This document shows, piece by piece, positions 1-64,000 of a stretch of DNA of 64,000 nucleotides. Position 1 is the first letter of the stretch. Each line of letters begins with the position of its first letter. Below the pieces are notes generated by a model, which worked only from the letters and a program-made list of their open reading frames with translations, was not told the origin of the DNA and searched no databases. This DNA is from Stegostoma tigrinum. Its lineage: Eukaryota. The DNA lies in NCBI RefSeq assembly GCF_030684315.1, contig NC_081394.1, positions 11,576,658 to 11,640,657 of the forward strand. The letters are read 5' to 3'. The translations under genes and the position numbers were made by a program.

Positions 1-424
1 CGCGCGCACACGCACACACAGACACACAAAGAGAGAGAGAGAGAGAGAGAGACCAAGGCACAAATATAGGCAGTGGCCTAGACAATGACAGTCAGATCGG
101 AGGTCAGTCAGAAAGACAGGAACAAAATTGAAAAGTAAACAGACAGAATGAAATTCAGAGAGAAACATTGGAAAGAGAATGCCAGAACTTGATTGAAGAG
201 ACATAGACAGTGACACAGGCGGACCAAGAAAAATACAGAAGGAGAGAGATACAAGCAGATACATATTCCAGTTTAAATGTATTTTGAAGATGAAGAAAAG
301 AAAGGAAACAGAACTGCAAGCTGAGTGAAAATCCGTATATTCGAGGCAATGGTATAATTACATCGAAACAAACAGAGAAAGGCCTCGTTGACAACTGAAA
401 TAACTGAGTTTCACAAACCCAGGA

Positions 425-625
425 ATGAAAACATAAGTTACTGGAAAAGGTCAGCAAGTCTGGTGGCATCTGTACGAAAAAAAGAGTGATTTTTTTCGTG
501 TCCAGTAACTCTCAGAACAAGCTTTTCTGACGAAGGGTCACCTAACCTGAAATGTTAACTCTGATTTTTCTTCAGGTGCTGCAAGACCTGCCGAGCTTTT
601 CCAGAAACGTCTGTTTTTTTGTTTG
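425..625. mobile_element. Short palindromic (MITE-like) element made of two inverted Penelope-pLTR-like arms
   Basis: Arm 425-518 (ctggaaaaggtcagcaagtctggtggcatc...) is an imperfect reverse complement of arm 523-625 (...gtgctgcaagacctgccgagcttttccag). The paralogous copy is at ~34440-34640. Confidence 0.6.
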
Positions 626-1584
626 TCAAAGATCTTGATTTCAGCCTATTTCCAGTCTCTGCTATGATGACTGTGCAGGAATTGTGTTTGAATCACGCCA
701 TGTTCATATACAATGCATCTTACAGAGTTTGGATTCAGGAATCTAAAGATTTTCTGGACCTTGCCAATGATCTGTTATGTGAATATTTATTTGTTTGCCT
801 ATTAGCATCATTCATACATATTGTTGTTTCCCTCCTGATTCAAATTCACAGATATCCTGACTTGCTTGGGGCCCTTCATCACCAGCGTCAGTCGCATTCC
901 AACCAAACCTCAAGAAAGGACGTATTGGCAGTTTCTGAATGGGACAGTGCCAATTCCTGTTGGCAAGAAAAATACAATGTGTATGTCTCAATTTTACACT
1001 AGCTACTACGCACTGCGAATGTCCAATATTGACGTATATCAAAATCAAAATCATTGCAATTAATTCATTATGAATCAGAAACCGTGCTTATTCATGCAAT
1101 TAATACAGATCCAATTAATCCGACTCATTTCGATCGAGAGATGCACATTGGTCCCTAAACTCTGAAAATGACTTGAGATACACTGACTCATTGGATATTC
1201 TGACAGAACAGTCCTCCCTAATGTATGGGCACGACAGTTGTGCAGAAAATCCCACAGTATTGAACATCAGACATTGTAGAACTCCCTCTGTGGTGATCAT
1301 CTGACAATACAGTGATGATCTAAAATTCAAACACTCCCTCAGTACCCAAACTTTGACAGTGCAATTCTTCCCTCGAGTTTCTCCTCTTACCTTTCAGAGG
1401 CACTTCTGCCAATTCACGGAGAGTGCATTGACCCTCAATCAATGCCACTTGTTGCATGACATGTTCAATTCTGTCCATCTTTTATCGCAGTGTTCAAACA
1501 GCGCTGATTTTTTGCACGTACGACACTCTTTCAAGATACTCTATATGACATTGCTATGGTCCCGCAGTATGAGCCTTGGCAAAG

Positions 1585-1930
1585 AATCCCGACAGAGTGG
1601 AAAAAGACTATTTGGCTCAACAAATCCACATCAGCCCTCCAAACAGCACACCATGCAGACACATGTCATCCCTGTAACTCCAAATTTACCATCGATAACA
1701 CATCTAATATACACCTCTGCGAAGACTGTGGGCAAATTATCTCAGTCAATTCACAAATTAACACATCTTTGGATTGGGCAAGGAAGCAGGATCACCCGGA
1801 GAAATCCCGCAAAGACAGACACAGAACATGCAATCTCCACTCAAACAGTTGCCCAAGAGTGGAATTGAGCCCCAGACCCGAGCACCAGGTCGCAGCAGTG
1901 CTAAACAATGAGTCATCCTGCCACTCCACA
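1585..1930 (-). mobile_element. HE1-like tRNA-derived SINE
   Basis: Minus-strand tRNA-like head (gtggcaggatgactcattgtttagcactgctgc...gggctcaattcc), central gtggagattgcatgttct core and a CR1-type tail. Confidence 0.7.
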
Positions 1931-4254
1931 AGTGCAGCACTTATCATTGCTGACATTCCAGGCTGTTCTTCTCCTTTAACATTGACTCTGCAATGTTCTG
2001 TTTTACAAAGTTATTTTCAGCTATGAACGTGCGTTGATTTCTATTCTGTCCCCTGCAAGAATACCATTAACAATCATGATCTCTTCAGCGAAATTGAAAT
2101 GCTTCCAAACTAAGATTAACAGTTGCTTTGGTGTTGCGAACTAAAAACCTTGTTATGCTGCACAGGTCATCACCAGGCTCTGTAAATATTGATTCAAGAG
2201 TCTAATGAGCTGGTGGTGGAAATTAGTCTGAGAGCAAGAGCTAGTGTATATCAGGGATGGAGGAGAAAGTTGTTTTTTTTTAAAAGTGTTTCATTTATAT
2301 ATTAATCAAATAGCACTGCAGCTGACACCAAAAAGACTTCTTTCCACGCTAAAATCCGACCCCCGACCCCGACATGACCTCCCTCTGACCCCGACATGAA
2401 TTAAGTCTGAACCTGGAATGACTGAACTTGAACTCTGACACAAACCCAGAAGTAACTCCATGGCTAAGCTGAACTAACCCAAAACGGACACCAATATAAA
2501 TCCATCTCAATTCCAATGCACTACTTGACACACTTTCCATGACTCCAACATGGTAGTGTCACTTACCAGTCAGGATTCTGACATAATCAAACCTTGTTGG
2601 CGCTTATGTCATAAGTAATTCTATTTTGACGCCAATGGCTGACCCCCTGACATATCTGTACATATACAACATTGAGTGCTCACATACAACCCAACGGCTT
2701 CTCTAGGACTTCAGTGGCAAACTATCATAAAATCGTTGACACACACGTGCAATGCTGCATCTTACTGCAGACCGTTCCATACACATGCTAGTAAGTGAAG
2801 TAGTAACATTCAAACCATCAAGCAAGGTGGATTCAAGTTCGCTCAGTGAAAAAAAAAACAATTTTGAGGAAATAATTGTTTCCATACTTGAAGGGAAGGC
2901 ATTCACAAGAGAAGGGTAGGTGAAGTCTGGCATTGATTCCCTCCAAATATCTAAAGAATGCTCATAAGTGCAAAAACATTGATGTTCCTCCTGTAACACA
3001 GACCAAGATTCGTGACTCGAGCAGCAGGAAATGCCAACACAGCTACCTACATCTCTTCTGTCCACTCAGAATGGAAGAAAAACACAATAAAAATAAGACA
3101 TCTTCCTGTTGACATTGCAAAAGTGTAATTGTTCCACCTCAAGCAAATGCAATTAAGGAATTCTACATAAACTGTTAATTGTTAATCCTGAAAGATGCCC
3201 ATCAGGTCAGGAAGGATAACATGTTTCCAGGCGTGTCGTGAGAGGTAACCAAAGGACACAAAGTTAATAGAATCAGAAAATGAACCAAAGCAGCGAGGCA
3301 GCAGCAAAAAAAAATTCCAGCGTGAGTTGTAGTAATGGGTACCAGGCTTCCCGAAAGACCAGAATGAACAACAATTTATAAAAGGAGATTAGATAAATAC
3401 ATAAATGCGAACAATTGGATGTTTGTGGAGAAAAAAAAAACATTGATTGTGTCAAATTGGATCGCATTTTCAAAAGTGTGTGCACTGAAATGCTGTGCAA
3501 AATAGAAACATATGCTGAAGCAATCTATGCTTTGACAAGCACTGTGGGAATTCTGATAGCAGAGGTGAATATAAAATGAAATACACAAATAAAAAATAAG
3601 AATTGTTGAAACTGCTTTCTTGTTGTTTTTGTGTTTACTTTCCAATGACTGGAGCATAATAGCAAGGAATGAAGTTAAAAAAAAAACACACACACACGCA
3701 CAAACACACACACATGCACACGTGCACAAAATTGATTAAAGAGAGCGAGTTAATTAACTTAAAAACCAGGACGTCAACAGTGGCAATCTCTGGATTACTT
3801 CGAGTGCTATATAGTAATAATTGTCAAAAAAGGAATGTTTGGCAGGTGAATGCAAGGCGAAATAATTGGTGAAGGGGGCACGGATGAAGATTACTGGACC
3901 ATTGGTAACTTCTATGGTAGAGGTGATCTCTTCAAGAGTAACAGGCTGCACCCTTACGGGACGGGGATCAAGATCCTGACGGGCATACTTATGAGCACTA
4001 CAAGGGAAGGTTTAAAATAGATTGGCACAGGGTTGAAGCCTCAGGAGCACAGAGTCAAATATGACTCTGGAAGGAGATACAGTAATCAGAAATACAATCC
4101 TTAAGTTGAAGAGGATCTTCTGAGGAAAGGTCGCTCGACCGGAAATGTCAACTCTGTTTTTTTTATTTCCCTGAGCTGTCAATCAACTTTGTTTTTGCTC
4201 CTAATTTGAAGAGACACAAAATGCTGTAACACACCACGGAGTGAGGAATGCCTT

Positions 4255-6530
4255 ATGGATTAATTTGCATGTATTTCAATGCAGAGTTCTGATGATAAGG
4301 ATGATCAACTTCAGGCATGGATGGGTAGATGGGGCTGGGATATTATAACGATTACAGAAACATGGGTCATTCAGGGACAGGACTGGCAGCTTGAAGTTTT
4401 AGGGTGCAGGTGCTCTCGCTTGCATAGAGATGCAGGAAATATTGCAGGTGGATTTGCATTTTTGATCAAGTAGAGTATCTCAGCAGTATCTCTGTAATGA
4501 AATTAGTGAGGAATCATCCAGTGAGGCTTTGTGGTTATTGGTATGAAATAAACAAGGCATCGTGAACGTACTGGGATAGTGCTATATGTCCAAAACAGTT
4601 ATTCGGAATTAGAGGAACAACACACAGGGAGACTTATAGGAACAATCGGGTTGTCATAGTGGTGGATTTTACTTTTCAAAACATTGCTGGGGCTGCCATG
4701 ATATTTAGGTCTTAGATGACGTGGAATTTGATAAAAGTGATCAGCGAAGTTTCCTGAAGTAAGATGTAGAGATTTCTACTCGTCAATTTTGCAAAACCGC
4801 TTTGGAAATCGGGCAGGACAGGTGACTGAAGTGACAGTGGGGAACGATTTGGGACCAGTGATCAAAGTTCTGTTAATTTTATAATAGCAATGGAGAGGGG
4901 CAAAACTGGTCCACTGCTTCAAGTTCTACACTAATGCAAGGCAAATTTTGATGGAAATAGACAGGAACTTGCAGGTGTGGGTTATTCGTTTGTTTGCCAG
5001 CAAAGAAACTTCTGGAAAGTGGGAAGCCTTTAAACGTTAATAGCTGGAGTTAAAGTTCTATGTGTTCCTGTGAGAGTCAACAAGTTTGCAAGGAGTGGCG
5101 AACTTTGGATGACAAAATATATTGCGGCTTTAAACATAAAAATGATGGAGGCATGCGTCAGGTACAGGCAGCTGGGATCAATAGAATTCCGGGTGATATA
5201 CAGATCATCCTGGAGCATTCTGAAGTAGGAAGTCTGAATGGTGAAAAAGGGGGCACGAGGATGCTTTGGCTGAGATGTCAATGCGAATCCAATGATTATT
5301 TAGTATATAAAAGGTAAAATAATAACTAGAGAGAGAATAGGCACCCTCAGCGACCAATTTTGCTGCGTGCCAGTGAAACCGCGAGAGCTGGGCCAGGTAA
5401 ATTCATGAATGTTTCATGTGCCAAGGAGAATGTCATGATGACTTACGGCAGTTCGTGGCACTTTCTTGTAGAGGGTCAATAAAACAGTAGAAATTGTGAG
5501 AAAGTATTAGAATGCATGAACGTGGAAACATCTCTTGTCCTGAAAAAAAACCTAAGATCCCTGCAAGAGGCTGGAGAAGACATTGCGGGGACCCTACCTG
5601 ACATATTTGCATCATAATGTGCCACGATTAAGGTCCCAGATGAGTGGAGGGTAGCGAGTGTTGTGCCCTCTGTCGAGAATTGTAGCAAAGAAAAACCTGG
5701 GAATTACAGGCGAGTAAGCCGAACATCTGTGACAGGTAAGTTTCTTGAGAAGGTTCTCAGATAGAAATATCCATGCATTTGGCAAGAAAGTGTTTGGTTT
5801 GGAGTATACAGCATGGCTTCGTGCATGGCACGCCTCTCAAACCTGTTGGAGTTTTTGATGCAATGGCCAGGAAGGGTGATCAAAGCAGGGCAGTAGACAT
5901 AGTCTATGTGAATTTCAGTAAGGTCATTAACAAGGTTCCCCATGGTAGGATGCTCTGCAAGGATACTCAGTAGAGAATCCAGGGGGATCTGTTAAATGGG
6001 ATTAACGATTAGCTTGATGGTACGAAGCAGAGAGTAATAGTCTTGTCAGATTGGAGGTCTGTGATGAATGGTATGCCTCAGCGTTTGGTACTAGGCCCAT
6101 TGCTGTTTGTTATCTACGTGAATATTTTGACTGAGAACGTGCAAGGCATGATTAGGACGTTTGCAGGTGACAATAAAATAGGTGGCATCATATACATAGA
6201 GGAAGGTAATCGCAAATTGCAGCAGGATATTTGTCAGATTGGAAGTGGTACAAGAAATTCCAGATGGAGTTTCATGGATAAGTGTGAACAAGAGGCATAA
6301 CTTCTTTTTCCCCCAAAGATGGTTCACATATGGAAAGATTTGCCCACAGAAGTGGTTGAGCATGTACATTATCAACACTGCAAAGGCATTCTGATGAATA
6401 CATGGATCAGAAATGTATAGAAAGACTTGGATCAAGTGGAGGGAAATGGGGTTATCGTGGATGGATATTTTGGCCAGCATGGGCCAGTTTCGCCCGAAGG
6501 GCCTGTCTCTGTGCTGTAAACTCTACAATT
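4255..6530 (+). mobile_element. Degraded CR1-type LINE (endonuclease and RT fragments)
   Basis: WDIITITETW..GQDWQL (APE), QHGF, VDIVYVNFSKVINKVPH and [27 protein letters not shown] (RT); 3' tail gggcctgtctctgtgctgta. Many stops and frameshifts. Confidence 0.88.
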
Positions 6531-7069
6531 CACATTGTACCACTTTATTAGCAACAGTGATATTCACAGTCATGGAGCCTTTTAACACAGAAAACAATCC
6601 AGATAACTGCATCTTCTTCGTATGTTATTCCACTGTTACTTGCAGCGTGGGCCCAATTACAGTGGGCCATGAAGGCATTGACTCGAGAAGTATTTGTCAC
6701 GGGAGTTAGCAACATCAGCAACATGAGGAACAAAAACAAAAGTTGCTGGAAATGTTCAGTAGTTCTGGCAGAATGGGTGAAGAAAAGCAGAGGAAATGTT
6801 TCGGGTCTGGTGATTCTTCCTCGGAACGGAGTTATAGCAAACACCTGATAAAACACCAGAATGAACAGAGAAATTAATGTCGTTGGACAAGAGGAATGAT
6901 GTGAATGCAAGTCCTATCAGAGAGAACAGCACAACTTGTTCATGGTGGGTATGCCTAGAAGAGATGAGGCAGTGCGTTAAATAAGAAATAAAAAAAATAA
7001 TCACAACTGCTGTAAATCAGAAATTAGAAGCAAGGTCATCTTATTTTGAACTTAAAGAGTCCATTTGTT

Positions 7070-8130
7070 AGTTCATTAACAACAAGGAAAAAGCAGTTCC
7101 AGAAATTCCTGGAGTGTGCTCAAGCTTCTGTGTCTCCTGCCTGACAGAAGCGGTTGGACGAGATGGGTGGTACGGGTATTTAATAACGCTGACAGCCTTT
7201 CGACAGCAAAGAGCCATGTGTATGGAATCCTTTGATGGAAGGTTGGCTTCTGTGACCATCTGGGCTGTGCACACAACCTCCTGAAATTTCGTACAATCTA
7301 ACGCAAAGCAGTTGCCACACCAGGCTGTTATGCACACAGACAGAATGTTTACTCCAGTGCATCTGTAAAACTCGGTAAGAGCCCTTGCATACATGCACAA
7401 TTTTCGAGCAGCCTGCAGGAGAAAAGCCATTGTTGTGCCTTTTTGACTGTTGCATCAATGTGGAAAGCCCAGCACAAGTTGTTGGTTATGAGTATTCCGA
7501 AGAGATCGAACCTCCCAACAATTTCAAACCCCACACTGATGATGTTCATGGGGTCATGTTCTCCTGCTTTCTGAAGTCAACGATCAGTTCCTTTGTTTTG
7601 CTGATATTGGCAGAGAGCTTGTGATCATTGTGTCACTTCACCAAGCCCTCTCTCTCCTTTCTACAGTCTGCATCTTTGTTGTTCTGTATTGGTCCCATAA
7701 TATTTCTATCATCAGCAAACTTGTAAATTTCCCACAGTTATGAGTGTACAGGCAGTGTATTCATTGGCTGAGAATTCATCCTTGTGGTGCTGAAGTGTTC
7801 AGTGTTATTGTCGAAGTTGTGCACTTGTCTATTTTCACTGATTGTGATCCATGGATCAGAAAGCTGATCCAGATGTGAGTCCTGAGCCGGGGCCAAGGTC
7901 TTTGAGTTTTGAGCTGAGCCTTGAGGGAATAATGTTGTTGAATGTGGAGCCGTCGTGGATGAGCAGGAATTCGAATTATGTGCTCTTGTTGTTCAGATGT
8001 TCCAGGGACGAGTGCAAGTCCAGGGAAACAGCAGAAAATTACAGAAGAGGCTTGCTGTCGAACGTCTTTATTTGTGAGCTGTTCCAGCGTTGCCTCAACT
8101 CTGAGATATGCCCAACAAGATGTAAAATCA
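7070..8130 (-). mobile_element. Degraded Rex1/Babar-like LINE fragment
   Basis: STITLNTSAPQG, FGILITNNLCWAFHIDATVKKAQQWLF and FYRCT..ILSVCITAWCGN are typical of the RT C-terminal region of this clade. Confidence 0.75.
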
Positions 8131-11100
8131 TCCGACTGCATGGTATATGCAATGGACAGGACACATCACTGGCAGAAAATTGATATGGCATCAATCCAGT
8201 CTCGAGCATCAGTAAGAGGCAGTGTTACATTGCATTAATGTCACTGTAACAGTCATCCCGAATTCCAAAGCACAGTTCAATTCAGTGTAGAGAATTGTAC
8301 ATTCTTTCTAATGGCCTTGCAATACCCTCTTTCACCAACATCTCTTTTTTTTTTCAAAAATCAGTGAAAGTTGTTGGACTGCATGGGCAGACAGTTTGGG
8401 AAATCTGACTGAACACTGAACTTTAAATTCGTCCTCTCATTGAAAATGTTACTGGAGGCTGAAAGCACTTATTCATTTTGAACGTTATTCCAAAATGGGC
8501 ATTCTTAGGATTTACGTCTGTCTGAGCCCGAGAACACGAAAATTCTGAGGAGGTGAACCAGTTTTCTTTGCTTTCCTTCGTACGTATCGCATTTGATGAC
8601 TTAACATTTCGCCCTTGAAACACAGTTCCTCAAGTGGGAACAGTCTTACAAATCAGAGTTCATTTTTCATGTCCAGTAATCAATTTCGTGCCCCATGAAT
8701 CTTTCATCTTGTTTAAACCACATCAACAGATCCCTGACACTGAACGATGTCAAGCCCACTCCGATTTTTGTCACGTATTGACAGGTAACCACAATTTGTA
8801 TTTACATGGACTTTGGCACTCATACAAAAATGAAGCATTATGCTTCACCATGGACTGGGCCATGACTGCGCGATAGACTACTGAGATCAATTTTCTCGTA
8901 TCATGTCATTCGACAAAACTAATAACATAGCACAACTATAGACCAACGGCAAATAATATATGTGATTGATATAATCTTTTTTATAGGATTGTTGAAAGGG
9001 AAACACTCAGGAAAGCCAGGACATGCCCACTCCAATTTGTATGGACAGATTATTCGAATTCCTGGAGAAGTAGTCAGTGAGAGGAGAGACATAATTTCCC
9101 GGAAGAATGCACCCTGTCTCTTTCAGGAGCACGAGATAATAAATGTCATTTGTGCTTCTGGCTGTCACTACATGAGATTTCGAGCACAGCTATGTGGAGT
9201 GCCACAATTGTTTTTTTATATTACTTCATCCTGACAACTTCATTCGTGCTTTGAGGTGCTGTGTGTGTCTGTCGTCCTCCAATCCCACAAACCTGAAAGA
9301 AACAAATTCATACAGAAGCAGTTATGGAACGCTGGCTGCACAATGATTCTCCTTCTTGCAGGTTATGCATCCAGAAATGCGAAAACAAGTCACTCTGTTA
9401 AAAAGCTGGATAGATTGAATGATTTCATTACATAACAAAAAAAATCTTGTCACGTTTTCACCCAGTAACCCCGTAGGAGAAACAGTCACATCATGTCCAC
9501 GGATGTAAAGGGCATGAGACCATGAAATATGACCTCTGCTAGTCATACACACTGTGGCCATGTGAATATCACAAAAAGCACTGACTGGACGAAGCTTGCA
9601 AGATAACGTATGCAGCATTTTGGGTATATAGGCCTGTGGAGATGTCATTATCAGGAATGGCTTATTGGGTATTGTTACTGTGATGATGTATTTGGGAATA
9701 GTTGTCCAGGGTTGATGTTTCTCCAAGAATCAATGTATGGGCTCAAGCAATCAAAGCACGAGTGGGCCATTCACCCCCACAAGTTTCCCTATAATTCTTC
9801 AAGATTATGGCTGATAACCTTCTGGTTTCATCTCCAAATGACCGATGGCCAGCATTTACACTACTTCCAGGGGAATGCCATACTCCCCTCCACTCTTGAT
9901 CCTTCAGCAGGGGTGACTTACTCTGCGACACCGTGGCCAACAACTTTTTCATTCGCAACACCTGCTCACACCGCTATTGCAGGTTTCCAAGTAATCAGAG
10001 AGGCTCAACATTTGCCGTTTTCTCACCTCCCTCCTCAGTACCTTTGGACATGACCACATTTCCAAGCGACTTGCCTGCATATCACGCAATCAGTTTCACT
10101 GAAAAAAAGACTTCAGACAGTTAGCAATTATTGACATCGGGTATGAGGGTTGCAGAGTAACTTTCAGTGCAACCAATTTACAGTTCCGTTGAAACGCAAT
10201 CAATTTGCAATTTTGATCTTGTGTAGTCTTGAAATTGGTCTACATGAAAAGGAAAATGCTAAGTTTATCAAAAGGGTCTGATATCCTAGAATACATTCCT
10301 TTCTCTACTCAGCAACACTCCTCCTGAGTGACAAGCCTGATTCCCATGATCTTGTTCTCTTTGTCATTCATAAAACTGCAACATTCTAAAGTCTGCTTCC
10401 TTTCCCAAGAGCGCAAGTACCATATCCAGGAAACCTAATAAAACTTCTACGTGAGCACCACTGCGTCAAGTCAAGGCCTTATGCTTACTTGCACTGAAGT
10501 TGGCCCCCCTCTCTCTAGTGTCAATATTGAGAGCACCCACCACCACGATCACAGATCACCACACGAGCCTAAATGTCTCCGCAGGGAATCATCAAGCTGA
10601 TGGAAATCACAGAGAAAAAAAAAACAGAGATTGAAAGTGAGCAGGAGAAAGTTAAAGGGCATTGTTAAAGTTTACGCTAATCTATAGAAATCGATGGATC
10701 GCGATTGAGTCAATTCTACCATCACATAAGATTCAGATAAGTAGAAAGAGAGAAACCACAATCAACACAGCATCTTGGATCACAGAGTGTAGGCAAGTGG
10801 TTCTTTTGATTATAATCAAACGTTGTTAAGTGAGGACTTAACAACAGCAATTTGTTGAAGTATAAATGTTTATTAAGTAATAATAAAAATAAATGGGAAG
10901 TAAAATAAAGTATTTCTAAAGCTTTTCTACCCTCCTGGACTTCATCGATTGATGTCTGGTCTGGAGGCTTATGTTTATTCGTGGTACAATTCTGTGGTGA
11001 AGTCCAATATCTTGGAACAATTCTCTTTCTTTTGCACAGCGTAATAAACAACAAATGTAGACAATAAAGAAGCTAATTGTGCCAGATTCGGCGTGCCCAG

Positions 11101-11944
11101 GAATGTTTGCTGATTTCATTTAAGGACGTGCATCGTCACTTTTAGCTCAACCTGTACAGACATAGTTTAGTGAGATGGTCAGCGCATTCAAATGAAAAGT
11201 CAGTATTTGAGACAGATTATTGGAGAACTTCTTGACTCACAAGAATCTGTCGGGCTCTCTGAAGGATTTATTGGCCAAAGATTGACATTGGTGATTCTGC
11301 TTTTCTGCAAAATCAATGGAATTAAGTTGTGCTGTCTGAGACAGTCATTGAGTCTACAATTTGACCTACCCTCTTCATTGCACACTTTCCTCAATAGGGC
11401 TGGCCAGCTAGGATCCAGATATGCTATCCAGGTGAAAGATACAACCAGCTTTTGTGAGCAAATATCCTCTCATTCTGAATGGTGTAGTGAGCAAGGATCC
11501 TGATATGGAGGTTGATCTCCCATAATGTTGCTTCATTAGGATCGTTGTTGCCACTGGACATTGGCAATTACATTTTATACCCTGTGCCTAGGTTGATCAA
11601 ACTGGGAAAAATCTGTGACCAAAGTATCAGATAAGTAGGGAGCAGGAAAGACAGATCGGGCTGATTGTGCTCAGTGTGAGCTTTGGATGGAATCAGCAGT
11701 AATAACTGTGCTCTGGTCATTTCCCCAGCACAATGCAAAAACTGAGTATTGGATAATTCATTCCAACACAACAGTTATGTTCCCCACCAGGCCTTGTCAT
11801 GGAAATTTTACGGAAATAAAAATAAATTAGGGCCCTTGTTAAATCTCATTTGTCTTTTCTTGTCTCGATTGAACATTTCGTTTGTAAAACAAACAAGCAA
11901 AAGATTGAGGAAAATCTCAACATTTCAAAAATTCATGTACTGAA

Positions 11945-14455
11945 TTCTGTGGTTGGTTCTTTCATCAAGCTAGTTCGTTAGTTCGCAGATGTTTCATTAT
12001 CATGTTGTGTAACATCATCAGTGCAATGTTTTGAGTTTCCTGACTTGGTATTTAAACTTTGGGGTCCATTGGAATTGGTTTCCTCATTTACATTTTTTTT
12101 TCTTCACAGTGGTATATGCATATAGGTCTAATTCTTGGCGGGGAAGCAAGCATCGAGAAATTCACGTGTTTGTCTCTGTTTGGCTTGTCCTAGTATCCTA
12201 ATGTTGTCCCAGTCCAACTAACGTTCTCCTTATCTTTGTGAATGGAGACAAAGGAGTCCTGGTCATGTGTTTTTGTTGTTAATTGGTGTTCATGTTTTCC
12301 TTTGGCAAGATTTCTTCCTGTCTGTGCAATGTAATGTTTGTTGCAGTCTTTGTGTGGCATCCTTTATACCATGTTGATTCTGTCCATAGTTGATATCAGT
12401 CATTTGGGTAAATAAAAAAGTCTCTCAGGCAGGGAACTAATAGTCACAAAGAAAATTGTTCTCACGCATGTACTCAACTGCAATCACAGAGATGCTAACA
12501 GGATGAAAGTTCACAATCACACCGTAATCCACACAAAAGCCCAACGGCGTCAATGATGAAACACAACCAACCATAAGACAGACAGTGCTGCCGGCACTGA
12601 ACTGAGGAATCAACGTTAACACAATTAACAAATCAGAAAAGAAGTCCCTCGAAAGATTGTAAAAAAAAGGCAAAATATCATAATCCTATCAGCAGACAAA
12701 GGGCGTGTGACAGTAGTATGAAACAAAAGGGACTACCTCACTAAAGCACAGACGCCTCTTGCAGACTCGAATACGTTCTGACAGTTGCACATAGACCCGT
12801 CACTAAAACTGGATTAAAAAAATCATATTAAAGAGATTTAAATAGCCCAGACAAATCAACAAATTCAAACGCTAAAAATGAAGTCTGAAGGGACATACAG
12901 CTCCCCAATTCTACTGCCCCGCAAAAGTACCCAACCTTTTGCACGTCCCAGGTGTCTCATCTCCCTCCCAGGCACATCAACAGACAGGTTTGCCAAAGAT
13001 TTACAAAGGTGAAAGAACCTCGTCATCATGTCACCTTATTCAATCCACTCAGTCCAGGAGTTCCTGATTTTTCTCCAAGCCATAAGAATATACGAGCTCA
13101 CATTTGGTGTCCTTTGACGTTACCACCTGTTCACATCAATTGACATACTACTGACAGGAGAAACAGCAACAAAACGTCTGACAGAATCAGACCCAAGTGA
13201 GACCATCTCCACGTACAGCATGCTGAAAATACTGGACATTTGCCCCACGTCCCACTTCAGAGTTAATTGTCAAATCTATGAATAAATCAACGAGACACCC
13301 ATGGGGTTCACCTCTATGCAGACTCACAGCAGAAGCAGTCATAATGACGCTTGACAACACAACTTTTCTGCACATCCAAATTGAACTACCTTTCTGATAC
13401 GTCGATGAGACTTTTGTCATCGTTACACTGACAAAACCAGAGAAGACACCGCTGCATACGAACGACAATCTCACCAGCATCAAGTTCACCAAGGAAGAAA
13501 AAAAAAAGAATGCCCACTCCTGGACGTCATTGTCGGAGGGAGGTCCAGTGGGGAGTTTTTACAAAAGTACACAGAAAAAGCCACACACATGGATAAAATC
13601 CTGAAAGCAAGCACGCCAACATCCACAAAAGTAGTTGCATAAAAAAGAGTGACACTTTTGTCATTGAAAAGTGACAAAACCCTGCATCAATCAGGAACAA
13701 TGCCAAACGAAGCCTACCTTGAACAAATAGTTAAGGGCAACAGATACCCGAAAAGCTGGGTACAATGATGGCGATCACACAAACAACAATAGGGAGATAC
13801 AACACATGTTGACACATTTGTCAAGTCACCATACATCAAGAACTTATCCGAACTGACTACAAGACTTCGCTGACATTTGGGCGTCAGAGTGGCACACAAA
13901 CCAATGTCAACTCTATGCCACCTACTAACTCAAACCAAAGGCGCCTTACCCATGATGAACAGGATCAAAGTGATATACAAGATTGCACGCAAAAACTGCG
14001 ACAAATATTACAATAGGCAGACTGGAAGGTATCTGGCCACAAGGATAAATGAAAACCAATGAGCAACAAATGTATATGACCAGTGCTCTCTCGTCTCCAT
14101 TTACATGGATAAGGTGAAGGATTACTTCAATCTGGACTACATCAGGATACCAGGTCAGTCCAAAGAGAGACAGGCAATGGAATTTCGAGAGTTTGGTTCT
14201 CCAACAAGAATTTCATCAATAAACATACAAAATGAGACCCGACATATACACCATTGTGAAGAAAAACGGAAATGAGGCAATTAATTCCAACGAACCCCCG
14301 AGTGGGAAAGCACAACAGCACTTCATTGGAGCCTTCGCTGATGATGTTACACAACAGGATAATAAAATTTCTGTGAACTAATGAACGAACATGGTGAGCG
14401 AACGAAACATAAATTCTACAACCCGAGCCATAAATCTACTCAAGAACCTTTGTAA
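11945..14455 (+). mobile_element. Degraded Penelope-like retroelement with an inverted copy of its 3' end
   Basis: + strand fragments IIILSADKGRVTVV (~12675), VSFDV..LFTSI (~13105), TPMG-SPL (~13295), YVDETFVI (~13398) and a GIY-YIG-like VIYKIARKNCDKYYNRQTGRYLATRINE (~13970). 11945-12410 is an inverted homolog of ~13940-14420. Absent from unit B. Confidence 0.85.
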
Positions 14456-14940
14456 TTTACTGACTGGAATTGATTCCAATCCATATCCTAAAAAAAATCC
14501 TTTCCATTTTCAATTCCCACTTTTCTTCGATCTGATGTCTGTATGCCATATGCACCAATATATAGCGGTTTCAATCATTTCGATCATCTCATAATTTTCC
14601 AATAACTGAAGGAATGCATCCTACTTCTAATGATTGCTAACAGTGAGTGAGTGACAGAATATTTTCCGCTATTTTTGCTAATGTTAGGAAAGAGGCTATC
14701 ACTATCTTCCTTCTGTGATGGGCAAAAAAGTCACAAGAGCGTTATCTTGTTAGTATAATATCTCAGGGTTCTCACCCATCAAATATCTTGGAGAACAATT
14801 TTTTTTCCAGCGTCATCAATCAGAGGATCATTACCAGAATTCCAACAAAAAACTTCGTTTACACAGCCTAAGCTGTTTCACCCTTAAATAATCATGAATA
14901 ACATATTCCTGCTCATGTCACTATGGTGATCAGGCATGAC

Positions 14941-14946
14941 TTTATT
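14941..14946 (-). terminator. Candidate polyadenylation signal AATAAA of copy A
   Basis: TTTATT on the + strand about 110 nt downstream of the stop codon. Conserved in copy B at 45232-45237 in homologous context (ggcatgactttatttc / ggcattactttatttc). Confidence 0.5.
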
Positions 14947-15054
14947 TCATCAACTACAATGAGAATCAGATCTGCCTTTTTTATAACGAGTAAAACATTC
15001 GAGCTGATGTACAATCAAAAAATGCTTCCGGCCCTCAACGAGTTTAAAATTATG

Positions 15055-15950
15055 TCATTGGATGGTTTGGACTAGTCGAGTACATATGTACAGTAGAACA
15101 TTCTTCAACTGCTTTCGAAACTTTTTCTGTGTCACCACATATATACAAGTATTTGTGCAACAGCTCAAAAGTTGCAACATGAAGCCAATATCTCGCCAAT
15201 ATTGATTTAGCCGTACGGCATACCCCAACAACCTCATCCGTATCCATAATGTAGAAGTTAATAGTGGTGACCACAATAGGATAAAATTAGCAGAGATTAA
15301 GAAGAGTAAAATGATGGAATTTCTTCTGTTCTCCATCTCTGTATCTCTAGCATTTACTACATTTGTGCGAGTCCAGATTCTCTTGCGGAGGTTGGTGTTC
15401 ATTAAAATGTGTTTTCCTGTGAATGCGTTCAATAACAAAATAATGATAAATGGGATAATTGGGGTCAGCATATAATGAGCAAACTCGATGGAGCCCCAGA
15501 CCAAAGAGAATTGAACACCTGTTGATACAAAACAAAACCAGGGTTCTTTATGAAGCCGATACAGACCTGTAAACATGAAATACCAGAATATATTCTTCAA
15601 ACCACTCAAAACAGTCATTGCTCCGAGAATTGCAGCCGCTGTTTTCTCAGTGCAGTATCTACTTCTTAGCTTGCGGCAACAAAGAACTACAAAACGATCA
15701 AAGGTGAAAGCGACGGTGAACCATACAGAACAATCAACAGCTGTATACAGCAGGACAGCATGGATATTGCACAAAGGAACAGACATTAGAAAAACGAATT
15801 GTTTCCTAAAAACAATTGGAATCTGTCTCAACATCAGATCGAGGATAACAACGAGTAAATCTGCCGCTGACATGGCTACCAGGTAACGGGTAATCCATCT
15901 TGAGAGACCACACTTTGCCTGAGAGAGGATGACAATCGTGACAATGTTAA
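15055..15950 (-). CDS. GPR139/GPR142-like class A GPCR, copy A, coding exon 2 (TM1 to C-terminus); spliced product 385 aa
   Basis: Polypyrimidine acceptor TTCTTTACAG|TTAAC at 15951. Joins exon 1 in frame (GLA-V-NIVTIVIL); 262+896=1158 nt. Motifs: YLVAMSAADLL (TM2), CNIH...SVWFTVAFTFDRF (TM3), WFC (ECL2), LTPIIPF (TM5), FILLWSP (TM6), LQLLSCCTNTCIY...FR (TM7/H8). TGA at 15057-15055. The ORF-track extension to 16077 is intronic. Confidence 0.92.
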
Positions 15951-16089
15951 CTGTAAAGAAGAAAAAAAGCACAATTGTATTAGATAGCAGCCTGCATATT
16001 TTTTTCCCCATTGCCTCAGAAATAAATGCCATTGAGTCAAAGAGCTGTACAGCATGGAAACAGACCTTTTTGTCCAACTGACCCTTACC

Positions 16090-16790
16090 AATCAGATATG
16101 AAACTAGCCCGTTTCCAGAATTTTGTTCACATTCCTCTGAACTCTTCCTATTCGTATAATGATTCGGATGACTTTTAGATTTTGTTTTGTAATTGTACCA
16201 GCCTCCACCACTCGACTGCGAGAATGTGAGTTCCTTTCAAACTTGCACCAAAATCTGCATGAAAGAAATGTTGCCTGGCATCCTTTAGAAAACTTGCCAG
16301 ACTCAGCTTCAACATATGCACATCAGTTTTGGCCTCACCCACCATAGGAAAAAAGGTCTTGGATTTTCACCCTCTTCATGTTTCTCATGATATTCTATAC
16401 TTGTACAATGTCAGCCATCAAACTCCGATACTCCAGGGAAAAATGCCTCACCTAATGATGCCCTCCCTGTAGCTCAATCACTGCAACCCAGTGTCCTTTT
16501 TTAAAAGCAATGACCTTTTAACTCCTTTCTGAAAACTTCCAAGTTTCACAACATATTTCTGCAGTGGTGAGAACAGAATTCAATGCATTATTCCAAAAGT
16601 GACCAAACAAATGTCCTGGACAGCAGCAGCATGATATTCCAACAATTATTCTGCATTCAATGACCATGACAGGCAAGCATGCATAACACCTTCTTTGTGA
16701 TCCTGTCTACCAGTCATTCCACTTTCAAGCATCTGTGAAGCTGCACTCCAGTATCTCTTTTTTTTACCTTCTGTAACATTCCCCCGGACC
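16090..16790 (-). mobile_element. Old CR1 3' fragment in the GPCR intron, shared by all three copies
   Basis: CR1 RT C-terminal sequence at homologous positions 16090-16790, ~46400-47090 (LECCFQFWSPCYRK..LERVQK) and ~63590-64000 (inverted). Confidence 0.7.
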
Positions 16791-17882
16791 CAATGACTAA
16801 GTTTACTAATTCAAGGAGTGATGTTTTTTTTCATGAATTTTGATATGAAGAAATCAAGTGAAATTAAACGACAAAGCATATAACAAGAAATGGTTGAGCA
16901 AAGTTTTTAGCATAATCCTCCGGTCTGTCATTTTACTCCTCGCCTTCAGATGCATTTGACATAACATTACTTTCAGTTCTGCTGACGCATCATCCACATT
17001 AATGTTTAATATCTATTTCTCTTTCCATAGAAACTGCTTTATGGATAGCCAATGCATCTTTTTTGATTCAGATAATAAGCACAGCCAGAACTTTCATCTT
17101 TTGAATACTATTACATGTTTTTTTTTCAATCAGAATCGAATTTAATTATATCAAATCAGGCACTAAATAAGCAATGAAACAAACTCAAAAAATTATTTTT
17201 AACACAACTTTTAACAAGCATCCCATTTCTGTCTGACCTCCCCTATTCAATTGCCAATTTTCATATTTTAAACAAGACACTGTTTGGAGAGTTGGATGCA
17301 GTCGGTAGATTTCTGTATTCCCTCCCCGTTAAATGTTGCCTTCCTGGTGGTCACCAAATTCCCACAAAATGTCAAGCTGTAGAGTGGCAATGGCTATAAA
17401 TGTACTATTGACATAGTTTTCAACACAGAGTTATGACAGGCAGACTAAAGCAGCATTTCAACTATCGACATCTGGGCCTAAATTGCTGTAGGTCAACATC
17501 TGTCCTACAAAACAGTTATCCAGGAGAACTGAAACTGCTTGATTTTTCCTGAGAGGCAGCATATGCATTCTCAAAGCTGAAGCAATGCTGTTACCTGCTA
17601 CGTAATCGTTCAAAGTTGCACTGCAAATAAAACTCTCTAAAATAATGCAAACAGTATAATTAATTAAAAGTAGTTCACTGGCGAATGAAAACGATAGAAC
17701 TAATATAATTTACTTAGACAGTTGCCTTTTCTTCTTGCATGAAACATATTTTTTTTACCTCTGCTTTGATTTCCAAATTGTTTTCTTAGTCTTTTATGCA
17801 TATTTCACACGGCAGTGTCTAATCACCCGTTTCTTTGAATGACTGTAAAGTTTGAAAAAATGATGATTGCCACTGAAGAAAA

Positions 17883-19097
17883 GAGCATAGAACATAGAAC
17901 ATTACAGCACAGTACAGGCTCTTCGGCCCTCGACGTTGTGCCGACCTGTCATACCGATCTCAAGCCCATCTAACATTTTCTATTCCATGTATGTCCATAT
18001 GCTTGTCCAATGACGACTTAAATGTACCCAAAGTCGGCGAATCTACTACCGTTGCCGACTAAGTGTTCCATTCCCTTACCACTCTCTGAGTAAAGAAACT
18101 ACCTCTGACATCTGTCCTATACGTTTCACCCCTCAATGTAAAGCTATGCCCCCTCGTGCTCGCTGTCACCATACTAGGAAAAAGGATCTCCCTATCCACC
18201 CTGTCTAACCCTCTGATTATTTTATATGTTTCAATTAAGTCACCTCTCAGCCTCCTTCTCTCTAATGAAAACAGCCTCAAGTCCCTCATCCTTTCCTCGT
18301 ATGACCTTCCCTCCATACCAGGCAACATCCCAGTAAATCTCCTCTGCACCCTTTCCAAAGCTTCCACATCCTTCTTATAATGTGATGACCAGAACCGAAC
18401 ACAATACTCCAAGTGCAGCTGTACCAGGGTTTTGTACAGCTGCAGCATAACCTCTTGGTTCCGGAACTCGATCCCTCTATTAATAAAAGCTAAAAAACTG
18501 TACGCCTTCTCAACAGCCCTGTCAACCTGGGTAGCAACTTTCAAGGGTCTGTGTACATGGACACAGAGATCTCTCTGCTCACCTACACGACTAAGAATCT
18601 TACCATTAGCCCCGTAGTTTGGCTTCTGGTAACTCTTACCAAAGTGCATCACCTCACACTTGTCTGCATTAAACTCCATTTGCCAGGTCTCAGCCCAGCT
18701 CTGCAGCTTATCTATGTCTCGCTGCAACCTACAGCATCCTTCGTCACTATCCACAACTCCACCGAACTTCGTGTTGTCTGCAAATTTGCCAACTCATCCT
18801 TCTATGCCCTCATCCAGGTCATTTATGAAAATGACAAAGAGCAGTGGACCCAACACCGACCCTTGCGGTACACCACTAGAAACTGGTCTCCAGGATGAAC
18901 ATTTATCATCAACTACCACCCTCTGTCATCTTTCAGCAAGTCAATTTTCGATCCAAACTGCTATATCTCCCACAATTCCATTCCTCCGTATTTTGTACAA
19001 TAGCCTATTGTGGGGAGCCTCATCAATCGCCTTGCTGAAATCCATATACACCACATCAACCGGTTTACACTCATCTACCTTGTCGGTCACCTTCTCA
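17883..19097 (-). mobile_element. Young 5'-truncated CR1 LINE with target-site duplication
   Basis: Open 231-aa RT C-terminus (LQRDIDKLQSWAETWQMEFNADKCEVMHFG...LEYCVRFWSSHYKKDVEALERVQRRFT) and a (TTCTATG)n tail at ~17886-17900. AAGAAAA flanks both ends (17876-17882, 19098-19104). The site is empty in B at ~48245. Confidence 0.92.
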
Positions 19098-20899
19098 AAG
19101 AAAAATCTCTACAACAAGTTAGACTTATACTTGATTCAGCGGTCGAGACACAGCCACGAGATTACATCGATCAGATGTTGAAGCATTTTCAAATCGACTT
19201 TCTCAGTGTTATTCTTATACAATTGCAGACTTGAGCACAGTTCTGCTGGTCCAGAAGAAGGGGCACAAATACTGACAAGAATAACTCACTTTTTGTAAAT
19301 GAAAAGAAACTGTATTAAGAATATTCTATTGATATACTGCCCATCAAAACATTCAATGATGTTTCTGACATACCTCTCGAACAGGCGTGATTTCAACCTT
19401 GATCTCTCAGTACCACACTCAAAGGTGAAATAATTCAACACTGCATAATAGAATCCAGTTAAATTATTTATTTATTTTAAATCCATATTTCTTGACAATT
19501 TACCCAGGAATGCCATTCCATACATCCAGAGTAGGTGGAGCTTGTACCTCGACTTTGTAGTTGAGGGACTGGCACACTACCATTGCACTGTTAGATCCCG
19601 AACATTGCAAGATGTTAAATTAGTTACAGTCAGCTGTAACAACTCTTCCAGCAGATTCACAGAAAGCTTCCAGCAACAGCTCGCCCACTTGTTTTGTCAA
19701 GCAATAGAACATGCTGGAAAGTGCATTGTCACAAGTAGCCACTTTATACAAGGTGAAACTTGACATTTGATTGAGATTGTCATTACTGTTGATCGTTCTG
19801 TTGAGGCGCTTTTCAGGCATCCAGGCAGTCTCAGTCTCGCACAATTAACTTTAAAAGATATAAACGCAACTTTCAGCAAGGTATTTGTTGAAGGATTATG
19901 TCATTTTATACAACTGCAGTTCAGAGATATCAGCGATGGGGAGATAATGATGTTTCCCCTAAAATTTGTCACTGATAGAAATGGAAATGCTCGTTTATAA
20001 ACAGTAACTGGAGAGTGGGATTGGGGAAAAATGGCTCACACTTGGCCGTTATTTACCTGGCACTGTATATTTGAGAGGTGATTCCTTTTTGAAGCACGAA
20101 TGCGCTGTTGCCGTAAGACAGAAGTGCAGAATTAAGGTAAAAGCAGTGGAACGCAGTGATCAGGTCAATCTTTTTTGCACATCTACTTGGTGAAAGGACA
20201 GTTCTTCCAAGAACTTGATCAAGCTTATGGTGTATTCAAGGTTATTAATAGCGATATAGAATGCAATAGTCAGTAGTTGTGTTAATTCTGAGAAAAACAA
20301 CCATTTGGGCCCAGCTATTTTTTCATGCCAATCACAGTGAAAGAAGTACTGGGGAGCTCAGTGCCTGACAGAAGGAAGAACAAACTTTTAAAAAAGATTC
20401 TAGCCTTTTGGAAATTAAAATGAGTGAGTAGACCAGACACGTTTTGATTGCATCCCTGAGAAAATAGGTATCTATCAACAAATGTTACAGTTAAACTCAG
20501 ATATAGAAGAGCATAAGGAAATTATAGATGTACATTCTGCAAGGAATGTGTGCTTGACGATTATGGGATCACATTCAAAGAGGCTAATAAATGAAACTGA
20601 GTTGCCACGATAAGAAATCTATCCTCTGAAAGTTTTTTTTTCAGTAAGAACTGCTTTGATAAACATCAGATTCAAAATTGGTATCTAATTATGCATTCGT
20701 TAAATTTACGATTTGTAGATGTCACAGAAAACGAAAATGTAGTGCAGGAGATTTAAAGATTGAGTGCACATGTTAGTCGATTGGAAACACAGTTTTATTA
20801 CTTTTGGGTCAGAAGATGAGCAAGGTTTTCTGCAGTCAGTTTGCAACGAAGAAGGCCTTAGTTCTGCAGCAGAGATCTCATGATAAAAGCAAAAGAAAA

Positions 20900-21205
20900 G
20901 CTATCAATCCAGAGACCTAGATAATGTAAAGGGAACCTGGGTTTCAATCCTGATGTCGCAAGTGGAGGAATTTTAACTCAGTATAAATTCAGAATCCACA
21001 GTCAAACGATGACTGTGGATTGATTGTCAGAAGCACCCACCTGCTTTGGAAATGTCCTGTCATGAAGGAAACTGCCATCCTCACCTGTTTTGGCCTCCAT
21101 GCAATTCCAGACACTCAGCAATGTGGTTGATTCACAAACTGTCTTCTGTAGAATTGTCGATGGGCAATGCTAGCTAGGCCTGCGATGAACACACCCATAA
21201 ATGCT
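20900..21205 (+). mobile_element. Ancient tRNA-derived SINE (Deu/SacSINE-like)
   Basis: ccagagacc...ctgggtttcaatcc head plus gaaggaaactgccatcctcacctg...cagcaatgtggttga core. Related copies at ~49900-50170, ~25330-25560 and ~60150-60400 (minus). Confidence 0.5.
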
Positions 21206-22680
21206 AATGGTTTTAAACAAAAGGGATAACACCAAGAAGTCTAAATTAAGATTGCAGTGGGAGAAGAAAGTGGATAGTCAAAATGTTGTCTCAATTGCTG
21301 CAGCTGTGCCATTGTCTTGGAATACGCCAATTAACTAAATCTTATCACAAAATACAAAAAAAAGGAGAAACTGCCAAATCATTGAAATTACAGTTTTCTA
21401 CTTGCAGTAGATAATTGTATCATTATTGGACGTAGGTGATGTTTTCCATTATTTTGTATTTTTAATTTAAAGCTAAAAAAAATCACCCTCTACATGAACG
21501 ATTTGGATTAAAAGTTATACTTAAAATGTTTTGAGTAATTAACGGGAAATTGCATCTTACATTGCATTTGGTTAGTTCAGTTGCAGGTCTAGCTGGTCTG
21601 TAATTCCAATAGCATGGATTCAATGTCTGAGGTTACTGTGAAGATCTTTTCTTCTGAGACTCTTCAGTAATTTGTGACGTGGTGATACTCATGTTATCTC
21701 ATCCTTGGACGTCGCTCTCTAAAGAGATTGCATCCAGGAATTCTGAATTAAATGGATTTCAACTCACAAGGAGCAGCTCTCCAAAAGCATGTGATTTCAG
21801 GTCAACCTGACAGATTATCTCCTGGTGTGCTGTGATTTCCGACTTTGTCCACCCCATTCCAATACCAACACCTCCATATTATGACGTGATATCTGAGAAT
21901 GAATAACAATTTCAAAGTTTGGCGTTTGAGCAAGAAGAAACAAAGGATAGATATAAATATTACAGTAGCGTTGGCAGCAATATGAAGATGTACTCCGCGT
22001 GGATAGATGAGACCAGTGTCAAATGCAAAATGGTAAACAATAAGTGACAAGCTGTACTGATTGGAAAGCACAGCAGGAATTACAAAACCTTCAATATTCC
22101 TCTGGTCCATCAGCAAACAAAAAAAGTGCAATAATTAGCTAATTCCAATTTTAAATTTGAATTAACTGAAATTAGACACCGATTTATTGCACTATTAACG
22201 TATGTAATTGTGTTCCACTGCTGCCAATGATGAGTATATGACGTGCTGTTCACGATTTAGCCCGTTTTAACTGTTTTTTTAAAGTCTAACTTCTTCTTAT
22301 CCGGGAGACTGTACGGTCACGTAATACAATCAGTCAGAACCATTGTGCTCCGTCCCCGTATGATTTAATCTGCTCATACTACTGCAGCCACGTATCTGGG
22401 ATTTCCACATCACTGACACGACTCACGTGAGATCGTCAGCCGATAAGAAATAGGAACAGAACTGGTTTCCTGTCCTTTCCTCTACTCTGAGGTTCCTTGA
22501 TTTCAGCCTTAAGTGTACACATGACCTCTCTCCATTGGCCACCACTTTCATTGCTCTCTGTGGCAATGTCTTCCAACATCTCGGGACCTATCATCTGAGG
22601 AAGAGGTGAGGATTTCTTCCCTGTTTGATATAGCTGGCATCCATCACCATACTTCAAAGGACAGTAGAATGTGATGGATA

Positions 22681-22823
22681 NNNNNNNNNNNNNNNNNNNN
22701 NNNNNNNNNNNNNNNNNNNNNNNNNNNNNNNNNNNNNNNNNNNNNNNNNNNNNNNNNNNNNNNNNNNNNNNNNNNNNNNNNNNNNNNNNNNNNNNNNNNN
22801 NNNNNNNNNNNNNNNNNNNNNNN
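22681..22823. other. Assembly gap (143 N) inside the intron of copy A
   Basis: Run of N. Confidence 1.
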
Positions 22824-24293
22824 TAAAAAATAATTATTTTATGCATCGGTCTGTGAGGAAAAGGGCACCAAAATCAAATACCAAAAGCTGAGTGTGTTTC
22901 CCACATTTGCTATTGCTGGTGTTTGTCGCCATTTGAAATATAAAATGACAACATTGAAGAAAGTAATGGTTAGCGTTTGCCTGGTGTGGGGGTTGCGGGG
23001 TTTGGGGGTGAGATTGTGGCGCATGTAAGTTAAAAGAAATTTTGACTCCAGCAGCCAATTACTTTGCAGTCTTCAATCAGTGGTGAAGTATCGTGTTGTG
23101 TTGAATATAACGAAAAAGCCCGCGATATCTCCTTCTTGAATTGGATTCACTTCTCATACTGCTTCTGGTTTACGCAAATGTGTGAGAATCTTATTGGTAA
23201 GTCAGGTGAACAGTTAACAAACAGCGTGGTTGTGCTTCCTGTTTGCTTCACTGCAGACGATTTATTTTGCACACTGTACTTTGGTCACTGCACATTTTAT
23301 TTACTGAGCCCACATGCCAGAAACAAAAAAAAAATGTACTGTGAATGTTGGACATCCGAGACAGATACATACATCACTGTTGAAACAAAACCGGCCTGGC
23401 AACATCATTCGAGCGAAAAACAGAGTTATCAGGTTGAGATCGAAACTACAGAAGTGTTGCGTGCAAGAATGTGAATCAGGCAAATGTGAATGGTATCATC
23501 GTGTGTGTGTCAGACAAGTGCCAGTGTAATTTCATTAAATGAAGCTTGATGGGTCAAAGAATGCTGGTTGTGTTAGGTGGGTGCCGGAATGAAAGGCTTT
23601 TGTGTGTGGAATTTTTGTGAAATCATCTCACTGTAAGGGTGACCAAGGCAGATTTGCAACAATCTAGACAGGCTGCAGTAAACATAGAATATAGAACACA
23701 AGACGATAAAACACAAGAACAGCAAATTTGGCCAAGATGTTCACATGACACCGAACTAACCATCCCTTCTGTCTGCCTTTCGTCCATATCCCTCAATTAC
23801 TTGTGTATTTATATGTTCATCTAAATGATCCTGAAATGTCCAACATGCCTGGCAGCATATTTTAGATTCCTACTAGCGTTTATGTAAAAAAAAATACTTG
23901 CCACCATATCTCCTCTGAATTTCCTCCACCCACGTCAAATGCATGACCCTAGTATTCTGACATTTCAACTGTATGAAAAAAAATATTCTGACTGTGAAAT
24001 AAACATTGTTTATACAGCAGATGCAGTCGTTCTGAGCTGGAAAAGATCAAAATTATTACGGTGGCAATGGGCACGATTAATCAGAGAGAGAGTTCGGGCA
24101 ATCATTTCGGAACTGAAGCTCCTCAAAAGTTTTGAGCTATTTATTTAAAGTTTATGATTTGGAAACAGAAATAATATTTTAAAAGATGTAAAGAACGAGG
24201 TAGAAATTTTGAGAATTTTCAATATTCCCTGAAAACTATTATAACATACGTAAGAATGGCTTAGGATCTACCGTGGTGGACACAGACACTCAC

Positions 24294-24555
24294 CAGCAAG
24301 ACCAAAGATAGTGAGGATGGGGTAGTAAATTGCTTGAATAACCCGAAGCACGTATTTGATTCGATGTCTTAAAGGCAGTTCATCGTACCTTGTCGAAAGA
24401 TGGTAAAGTGCCATGGTGAGACTTCTGTTCATTGTTGCAAATTGCCAATCTGTTTTTTTCAGATTCTGATGAACTTCTGTGACAGTCCAATCTATCGTAT
24501 TTAGTGGTTGAATCATTGTTATAACATCCCAATCGAAGCTTAGTCTCTGCACCAT
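24294..24555 (-). CDS. GPR139/GPR142-like class A GPCR, copy A, coding exon 1 (N-terminus and first half of TM1)
   Basis: ATG at 24555 reads MVQRLSFDWDVIT...IKYVLRVIQAIYYPILTIFGLA and ends at a phase-1 donor G|GTGAGT (24293-24288). 262 nt. YYPIL..FGL matches the start of TM1 in GPR139-type receptors. Confidence 0.88.
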
Positions 24556-24642
24556 TGCAGTAACATCGAAATCAATGTTTCTTCTCTCTCAATGCCTTTG
24601 ATTCCTTGCAGGACTGGAGTTGAAATTTCTGACGACTATGGG

Positions 24643-24726
24643 TTATATATTGAAGGGAACGATTTATAAATAGACCGGGAAACCTCCAGTGACACAATTA
24701 GACTCTGGGTTTATTAGCATCAATTA
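24643..24726 (-). promoter_or_regulatory. Putative core promoter of copy A: TATA box, O/E-like site, two TAATTG homeodomain sites
   Basis: Minus strand: TAATTG (24726-24721), CTAATTG (24701-24695), TCACTGGAG (24692-24684) and TATATAA (24649-24643), about 90 nt before the ATG. All are present at the same positions in copy B. Confidence 0.6.
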
Positions 24727-24822
24727 TAGTCACGAAATGTATAAATTCAAATAACATCTTTTAAGCCCATCTTCCTTCACACGTACAAGCATACAGACCC
24801 AGGCTGACAGACACAGGGGCGT

Positions 24823-24823
<1 letters not shown>

Positions 24824-24888
<65 letters not shown>
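24824..24888. repeat. (CA)n microsatellite upstream of the copy A promoter
   Basis: About 32 perfect CA units. The homologous position is the N gap in B and the (TG)n tract at ~60885-60916 in C. Confidence 0.98.
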
Positions 24889-24890
<2 letters not shown>

Positions 24891-26414
24891 TGAAATCCAT
24901 TTGGTTTTTGTATAAGTGGCAAATGAAAGGACTCTCAGAAATGATAATGGCCTTAGCCATATGTATTCGATCATATTTTGATTTTGCAGTCATAACAGAT
25001 CGACAAATACTTGCAAAATTTGCTCACTTCGCAGAAAATAAAAGTGATAAACAGACAATTTGTTTAAAAAGTCTACTGACAATTGAAAGCGTGTGAACTT
25101 TATAGAATTAGTCAAAATGGCGAATTGAATTTGCACTTGTATTCCAAATTTACTTCTTTTTTTTTCTCCCATTAAGTATCAGAAAGCACTGAGGGGAAAG
25201 TTGAATTTAAAAATCGGAGTATCATTTTCATAATTCATTCTTCGGATATGAGTGTCCAAGGACAGCATTTATTGTGCATTCTTAATTGTCATTAAGCTGA
25301 GAAAGCGATGGCCAATATTATTGTTTGATAATTAATCCAGAGACCCAGGTAATATTCTCAACAGGGCAGTAAAAAAAACAATGAAATTAAAGAAAAATAA
25401 AGAACTGTTGTTGGTTGATCAAAAAAAAAGAAAAATCCATCTGGTTTACTGATGTCTTTTAGGGAAGGATGCTCTCATTTTGGCTTGGTCTATGTGACAG
25501 CATGTGTAACTAGACCCACAGCAATCTGTTTCACTCTCAATAGCCCTATGGGCAAATGCACAACTCGTTCAGACATGGTCAAGCCAGGTACAACCACATT
25601 ACATGAATGATGAAGGCAAATGTGCGTAGAAGCTTATAAAAAAAAACAATTTCAAAGGTGGAAATCCAATGCATATATTCGGGAAAATACAACATATGTA
25701 ACTGGTACGAGATTGCATCACATTGTTCTTGGAGTCCTTCCATACTCATCTCTCCCTGATGTCCAAAGGGGCCAATCATTTCTCTTTCTCAGCCTGTACT
25801 CACTGATAAATGTTTCGCAATCCACCGTGTAAGGAATATGTGATTTTTTTTCTTTTCAATCAGAACTCATTTATCCCCATTTCACTTTCTTGGGTGCTTC
25901 TTGGAACTGTTATCCTGCGGTCAATGTTGAAAAGTGAGTGAAACGCCTGCTTGAGAGTTTGAGTGCAACATTTTACCAAATAGATCGCCTCATTCTGGAA
26001 CATAAGAAAGATTTGTTGCCAATGCAGCGTACCGCTGAGATAGTTGTCAATATTGATAGCCCATTCAGTAGTATGTGTGGACAATCTGGTAGCTTTGAAA
26101 TATGCAGGAGTAAGCAAAGTGCCTGAACACAGTAAGGGAATGAAAATACTGGCAATTACTGCAAAGATCCTTTGGATGCAGTCACATATAATAATCATAA
26201 ATGTAGAGATCACAGCAAAGAATGTCAGTATTGCTACCAAAATTGATAGGATGGTAAGTAATGAGGCAGATAGATCTAAATTGCAGGAGGCTCTCAACTG
26301 ATTGCTCAGCTGGTCTAGGTGGAAATCAACATGTAACACTATGAGGGGTTGCACATGCAAATGCTAAACAAGTCAAGTGATTACAGAATGGTGATAGGGC
26401 CCTGGAAATGCACT

Positions 26415-29370
26415 GAAAAAACATAAATATCACAAGCAGGAGTAGGCCATCTGGCAGTTCAAGCCTACTCACCATTCAATAAGATGATAGATCTTTTCAT
26501 GACCTCAGTTCCCCTTTTGCACACACTCAGCATCATACTTAATTTCTGCACTGTTGAGAAAAGTTTCTATCTTAGCTTTAAAAACATTCATTTGGGAAGT
26601 CATACCTACTTCATTGGACAGGAATTTATACAGTTTCACAATACTTTTTGTGAATAAGTTCCCGTTCATTACTTCTTAAATCTGATCGCACTAATTTTGA
26701 GTCTGTGTCCTCTTATTCTAGTTTCACCAGTCAGTGCAATCTACCTGCTTTGATGTTATCTACCCCTTTCATATTTCTAATTGTTTCTCGTAACACCACC
26801 CCCCCGGCCATTATTCAATATTTCAGCGAATATAATCCCAGTCTAGTCAATTTCTCTTATAAACCAACTCGAGAAACTCCAAAACCAATGTAGTAAATCT
26901 CTTGTGCACCGCCTCCAGTGCCAGCACATCCTTTCACTGGTAAGGAGACCAAAGCCAAATGTAATACCCCAGGTATGACTTCACCAGCACTATATGCAGC
27001 TGCGAAGGTAACTCCATGCTTGTTAACTTAATCCCTCTAACAATGCTGGAAAAATTCCATTTACCTTCGTTATTACATGTTGTCCTTCCAAACCAACCGT
27101 TTTCAAATCATGCAAAAGGACAACAAGGGCCCTCTGCACAGCAGAATGCTACAAGTTTTTAACACTCAAATAATGTTCTTTTTACTGTTAGTTCAACAAA
27201 AAAATGATGATGTCATACTTATCAACATTGTATTTCATTTGCCAGACCTTGCCCACTGACTTAAATTGTATGTATCCCACTCAAAACTTTCAGAATCTTC
27301 TGGCCACTTTTCGCCAACATTCATGTAACTGTCATCCAGATATTTTGTCAAACTACAACTCGAAGGTCACCAATTCCAAATCACCTCTTAAAATGTAAGC
27401 AATTGAGGTTCAATCACTGATCACTGCAACACACTATTTTTCACTGATCTCCAATCAGAAAAAAAACGCTCAGTTATCTCCTTGCTTTGGGCCCTCTTAG
27501 TTAACCAATCCCCCACCCACACCAACACATCAGGGAGAACATGATGCACCGTCATCTTACACAGCATCTTTTTGTGTGGCACCTTGTTTAATTTATGTTT
27601 GACATTCAGAAACACCATATCTCCTGGGTCCCTATTGTCCCCACTACACCTAATAGCGTCACGGAATTCCAGTAAATTAGTTAAGGATGACAAAGTGTGG
27701 AGCTGGATGAACACGCAGGCCAAGCAGCATCTCAAGAGCACACAAACTGAGATTTCGATCTTGGACCCTTCATAAGGATGAAATGTGTTTCATGACCCAA
27801 TGCTGTATCTGCTCAATGAGAGAATTGTTTTAAGCCGACATATTACTAATCCTTCCTTGATGATAGGTCCAATCATTTTACCCACGACGGAAGTTAAGAA
27901 TATCAGCTTTTCATTCCACATTGATTGTCTACATCTATTTTAAAACAGTGATGTCACATTGGATATTTTCCAATCTCCTGGATCAGCCCCAGAGTCCACC
28001 AAATTTTACAAAGTTACTATGAGTGCATTTGGTATTTGTCCCACCTACTCTTTTTCAGGACCTTCAGCTGCATTCCATGAGGGTGAGGAAACGTGCCTAC
28101 CTTCAGCTCCATGAGCTTGTTGAACATTACCGCAATCATGATAATGATCCTGTCGAAGTCTGCACATACCTTTTTCCCCTTGTCATCAATTACTAGCATG
28201 TTATTCGTGTCCTCCAATATGAAGGCTAACACATCGGCTGTTTATTCATTTCCCAGGATTAAATCAAATTCTCATCCTCTAAAGGACCAATGTTTACCTT
28301 CACCAATAGTTTTAGTTTTATATATATTTTAGTGATTATTTTTATATGCTGAGCAAATTACTCTTGTGATCTTTCTTACTTTTATTTATACTTCTAATTT
28401 ATTCTGGCTCTCTGTTGACATTGATGTCAATCTTCTATTTTCTTAATGGTCTTTGTCAATTTCCGTGCCTTATGTTTCAGTTTGTTAGACTCTCTTATTC
28501 CCTAAAACACACAAGGCTGATCACTTCTCCTACAGTCATTCCTTTTCACTGATATCTATTTTGATGAAAGATTGCTTTGTCAGTTCTCCCTGGTTCCTCA
28601 ACTGTACCACCTGAAAGCCTTTACTTTGACTGCTTTAGCCAACTCCTCCCTGCTCCTGTTGTCTTCTTTGTTTAAGCATAGTGACCTGATGATGGATTTT
28701 AACTTCTTACACTCCATCTTCATTCTAAATTCATCCATACTCTTTATGTGTCTTCCAAGACGATCCCAAACAATGCGATTTTTAATTATCCCTGTATCAT
28801 TACACAACGCCAGCTCGAGAATAGCTTTCTGCCTCGTCAGTTCCATTACATATTGTCCCAGAAAACTGTCGCTGATGTATTCGATTAATTCCTCCAAATG
28901 ACTGCCTTGATTGATGTGGTTCAAACAAACAACACAGAGATTAAAATTCCCCACGATAATTGTGCACCATTTTTACAGGTACTAGCTCAAATTTTGTTGA
29001 TTGTTCTCACTGATATTATGTTATTATTCGGCCGCTCATAGACTACACAGGTCAGTGACTTTTTCTTCTTAGAATTTATCATATCCACCCAAATGGATTC
29101 AAACTTATTCTCCATAGAACCTGTGTTATCTGTAACAGCATCCTGATCTCACCCTTCAGTATCTGTGCGACATCATTTTCCTTAATTTCGAAACTGTCCT
29201 TCTGAATAAATCAGTGCACCTGGATATCTAATGCCGAGTCATAACCAAGGTGCAACCATGTCTACTTAATTGCTCCTAAATCAGATTAAATTTCGACATA
29301 TTTGCTCTACTTACTCCTTTACCTTGTTTCAAATGTTACGAGCATTCAGGTAAACAGCTTTTATGCTGTT
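26415..29370 (-). mobile_element. Degraded CR1 LINE
   Basis: GNFNL...ISDSFLGQYVMELTRQKAILELALCN (APE) and LTNLLEF...DMVFLN...KVPHK (RT); 3' tail near 26420-26480. Confidence 0.85.
27691..27772 (-). mobile_element. Solo Penelope-pLTR-like short element inserted in CR1
   Basis: Similar to the 3' end of the Penelope element at ~40620-40710. Flanked by the direct repeat TAAGGATGA (27682-27690, 27773-27781). Confidence 0.7.
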
Positions 29371-31379
29371 TTTATATCTTCTTTTTGTACTATAACATCT
29401 CCATTAATAATATCTCCTGAGTTTTCTTCGTAAACTCTTTAACAATCTTTGATTTTGTCAAATCCTGCTGAACACCTGAGTCATTGGGAAAAAAAAGAAG
29501 GAATTTCAAACTCAATAAGAGCGCAGTTTCAACGGTTCTTGTTGTTCATTTGTGTATTTCATTTTACACCGATCCTCTGGTATTAGAATTCAACAGGTAC
29601 TTGCAGATCATAGATTGTTTCTGTACCTATGTCTCTTCAGGCCATCACTTTCATGGAAACCCTTTGACAGTGTTATCAAATTTTACACAATTAATAGCAG
29701 TTCCCCATAACCCTACATTTATTTCAGAATTATGTATTCATCCAATTCGGCTTTGTAACTTGTACTCCATTCTGCATGATCCAGAAGCCTGGTATCCCTT
29801 ACTACTGCTTGCCATGACAAACGATTTTGTTGCTGTCTCACTGGTTTGGCTCATCTGCTGATTCTATTGTCGTTAGCCCTCTGGTTACATCTCACAACAC
29901 ACTTGGGAAAAAATAATAAATTTATTCATTTGAGAGATATCTTTCAAAATTAGGAGAGCAGCCTTCTGTGGAATCTCACAATCGGTCCTGCATGAGGGAG
30001 AGCACTTCCACCTTCTTCAGTCTCCATATGAAATTGTTTTGTTTTTATTGCCTTTTATTCTCCTCTGTGGAGTTAGATGAGATGTATGAAGTTATTTTGG
30101 CATTTCCTGCTGCTGAAGTCAATGGTATTGCCCTGTGTTAACGGGGGACTAGCGATGCTTTTGTTACTGTGATCATTCTTCAGAGATGTGGTGACAGTCA
30201 TTGTCTTGCTGCACCTTTCCTTCCCTTTTAAATGATTACCCTTCGAGTATGCAACTTATTCCTTCTTGAAAATTATTACTGTAAGCTTTGAGTGAATGAG
30301 AACCATGCTCGTCTGCTGAATTAAGTGTCATTACTCCACATGTTAGCATTTGTGTGCTGCACTATCAGTCAGACACATCATTGCACTTGCCTGTCAAGAA
30401 TGGCATAATAGATTGGAAATGAGACCGTGGGGGACGGGATTGTTTATTCAAGAGCACTCTTCAAGTAATAATAAAAAGATAAAACATCACTTTGAAAGCC
30501 ATATTAGGCGTTTTCATGAATTTGCAGAGTTATTGAACCTCCCAAAGGAAAAAAAATGGATGGCTTTCTGTGAGGGCAAGTTCTGTGAGACTTCAACTAT
30601 TTGGGAGCGTCATAAAGTTGGGTACGTTAAGACTTGGCCACAGTCAATGAGGGGTGATGTCAGAAGATCGGTCACTGGGGTCAAATTGGGGTTTGTGACA
30701 TGGGCGCCAGGATGGTCTGATTTTGTCAGAATACTTATTGGTAAGTCTGGCTGTCATCCTACACACGTGGTATATTGGAATCAAGATGGAATTATGTCAG
30801 AATCAACTTTTGGTCAGTTCAGTTAACGAGGGAGTTAAGACTGGATTTGTGTCAGAGTTTTTTGTGCAGTCATGCCACTGTCAAGTTATTATCACGCCAG
30901 GATGAGGGCGTGACAAGTCAAGGTCAGGGTTATTTGGTTCAGTCAGAAAGAAGTTTGTTTTGTGCCGGGGTGCAGTGCTTTTTGATTCATACACAAATGA
31001 AGCTTTTTTGAAATAGTCTATATCTACCTCACTGGCGTACACTTGCTCTTAGTCTCAAAGTTTGTTTCTTTTCACCTCCTGCTCCCTGCTATCATGAATC
31101 AATATTTAGTTATTCTTGTGACCACATTTTCCCCATTGGACGGTTTGAAATCTGCTACACCTGTAAAGAGAAACTAAGAACGAATATGTAAATATGACTT
31201 ACTTACGATTTCAATTTAGCTGAACAGATAATGATTGTGAATGATAGTCTTGCAGGGGACAGAATAAAATGCAAAGCTCATCCACTGGCAACAATAACAT
31301 TGTGAAAAACAATATTGCAGGGTAAATGTTAAAGCGGCAGAGCAGCTTGGAATGTCAGTATTGAATAAGTGCTGCTCAT

Positions 31380-31720
31380 GTGGAGCAGCTGAATGGCTTC
31401 ATGGTTAGCACTGATGCATCTTAGTGCCAGTTACGTAAATTCAACCCCACTTTTGGGTAACTGTTGATTTGGAGATTGCACATTCTCCCTGAGCCTGCCT
31501 GAACATTCTCCTGGTGTTTTAGCTTCCTCCGCCAATCAAAAGTGTGAAAAGTATGTGGATTGACCATGCTAATTTTCCCACAGTGCTCACAGATGTGTAC
31601 ATTCAATGTAAGAGCCATGGGAAATGCAGGGTTGCAGGGAAAGGGGGTGTCAGCGTGGAATGTTAATTGGAGGATTGGCGTGAATTTGTAGGGCCTACTG
31701 GTCTGTTTCCATGTTGTAGA
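31380..31720 (+). mobile_element. HE1-like SINE (paralog of 1585-1930)
   Basis: tggttagcactgatgc head, ttggagattgcacattctccc core and gggcctactggtctgtttcca tail. Confidence 0.7.
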
Positions 31721-32309
31721 GCTCATACTGAGGGAGCATTGCAATGTTGAATTGATTGCATTTACAAGAGTATCATCTGATCAAAAGTTTAGCCCTGTGT
31801 GAGATCTGCAATATGAAACGGGCATAAATGAAGAAATCATGCAATGAATGACAATGATTGGGAATCAATACCCTCTCTGACGATTAGCAGAATGAGCTCA
31901 TTAAGGTCAAAAGAGCAGGTCGAAGGAAGAGTTGCACAGTTAAAGTGCCGGTAATGAGGTACAACTGGAATTTTATGCAATCATGCAGGGAGTTGAGTAC
32001 TGTCAGAAGAACTGCATTGCCAGATGTTCACAACCGAGGGAGATCTGTACTGTCTGATGTTCAACATTATGTTTTTTTTTTGCACGGCTATCTTATCCAT
32101 AAGTAGCATGGGCTACTGTTTCGGACTTTGCCAGTAGTTGGCTGTGTGTCAAATAATTTTCCAAGAGAGGCCACAACACTATGTATCACTCCATCAAAAT
32201 GATCGGAAGTAATTGTACCTTCACTAATCACACAGATCAGCATGGAGTCAATTGAGGACTGAATTGATTACAATGATTTTCATTTTATTGATTTATTGCA
32301 AAAAATAAG

Positions 32310-33990
32310 TCTCAAGCGTTGGCAGCAATTTTCGGAAAGAAGTGCGTAGTGAATGATCCATCTTGGCCTCCTCCAGTAGACCCCAGCATTACAGATACCA
32401 GTCTTCAGCCTATTCGAATCTCTCCACGTGATATTAAGACATTGTTGAAGGCATTGAATACTACCCAGCCTCTGGGTCCTGACATCATTCCAGCAATTGT
32501 ACTGAAGACATGTGATCCAGAACTTGCCGCTCGCCAAGCCAAGATACTCCAGTACAGTTACAATGCTGGTATCTTCCTGGCAAGATGAAAAATGTCCAAA
32601 TGTGTCCTTTACACTTCAAGCAGGACAAATCCAACCCAGCCATTTGCCGCCCCATCAGTCTACATTTGATCATCAATGAATTGATGGAAGGTGTCATCAA
32701 AAGTGCTATCAAGCAGTAACTTCTTGGAAATAACCTGCTCAGCGATGACCAAATTGGGATCTGGCAGGGCCACTCAGCTCATGCTCTCAATACACTGTTG
32801 GTTCAAATTTGAACAAAAGAGCTAAATTCCAGAGGTGAGGTGAGAGTGACAGCCATTGCTATCAGGGCTACAGTAGAACGAGTGTGGTATCCACGAGCAT
32901 GAGCAAAACTGGAATCAATGCGTATCAGGGTCAAAATCCTTGTTGGAGTTGTAATTGACACATAGGAAGATGGTTGTGGTTGCTGGCAGCCAACTGTCTC
33001 AGCTGCATGAAGTGTGTGTTGTGTTTCGTCAAGGTATTGCCCTTGGCCCAACCATCTTCAGATGCTTCAGTTATGACGTTCTGTCCATGATAAGTCCGGA
33101 AATGGAGATGCTCGCTGACGATTGCACAATGTTCAGCACAATTCGTGACTCCTCAGATAATGAAGCAGTCCATGTAAACATGCGGCATTTTTGTACAATA
33201 TCATGGGCTTTGGCCTGCAAGTGGCAAGTGACATTTGTTTCACACAAATGCCAAGCTATGAAAATCACCAATAAGATGCAATCTCACGACCATCCCTTAA
33301 CATTTACTTGTGATAACATCTATGCATACCCTACTATCAATATGCTGGTGGTTATCATTGACTACAAACTTAGCAGGACTCACCACATTAACACATTGGC
33401 TGCAAGAGCCGGCCAGAAACTCAGAATACTGCATCGAATTGCGAACTTCCTGAACCCTATATGCTTGTATGCAATTGACAAGGCACAAGCCAGGACGCTG
33501 ATGGAAAGCACCCAGATGCCTGGTGGAGTGCAACCACAACAAGATTCAAGACGTTTGACAACACCCAGGCAAAAATAACGCGCATCATTGACATTACATC
33601 CATGAACATCCACTCCCTCCACCACCGACACTCATTAGCAGCAGGGAGCATGTTTTATGAGATGCCCAGCAGAAATTCACCAAAGATCCTCAGACAGCAC
33701 CTTCCAAACAAACCACGAATTCCAGGACAAGGGCATCATATGTATGGGAACACCAACACCTTCAATTTCCCCTCCAAGTCACTCACCATCTTGACATGGA
33801 AATATATCAAAGTTCCTTCACTGTTGATGGGTCAGAATCCTGGAATTCCATCCCTAATAACATAGTGATTCGACCCACAGCAGGAGTACTGCAGCATTTC
33901 TAGAACACAGTGCACCACCAAATGTCAATGGTAACTAGGGTTAGGCAAGAAACCCTGGCCAGTCGACATTGCCTCCATCCCACAAATGAA
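32310..33990 (+). mobile_element. Degraded CR1/L2-group LINE
   Basis: ALNTTQPLGPDIIPAIVLKTC, QGIALGPTIFRCF..MLADDCT and KWQVTFVSHKCQAM. Absent from the homologous site in block X (~1035). Confidence 0.85.
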
Positions 33991-34996
33991 CAGAAAAATA
34001 AACTAAAAAAGAACCTCAATGTTGGACATTCACATCAGCACCAGGGAATTTAAAAATGGAACATACACAATGTATTTCTTATCAAAGGAATTGGCACTGT
34101 GTGATTCATAAGCTGAAAATAGGTCGTTTCATGAACTTTCCCTTGAATCCAGTGATGCTGTTGATTAATGTGCCCAAGCAAGTCAGGATAAGCATAAATC
34201 TGAATCATGAGGAGAACAACAATATGTAGGAATGATGTATTGAGAGGCAAACATAGAGATGCTCACACATCACATACTGTACAATCCACAGAACCGATAG
34301 ATTACTGAACATCCAAACTCGGAAAGATGGATTGCCTGTGAACATAGTGTCAACCAAACCCAGATCCTGCGCAGTTACATGGTCAGAGACCACAAATAAT
34401 TTCAACATCAAGATTTTGAGAAGCAAAGGAAAACATTCCTAGAAAAAAATACTCACTTGGTCTGGGAGAATCTGTGAGGGGAAAAAAAAAAGAAAATAAA
34501 GAGATAATGTTTCAGGTCTGGTTACCCTTCCTCAAAAGGGCCTGTTCTGAGAGTCACTGGTCCTAGAACATTAATTCTGTTTTTGTCTTGCTTTAGAGAG
34601 GCTGCCAGACTTGCTGGCCATTTCCAGCAACATGTCATTATTCATGCATTTTAGCATCCACAGCTCTTTCCGTTTTTATTGAGATCTTTCCCTGTTTGTG
34701 TCTATCTCATTCAGCTGTTATCTTGAACATATGTATTTTCTCTCAGCTTGCAGTTCGCTTTAACGTATTTTTCTTCTGATTACATGTAAACTGAAATCTG
34801 TATTTGCGTTCATCTCTCTACTTATGTAGTTTTCTTAGTCCACGTGTGTCGCTCTCTTTCTATTCAATCATGTTCTAGCACAGTATTCCACATATTCTGT
34901 CTGGTTTTATTTATTTCTGCTTCCTTTTCTCATCTGTTTACTTTTTAAAAGTCTTACTACCTATCTGACTCACAATCTCTCGCCACTGTGTGCATG

Positions 34997-35000
<4 letters not shown>

Positions 35001-35035
<35 letters not shown>
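35001..35035. repeat. (TC)n microsatellite, counterpart of the (GA)n at 31-52
   Basis: Directly visible. Confidence 0.95.
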
Positions 35036-35038
<3 letters not shown>

Positions 35039-35139
35039 ATTCTGTCCTCCTCTGTGAAGATCAACATCATCCTCCGACGTCTAACACCCACGACCGACAA
35101 GATCCCTCTACCTCTTCCATTCTAAGTTGTTGACTGGAA

Positions 35140-35935
35140 GAAACCTTCCATTGAGTGAACGGATTCCATTTCAGAGCAGTTGGGGTTCCATTGAGAGTAT
35201 CAGAACTTCAGTTGATTGGAAAGGAATTCTATTCGCAAGCTGTGAAAACGTGAATCCATTCATTGCAACTGAGTTTCCATGGACTGTAAGTGCGTACAAG
35301 TGAATATTCCTGTGTCAATTTAGTGCAACTGAGATAATCTATTAATTGAGAGGTACTTTTGAGAATGTGTTGGTGTGGTTACATCGACCATGAATGAGTT
35401 TCCATCAAGAATGAGTGAGTTATCGCTGAATGTGAGTCACTTTCTCTCAAGTACAGATTGTTCTCTTTGATTTGTGAGTGGGTTTTCAATGGATGTGCAC
35501 TTTCATTGAATACGAAAGCTTTTCTATCAAGCTCATGTCTTAGCGCTGTGGGCGAGTGCGTTTCATTTATTGTGGTTTTCAATTCATTGATTTGAGAATG
35601 AATTCATATTGTTTGAGTAAGATATTATTTAGCACATGTTAAGTTTGACCGTTAATGAATTTCTATTGAGTGTAAGTGAATTTACATTGTATGTCTGACT
35701 GAGATTTCGGCGATTGGATGAAATCATTTTAGCTGTGATTGGGTTTCAGTTAGTTCCCATTGAGTGTCAGTATATTCCATAAAATATTGAGCGAGATGCC
35801 ATTAAATGTGAAGAAGTGTTCAATAAGTGCAAGCAAGTGTCCATTAAACAAGTGTTAGTGTTCATTGAGTGAATTTCAGTGCAGAGAAAAATGGGTTTCC
35901 ATTGGTCCTTTGAATCCCCATTCATGGAAATGTTT
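35140..35935. repeat. Highly degenerate tandem repeat, ~21 bp unit
   Basis: Recurrent (t)tccattgagtg(t)aagtga-like units. Consecutive 21-mers at ~35795-35870: gatgccattaaatgtgaagaa / gtgttcaataagtgcaagcaa / gtgtccattaaacaagtgtta. Confidence 0.55.
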
Positions 35936-37149
35936 CGTTCGAATTTCTATTCTCTTTCTGTTGCCCTGATGTGAGCAGAATAGAGAAAAAATGCTCGTGA
36001 TGTTTGGCTATACTTACTTAAAATCTCAAATCCTATCAGCAATTGCAACAAACCCGACGTATCCATCTAATCATCTATCCCAAATGTTTATGTCTACACC
36101 AAAAAAGCAACAACAGATTCATCATCCGAAGGCAGTATTTGCACTTCAGTGAAATTTAATCTATTATAACGAGCTCCACACTTCCAAATTTCATAATTCT
36201 CGGGAGTTCCTTGGCACGAACTGCCACGGATAAAGAAGAATGACAGTATGTGTGTTCACAACCTCAGATTCAGGTGACTGCCAGCTTTATGGATTTGAAT
36301 ATAACGGAGTCAGTGAGGAAACAGTTTGAAACTGCACTGAGCGCACGACAATGAGAAGCGAATATTTGGATCCTCGGAGACAGAAAATATTGTATTCCAC
36401 CATCGATACTATCACCTCCCACTTTATTGAGAGTGCACTGAGGCAACTGCAAACGCGTTCTGTTGACTGGGGTGGGGGGGGGGGCGGGAATCAATATTCC
36501 ACCCTGATCGGACAATGCGATTGTTGAGGCATCCTGGAAGGTTCAAGAATGAGGCAGTTATTAAATAAAGGAAAATGACAGAAAAAAAAAGCATTGGCAT
36601 GTCTGGATGTAAGTACCATAAATGCTAATGATCTGGAATATTCTGGGTAACTGAAGCAATGCTGCTACGGTGGAGACATTTAATAAGTCAAGAAGTTAAT
36701 GGCAAAAATTTGAAGAGTGAAGTTCGGATAACTCTTTGATAATCAGAAAACTCTGACAAAGTGTGAAATTTTGCTCCAGAATTATCACTACATGAAGTCG
36801 TTGGATCATTTCTTAACTGTCAATGTGAAAACTGTAGATTACACCTCACCAAATGTGTTCCAGTGAAAGGGCGGAAAGCATGGGCATGTCATTAGGTCTG
36901 CTATCTATAATTACGAAATTGAATAACAGAACACATTTAAACGTTTTCATTCTCACATTTGCACCATCTTCCATTACATGCAACACTCTGTCCAGCAGCT
37001 TTTATGATGATCCTAGTCCTAGTTAGACGTTAGAAACTCCATCCCAGAAAAAAGGTAAAAAGAATCAGAGTGTACTTTCTATCTGCCTTATACCTATATT
37101 TCCTCATGTTGCACTTTGTGGTATCTACGATTCATTGTGTAATACCACA

Positions 37150-37620
37150 TGGATCCAGGCCTTTTGGGAGAAATTGGTCCATGCTGACCATAATACCCAC
37201 TGAGCTCGATCAAATCGCCAGTATTTGCTCCATATCACTTTAAATCCTTCCCTCCATGTCCGTATCCAAATGTTTCTTCAATGTTGCTATTTTACCTGCT
37301 TCAAACACTTCCTCTGGCAGCCCATTTCATGTGCGCACCAGTCTGTGCATAAATAACTTGCCCCTCAGTTATTTGTTAAAACTTTTTCCCGTTCACCTTG
37401 AACCTATACCCTCGAGATTTCAATTCCCCATTCCTGGTGCAAAGATTACATGCATTCATTCTATCTATGTGCTGTTGGATTTTATACACATTCATGAAAT
37501 CAAACCTCATTCTCCTCGGTTCCAAGGAATAAAATCTTATCCTGACCAAACTCTCCCTGTAACTCGTGGCTAATAGTCATGGAAAAATATCCTTAAATTT
37601 TCCTTGGACATTTTTCATTT
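37150..37620 (-). mobile_element. CR1 3' fragment
   Basis: CR1-type 3' sequence (gtatccaaatgtttcttcaatgttg...acttcctctggcagc). Confidence 0.65.
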
Positions 37621-40599
37621 TAACTACTTCTTTTCTAGACAAAAATAATTGTGATCAAAACTCTGTGCAATTCACCAGGAACATTTAAACAATTGATGTC
37701 AAAACAACCTTTCCACATGACGTGACAGAAGCAATTCAGATGTACGTCATAGTTCTTTCATGTTTCTTCACATCATTGCTATTAGACAGTTGTTGTTTGA
37801 CAATTATCTCAAGGCATCATGCAAAGCTGTAGACAACAAACGGCTCAGAAAACTCTGTAAACATATTTGAGCCAGTGAAAATGTAAACAGACATAAGGTA
37901 ATTCACAGAATGTTAAAACATTCAACAGCTCTCAACATAAAACCTCAACGACTTATTTAAACTCCCATCTCTTAAATCCTGAAAAAAAACTAAATCTGAG
38001 TCATAGCATTTACATTAAAACAAAGGCTGAGTATCTCTTCTGTTCAGAGGAGTATAGGAGCGGGAATAGACAATTTAGCCTCTTGAAACTGTCACACTGT
38101 TCAATACTTGATCTTTAGCCTAAATCTATTTTCCAACTTTGGGTTCATATCTCAATGAATATGATCAACTACAGTTAAAACGAAGAAAGAAACAACTTCA
38201 ATACGCCTGACATTTTCAATTTAACATTAGCAACAGATTGAGCATGCACTACATGTTCTGGAAAATAGTTTCAAACATCTACTATCCTTTGTGTGTGGAA
38301 ATGCTCACTAAATTATCTCGTGAATGATCTGTCCATAGTTGTCAGACTGTGTCTGTTAGAATCTCAAGTTCGTGCGTTTCATTTTGATTTACCTACCCGA
38401 TCTGTTCCTATTATTGTCTTGCAGAGTTCAATCAGATCATAATTTAGCCTTCTATACTCTGGGGAAAAAAAACAGGCCCAATTTGAGTAATTAATTTTCA
38501 TAACAACCATTGGCATCGATATGTTTTTCTATAATCTCTCATCATTACTTAAGCCCTAAAGTTCATATATCCTTGGGTCATATCACATGATGTCGAATAA
38601 CCTACTGATACAGCTGATGAGACAGTCAAATCTTCAAATTCTGCGAGAAAAGTTATTCACAAATCTGGGTGAGGTCATATAAAAAATGCCAAGTACTCAC
38701 TTGATAATGGTTATTCTGTCCTGCAGGAGGTCCATGACCGATTGAGTACTTTACAATTCCTTGTTCTATCTCTCTTCTCTTTCATTCAACGGCTCCTGTT
38801 GTTAATAGTCAGTTAATCACGTTCCATGTGTGGAACTTTTCAAAACACCCTGGAGAGGGTTGAGGAAGAAATCAGGCAGGGAGCATTCTAAAACTCGAAA
38901 ATGGCTTCACAGGTCTTGCTCCTTCTGCTCGACAATACATACCTGCTCCCTGGCAAGATATCTGGAGAGAGGGGTAAGGTAACTCCAATTTAGAAGAATT
39001 TTGGATGAGCCCGAATATTTCATTCCAGTGATCATTAGTTTCTCATTTGGGTATGAGCCAGAAGAGCAAGGCTGTGATTCTGGACAGTCCATTGGCTCAA
39101 TCCTAATAGTATAGCCTGATATCCTTTCGACAGCCCGTGCTGAGGTAAATCGAAGTGCAAAGAGAAATCCATGCTGTTGGAGTATCAGTATTGATGGGTC
39201 AATGTGCATTTGATGAGTTAGCGTCGAATAGACACTTCACTCTCAGAGAACACTGTCAATGTGTAAGTGCTGCAGTGAAGAAGAACTGCATTGCTAACTG
39301 GTGAGTAATAAGAGAACGATATGTAATTTCAGAACCATGGTGGACGGGATACTGGATTATCTGAGGCCCAGTAATAAAGGGAAAAAGCCAAGTATAGTTC
39401 GAAGAGAATGTAACTGGTCAGACAGTTCACAGAGTGTTTGTTTACGAGTAAAGGATTTGCTGCACTGCATTATTAATGAGTCAGTGCCAAATCAGTGTGG
39501 CACCACTGGTGTTTTAAAGCTGACTAAGCCAAGAAAGTTTGGATGTCCCACTTGCAAAATTGTCCTAAAATGAGTATTCTTAATATTCATATCTTGCTAA
39601 GCCTGAGAACATCTGAAAACATCTGAACTCAAATCAAATCATCCTGCAAAACTAATGATGTATCACAAATATAGAGCGACTGCAGATGATCTGTGTGATT
39701 GATCTAACATTGTGCCAGGATGGTTGAAAGTTGAAATGTTCGGGAAGGCCAGTGCATGCCAACCCCAACCTGCATGGACAGAGTCTCAGATTCCTGGAAG
39801 CAGTCGTCAGTGAGACGAGGGACTTATTCTGCTGGAAAGACTGCAACCTGTCACTTTTCACAAGCACCATGTAATAAATATGGTTTGTACTGCCTGCAGC
39901 CAGCACAAGGAATTTCAAGCACTATGGTTTTGTCGTATTGCTTCATGCTGATAATTTCAGACGTACATCAAGATACTTTGTGTGTGTCTGTCCTGCGCCA
40001 ACCCATCACACCTGAATGTAACAGTGCAATATGAAAACAGTTGTGGAATCCAGCTGCACAATGTTCCTCCTTCTTGCAGGATGTATGCCCAGGGTTGCGA
40101 ATGAGATCGTTCTGTTTCTAACCGAACAGATGGAAATGTTTCTTCACGTAACAATAACTAGCTTGTCACATCCTCCTGCAGGACAGTCGCACAATCCTAC
40201 AGGGAAGTATAGGTCAGTCGGCCATGAAATCTGACAGTTACCAGCCATACACACTGTGATGGATGTCGACGTGTGTGGCACAAATAGAGAAGTTTGGGTG
40301 CTGGTGCATGCAGCATTTTGTGGATATCAAATTATGGAGGTGGCATTGTCATGAATATGATGAAGGATTTGTGAATGGATGTGCAGTGTGGAAGTTCTAG
40401 TCAGAATGAATCTAAGAGCACAAGGAACCATATCAGTTTGACTCTTTCAAAAGCCCGAGCTTGCCCCATGATATTTCAAGGTCATGGCTGATAAATTCAA
40501 GGTCTCATCTCCAATTGAGCTGTGGCCAAAATTGGCACAACCTACAGTGGGATGCTGTTTTCCCATCAATCCTCCCTGATTGTTTCTTTTTTACATCGT

Positions 40600-42460
40600 G
40601 AAGACTTCTTCTGGGAAAACAAGGTGTGGAGCATGAAAATAAACAGCAGGCCAGGCAACATCAACGGACGACGAAAGCTGATGTTTTGGGTCTGGGTGTT
40701 TCTTCAGCAATGGTGGAAGGAAAGGAGGCTCTGTAATAAAAGAGACGGGGAGCAGTGATAGAAAGTGGATCATGGAGCAGATATTTGGGAGAGATGACAG
40801 GCAGGTCAAGGAGGCTGGGATAGAACTGGTAAAGTTAAGTGTAGGTCATAAATCAGTGTGGGGTTGTTCAGCGAGGAGGGAAGGGTGGAGAGGAGGAACA
40901 GAATATGGACAGGTCAAGGAAGCAGTGATGAAGCTAGTAAAGGTAAGTGTGGGTAGGAAGTGGGCATGGGGCTGGTCAGTGAAGTAGGAGGAGCTTTTAC
41001 AGAGGAGAGAATATGGTCAGTTCAAGGAGGCACGGATGAGGGGATCTGGTCTTGGAAAGAGGTTGTGATTGGGGAGATTTTAATGCCAGTAAAGTTAACA
41101 TTGAGACTATTTGGTTGTCGAATTCCAAGGTGGAATATGAGGTACTGTTCCTCCAATTTCCGTTTCGTGTGATCCTGGAGGATACCCAGAATGGACATGC
41201 TGCTCAGGGAGTTGGAGGGGAAATTGAAGTGGTTTGCGACTAGGAGTTGTTTCTGTCTGTCCTGAACTGAACGTAGGTGCTCCACAAAGCAGTCTGCGAA
41301 ACTCCACTTGATGTCTCTGATGTAGAGGAGGCCAGACGGGACAATGGAGACAATGGGCCACACTAGTAGGTGCTCAGCTGAACATATGTTTAATGTGAAA
41401 AGCTTTTTGGGGCCTGGGATTTAGGGGATGGAGAAGGAACGGCGGCAAGTATAGCACCTCCTATGGGTGCAGGGAAAAGAGCCATGTTAGGTGGGGCTAG
41501 TGGGAAGTGTGGAACAGACAAAGGACTCATGGAAAGAGACATCCCTCTGGAAGGCAGATAAGGGTGGGGAGGGAAATATATCCTTCAAACAGACGTCAGA
41601 TTTCAGCTGGCAGAAGGGGCAGGGAATGATGCATTGAATCTGGACGTTAATGTGTTGACACATGAGGGCAACGGGAATTCTGTCTTCTTTGTTATTGTGA
41701 GCAGGGATTGTGAGGGCTGATGTGTGAGAAATGCAAGAGATACAGTCGAGGACGTTTTCGATAACGGCAGGGGGTGGTGGTGTGGGGTATGGTGGTGGAA
41801 ATTGCATTACTTGAAAAACTAGAACATCTGAGTAGTCTGGGACTGGAACACTTCACCATGGGAGCACATGCAGCGGAGTTGGTGGAATTGGGAATCGGAT
41901 GCTAAATGGAAATTGGGTGAGTGGACGTGAAGTCTCAATAGTTGTTCGAATCAGTGGACTTCAAATAGATACCGGTTTCCAGGTGGTCACCAGATATGGA
42001 GACAAAAAAAAATCCAGGTAGGAAAGGGAGGTACCACAGACGGTCCAGCTTAATTTGAAGCTGGGGTGAAAGGCCTCAGTAAAGTTGATGAACCGTTCGA
42101 GATCCACTGGGGAGCACGAGGCGACAGCGATACAGTCATCGCTCTAACAGAGGAAGAGGTGGGGATCATGCGAGTGCAGTTATGGAAGAAGGACAGTTCC
42201 ACGTATCCTACAAAGAGGCAGCAACAGCTTGGGCCTGTGTGGTTCCCATGGTTGCCCCTTTCATCGGTAGGAAGTGGGTGGAATTGAAGAGGAAGTTGTT
42301 AAGTGCACTGACGAGTTTGATTAGGCAGATAGGGGCATCAGTGAAGAGGGACTGGATGGGCCTGCAGGACAGTAAGAAGCAGAGGCCTTTTCAGCCATCT
42401 GCTAGGGGAATGCAAATACACAGGGCTTGGAAATCTGTGGTGAAGATGAGGTGTTAAGGC
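40600..42460 (-). mobile_element. Degraded Penelope-like (Neptune-type) retroelement
   Basis: GIY-YIG C-terminus GLLYIRDIK..FVEHLRSV..VANHFNFPS..RKLEEQYLIFHLGIRQPNSLNVNF (41022-41363); RT remnant LNNFLFNSTHFL..KGATMGT (~42240-42305); pLTR-like end at ~40600-40710. Absent from unit A. Confidence 0.85.
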
Positions 42461-45388
42461 CCTAGGAATGAACAGTTCCCACTACCTCTTCTCAGGCACT
42501 GTTGCCCACAACTCTTTCACTCCCATCACCTGCTCACACCACTACAGAAGTTTTCTAAGTAATCGGAGAAGGCTCAATATTTGCCCAGTCCTCACCTTCC
42601 TCCTCAGTACCTGAGGCCATGGCTGCATTTCCAAGTCACCCAAGGAGTTTTCTGCATTTCATTCAATCAGTTTCATTGAACGGTTTAGGATAGTCAGGGA
42701 TTATTTACATCAGTAATGAAGGTTGCATAATAACTTTGAATCCAAACCTTTTTTTCCTCGAATGCAAAAAAAAAATGTAATTTTGATCTTGTGTTGTTTT
42801 AAACTCAGCCTATCTGGCAACTGAATTGTAATATTTGTCAAAGTCTCTTATCTCCTCAATGCATTTCCGACTACATTTCCCAACCACACTCCTGAATTCT
42901 TGGCTATTATGCTGTCCTCTTATCTATTCATACTACCTCGTTTTTCAGAAACTCTCTTTACTTTCCAAGGAGCTGTAGCCCCCCTTCCTGGAAACCTAGT
43001 AATGTTTCTACTTGAACACTTTTGACTAAATCCAAGGCCTTGCGCCTGCTTCCACCGAGCCCGGTGTCCTCTCTCTCAAAATTCAATGTTGAGAGTATCC
43101 ACTCCCACAATCACCTATCAACACATTGGCCTTAGTGTCTGCTCAGAGAAACATCCATCACGTGTAAGTCACAGAGATAAAAAAATGAGTGAAATTGAAA
43201 AGGAGTAAGTAGAATGTCATTGGGAAAGCTGATATCAATCTGAAAATGTTGATGGATAGCGAGTGACAGTCAATTGTGCCATGGTGCCAGTTTCAAATAC
43301 GTAGTAAGAAAGAAAGCACGACTAAAATAGTGCATTCGATCACAAAGCATTGACAAGTGGTTCTTTTCGCATTCAATAAAAGTTTTTGCTTAAAGACATG
43401 ACCACAGCATTTTCTTTAAATATGCTTATTTACTAAGTAAGAATAAAACATGTGGTAACAAAGCAAAAAAAAGATAAACAATAACCTCATCTGCTTCATT
43501 CTGGGTCCCTACGATTGATTTTTCTTCTCGAGTCTGAGTTTCATTCCTGGGAATATTAACAATTCAGGGCTGAGTGAACTCCAATATCTTGCAACAAAAC
43601 TCTCCCTCTCGTACAGTGCCTCAAACAGCAAGTACAGAAAACAAACAGTCTTACTGTGTCAGCTTCTCCATTTGCTTGAATGCCTATACTCCTGATTTGG
43701 CTGGCTGGTTCGGCTGCAGAAATGTTATCCATGAGAACTATACGGCAGCTTTTGTAAATAAGTGCCCTCTCATTCTAAATGGAGTAGTGAGCAAGGAGCA
43801 TGACACTGAACTCGATCTCCCCAGAATTTGTTTCATCAGGATCGTTGCTGCCAGTGGCCAGTGGGGATTACATTTTATGCCCTGTGCCTAGTGTGAAAAT
43901 AAAGGTAACTGGCAGGAATCTGAGACAAGAGAATCAGACAACAAGACAACAGGAAAGACAACTCCTGCTGATTTATCTCTTTGTGAGCTTTCGGTGGAAT
44001 CAACATTTGTAACTGCATTCAGCTCATTTGCCAGTTGCAGAGTGAAAAATAAGTATTGAAGGAGGCATTGAAAAACATCAATGACGATCTCCTCCAGTCT
44101 TGGTATTGAAGATTTTTTAAAAATGTAACCTCGTCAAGCTTAATCTGTCGTTTGTTGTGTCGAAGGCATTTTTCACTTGAAAAAACCATGAATAAGAAAC
44201 AGATTTTTTTGACATTTCAACATGTCAAAACTTCATTTCTTACTGAATTATACTCCAAACCCTATGCTAAACATATTCTTCTGTAAATCTGAAATTCTAA
44301 GCTTTCCTTAATCTGATATTTATGTGTGACATGCTCCAATATCTAGCAGTTTCAATTACTTCAGATTTTAATCTCTGAATCTTACCAGAATTTGAAACAG
44401 ATAGGATGTTTCTGAATTTTTTTAACTGTCTCTCCTAGTAAACAACATTAACTAGCATCTGGGATTGTTAAACATTGTCAAGGATTATACATCTTTCCAT
44501 ACTGTGGACGTCAGATTTTGCTTATATTCCAATGTCTGAGATGCAGAAGGTTGTGTGCTTCTTCTATTTTACTTCAGTTGCAGTTGTCCTGTGTCTCATG
44601 GTGATTGTCAGCTGGCGAGGTATCTGATGATGTTTTCCATTTTGAGCCCTATTGCTTGAGTGTATTTGGAAATGGCATCGACTGACAGACAACTGCCATG
44701 TCCATTGGCTCGATAATTGTCGTCATTCACATACCCATGCACCATGGCGACTGAACCATAAATCAACGGAAATATCATGAGGAATAACGCATTCCGCGAA
44801 TTCTCAACCAGGAAGTGGACAGCCAAAATTTCTAATATGCCATTAATGATGTGAACCTGGTCTTCCAATCAATAATTAAGCACAGAACCAACTGCAATGG
44901 TTAAAGAAAGTTTGATCAGACCATCTCAGATTTCTCCGAGTACAGAAGGAACATATCCTACACCCCCAATAGTCGATCATTCTTAATGACAGGAGCTCTC
45001 CTTCTACTTTTACTCATGTTAGTCACTAGGTTATAATTCTCTTACCTCTGTGATGAGCAAAAGGGCACACCTCAAATACCTTAGAGAACAATAATGTCCA
45101 GAGGCGACAATAAGATGGAGGGACCAGCTGTGTTTCCTGACTTATTTTTCACAGCATAAGCTGCTCCTCCCGTTGAGAGCCATTTGTGAGAGCCATTATC
45201 TCTTTCCTAACCCAAGGTGACAGGGCATTACTTTATTTCTGTAACTCCAATGAGGATCAGGCAAAACAGCTATGTTTGTGCAAATTTTCTGACTTTTTAA
45301 CTAATAAGAAAAATCACATCGACTGTATGCTAAATGTGATCAAAAATCAAAAATTCTCCATAAACTCAATTTTTGAACAGGTACATCA

Positions 45389-46280
45389 TTATTTGGCTTG
45401 GAATTTTAAAGTAAATAAATGCAGTAGAATGTTCTTCAAATGCTTTCTGAACAATTTCTGAATCACAACATAAATACAAGTATTTGTGCAACAGCTCAGG
45501 AGCTGCAGCAAGAATCCAATATCTCGCCAATATCGATTTAACCATACAGCATACCCCAATAACTTCATCCGCTGCCATAATGTCGAAATCAACAAAGTTG
45601 ACCATAATAGAATAAAATTAGCAGATATCAAGAAGAGTAAAATTATGGATCTTCTTCTATTCTCCATCTCTGCGTCTCTGATGTTCCTTACATTGCTCTG
45701 AGTACGAAGTCTCTTGCGGACATTGGATTTCATTAAAATGTGTTTTGCTGTCAGTGCATTCAGCAGTAGAATAAGGAGAAATGGTATCACTGGGGTAAGG
45801 ATGTAATAAGCAAACTCGATGGAGCCCCAGACTAAAGATAACTGAACACCTGGCGAGACATAAGAAAACCAGGGTTCTTTATGAAGCCGATACAAATCTG
45901 TAAACATAAAATACCAGGAAATATTCTTCAAACCACTCAAAACAGCCATTGATATGAGAACTACAGATGCTGTTCCCTCAGTGCAGTAGCTACTTTTCAG
46001 CTTCTGCAACAAAGCACCACAAAACGATCAAAGGTGAAAGCGACAGTGAACCATACAGAACAATCAATAGCTATGTATAGCAGGACTGCATGGATATTGC
46101 ACAAAGGGATAGCCATAACAAAAATAAACTGTTCCCTAAAAACAGTTGGAATATGTCTCAACATCAGGTCCAGGATAACAACGAGTATATCTGCCACTGA
46201 CATGGCCACCAGGTAATGAGTAATCCATCTGGAGAGACCACACTTTCCCTCAGACAGGATGACAATCGTTATAACGTTGA
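45389..46280 (-). pseudogene. GPR139/GPR142-like GPCR copy B, exon 2 (frameshifted)
   Basis: Acceptor TTCTCTACAG|TCAAC at 46281. The 7TM sequence is split between ORFs 45997-46209 and 45389-46012 by a 1-nt deletion after DRFVVLCC (~46006). The ECL2 Cys (WFC to WFS) and TM6 Pro (WSP to WST) are also lost. Confidence 0.88.
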
Positions 46281-49200
46281 CTGTAGAGAAGAGAATAAGA
46301 GGAAAATTATACAGCAGCCTGTGATTAAAATTCCCATTTTGACTCAGGTGTATTTCATGGTGTCATAGAGTTGCAGTTGCACAGCATGGAAACAGACCCT
46401 TTGATTTAAACTTGCCAATGCTATTTGGATAACCCATATAAATCTTGTAACATTTCCAGCCTTTTGCCCCTATCCCTCCCTATTCATAGCAATTCAGACG
46501 CGTTTCAAATTGTTGTATTTGCACCAGCCACCACCACTTCTTCTAGCACTTCCTTCTCGACATACAACAAACTGTGTGAGACATAGCTTCTCCTTTAGTC
46601 AATTTGAACTTTTTCCTCTATAACCTTAAAAATATGCCCTGCAGTTTTGGACTCACGTAGCCTGGTAAAATGGTATGGGCTAGTCACTCTACGCATGCCT
46701 CCAATGATTTCCTAAACTCCTATGAAGTCACTCCTCAGTCTTCGACACTGCAGGGAAGATTGTAACAGCATTGTCCACGTCCCCATGTAGCTTATATCCT
46801 CCAACGCTAGAAACATCCTTTTGCATCCTTTCTGAACTCTTTCAAGTTTCAGAAATACTTTCCTGTAGCAGGGAGACCAGAACTGAAAGCAGCATTCTAA
46901 AATTGGCTGAACGAATATCCTGTATAGCAGAAACATTGCATTCCAAATTCTATTCTCCACGCATTGACCAATAGACACAAGCCAACCTAATATCTTGTTC
47001 ACTATCCTGTCTACTGGTGAATCCTATTTCAAGGAACTGTGATCCTGCACTCCAAAAACTACTTGTTCAGAATTACTCCCCAGGACGTTTTCATGATATA
47101 TATGCATTCATCAAGTGATGGATTGAAATTTGCCTTCCTGAAACAACAGATATGACAGACTGTGATACGTTAGAATTCAAGTGTTTTGCATGGCACAGAG
47201 CGTTGCACAAAATATTTTAGCAAATATTTCAGGGTGATTTTCTTCTCTGTAATTTAGCTCCATGCTTTTAGAAGCAGTTTGATCAATGATACTTCCAGTT
47301 CTGCCGGGGATAATATGCATCAAAGACTAATAAAGGGACTTCTGTTACCATAGCAAATTGCATGATGTACAGACAGTAAATGTTTTTGTTTCAGGTTTTC
47401 AGCGTTTCCAGCATTTAGAACTTTTGTCCACGTTGTGTGTCAGAACAAATCTAAGTATCTCTCATGTTTTATAATCAGCACGGATTTGAATAATATGAAA
47501 ATCGGAACGAAATAACCAGTGAAGCAAATTCTCATAATCATCAATTATACAACTTTAAACAAGCGACCCCCTTCTGGTTGTACTACCTTGATTAATGGTA
47601 AATGTTTGCATCCAGAACCTGAGACTGCTTGGGAAGTGGGATGCAGTCGGTGGGTTTATGTGCTTCCTATTTGTTCTGTTTCACTATTCTCACGACCATC
47701 AAATCCCTCCACGCTTCAAAACTGGAAAAAAAAATGTTAAGCTGCAGAGTAACCACGGCTCTCAAAGTTAGTTTTCAACCTACATTTATAACAGGCACAC
47801 CTGGAAAGAAGCTATCTTTCAATAAACAACATCTGTACCTTAGTTGCTACAAGTGACGATGTGTCCTGTACGAACACTTACCAAGGAGAACTGAGACAGC
47901 CAGGACCTTCTCTATGCAGCATTTTTCGCTTTCACGAGTTTGTAGCAAAACTGTTACTTATGACTTAGTCATTCAACATGACACTGTACAATAAAACCTT
48001 ACAATTAATGCAAATAGTACACTCAGATAAAATTAATAAACACAGGAATAAAAATAAAGAGAACCGACAACTTAATTTGTCAGTTGTATTTTTCTTACTG
48101 ATGCACATTTTTCTCCTCTGCTTTGGATTCCTACCTGTTCTTTCATCTCATTTGAAATATCTTTCACTCCAGCAGAGTTTAATCAACCATTTGCCCAAAT
48201 GACCGTGAGACTGAAAGAAAAAAAATGATGATTGCCATTGATGAAAACGTGTCCACAACAGCTGAGTCTTAACCTTGAATTAGACCTCGAGGCACAACCA
48301 CAGGAGTCCTTTGTACAGGTGTACATTCTAATCAACATGGTCAGTGTCGTTGCAGAACAACTGTGGCCTTAAACACAGCTGTGCTGTTGCAGAAGAAGGA
48401 CCCCAAACCACTAACAAGAGTAACTCACTTTTCTGAAAGGAGCATTCAGGATATCCCATTCATATAACTTCCAAATTTTCAGTGATATTTATGATAGATC
48501 TTGGGAATGGATATGATGAGAATATGGGACTCCAATTACCAGACGCATAGGTAGTAACACTCACCACTCCATAACAGGAATCCTGCTAAATTAGGTAATA
48601 ATAATTATAATAACAAATATACTATAACAAAAGCTATCTTACTCAGCAATCTCGTTGCACAACTCTGAAGCAGTGGGACTTGTTCTTTCAACTTACAGTC
48701 CAGCCATCGGCACATTACCATTGCACCACAAAAGTCCTAACATTGCAATGTCCTAAATTAGTTGATGACGGCTGATGCAAATGTTTCAACGGATTCACAG
48801 ACAACTAACAATGTTAATCAGACCACCTGTTTTATCAAGCAATAGACTATTTTGTAAAGTTTCTTTACACAAACAGGCACTACGTACGAATTGAAACTTA
48901 ACATTTTATTGGGATGTCATTCTGCCTAATCCTTTACGGTGAGGTGCTTTTTCAGGTATCCAGGCAATGTCTAGTTTTACACATTAACTTTAACAATATA
49001 TAAATGAAGATTTTAGCCAGTATGTGCTCGGAGAATTTGTCATGTGAGGCACCTGGAGATGAGATGTGCCTGCGTTCGGGAGATAACATCTTTCCTTTCA
49101 GTTTTGAAGCGTGAATGATCTGAAGCCATAAAAAAGAAACTTGGTACAGATTTAATATAAGTGCAGTGGAACAGAGTGATATTCCCCTTTTGTCTTTCAC

Positions 49201-51314
49201 ATCTACGTTGTGACAGAACAGCCCCGCCAGACACTTCATCAAGCGAATCAGTGAGCAATGCAATTAATAGTAGTATGCTACGTAATCGTCAGTGAGCTGT
49301 GTTAACTCTTGAGGGGAAAAATAAAATCAGCCTTTTGGGCCGGGATAGTGTAAAATGCCGACGACAGCAGCACTGGAAAACGTCTGTGCCTTATAAATGG
49401 ATAAACAGACCTATTGGAAATGTATTGGCATTGTGGAATCTAAAATAACTGAATAGATTGGAGAAGTGATGATTGAATCGCTGAGAAAATAACACCTCAC
49501 GGCAAATTCGATAGTGAACCTGAAATGTTAAAGGCCATAACTAAATTATCGATGCACTTATTTTTCTCATGAATGTGTGCTTGACTAACAAGAGGAACTG
49601 AGTTGCTGTGTGTGGAAATCTTTTGTCTGCAATAGCATTGTTTTTCAGCAAGGGCTGCTTAACAAATATCAGGCACAAACGTGGAATCTGAAAAAATGCA
49701 TTCCTTAAATGTAAAATTTGTTGATGTCAGAGTAAATGAAAAGTTGGTTCAGGAACTTTAAAGTTTGAGTAAACACGTTATTAAATATTCAACTCTGTTT
49801 CAGCATTTTCAAATGGGGAGATTAAATGTTTTACTCAGAAAGATTGTGTGGAACATGACACAAGGCAAAGTTGAGGAATTGTCTTACAGTCACGAAACTA
49901 TTAATCCAAAGACGCAGGGAATGTCTTGTCAATGCGGGTTCGAATTCTGCCGCAACAGAGAGAGGAATGTTAACTCAATACAAATGCAGAATCAAGAGTC
50001 AAACAATGACTGTGAATTGATTGTCAGAAGAAACCGAACTGCTTTGGGAATGTCCTTTAGGAAAGAAAGCAATCATCCTTAACTGACCTGGCTCTCAAAA
50101 TGCCGTTTGGGCAATTAGGGATTAATGGTAAATGCTGCCCTAGCCAGCAACGAAATCATCCCATAAATGATGCTGGTTTAAATAAGGGGAATGGCATCAA
50201 GAAATCAAAATCAAGGCTTCAATGTCAACGGTAGGACTAGAAGGTGACCTTTCAGAAAGTTGTCTCAACTGCCGCAGTGATACTGTTGTCTTCAAATACA
50301 CCAAGTACCTTTCTCTTGTCACCAAATCAAAAACAAATTAACAGTTTCTCACTGGTAGTGGGTGCTTGTTTCACTGTGCAACATGGTGATGTTTGCCGCT
50401 ACTTTGGATTTGTAACTTAATCTGGAAGCATAGACCCAACGTGAAGGAATCAACTTAACAATTATGTTTAATTTAATTTGAGTAATTATTAGAAAATTGC
50501 ACTTGAAATGCTATTTACTTACTTCAGTTACCTGAACGACTAGTCTGTCATGCCAACTTAATGGCAATGGCATGGGTTCATTGTCTGAGGATACTGTGAA
50601 GGACTCTTCTTCTCGACTTCTTTCTCAATCTAACAATGACGATACTCAGGCTAAACCATCACCAGCTCTCCCTCTCAAATCAGATTGTATACCAGGATGT
50701 TTCAGTCTGTGGAAATCGCTCTACGAAGGAGCAGCTCACTAAAAGCTTGTGATTTCAAATAAACATTATGTAGTATAACCTGGTGTACTGTGATTTCTGA
50801 CTTTGTCCGCCCCATTCCAATACTGACACCTCAACATCAGAACTTGCTATCTGAGACTGAAAATGTGTAAAGAGTGCATCGGTTGGTGTTTGAGGATGGA
50901 GGAATAAAGGATACAACTCAGTATTACAGGACTGGTGGCAGGAGTATAGAGGAATACACCTACATTGTGAAAATAATGTAATCTGTGCTGAAAGAAAAAT
51001 GACAAACAATAATTTTCAATGGAATTGATTGGAAAGTGTAGCAGGAGTTACGGATTTGAAGAACAATGAAAGTCCTAATCTGTTATCTGAAAAGATAATG
51101 TGTTGTTCAGAGTTTTAATGGTTGCATGTCAAAGGTATAGGTAAATGCTACTCACCTATTGCCTTCCATCTTTCACTGGCACATCAGCAAACAAAAAATA
51201 TAAGTATATCTGCCAATTTCCAGTATGAATTAGAATTAACTGCGATTAGCTACAGATTTCCAAAATTATTCAAAGACACAAAAATGTTCCGTTGCTGCAA
51301 ATGATTACTGTTTA

Positions 51315-51720
51315 GATTCACTACAGTGTGAAAACAGGGACTTCAGTACAAGAAGCCCACAACGCCCCTTGGAGCATCCCACCCACACCCTTCCCCCGAC
51401 AAACCATACGCCCCTGAATACAATGGGCAATTCAGCAAGGCCAATCCACATAACCTGCACATCAAACATAGAACAAAACAATGGAGAACAGCCCCTTTGG
51501 CCCTCGATGTTGCGCCGACCTGTGAACTAATCAGGGCCCACCCCCCTACACTACTAAGTTATCATCCATATAGACATTAATGGACTGTGGGATGGAACCC
51601 ACGCACACAAGGGGAGAATGCGTAATCTCTGTACAGACAGATGCCCGAGGCTGGAATTGAACATGGGTCCTTGGCTCTGTGAGACTGTAGTGCTAACTGC
51701 TGAGCCACCATGCTGCACTG
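51315..51720 (-). mobile_element. HE1-like SINE containing a nested CR1 3' tail (~51465-51575)
   Basis: Minus-strand head gcatggtggctcagcagttagcact...catgttcaattcc. The internal acatagaaca..ggccctcgatgttgcgccgacctgt matches the tail of the CR1 at 17883. Confidence 0.7.
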
Positions 51721-52454
51721 TGGTGTGTTGCTCTTGATTTAGCCCACTATAACAGTTCTTCTTAAATGTAATTTCTTCTCCTCAGGGAGAATTTGCACTC
51801 AAGTAATACCATCCATTCAGACCATTGCATTCCGACTAAATAGTATTCGAACTGGAAATGTTACCACTGCCACGTAATTGGGATTCCTGAAATGCTGACA
51901 AAACTCAAGTGAGATCGTCAGCCGATAGTAAATAAGAACAGAACTAGTTTGTTGAGGCCCTCAAGCCCACGCCACCAGCTAGACAGTTGATAAGCTGATT
52001 GCCGACACTTCTCCAATTTCCTGTTCTTTCCAGTAATCCTTGATTCCCCTCCACATCTGTTTCAGCCCTTAATGATACACATGATCTCGCTCCACTCCGC
52101 ACTACATCCATGGCTGCCTATAGCAAGGAGTTCCAGCATCATGGGACCCGCCTTCATTCTTCCCCGTGTTTTGTAACAGCTCAGGATGTTTTCTCCATTT
52201 GCTATAGCTGGCCTCCAACACCATCCGATGCATTAAAGGACAATACATGAAATGAAATACAATAAATGAAAAGCTGATGCATGTAAAGTAAAATAAAGCT
52301 TACCATTAAAGACAATTACATTGCTGTCATGAAACAGCGGTGAGGTTTCCTCTTGTGTTTGCTGTAATGAAATAGTCCAAATGAAAATGTCCTGCCTGAC
52401 TGGCATTCACTTGCCATTATCCTCCTGCATTACATAAAGGTACGGCAGTATTCC

Positions 52455-52780
52455 TAGAATCCCTACAGTGTGGAAACAGAACCTTCAGCCCAACAGGTCC
52501 ACACCGAATCTCAGAGCAACCCACCCAGACACGTCCCCTGACACATCCCAGAGGCATCACCTACTCTACACATTCCTGAACACTCTGGGCAGTTTAGCAT
52601 GATGGATTCACCCTACACTGCACATCTTTGGAGTGTGGGAGTAAACCAGAGCACACAGAAGAAATCCTTGCAAACATAGGGAGATTTCACACACTCTACA
52701 CAGGCAGTGCCCTGAGCTTGGAATTGAACCTGGTTCACAGCGCTGTGAGACAGCAGTGCGAACCACTGCGCCACTGTGCT
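52455..52780 (-). mobile_element. HE1-like SINE
   Basis: Minus-strand head cacagtggcgcagtggttcgcactgctg...ccaggttcaattcc and tail ctgtttccacactgtagggattcta. Confidence 0.75.
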
Positions 52781-55113
52781 GTCCATCTAATTGGAAAGCT
52801 GGAACAGTTGAGAGACAGTATTCTTGTCATCTATATTTGCATTAGTACACCGTCTGCTCCATTGTTAACTAACCAGCACTTTAAACTATAGCATCCACCT
52901 GCCAGAAAAAAAAAACAACAACAAATAAGGGAATGTGGAGCTCTGAAACAAAAAGAAATATACATTTCTGGTGAAACACAATAGGTCAGACAGCGCCTGT
53001 GGAGAGAGAAAGAGAGTTCCATCAGTCAAAGACGGTTCTGAATCCAATATCGGAAAAGCTAATCTTCTGATGCAAGTTTTAAAGTTTGGATACAAAATCG
53101 AAAGCACTTTATGGGGAAAGGAAACTTGCATATAATCTGCCATCCTCTACAGCTACAAGTACAAACGAGAAATGTTCAGAAATTCATCAAATTCTGGCAC
53201 GTCCGGGAAGTAAGTGAGATCAGCCACAATTTTCTTTTGTCATTCATCCTCACAAAAAATTCTCCTGCAATCAGTAATTACTTTTGGGATGTTTGATAAT
53301 AATTTAGCCTGTTTCGAGTATGATATCTTAATCTAATGTTTCTCAACTGTCAGACGGTGCTCTCACTTAATATGAACAATTGGGATTATTGTCTTCCCAC
53401 TTAATGCTACTTTATTGATGAACACTGCTATTCCGATTTAAGCAGGATTCCTGCAACACTCTCAAATATCCTTCAACACCATACAACAATAGAATATAAG
53501 AACAGGACTAGTTCGTTGGAACTTGGATGCTGCTCCATCATTCAGCAGAAAAATAGCTGATCCCATACTCCTCTTGTCAAAATTTTCTGTCCTTTTCATA
53601 GACAACCATTCTGGTTGGTAATATTTATACTTCAGCCTTTGACAGATACCTAAACTCTTGTTACCCCACATCGCATCTATGGCATTCTGTGGTAAGGAGT
53701 TACAAAATTAAAGGGCATCTCATTCTACTTTTCCCTGTTGAGGAACAGCTCAGTGATTTTTTTCTCCCATTTGGTATCAATGGCGTCCACCACCATTGCA
53801 TTTCTCAAAGAATAATATAGTAGAAATCAATGGACAACTCTTACCCGGGAGATAAAGATTGTGGCGTATGTACGTTAAAAAAGAAATTTTAACTTCAACA
53901 GACAATTACATTTCAGTTCTCAACCAATGGTGAAGCGCCATGTAGCGTTGAATGTGACAAAATAACCTGGTGAATATCTCCTTTCTGAATGTGCATCGCC
54001 TCCCACACTGATTCTGGCTGAAAAAAAAACATGTGGTAACCTGATTGGCTAGCCAGCTAATCAGCTAGGAGCCAGTGTGCTTGTCCTCCATATTCGCCAC
54101 ATTCAGTCTTTATACATTTAATAACAGTAAAACAAAGAACTGTGAATGCTGGGGATCTGAAATAAAAAAAAACATACTTCTCTGGAGATTCAAAACCAGT
54201 GAGGCGACTTCAGCAGAGAGAGAAACAGAGTTACTGTTTTGAGACCCGTGACTTAAGTGAATCACACAAGTCACATCAATGTGAACAGTTTCATGAAGTT
54301 ATTTTCAGACAAGATCCAAAGTAACTTTATGAATCAAAGTTTGATCGTTCAAACAAACATGTTATATGTGTAAGGTGGTGTGGAAATGAAACGTTTTGAT
54401 GTGTGGAAGTTTTGATTTGTGAAGACTCCTAAATGGAAGGGTGCACAAGGCGGGTACAAAAAGCTTGTCAGGATGCAACAATCATAGAGCAGAGAACACA
54501 AAACTATATAACACAGGAACAGACCCTTTTGACCAAACTGTTGCGTTGCACATGGCACCAAAATAAACTAACCCATACTGCCTGCCAAACATCCATATCC
54601 CTCAATTACTTATGTGTTTATGCACTCACGTAAAAGCCCCTTAAATGTAATTACTCCACTGGAAGGGCATTCCGGACTCCTGTTACTCTCCGTGTGAATA
54701 AAAAACGAAAACTTGTTCCATATCTCCTTTGAACTACACCCTCCCGGTTCAAATGCATGCCCTTCGTATTAGACATTTCAACTCTATGAACATATATCCT
54801 GACTGTGACTAAGTTTTGTTTATGCAGCCGATGTGCTGGAACTGAGCTTAAAAAGATTTTTAAAATTGTTGGTGACAGTGGATTGATCTGCAAGAGAAGT
54901 TGACACATCATTTCCGTACCAAAGCTCATTCAAAAGTCATCAACTTGCTTCTTTAAAGTACAATGTTTGGAAAGAAGATAGGATTTTTATTATTATTATT
55001 TTTTATTGCGTAGAACTAAAGACAAATGTTAATAATTTTCAAAGTGAAATGACAAGTACAATAACATAGGTAGGAATGGCTGAGAATTTATCGAGGCAGA
55101 CACAGAAACTCAC

Positions 55114-55374
55114 CAGCGAGACCAACAATAGCGAGGATGGCGTAGTAAATTGCTTGAATAACCCGAAGCACATATTTGATCCGAAATTTTAAAACCAAAT
55201 CATCATAGCTTGTTGAAAGATGCTAAAGTGCCGTGATGAAAGTTCTGTTCATTGTTGCAACATGCCAATCAATTTATTCTGATTCTCATTAACTTCTGTT
55301 ACAGCCCAATCTATTGATTTTAATGGCTGAATCATGGTTGTAACATCCCAATCTGTCTTCAATCTCTGCAGCAT
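55114..55374 (-). pseudogene. GPR139/GPR142-like GPCR copy B, exon 1 (disrupted)
   Basis: Colinear with exon 1 of A (MLQRLKTDWDVTTMIQPLKSIDWAVTEV...KYVLRVIQAIYYAILAIVGLA) with donor G|GTGAGT at 55113-55108. It is 261 nt versus 262 in A (1-nt deletion near 55271-55278) and has TAG at 55225-55223 where A has TAC (Tyr). Confidence 0.85.
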
Positions 55375-55461
55375 TGCTGTGACATTGAAATCAATATTGC
55401 CTCTCTTTCAACACCATTGATTCAACGTAGCTTTAGAGGCAAAATTTCCAACGACTATTGG

Positions 55462-55537
55462 TTATATATTGGAGGGCGAAATTTACAAAGAAAATATCAG
55501 TATAACCTCCAGGGACGCAATTAGCCAGCATCAATTA
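55462..55537 (-). promoter_or_regulatory. Putative core promoter of copy B: TATA box, O/E-like site, two TAATTG homeodomain sites
   Basis: Minus strand: TAATTG (55537-55532), CTAATTG (55524-55518), TCCCTGGAG (55515-55507) and TATATAA (55468-55462). Confidence 0.6.
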
Positions 55538-55578
55538 CAGTCAGTAAATATTTTTCTTTAAAAAAGCACATTTTAACC

Positions 55579-55709
55579 NNNNNNNNNNNNNNNNNNNNNN
55601 NNNNNNNNNNNNNNNNNNNNNNNNNNNNNNNNNNNNNNNNNNNNNNNNNNNNNNNNNNNNNNNNNNNNNNNNNNNNNNNNNNNNNNNNNNNNNNNNNNNN
55701 NNNNNNNNN
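55579..55709. other. Assembly gap (131 N), probably over a CA microsatellite
   Basis: Run of N at the position homologous to the (CA)n at 24824-24888. Confidence 0.95.
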
Positions 55710-56849
55710 TGGGTTTTGTGTGAGTGGTTAATGAGCAGACTATCAGAAATGACAATGGTTCAAAGCATAATTTTGCAGTAATAGTAGATACGCAAACATG
55801 ACGCACTTTTCAGAAAATGAAATTGATAAACAGAAACATTACAAAGTAATTCACTGAAAATTGAGAGCACATGACCTTCATAGACTAAGAGACGAAATGT
55901 TTCATTGAATGAACGTTAGCATCTATGCTAAAACCAGCATGCACCTTTATTCCAAATAATGCAGTTTTTTTTAAAAACTTCATGATGGAGCAGAAAGTAG
56001 CGAGGGTGACTTTTGATATAAAGTTCTGAATGCCGCTTTATAATTCATTTATAGAATGTGGGCATCACTGGAAAGCTTTAATTTTCCATTCTTAATTGAT
56101 TTTGAAGTGAGAAGGCAGTAACCTAGAATTGTTGTTGTACGATTAGTCCAGAGACCGAGGGAATATTCTGACAACAACAATTTAGAAAAAAAACATAGAT
56201 CACAGACCACACAACAATAGAGCACATGACAATCACTTCAGCCCACGAAGTTGTGCAGAATTTGTACCTGCAAGCTAAGGTCTATATAATCTCCACATCT
56301 ACATTAAACTATCATCCGTATGCTTGTCTAACAACAGCTTTAATGCCCCTCATGATGCCAACTCCACTACCCTCTCCGGCAATGCATTCCACGCCCATAC
56401 CACCCTCTGAGACATTCAAAGTGTTTGGATTTGTCATAGGGCACATTTCTTTTCACTCAGTCAATATTTGTGAGTTGAAAGGAATTGACTGGAAGATTTG
56501 TGAGAAGAGACATTGTTATTCTATTTTCAAATCTGCATTCAATGGCGACTTAAAGCATTAACATTAGAGTATCAATGGAATAAACACAGCAATGTGATGA
56601 ATTTTACAAACCTACCAAAGCACTGACACAGGCTGGAGGGTTTGAAGTTAATAGTGTACCATTGTAACATTTCATCATTATTTGGACTGCGGAATCCGTC
56701 CAGCCTCCTTAATTGCTCTATCTGTTAACAACATACAATGGAAAGTAATTCAAACATGATGACATGAAATCAGTATTTTGCACAAGGTTGCATTCTCAGT
56801 ATATTGACTGAACTTGCATTTTTCTAAGAGGGAAGAAATGAACGAATGG

Positions 56850-58945
56850 AAAAGTGCAGCACAGAAACAGACTCTTTGACCCTCTAAACTTATACCAACC
56901 ATCATGTCCATTTTAATCTAAGAAACAAGCATGCCATTTTTTTGATCTATACCACCACTAATCTGACCCTATTCATGTGCACAGCTGGTTGTCTCTTAAA
57001 TGCCTTCAATGAGCCCGCTTCCACCACCTCCTCTGCTGGGTCATTCCAGGCTGGTACCACTATTTGTAGGAAGAACATACGCTTCATATCTCCCTTAAAG
57101 CTTACGGACTGACCTTGAACCTTTGCAATGTTATAATTGACATTTCAAACCTGGCAAAAAAAAATCTGTGTATCCATCCTATCTATCACCCTCTGACATT
57201 ATGACACAATGCCGTAATTGTGCAGGGAACTATCAGGTCTCCTTTCAACATCCGTTTTCCCGTGAAAACAATTCCATGTTTTTTTTTTAACCTTATTTCA
57301 TCATCAGAGCTCTGGAGACCAGGTACCATCCTTGTGAAACTTTCTTGGACTGTCTGCGAAGTTTCCGTAATCTTCAGTTAGTGTGGTGGCCAAAGTATAC
57401 ACAATACGAGAAAAAAGGCCTAACAATGTTTTTATGTAACTGCTGCCTTTTTTACTGTTGTACTGCTTGCCCCAGCCAATGAAGGTAGGCACGCCATATA
57501 CCTTCTTAACCAGCTTGTCTACCAGTGTTACACATTCAGGTAATTTTTGATATGCATGCTGAGATCTGTCTGAATGTTTGTGTTCCTATGGGTTCTGCCA
57601 TTTACAATATAATTCACAGCTATATTTGGTCCAGCAAAATGCATTGCCTTCTTTTATCTGGATCAAACTCCACTTGCTCTTTCTGTTTCCCCGTCACAAA
57701 ACTATCTGTATCCTGATTTACATTATCACAATCCTTGCCACTCTCAGCCAATCCACCACTCTTCGTGTCATCAGAACACTTGCTGATCTGCAGTTTCCTA
57801 CAGGCCATTTATATGTTCCACAATCAATAAAGGACCCAGGACCGACTCTTTTAAGCACACCACGAAAAACAAGTCTCCATTCTGAAAAGCATCCTTCTAC
57901 TACTACACTCTGTCTTCTCTGTCCAAATCAGTTTTCTATACATCTATTCAGGCCAGCATCGAAACCCGTGTGATTTTCTTTTTTTGCAACAATCTGTTTT
58001 ATGGAACTTTTTCAATTGCATTACTAAAGTCAATTTAAACTACATTCACAGCTCATTACTCATCAATTATCATCGGTACCCCTTCACAAAACTTCACTCA
58101 GGTTGGTGACACATGAATTTTCCTGCACAGAACAATTCTACATGTTACTGAGTCGTCTATTTTCCTCCGAATGCACAGAAACCTGGTCCTGAAGTATCTT
58201 CTCCAAGAGTTTCTCCACCTCAGACGTCAAGCTCACAAGACTATAATTTTCTGATTTATCTCTGCATCATTTCGTAAACAGTCCTCTGAAATTTCACCTA
58301 GGGTCAATGTAGGTGTGAAGATATCTGTCAAAGCCACAGCTCCTTCCTGTCTTGACTCTCTGATTCAGCTGAGTTAGATACTATCTGGTTCTTGAGACTT
58401 GTAACACTGAATGTAATTTTGGAACCCAAAAGCGGTCTCTTCACTCTGTGGACGTTCTTTGGAGCATTCACGCACTCATCCTTGAACTCAAAATTCGCCA
58501 TGCCTTTCAATTTTGTGGAAACCAACGCAAAATACTTAATCAGGATCTTGCCCACTGCCTTTGGCTCAACGTATAAATTTCCTCCTTCTTTTCTGATTGG
58601 GCCTACTCTTTCCCTTGGGACCCTCTTTCCCCTAACATATACATAAAAAGCCTTGGGATTCTCCTTGACCTGTTTGCTGAAGACATTTCTTGGCAAAAAA
58701 CTTTCCTTTCTAATTGTACGTTTAAGTCCCAACTTAATTACTCTGTTGTCGTCTAGGTCTTCTTTATTTTGCAACTGTCTAGACTTGCAATATGCTTCCA
58801 TTTTTCTTTTCGCAAACCTTGCAATTTCCCTTGTTATGTATAGCTTCTGAATCCTGCCATTCTTCTCCTTCAACGGAATAAGGACATGCATGTCCAGCTT
58901 TGTAATCAATTGTTCTTTACAAGCCAGAGTTAGATTTGCTCTCAA
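56850..58945 (-). mobile_element. Degraded CR1 LINE
   Basis: KENPKAFYVYVRGKRVPRERVGPIRKEGGNL (58328-58945) and ISKCSDDTKSGG (57620-57808); 3' tail near 56855-56900. Confidence 0.85.
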
Positions 58946-59699
58946 ATAACTGCATGCAATCCAAACTCTTCAATTCTGGTCAAATTTGGTTGGAATTTAT
59001 GACTTCTTGACAACGGTACCTCACAGATATTCACCATGTCTGCAGTACTATATCCCAAAATTCGTCTCAAAAGCCGGTCCGCTGCCTTCTGAATGGATCT
59101 CCTTCCTTGCTTCACACAGTGCGATTGTCCTTTTGCAATCCTCTGCCCAGTCGTGTTGACTGCTGTGCCGTCTCTCTGAATTCCTCTCAGAAACGTCTCT
59201 CCCGCCTTCTTATTGGATAACAATCAGATTTTTGTGTGGAAACTCAAATGACATTTGCCGCAAAAAAACACTATCCTTTTCTGCAGCGCAACAATTGTCA
59301 TTTGGACTGTGGTTTCAATTCTGGACTTCATACCTCCGTTTGTGTCGATGAGATTAGTCTTTGTCTGTTGTGATTGTTCACTTCACTGTAATCATTTTGT
59401 CCAAGTCTGGATCTTTTCCAAGTTTGAACCGATGTTCACACATCTTCAAATAGCCAGATAAGTTGAAGATATGATATGCTTGTCATTATTGGCTTGGATA
59501 CGATTTTAATCATCTTTCAAAACTTTCAGTTTTGTTGAATTCAAAACCAGAAGGAAATTGTTTGAACAGTAAATGAGCTCATGTGAATGTCGGAAGCATT
59601 CAGAATTTGATGCCCAATTTACATTTTTTTTGCAACTGCATACCGATCTGCCATTGAAATTTCTAGAACCAAGACATTGTTGTCTGACTTGCAATCCCT

Positions 59700-62600
59700 T
59701 TGCCATATTGGAGCATTTTGGAGATCAAGCTGGTAAAATGCAACAGTCCAACTTTTAGGCCGAAGATTTACTCACTTTCCAATATACGTCACAGAATCAG
59801 AGTTACAAGAAGCACCCGATAAAGTGAAATGGAGATAAATATGCGATGATTAAAATGAGAACAATAATTCCTTTCACAGACGATTGTGATACATGTATCA
59901 TTCAGTATAGGCTGAGAAAGAAAAATGATCAGTATCTTTGGGCATCGGGACAGCTGAGTCTGTAATGGGCTCCAACTGCCATGTGAACCATTCAAATGCC
60001 TGCTTTGTATGTTTTAGTTTTCCTGATATATCATTGGACTTCAGAATTTAATGTCGCTTTTTTGGCTTCTCAATAACTTTTCTCTCATCATTCATGGTCT
60101 ATGAGTGTTCCCGAATTGACAGCGACTTCCTGCCTACATACACTGTCACTTCGGAAATTAAGAGTCAAACATAATACAGTGTGTCTCGTGTCAACTGTAG
60201 GTACAGACCAGGCAAGAATGACAGTAACGTCCCCAGTAGATATCAGTGAGCCAGATGGATTTTCTTTATTTTCCCTAACAATCTGCCGCAGTTCTATTCG
60301 ATTCTTAGTTTCAACATTTTATTGAATTCGAATTCCACCATATGTCCTTTTGAGGACACTACCTGTGCATCTGCATTAACCACCCAATGACAGTAATAGC
60401 CCATCTTCTTCTCAGTTCAATGACAATTATAGATGGACAATAAATGCTGTTTATTTATGCTCACCTCCAAAAAGGTAATATTAAAATTATATTCAGAACT
60501 TGATACTAATGTCCCCTTTACTCTTTCCTGTTATTTCACGGTAGGTAAAAAAAGGTAAATACATAACTTTAGAATCACGGTGCGTGCTGGTTTTAATTTA
60601 CAAGCTGATGTTAATCCAATGAGCCATTTTGTCTCTGCTTCTATAAAGTTCATACGCTTTCAATTTTCGGTGGAGGGGTTTTTTTATATCTATATATCTC
60701 TGTATTTTTATGCCTATATATCACTTCTTTTGAACAGTTTTCACAAGTATTCTTTGCATCTGCTGTGACTGTAATATCAAAAGATGTCGTAAAAATATGG
60801 TTAAGCGTATTATTATTTATATGACCTTTCATTAGACACTCACGAGAAAACCCAAATAGAAATCACTTTTTTAATGTTTGTGCTTGTGTGCGTGTGTATG
60901 CGTGTGTGTGTGTGTGAACATGGGCTGCTTCAGTATCTGAGCAGTGGTGACTATGGCTGAATATTGTGCAATCATTGGTGAACATCCCCAAACCAATCTT
61001 ATGATTGAGGGATTATCACTGATGAAGCAGTTGTACATCGTTGTGCTTAAGACACTAGTCTGTGGAAATCTTGCAGATAGGTCCTGGAGCTGAGATGGTT
61101 GATCTCCCACAACCATGACCATCTTCCTCTGTGTTAGATATGAATTCAACCAGCAGATAGTTTGTCCTGGATACCCATTGATTCCAGTTTTGCTAGATCT
61201 CCTGGATGTAACACTTGTTCGAATGTCGCCTTGATATCACCTCACCCCTGCAATTCAGCTCTTTTGTCCGTGTTTAAAATAACGCTGTAATGAAGTCAGG
61301 GGTTGACTAGCCCTTGGATAACCCAAGCTGGGCATCATTGATATTTCTGAGCAGGTCCTGCTTGATAGTTCTGTTGGTGACATCTTCCATCACTTTACTG
61401 ATGAATGAGAGGAGATTGAAAGTATGGTGATTGGCTGGGTTGGATCTGTCCTGCTTTTTATGTACAGGACACAGTTGGGACATTTTCCACATTTTCAGGC
61501 AGATACCAGTGTTGTACCTGAACTGGTATTGCTTGTTTAAAGGAGCAGTAAATTCACGAGAACAAGTCTTCAGTACTCTTGGTAGAATTTTTTCAGGGCT
61601 GGTAGCCTTTGCAGTATCCAGTGTCTCCAATCTTTTCTTGATATCACGTGGAGAGACTCTCATTGGTTGAAGACTAATATCTGTGATGCTGGAGACTGGA
61701 GGTGACCAAGATGGATCATCCACTCGGTACTTCTGTCTGAAGACTGCTGCAAATGCTTCAGCCTTATCTATTGCCATGATGTGCTGGGCACTTTCATCAT
61801 TGCGGATGGGAATGATTGTGGAGTCTCCTCCTCCAGTGAGTTGTTTAATTGTTCACCATCAATGATAACTAGATTTGGCAGGACTGTAGAGATTAGATCT
61901 GATCAGTTGGTTGCACTATTGCTTAGCTCTGTATATCACTTGCTGCTTTCGCTGTTTAGTGTGCCAGAAGTCTTGTCTGGTGGCTTCCCCAGGTTGATAC
62001 CTCATCTTCAGGTTTGCCTGGTGCTGCTCCTGGCATGACTTGCTGCACTCTTCATTGAACCCTGGCTGATACCCTGCTTTGCTGTTAATGTTTGACTGGG
62101 AGATATGCCAGGGCATGAGTTGACAGATTGTGCTGGAGTACAATTCTGTTGTTGTTAATGGCCCGCAGCATCTCATGGATGCCCAGTCTTCAGTTGCTAG
62201 ATCTGTGCAAATGCTGTCCCTTTGGCACAGTGATAGTGCCACACAACAAGATGGAGATTTTTCTCAATGTGAAGGCGACACTTTGACTCCATAAGATTGT
62301 GCATTTGTCACTCTCTCTGATTCTGTCTTCAACAAATGCAACTGCAGCTGGTAGATAAGTGAGAATGAGGTCAAGTAAGTTTTCCCCACTTGTTTGTTCC
62401 CTCACTACCAGCAGCAGACCCAGTTTAGCAGCTAGGTCTTTTAGGACCCCACCAGTTCAATCAATAGTTCTGCTGACGAGCTACTTTTTGTGGTGGATAT
62501 TGAAATCCGCCATTTACGTTTTGTGCCCTTGAAATCGTCAGTGTGTCCTCAAGATGATGTTCAACATTGAGGAATATGATTCATCGGCTGAGGGAATATG

Positions 62601-64000
62601 CTGTCTGGTGAAGAGCAGGAGGTTTCCATGCCCATCTTTAACTTGAAGCTATGAGACTTCATGAGTCCCAGATTCAATTTTGAGGACTCACAGAGCAACA
62701 ACCTCCCGACTGTAAACCACTGTGTTGTCCCTTCTGCCTTATCTATCCTACTGGTGATACAGGAAGTATCCAGGGTAGTAACGGCCATGTCTGGGACATT
62801 GTCTGTAAGGTATGTTCCCGTGAGTAAGATTATGTCAGGCTGTTGCTTGACTAGACTGTGAGATAGCTCTCCCAATTTTGGCAGCAAACACCAGATATTA
62901 GAGAGGATGAATTTACATGTTTGATGGGGCAGTTTTTGACTTTGACTTTTCTGGTACCTGGGTCGATGCCAGGAAACCCATCTTTGCAATATTTATAAAG
63001 CTTTACTTTGAAACGTCATGTTGAACTACTAAGTAGCAGGTCTCAGTTCTGCTTCAAACTCGAAAATGAACGTGAAACCTCACAAGCAAATTCCTGGCTG
63101 TTTCACTTCTGATGGATAGCTGCTTGCATAGAACACATCATGTCTCAGAGGTCCGTAGTTGAAAGGTTACTTCAGTCTGCCTTTATATCTGTGTGTAGAA
63201 AACACCGTGATTAGCACGTTTAAAATCGTGGTCACTCTGCAGCTTGGCATTCTGTAAGGAGTTGGTCACCACGAGGAAGGCAAAGCTGGGGACTCTGAAA
63301 ATCTGAAACAAAAACGTGCCCATCATACTTTTTTTTTGGTAGGAGAAACCTGCATTAATGTTTTCTGGAGATCATCACTCTGCAGAGTTATAAGTAATAT
63401 TTATCTAAGTGTTCTAAACACATGGAGTAAAATGACAGATACCAGGATCACCCTGAAAATTTTGCTCAACTATTTCGTGTTATCCTCTTGGTCCATCGAA
63501 TTTCAGTTGATAAATAACGTGTCACAATCTGTCATATTTGTTGTTTCAGGAAATATCATTTCAATCCATCACTCGATGAAACCCATAATGTCCGGGAAAT
63601 GTTGCTAAACAAGGGGGTATTAGATTGTAGATTCATAATTCCTCGAAATTGGAGTCGCTGAGTGACAGGGTAGGAAGATGTATTTGGTATAATTGTTTTT
63701 GTTCGTCAGAACATGGAGAATAGAAGATGGATGTTATGATGCTGCTATACACGACATTGGTTGGGCCACGTTTGGTATATTGCAAACACTTCTTATCTCC
63801 CTGCTATCTTTATGAATTTGTGAAACTTGAAAATTTCAGACAGAACTTACAAGAATGTTGCTCAGGTTGAGGGTTTGTTATATAGGCAGATGTAAAACAG
63901 GCTGAGGCATTTTTCCCTGGGCTGTCAGAGGCTGAATGATGACCTTATAGAAGATCAGAAAATGATGAGAGGCAAGGAAAGAGTGAACAGCCAAAATATT
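59700..64000 (+). pseudogene. Inverted, internally deleted third GPCR locus (copy C): 5' flank and 3' part of the intron only
   Basis: 59700-60916 is the reverse complement of the A upstream region (~26020-24830). 62990-64000 is the reverse complement of the distal intron (B ~48005-46700; A ~17650-16400). No exon 1 lies between them. Confidence 0.72.
60917..62985 (-). mobile_element. Degraded CR1/L2-group LINE (same family as 32310-33990), 3' end missing
   Basis: LVKQQPDIILLTGTYL (APE), ENLLDLILT and AEAFAAVFRQKYRVDDPSWSPP...CPVHKKQDRSNPANH. The RT sequence stops abruptly at the (TG)n at 60916. Confidence 0.87.

Follow-up and report, generated by a model that had tools for sequence, protein, structure and literature searches.

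A multigene GPR139-related receptor family of cartilaginous fishes, a candidate repertoire of chemical sensors

The window (the whole stretch of zebra shark, Stegostoma tigrinum, DNA analysed, 64,000 nucleotides) contains one intact and one disrupted member of a large multigene class A GPCR family of cartilaginous fishes, traced by protein comparisons and probably branching distantly within the GPR139/GPR142 group. Since the predicted ligand pocket differs between its subfamilies, the family is likely a set of chemical sensors that has so far been overlooked. We give a probability of about one half to the reading that it forms a chemical-sensor repertoire of peripheral sensory cells, with olfactory neurons as the likeliest site.

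Results

Receptor genes in the window

The intact gene (gene A) lies on the minus strand and has two exons, the first encoding the N-terminus and the beginning of TM1. The spliced product (385 aa) is a 100% match to XP_048379912.1, a Stegostoma tigrinum RefSeq model named “probable GPR139”.

24294..24555, minus strand: gene A exon 1 coding sequence, 262 nt, from the ATG to a phase-1 GT donor
15951..24293, minus strand: gene A intron, GT-AG, phase 1, 8.3 kb
About 17880-19100: high-copy LINE-like fragment inside the gene A intron
15055..15950, minus strand: gene A exon 2, 896 nt including the stop; remaining 7TM region and helix 8
14941..14946, minus strand: gene A candidate polyadenylation signal
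8900..11946, no strand assigned: gene A downstream flank, paralogous (65-69%) to 39633-44249 downstream of B

Pfam places gene A among class A GPCRs (7tm_1 at 56.3-57.4 bits, cut-off 30.5), and 7tm_1 was the only Pfam domain matched at E<=0.01. The product has the class A hallmarks D172-R173-F174, C148/C227 (the TM3-ECL2 disulfide) and N354..Y358, and its AlphaFold model, of moderate confidence (pLDDT 61.7; ECL2 below 50), has seven long helices. All top Foldseek matches of this model are class A receptors, the best being peptide receptors such as CCK1R. The reads of four sequencing runs are spread evenly over the gene A intron; they represent genomic DNA from one sample.

The second gene (B) is a pseudogene on the same strand.

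55114..55374, minus strand: pseudogene B exon 1, with a 1-nt deletion near 55279 and a TAG at 55225-55223
45386..46280, minus strand: pseudogene B exon 2, with a 1-nt deletion near 46003 (ICL2)

B has the same exon layout and splice sites as A, and its lesions amount to two 1-nt deletions and one stop. These results bear out the sequence-only reading, which had described one intact gene and one pseudogene with a common two-exon layout and most of the 7TM region in one exon. An apparent stop at B codon 34 was discarded as an artefact of gap placement. Among the genomic reads (one sample) no change restoring B is listed, and the listed contig pieces span none of the three lesions. Judging by the paralogy of the flanks, the duplicated A/B unit is at least 16 kb; this was a whole-gene tandem duplication followed by pseudogenisation. 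Between A and B, dN/dS is 0.24 over the 7TM region (0.24-0.29 overall range), thus indicating that both genes were long under selection; we saw no positive selection in this comparison (extracellular dN/dS 0.23).

A third, inverted locus (C) lies towards the end of the window.

59720..60916, plus strand: upstream flank of remnant C, inverted, paralogous to A and B (66% to 25989-24840 of A)
60918..62990, minus strand: LINE-like sequence occupying the place of the C promoter, exon 1 and 5' intron
62983..63992, plus strand: 3' intron part of remnant C, 66-77% to the A and B introns

The upstream flank terminates in the same GT microsatellite as in A and B, and the similarity of C to A/B is far above chance (blastn E from 1e-20 to 0). 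The LINE-like sequence is a 70% match to 32295-33175, a segment overlapping an RVT_1 hit. By comparison with A and B, nothing at C corresponds to the promoter, exon 1 or the 5' portion of the intron; searches with tblastn (122 family proteins) and with the family HMM in all six frames identified no third coding remnant in the window. Given inverted non-coding paralogy at C and no coding match, we reject the view that three receptor genes are visible here, in favour of two receptor genes and one non-coding remnant. Of the earlier proposal of three paralogous receptor loci, the inverted C locus and its absent exon 1 thus stand, but within the window its paralogy is non-coding only; exon 2 of C would be predicted to start near 64,400, beyond the window end. 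In a further inverted pair, 21-3631 / 29507-35038, the same searches (tblastn, family HMM) likewise detected no trace of coding sequence.

Family size and phylogeny

In protein databases, where counts may mix two assemblies, 1,923 of 3,704 candidate clusters (90% identity) matched at E<=1e-3. Nine shark species supply 119 of the 120 best listed clusters. The zebra shark has at least 16 clusters (90% identity) among the 120 listed matches, hence many copies and not only a few; 10 of them are on one 19.0-Mb sequence, where at least 10 annotated full-length paralogues are 78-83% identical. A profile search yields 131 representatives (50% identity) with E<=1e-30. The signalling motifs (DRF, the C3.25-ECL2 disulfide, W6.48, N7.49 and Y7.53) are conserved in 46-50 of the 50 deep members, and all 15 named members among these 50 are chondrichthyan, including rays and Callorhinchus. 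The family had been taken as elasmobranch: sharks and rays do belong to it, but the Callorhinchus member makes it chondrichthyan-wide.

The nearest relatives outside the family are 20 amphibian clusters, each from its own genus, and one from a sturgeon. In our trees, which contain no true GPR139 or GPR142 protein, this amphibian/sturgeon clade is sister to the chondrichthyan family (SH-aLRT 94; FastTree 0.90). The family tree has species-specific clades, and pseudogenes are frequent. Clusters, tree clades and pseudogenes support the lineage-specific birth-and-death expansion suggested before.

We found no published account of this shark expansion in the open literature, subscription journals being outside the search. 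GPR139 is mentioned neither in the searched passages of the zebra shark and whale shark genome papers, nor in the 24 supplementary files of the whale shark paper, one of which was available in part.

Relation to GPR139 and other relatives

The best sequence match among solved structures is GPR139 (E 9e-12 with gene A; 2e-15 with the family profile), gene A being 24-28% identical to the human protein (24% by Foldseek; ~76 identities over 298 residues). The zebrafish and chicken GPR139 orthologues are 70% and 92% identical to human (PMC7318219). Like gene A, human GPR139 (PDB 7VUG, 9M42) is a two-exon gene (PMC7318219), but it is a single gene, in contrast to the many copies of the gene A family.

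The polar pocket residues of GPR139, E108(3.32), R244(6.51) and N271(7.38/39), correspond to L155, L317 and F344 in gene A. None of the 50 deep members has an acid at 3.32, four have R/K at 6.51, two have N at 7.39, and none combines all three. The hydrophobic pocket residues F109, H187 and W241 align with Y156, H246 and W314 of gene A; among the 120 nearest proteins these positions have Y/F in 113, H in 116 and W in 120, and among the 50 deep members F/Y in 20 and H in 12. From the low identity, the absence of the polar pocket residues and the many copies, we reject orthology of the family with GPR139; the earlier view that this is not the conserved neuromodulatory GPR139 is thus upheld, and the “GPR139” label on the family's gene models is misleading. 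Since E108, R244 and N271 are not retained, a receptor for free Trp/Phe by the GPR139 mechanism is also rejected, which weakens the step, taken in the sequence-only reading, from GPR139-like to amino-acid odorant receptor.

The family profile scores GPR139 at 60 bits, amphioxus relatives at 87-101, a coelacanth orphan at 164 and a salamander orphan at 174. The amphibian/sturgeon orphan is annotated as “probable GPR139” (Pleurodeles XP_069092602.1; Xenopus, Microcaecilia and Acipenser records) and is 25-29% identical to gene A. It shares R2.61, an acid at 5.39 and R6.59 with the gene A subfamily and, unlike gene A, keeps K6.51 and N7.39. In amphibians it forms one cluster per genus (20 hits), 66-74% identical, with an invariant pocket. 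Coelacanth and teleost orphans near GPR139 are the next-nearest vertebrate relatives by profile (Latimeria XP_005988539.1, 164 bits); they form a clade of their own in both trees, retain R6.51, and are possibly GPR210A/B of Rinne et al. 2019 (PMC6504862).

Variability of the pocket and outer face

As the AlphaFold model is only moderate, we located the pocket positions by aligning the sequences on conserved motifs. Across the 50 deep members, entropy is 2.73 at the 23 predicted pocket positions versus 1.12 at 97 cytoplasmic TM positions, and the corresponding values in 20 amphibian orthologues are 0.02 and 0.47; this comparison sets paralogues (46% mean identity) against orthologues (~80%), and the representatives may include faulty gene models. 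Among the 120 nearest proteins, the outer face is hypervariable at ECL1/ECL2/ECL3 and the top of TM6, with an extracellular/intracellular entropy ratio of 2.67 versus 0.78 in amphibians; excess variability of their deep pocket was not significant (p=0.28). The nine-member local zebra shark clade had an excess neither in the pocket (0.23 vs 0.32) nor on the extracellular face (ratio 1.31, p=0.14).

Putative promoters of A and B

Motif matches upstream of both genes outline similar putative promoters.

24642..24726, minus strand: gene A putative promoter
24721-24726 and 24695-24700: TAATTG homeodomain-type sites of gene A
24683-24692: O/E-like site of gene A, one mismatch
24642-24652: TATA-like box of gene A
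55461..55537, minus strand: B putative promoter, with two TAATTG, an O/E-like site (55506-55515) and a TATA-like box

The O/E consensus was taken from PMC3247239, and the start sites of A and B are unmapped. Homeodomain and O/E motif classes are enriched at mouse olfactory receptor (OR) promoters (PMC3247239), and the A/B layout gives weak evidence of a resemblance to these. A and B are not independent, their layout being one ancestral promoter seen twice. The window has four TAATTG pairs against 0.75 in 60 shuffles; the two pairs other than those of A and B fall at 1057-1112, away from any gene.

Discussion

Shark genomes are reported to encode no more than some 10-50 olfactory receptors, and surveys of cartilaginous fishes give this same range, although the olfactory organs are large (PMC10116579). 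The gene A family resembles the four receptor families OR, TAAR, V1R/ORA and V2R/OlfC in its tandem clusters, pseudogenes and species-specific clades, and possibly in a variable ligand pocket, a pattern that holds across the deep members but not within the local nine-member clade; with ORs it may share, in addition, the homeodomain and O/E-like promoter layout. By sequence, however, gene A belongs to none of the four (7tm_1 only), and it has a coding intron in TM1. Relatives of the GPR139-type receptor group have expanded as candidate chemoreceptors in protostomes (nematode srw, Aplysia; PMC3963977). The nematode srw and mollusc srw/FMRFamide-receptor-like genes each underwent a large expansion of their own, starting from the same broad branch of peptide receptors. 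Srw matches occur in 16-74% of the members of Atlas neighbours of the gene A family, and gene A itself has none at E<=0.01; we do not claim orthology with these expansions.

Under a chemosensory role, the subfamilies would each have their own water-borne ligand, with peptides or other metabolites likelier than free Trp/Phe recognised in the GPR139 manner. The homeodomain and O/E promoter would switch the genes on in scattered neurons, and signalling might proceed via Go or Gq and TRPC2, a route present in catshark olfactory neurons. Against an olfactory role, the true OR genes of the catshark are themselves expressed for the most part elsewhere than in the nose (PMC11979771). The main text of the catshark tissue atlas does not mention GPR139; among its top-50 “brain and olfactory epithelium” genes there are no GPCRs, V2Rs included, and the list thus does not discriminate. 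A bolder proposal, which we hold tentatively and with the odds rather against it, is a fifth vertebrate olfactory receptor family: a GPR139-related peptide-type receptor would have become the largest odorant repertoire of cartilaginous fishes, expressed one per neuron from homeodomain and O/E promoters, a parallel to the srw-type expansions in the nematode and mollusc lineages.

The family may instead serve immunity, its members being leukocyte or epithelial GPCRs for microbial or host peptides in the style of FPR/MRGPR, diversified by pathogens. The immune families FPR and MRGPR likewise show variable pockets and birth-and-death evolution, and the hypervariable outer face of the 120 nearest proteins would fit large peptide ligands. 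MAS1-related receptors of bony vertebrates, moreover, are reportedly missing in cartilaginous fishes (PMC8455134). We nevertheless consider this rather unlikely: the 64-kb window has no immune genes, and the A/B promoter layout resembles that of ORs, although EBF is also a B-cell factor. Nor would linkage to immune genes discriminate, since mammalian TCR and MHC regions likewise contain OR clusters. We find it more improbable that these are receptors for internal peptides or metabolites (gut, rectal gland, gonad, sperm, neuroendocrine cells), expanded for reasons other than external sensing. Receptors for endogenous ligands normally have a fixed pocket, as in amphibians (0.02, versus 2.73 in the family), and here pseudogenes are frequent and clades species-specific. 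On the other side, GPR139 and its protostome sister receptors take peptide or aromatic ligands (PMC8557429, PMC7318219), a snail FMRFamide-receptor-like expansion was read as neuroendocrine (PMC11589774), and the best Foldseek matches are peptide receptors.

The lowest probability goes to largely neutral copy-number drift, in which a small two-exon gene is copied over and over by its LINE-rich, duplication-prone surroundings, leaving mostly redundant copies. The intact gene, pseudogene and gutted remnant within 50 kb would fit such drift, as would the LINE fragments at several places (one replacing C exon 1) and the low pocket variation of the local clade. It is, however, difficult to reconcile with the A/B dN/dS, with the full-length annotated paralogues located on that one sequence, and with the 131 subfamily representatives that fall below 50% identity and have their signalling motifs intact.

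Cartilaginous fishes have been reported to show a relative paucity of GPCRs (PMC8455134). As the gene A family has been mis-named automatically and lies outside the four-family surveys, the receptor paradox of sharks becomes directly testable. Should the family be immune, it would be a new class of shark innate sensors; should it be olfactory, an odorant-receptor family would have arisen in vertebrates once more, independently. If the proposal of a fifth olfactory family were true, it would overturn the view of sharks as animals poor in GPCRs that smell with 10-50 receptors.

Receptor genes in the window

The minus strand carries two class A GPCR genes, A and B, each with two exons. The sequence-only reading had proposed this layout, with A intact and B a pseudogene, and it was borne out. 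Its third, inverted receptor locus (C) was not, since neither tblastn with 122 proteins nor a six-frame HMM scan found any C coding sequence within the window.

24555-24294 (exon 1) and 15950-15055 (exon 2), minus strand: gene A, with a GT-AG phase-1 intron
55374-55114 (exon 1) and 46280-45386 (exon 2), minus strand: gene B, layout as gene A
59720-60916 and 62983-63992: locus C, inverted upstream block and inverted 3' intron block

The spliced product of gene A (385 aa) is identical to XP_048379912.1 from Stegostoma tigrinum, a record with the automatic name "probable G-protein coupled receptor 139"; genes of the family are already in the RefSeq annotation under this best-hit name. Gene B has two 1-nt deletions and one TAG. 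The paralogy of A and B (64-72% identity) covers promoter, intron and downstream flank, and thus reflects whole-gene duplication. From their dN/dS (0.29 overall, 0.24 over the 7TM region; dS 0.46), we infer that B became a pseudogene late, after selection had maintained it through most of its existence. In C, LINE-like DNA lies between the two blocks, at the expected place of promoter and exon 1, and exon 2 is predicted to start at ~64,400, beyond the window end.

A GT microsatellite lies at 24820-24890, ~100 nt upstream of the gene A promoter motifs; the corresponding place holds an assembly N gap in B (55579-55709) and a LINE junction in C (60880-60916). A further inverted pair of non-coding duplicated blocks (21-3631 and 29507-35038, 65-69% identity), the latter broken up by a LINE at about 32290-34010, contained no match to the A/B promoters and no receptor coding remnant; block 21-3631 has a cluster of three TAATTG sites at 1057-1117. 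What stands out is the family as a whole; as a part of it, the window is unremarkable.

A large chondrichthyan family

Of 3,704 candidate clusters formed at 90% identity, 1,923 matched an exon 2 query (E<=1e-3); these are matches rather than counted family members. The best 120 of the 1,923 came from Heterodontus (49), Heptranchias (35), Stegostoma (16), Rhincodon (9), Pristiophorus (4), Scyliorhinus torazame (2), Chiloscyllium (2), Carcharodon (1) and Mustelus (1), with one lacking a name. Ten of the at least 16 zebra-shark clusters map to a single 19.0-Mb sequence (78-100% identity). A profile built from 30 family proteins retrieved 131 representatives (50% identity) at E<=1e-30. We assembled 50 near-full-length divergent ("deep") members, fragments excluded, from 46 representatives and four hits of another search; the 15 with a named source all come from cartilaginous fishes, among them skates, a stingray and Callorhinchus.

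The database models P0061 and P0044 have N-terminal starts matching a LINE fragment at 18674-18826, so some "GPR139" gene models carry spurious LINE-derived N-termini. One record in the cluster of P0175, a Chiloscyllium family member, bears the name RING-type domain protein and may reflect a fusion or a mis-joined gene model.

Our literature search, covering sources outside subscription journals, found no paper describing this expansion. It also goes unmentioned in the searched passages of the genome papers on zebra shark (PMC10620051) and whale shark (PMC8455134, with its 24 supplements), of the catshark study (PMC11979771, section 13; bioRxiv version), of a review on GPR139 (PMC12208981) and of a survey of vertebrate GPCRs that does not include sharks (PMC6504862).

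Relationships

The closest solved structure is human GPR139, yet it is distant (E 9e-12 for gene A): gene A's product is 24-28% identical to the human protein, whereas the zebrafish GPR139 orthologue is 70% identical to it (PMC7318219). Family profile scores rose from GPR139 (60 bits) through amphioxus relatives (87-101) and a coelacanth orphan (164) to a salamander orphan (174). In trees rooted on a distant protein (FastTree, 91 sequences; IQ-TREE fast mode, 34 sequences), the chondrichthyan sequences form one group (FastTree 0.51, SH-aLRT 87), and its sister is an amphibian/sturgeon orphan (0.90 and 94, respectively). The trees hold no true GPR139 or GPR142, so the placement of these two rests on scores. 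The orphan comprises 20 amphibian clusters, one per genus at 66-74% identity, and one from sturgeon; judged from the clusters, this is the pattern of a putative single conserved gene. Its proteins (P0231, P0281-P0300) are apparently unnamed, single-copy and wrongly labelled GPR139; their pocket is basic and does not vary (R2.61, K6.51, K6.55, R6.59).

The 19.0-Mb sequence encodes nine full-length proteins (P0001-P0009, gene A's product included), which form a zebra-shark-only clade with support 1.0. The stem of this clade is long (0.31), and among the 120 listed hits no whale-shark or bamboo-shark member exceeds 64%, though the A-B dS suggests that the duplications are old; loss, missing annotation and fast zebra-shark evolution are candidate explanations.

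The ligand pocket

The agonist site of GPR139 combines hydrophobic F109, H187 and W241 with polar E108, R244 and N271 (PMC7318219). Gene A roughly matches the hydrophobic trio (Y, H, W), but the polar trio is replaced (L, L, F). The deep members have an acid at 3.32 in 0/50 cases, R/K at 6.51 in 4/50, N at 7.39 in 2/50 and all three together in 0/50; R/K at 6.51 is retained in 14/14 non-chondrichthyan relatives. With the polar trio not preserved, the earlier argument from GPR139 to the ligand does not transfer. The class A proline 6.50 is present in gene A (TM6, residue 316), but another residue has taken its place in most of the family (P in 6/120 of the nearest matches and 7/50 deep members); position 7.50 is T instead of P.

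We compared mean entropy at 23 pocket positions, assigned by alignment, with that at 97 cytoplasmic TM positions: 2.73 vs 1.12 in the deep set, and 0.02 vs 0.47 in 20 amphibian orthologues. In the 120 nearest matches the deep pocket varies rather little (0.75 vs 0.52, p=0.28) but the outer face is hypervariable (ECL1, ECL2, TM6 top, ECL3), with an extracellular/intracellular entropy ratio of 2.67 vs 0.78 in amphibians. The nine local zebra-shark proteins showed an excess neither in the pocket (0.23 vs 0.32) nor at the outer face (ratio 1.31, p=0.14). This may indicate a two-tier repertoire, in which cores differ between old subfamilies and younger ones vary at the rim; such an arrangement would suit peptide-sized ligands.

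Possible functions

We give a probability of about 0.5 to the family being peripheral chemosensory receptors, most likely olfactory; any cell type, ligand or G protein assigned to them would be putative. Catshark olfactory neurons are microvillous, Go-positive and TRPC2-positive, and the known olfactory repertoire is about 10-50 genes (PMC10116579); GPR139 signals chiefly through Gq/11 (PMC7318219). Related receptors have likewise multiplied in nematodes and Aplysia, as candidate chemoreceptors (PMC3963977). Genes A and B each have, within 85 nt, two TAATTG sites, an O/E-like site (one mismatch in A) and a TATA-like box, a putative promoter; mouse OR promoters are enriched in O/E, homeodomain and TATA motifs (PMC3247239). 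The window has four TAATTG pairs vs 0.75 in 60 shuffles, two of them distant from any gene, and the promoters of A and B share one ancestral promoter, so they are no independent pair. This OR-like layout may lend the chemosensory reading weak support.

That the receptors are immune peptide sensors seems unlikely, and less likely still is a role as internal receptors for peptides or metabolites, even though GPR139 and its protostome sister receptors take peptide or aromatic ligands (PMC8557429) and a snail FMRFamide-receptor-like expansion has been read as neuroendocrine (PMC11589774). An expansion by drift appears the least probable. The amphibian/sturgeon orphan would make a promising deorphanisation target in the search for the ancestral ligand.

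Follow-up and report, generated by a model that had tools for sequence, protein, structure and literature searches.

The stretch at 24643-24726, read on the minus strand of the window (the whole 64,000 nucleotides of DNA analysed), is probably a genuine core and proximal promoter, composed of a TATA box and homeodomain-type (HD) sites, in a greatly expanded GPR139-related receptor family of cartilaginous fishes. The motifs lie directly above an intact receptor gene (gene A), and conservation between this gene and its duplicate (gene B) is concentrated on the motif columns. From this anatomy we infer promoter activity, the identity of the factors and the cell type, and by analogy the arrangement may loosely resemble the gene switches of smell receptors. 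In the mechanism proposed here, TBP would bind the TATA box and direct transcription to start about 65 nt above the ATG, leaving a short 5' UTR; the TAATTG sites would be occupied by one or two homeodomain proteins, and the degenerate site next to the proximal TAATTG may recruit a protein of the EBF family. Jointly, the TBP, homeodomain and EBF inputs would make expression of the gene specific to one neuronal or sensory cell type.

Anatomy of the probable promoters of gene A and its duplicate

Gene A is an intact two-exon GPCR gene for P0001, the Stegostoma tigrinum 'probable G-protein coupled receptor 139' (385 aa). Gene A (8.9-25.4 kb) and gene B (39.6-56.2 kb) constitute a duplication of about 17 kb, and parts of a third, inverted copy (copy C) were also found. 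The features are as follows.

15055-15950, minus strand: gene A coding exon 2, TM1-TM7, intact, Pfam 7tm_1, 100% identical to P0001
24294-24555, minus strand: gene A coding exon 1, encodes residues 1-87 of P0001, including the first half of TM1; phase-1 GT donor
24643-24649, minus strand: gene A TATA box TATATAA, inside a 21-nt block with 20/21 positions identical to B
24683-24692, minus strand: gene A EBF/O-E-like 10-mer TCACTGGAGG, matching the consensus at 5/8 positions, 2 bp past TAATTG, 9/10 identical in B
24695-24701, minus strand: gene A proximal homeodomain-type site CTAATTG, identical in B
24716-24726, minus strand: gene A upstream homeodomain-type site TAATTGATGCT, identical in B
24824-24888, minus strand: (GT)n microsatellite directly above the gene A promoter; the same place holds an N gap in B and a degenerate GT tract in C
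45386-46280, minus strand: gene B exon 2, pseudogene, 1-nt deletion near 46003
55114-55374, minus strand: gene B exon 1, pseudogene, disrupted by a 1-nt frameshift near 55280 and by an in-frame stop (TAG) at 55225-55223
55462-55468, minus strand: gene B TATA box TATATAA
55506-55537, minus strand: gene B TAATTGATGCT, CTAATTG and EBF-like TCCCTGGAGG (6/8)
59720-60916, plus strand: copy C, inverted homolog of the A upstream region, ending at the GT tract, without promoter or exon 1
62983-63994, plus strand: copy C, homolog of the 3' part of the A intron (A 17651-16359)

The exon 2 comparison of A with B gave a dN/dS of 0.28 (295 codons), indicating that both genes were long functional and under selection. 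Among nine intact paralogs tested, P0005 was closest to exon 2 of B (86%). In copy C, a LINE (about 60918-62990) takes the place of the promoter and exon 1, and the copy has also lost about 6.5 kb of intron; its exon 2 would be expected just past the window end, and copy C is probably a dead gene. Exon 1 of A carries degenerate copies of a 14-aa (42-nt) repeat (24588-24400, minus strand). The N-termini of relatives contain this unit in near-perfect form, Met-initial, often with an N-glycosylation sequon and in variable number (up to about 6), which suggests an expandable ectodomain with staggered start codons.

The motifs that the original prediction had placed in A and B were all recovered as exact minus-strand matches. 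The proximal composite reads CTAATTGTGTCACTGGAG in A (24701-24684) and CTAATTGCGTCCCTGGAG in B (55524-55507), while the upstream TAATTGATGCT (A 24726-24716, B 55537-55527) and the TATA-bearing CAATATATAACC (A 24652-24641, B 55471-55460) each occur twice, with no third occurrence in the 64 kb. We take the ATTGAT inside TAATTGATGCT of gene A to be an Onecut/Cux-type core. As claimed, CAATATATAACC lies downstream of the composite, but A has a gap of 31 nt and B one of 35 nt, rather than 35-40 nt. From the composite it is 33-37 nt down to the TATA box and about 130 nt to the ATG, and the TATA box of gene A is 94 nt above the annotated ATG of P0001, implying a 5' UTR of about 65 nt and a predicted transcription start near 24620. 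The region is AT-rich (GC 26-44% in 50-nt bins); its HD sites are present and kept, and its O/E site is degenerate. Judged from the sequence, the TATA box and both TAATTG sites look real, and the EBF site is weak or doubtful. Two assembly gaps are present, at 22681-22823 (143 N) and 55579-55709 (131 N), the second of which adjoins the B promoter opposite the (GT)n tract of A.

Read instead as a splice branch point, CTAAT would mark the end of an intron before the coding exon, and the actual promoter would lie farther up; we regard this as very improbable. We take CTAAT to fit the branch-point consensus, and the gene models of four relatives turn unrelated just above a conserved GA-rich 5' stretch, suggesting that these models splice in there. 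However, the first AG past CTAAT is GAG, several AGs intervene, none of the candidate AGs is preceded by a 15-base stretch with more than 10 pyrimidines, and the conserved TATA box would be left unexplained. The extension of one model, P0062, is a LINE reverse transcriptase and thus likely a prediction artefact. The composite was also considered as coding sequence (frame LIVSLEV / LIASLEV) and rejected, as it has no ATG and meets stops within a few codons in both copies.

Conservation between the copies and expectation by chance

Identity between A and B was 70-72% in introns and flanks, 82-83% in the coding exons and 78% in the promoter, a value reached by 3.9% of 1,903 non-coding windows. 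In the promoter, 28/29 motif columns matched, compared to 44/61 of the other columns, and the spacers contained indels of 12 nt and 4 nt, in agreement with the earlier description of them as diverged and indel-bearing. The excess in motif columns had a nominal P of 8e-4 against a base-specific background, an over-optimistic value, since the motifs were selected once the alignment had been seen. TAATTG was kept in the other copy at 2/2 promoter sites, compared to 3/11 (A) and 3/10 (B) background sites. Similarly, TATAWAW was kept at 2/4 (A) and 2/2 (B) promoter matches, both kept matches being the two strands of one box, and at 0/9 (A) and 0/11 (B) background matches. Three 17-column blocks with at most two mismatches each were found together in 5.8% of 9,481 background windows. 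Promoter conservation thus exceeds the background modestly, lying in the top 3.9-5.8% of non-coding windows.

Several non-coding blocks exceed the promoter in A-B conservation (81-87%), at 20940-21080, 21760-21880, 22380-22468 and 9929-10060. Some of them presumably resemble shark SINE/LINE tails, and the block at 22380-22468 could be a candidate intronic element.

Across the window, the composite was not enriched (3 versus 1.32 expected, with 15/100 shuffles reaching 3; also 6 versus 2.74). TAATTG is common (66 sites versus 57.7 expected), HD and EBF-like sites within 0-3 bp of each other occurred 21 times at at least 5/8 and three times at at least 6/8, and the full layout of HD, EBF of at least 5/8 and TATA occurred 3 times in the 64 kb, 2 of them at the A and B promoters. 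An intron of B contains TAATTA-C-TCCACTGGAA (54648-54664, plus strand), a 1-bp-spaced HD and EBF-like (6/8) composite that is not kept in A, showing that such composites arise by chance. This stronger composite, the absence of enrichment and the recurrence of three equally good blocks in the background all favour the reading that only the TATA core, or nothing, is functional and that the HD and O/E-like sites are AT-rich words matched by chance in a 70%-identical segmental duplicate. We nevertheless consider this reading unlikely: both TAATTG sites, the TATA box and nine of the ten EBF-like bases are kept at the exact position expected of a promoter, while the spacers are at background identity and carry indels. 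Against the promoter reading, which we prefer, it counts that the comparison is between two copies only, A and B, with B a pseudogene and copy C having lost the region, and that the poorer of the two EBF matches (5/8) belongs to the intact gene, at a level seen beside an HD site 21 times in the window.

Further copies were sought in two ways. A blastn search of the window with both promoters returned A, B and short chance matches only; 14455-14474 and 47391-47360 were rejected as promoter copies, having neither composite nor exon on inspection. The promoters of other paralogs were sought through N-terminally extended protein models, of which 5/270 had enough extension, and none of the five aligned convincingly to the HD/EBF/TATA region above 30 shuffles. 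Among these comparisons, P0028 against B beat 30/30 shuffles at a low score (13.4) and failed against A, and P0259 matched the 5' UTR end alone. A search for homologs of exon 1 yielded one match, without extension.

Comparison with the mouse olfactory code

In mouse, OR promoters show enrichment and conservation of HD and O/E sites, and a subset of them has TATA (PMC3247239); a review describes most OR promoters as being without a well-placed TATA (PMC5318403). The side-by-side HD/EBF composite is described there as a feature of OR enhancers, not of promoters (PMC5608512, PMC12547500). The original prediction had called adjacent HD and O/E sites a hallmark of OR promoters and enhancers, which holds for the enrichment of sites in promoters but not for the side-by-side composite, which marks enhancers. 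The mouse sites are reported to be 1 bp apart (PMC11643329); a 2-bp insertion in the composite weakened binding of a fusion protein, and pyrimidine/purine stretches are tolerated (PMC5608512).

Compared by base counts rather than by a published weight matrix, the shark composite matched the EBF consensus TCCCNNGGGA at 5/8 (A) and 6/8 (B) positions in the 2-bp register, bearing out the caveat that the intact gene has the weaker O/E match, and at 3/8 (A) and 4/8 (B) in the 1-bp register. Unshifted identity to the J-element composite was 13/17 for B and 12/17 for A (hand count, with the J sequence inferred from a mutagenic primer, PMC7804114), and identity to the Sfaktiria composite probe was 9/17 for B (hand count; probe from PMC5608512). 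The Lhx2-type TAATT core is present in A and B as CTAATTG, and TAATTG likewise occurs in the Sfaktiria probe. In the shark composite, as in the Greek Island and J-element composites, TAATTG is followed directly by a C-rich and then a G-rich stretch, and another HD site lies close by. Unlike them, the shark composite is placed in a TATA promoter, and its better-scoring EBF register is 2 bp, not 1 bp, although its spacing compared with the mouse composite is ambiguous. Greek Islands are characterised by an intergenic-enhancer location; the A/B composite sits directly above the TATA box and by location is no enhancer.

Mouse OR and V1R proximal promoters share with the shark promoter an AT-rich composition and, at most 100 bp from the predicted start, HD sites and a candidate, degenerate O/E-like site; TATA is present as in the OR subset. 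Unlike those promoters, the shark promoter drives a non-OR receptor with a coding first exon and an intron splitting TM1. O/E-like sites have also been described in V1R promoters (PMC3247230). The V1R/OR motif GNNNTCTGGR was tried and had no match, the base preceding CTGG not being T.

The receptor family and its possible role

A search with exon 2 returned 2,852 candidates, 1,864 clusters of which had E<=1e-10, and clustering at 50% still left 105 representatives at E<=1e-30. Among the 120 matches listed of the 1,864, 119 were named, all from sharks (nine species), and one was unnamed; of the zebra-shark members among them, ten share one 19-Mb contig and six are placed elsewhere. With the distant hit P0227 as query, a skate member and the amphibian/sturgeon lineage described below also came up. 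In a quick tree of 58 chosen named rows, midpoint-rooted and with no outgroup, nine zebra-shark paralogs from the one 19-Mb contig formed a single clade (support 100). Among shark GPCRs, no expansion may be larger than this one. A literature search, weak on subscription papers, found no description of a shark GPR139-like expansion or its expression, and the term 'gpr' is absent from the zebra shark genome, catshark sensory and OR-kappa papers (PMC10620051 and PMC13113109 among them).

The family is laid out in tandem arrays on several chromosomes, with pseudogenes, a conserved inner face and hypervariable outer loops. Across 116 of the 120 listed proteins (the set excludes two tandem fusions, one composite model and the unnamed entry), mean entropy was 1.6-1.9 bits in ECL2, outer TM6 and ECL3, compared to 0.3-0.7 bits in TM3, inner TM6 and TM7; the N-terminus was also variable. 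The combination of tandem arrays, pseudogenes, a conserved inner face and hypervariable outer loops would fit a set of receptors that has diversified to detect external or varied ligands, which on these sequence features is most likely chemosensory.

The best match of solved structure was human GPR139 (PDB 7VUG/9M42; also GPR142), a remote one (E 5e-8) and the source of the automatic name. Compared at the GPR139 pocket residues given in PMC7318219, the shark family, like GPR139, keeps an aromatic residue at 3.33, H5.43 and W6.48, and D3.37 is invariant within it (116/116). However, E3.32 of GPR139 is replaced by L (114/116), R6.51 by L or F (114/116) and N7.38 by F (105/116). Orthology with GPR139 was therefore rejected, the E3.32/R6.51/N7.38 pocket not being kept and the family being multi-copy and fast-evolving. 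OR identity was rejected as well: 7tm_1 was the sole Pfam match at E<=1, and OR hallmark peptides (four motifs) were found in 0/116 proteins. By sequence, the family is thus neither OR nor true GPR139.

The nearest named non-chondrichthyan relatives found were amphibian and sturgeon proteins labelled 'probable GPR139' (P0227, P0271-P0290), which align with gene A across 329 columns at 30% identity; the amphibian lineage scored far nearer to the shark family than human GPR139 did. It comprises a single cluster for each of 20 amphibian species (66-74% identical) together with a sturgeon member, and the receptor appears to be single-copy. Unlike the shark family, this lineage keeps K6.51 and N7.38, and it is distinct from true GPR139. 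In the quick tree (midpoint root only), a long branch parted it from 37 chondrichthyan rows, and the gene is a candidate sister of the shark expansion. Bony fishes have extra GPR139/142-related subtypes, GPR210A/B, as described in PMC6504862, and these may be identical with the amphibian/sturgeon lineage. By search alone, the next-nearest clusters were invertebrate FMRFamide/SPR-like receptors and nematode srw chemoreceptor GPCRs, with the Srw Pfam on 16-74% of members; this superfamily is known for chemoreceptor expansions (PMC3963977).

A specifically olfactory reading would have Lhx2 and Ebf act on an enhancer-like composite in each promoter of an unrecognised olfactory family, expressed sparsely in microvillous neurons. 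By analogy with mouse, we regard this as possible, though short of probable. It gains from the identity to the J element, from the tolerance of pyrimidine/purine stretches, from the O/E-like sites of V1R promoters and from the chemoreceptor-like birth-and-death and variability of the family, and it loses from the low Sfaktiria identity, the poor 1-bp register and the enhancer nature of the mouse composite. The shark nose bears on it in both directions. Known shark olfactory receptors number only about 10-50 despite large noses, and v2r1, a putative V2R co-receptor, labels 5.94 cells/mm ('moderate frequency') whereas TRPC2/Go label all OSNs (PMC10116579); many shark olfactory neurons may therefore be without an assigned receptor. 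In the same source, catshark OSNs are essentially all TRPC2/Go microvillous, ciliated OSNs, the neurons that use the OR programme, are apparently absent from sharks and OR genes were detected in catshark OSNs for 0/8 (PMC10116579), which argues against a literal OR programme in sharks. The catshark top-50 list of 'brain and olfactory epithelium' genes contains no GPCR, a weak point since V2Rs are missing from it too, and the main text of this atlas makes no mention of the shark GPR139-like family (PMC11979771).

Alternatively, the HD and EBF sites may serve other cells, such as taste, skin or solitary chemosensory cells, lateral line or electroreceptors, sensory ganglia (MRGPR-like), a brain programme inherited from GPR139, or leukocytes; this, too, we hold as a tentative reading. 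EBF factors also operate in many neurons and in B cells, and the MRGPR and FPR families expanded outside olfaction, but vertebrate GPCR families with hundreds of genes are mostly olfactory or vomeronasal. TAATTG suits many homeodomain matrices (PMC3247239, Table 1), GPR139 itself is described as a gene of habenula, striatum and hypothalamus (PMC12208981), and many shark OR, ORA and TAAR genes are reported to have their highest expression outside the nose (PMC11979771).

For the family as a whole, a speculative proposal, which we would not yet call probable, is that cartilaginous fishes possess a fifth, overlooked and very large olfactory receptor family of GPR139-related class A receptors, mislabelled 'probable GPR139', which would have grown from a gene that stayed apparently single-copy in amphibians and been recruited into olfactory neurons through an Lhx2/Ebf composite in each TATA promoter. 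If true, such a family would explain why so few shark olfactory receptors are known and why many olfactory neurons have no assigned receptor, would represent an independent origin of vertebrate olfactory receptors, and would place the Lhx2/Ebf code at work in microvillous neurons and in promoters. Expression elsewhere would still leave a large unexplained sensory or immune repertoire. The promoter by itself is modest, with short, partly degenerate motifs in two copies, and its value lies in pointing to the receptor expansion; the puzzle of a keen shark nose with about 10-50 receptors becomes testable with existing olfactory RNA-seq.

The window also contains other repeated DNA. A second duplicated unit (21-3631 versus 29507-35038, inverted) has 65-69% identity and no convincing Pfam match; 30/36 gaps in its alignment are frame-breaking, and it is apparently non-coding cluster DNA. 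Downstream of gene A, 11942-12387 and 13955-14416 form an inverted 450-bp repeat pair (70% identity). Decayed LINE reverse-transcriptase/endonuclease fragments are located at 18059-19181, 32295-33865, 58328-58969 and 60918-62992, with RVT_1 at 32955-33575 under the curated cut-off.
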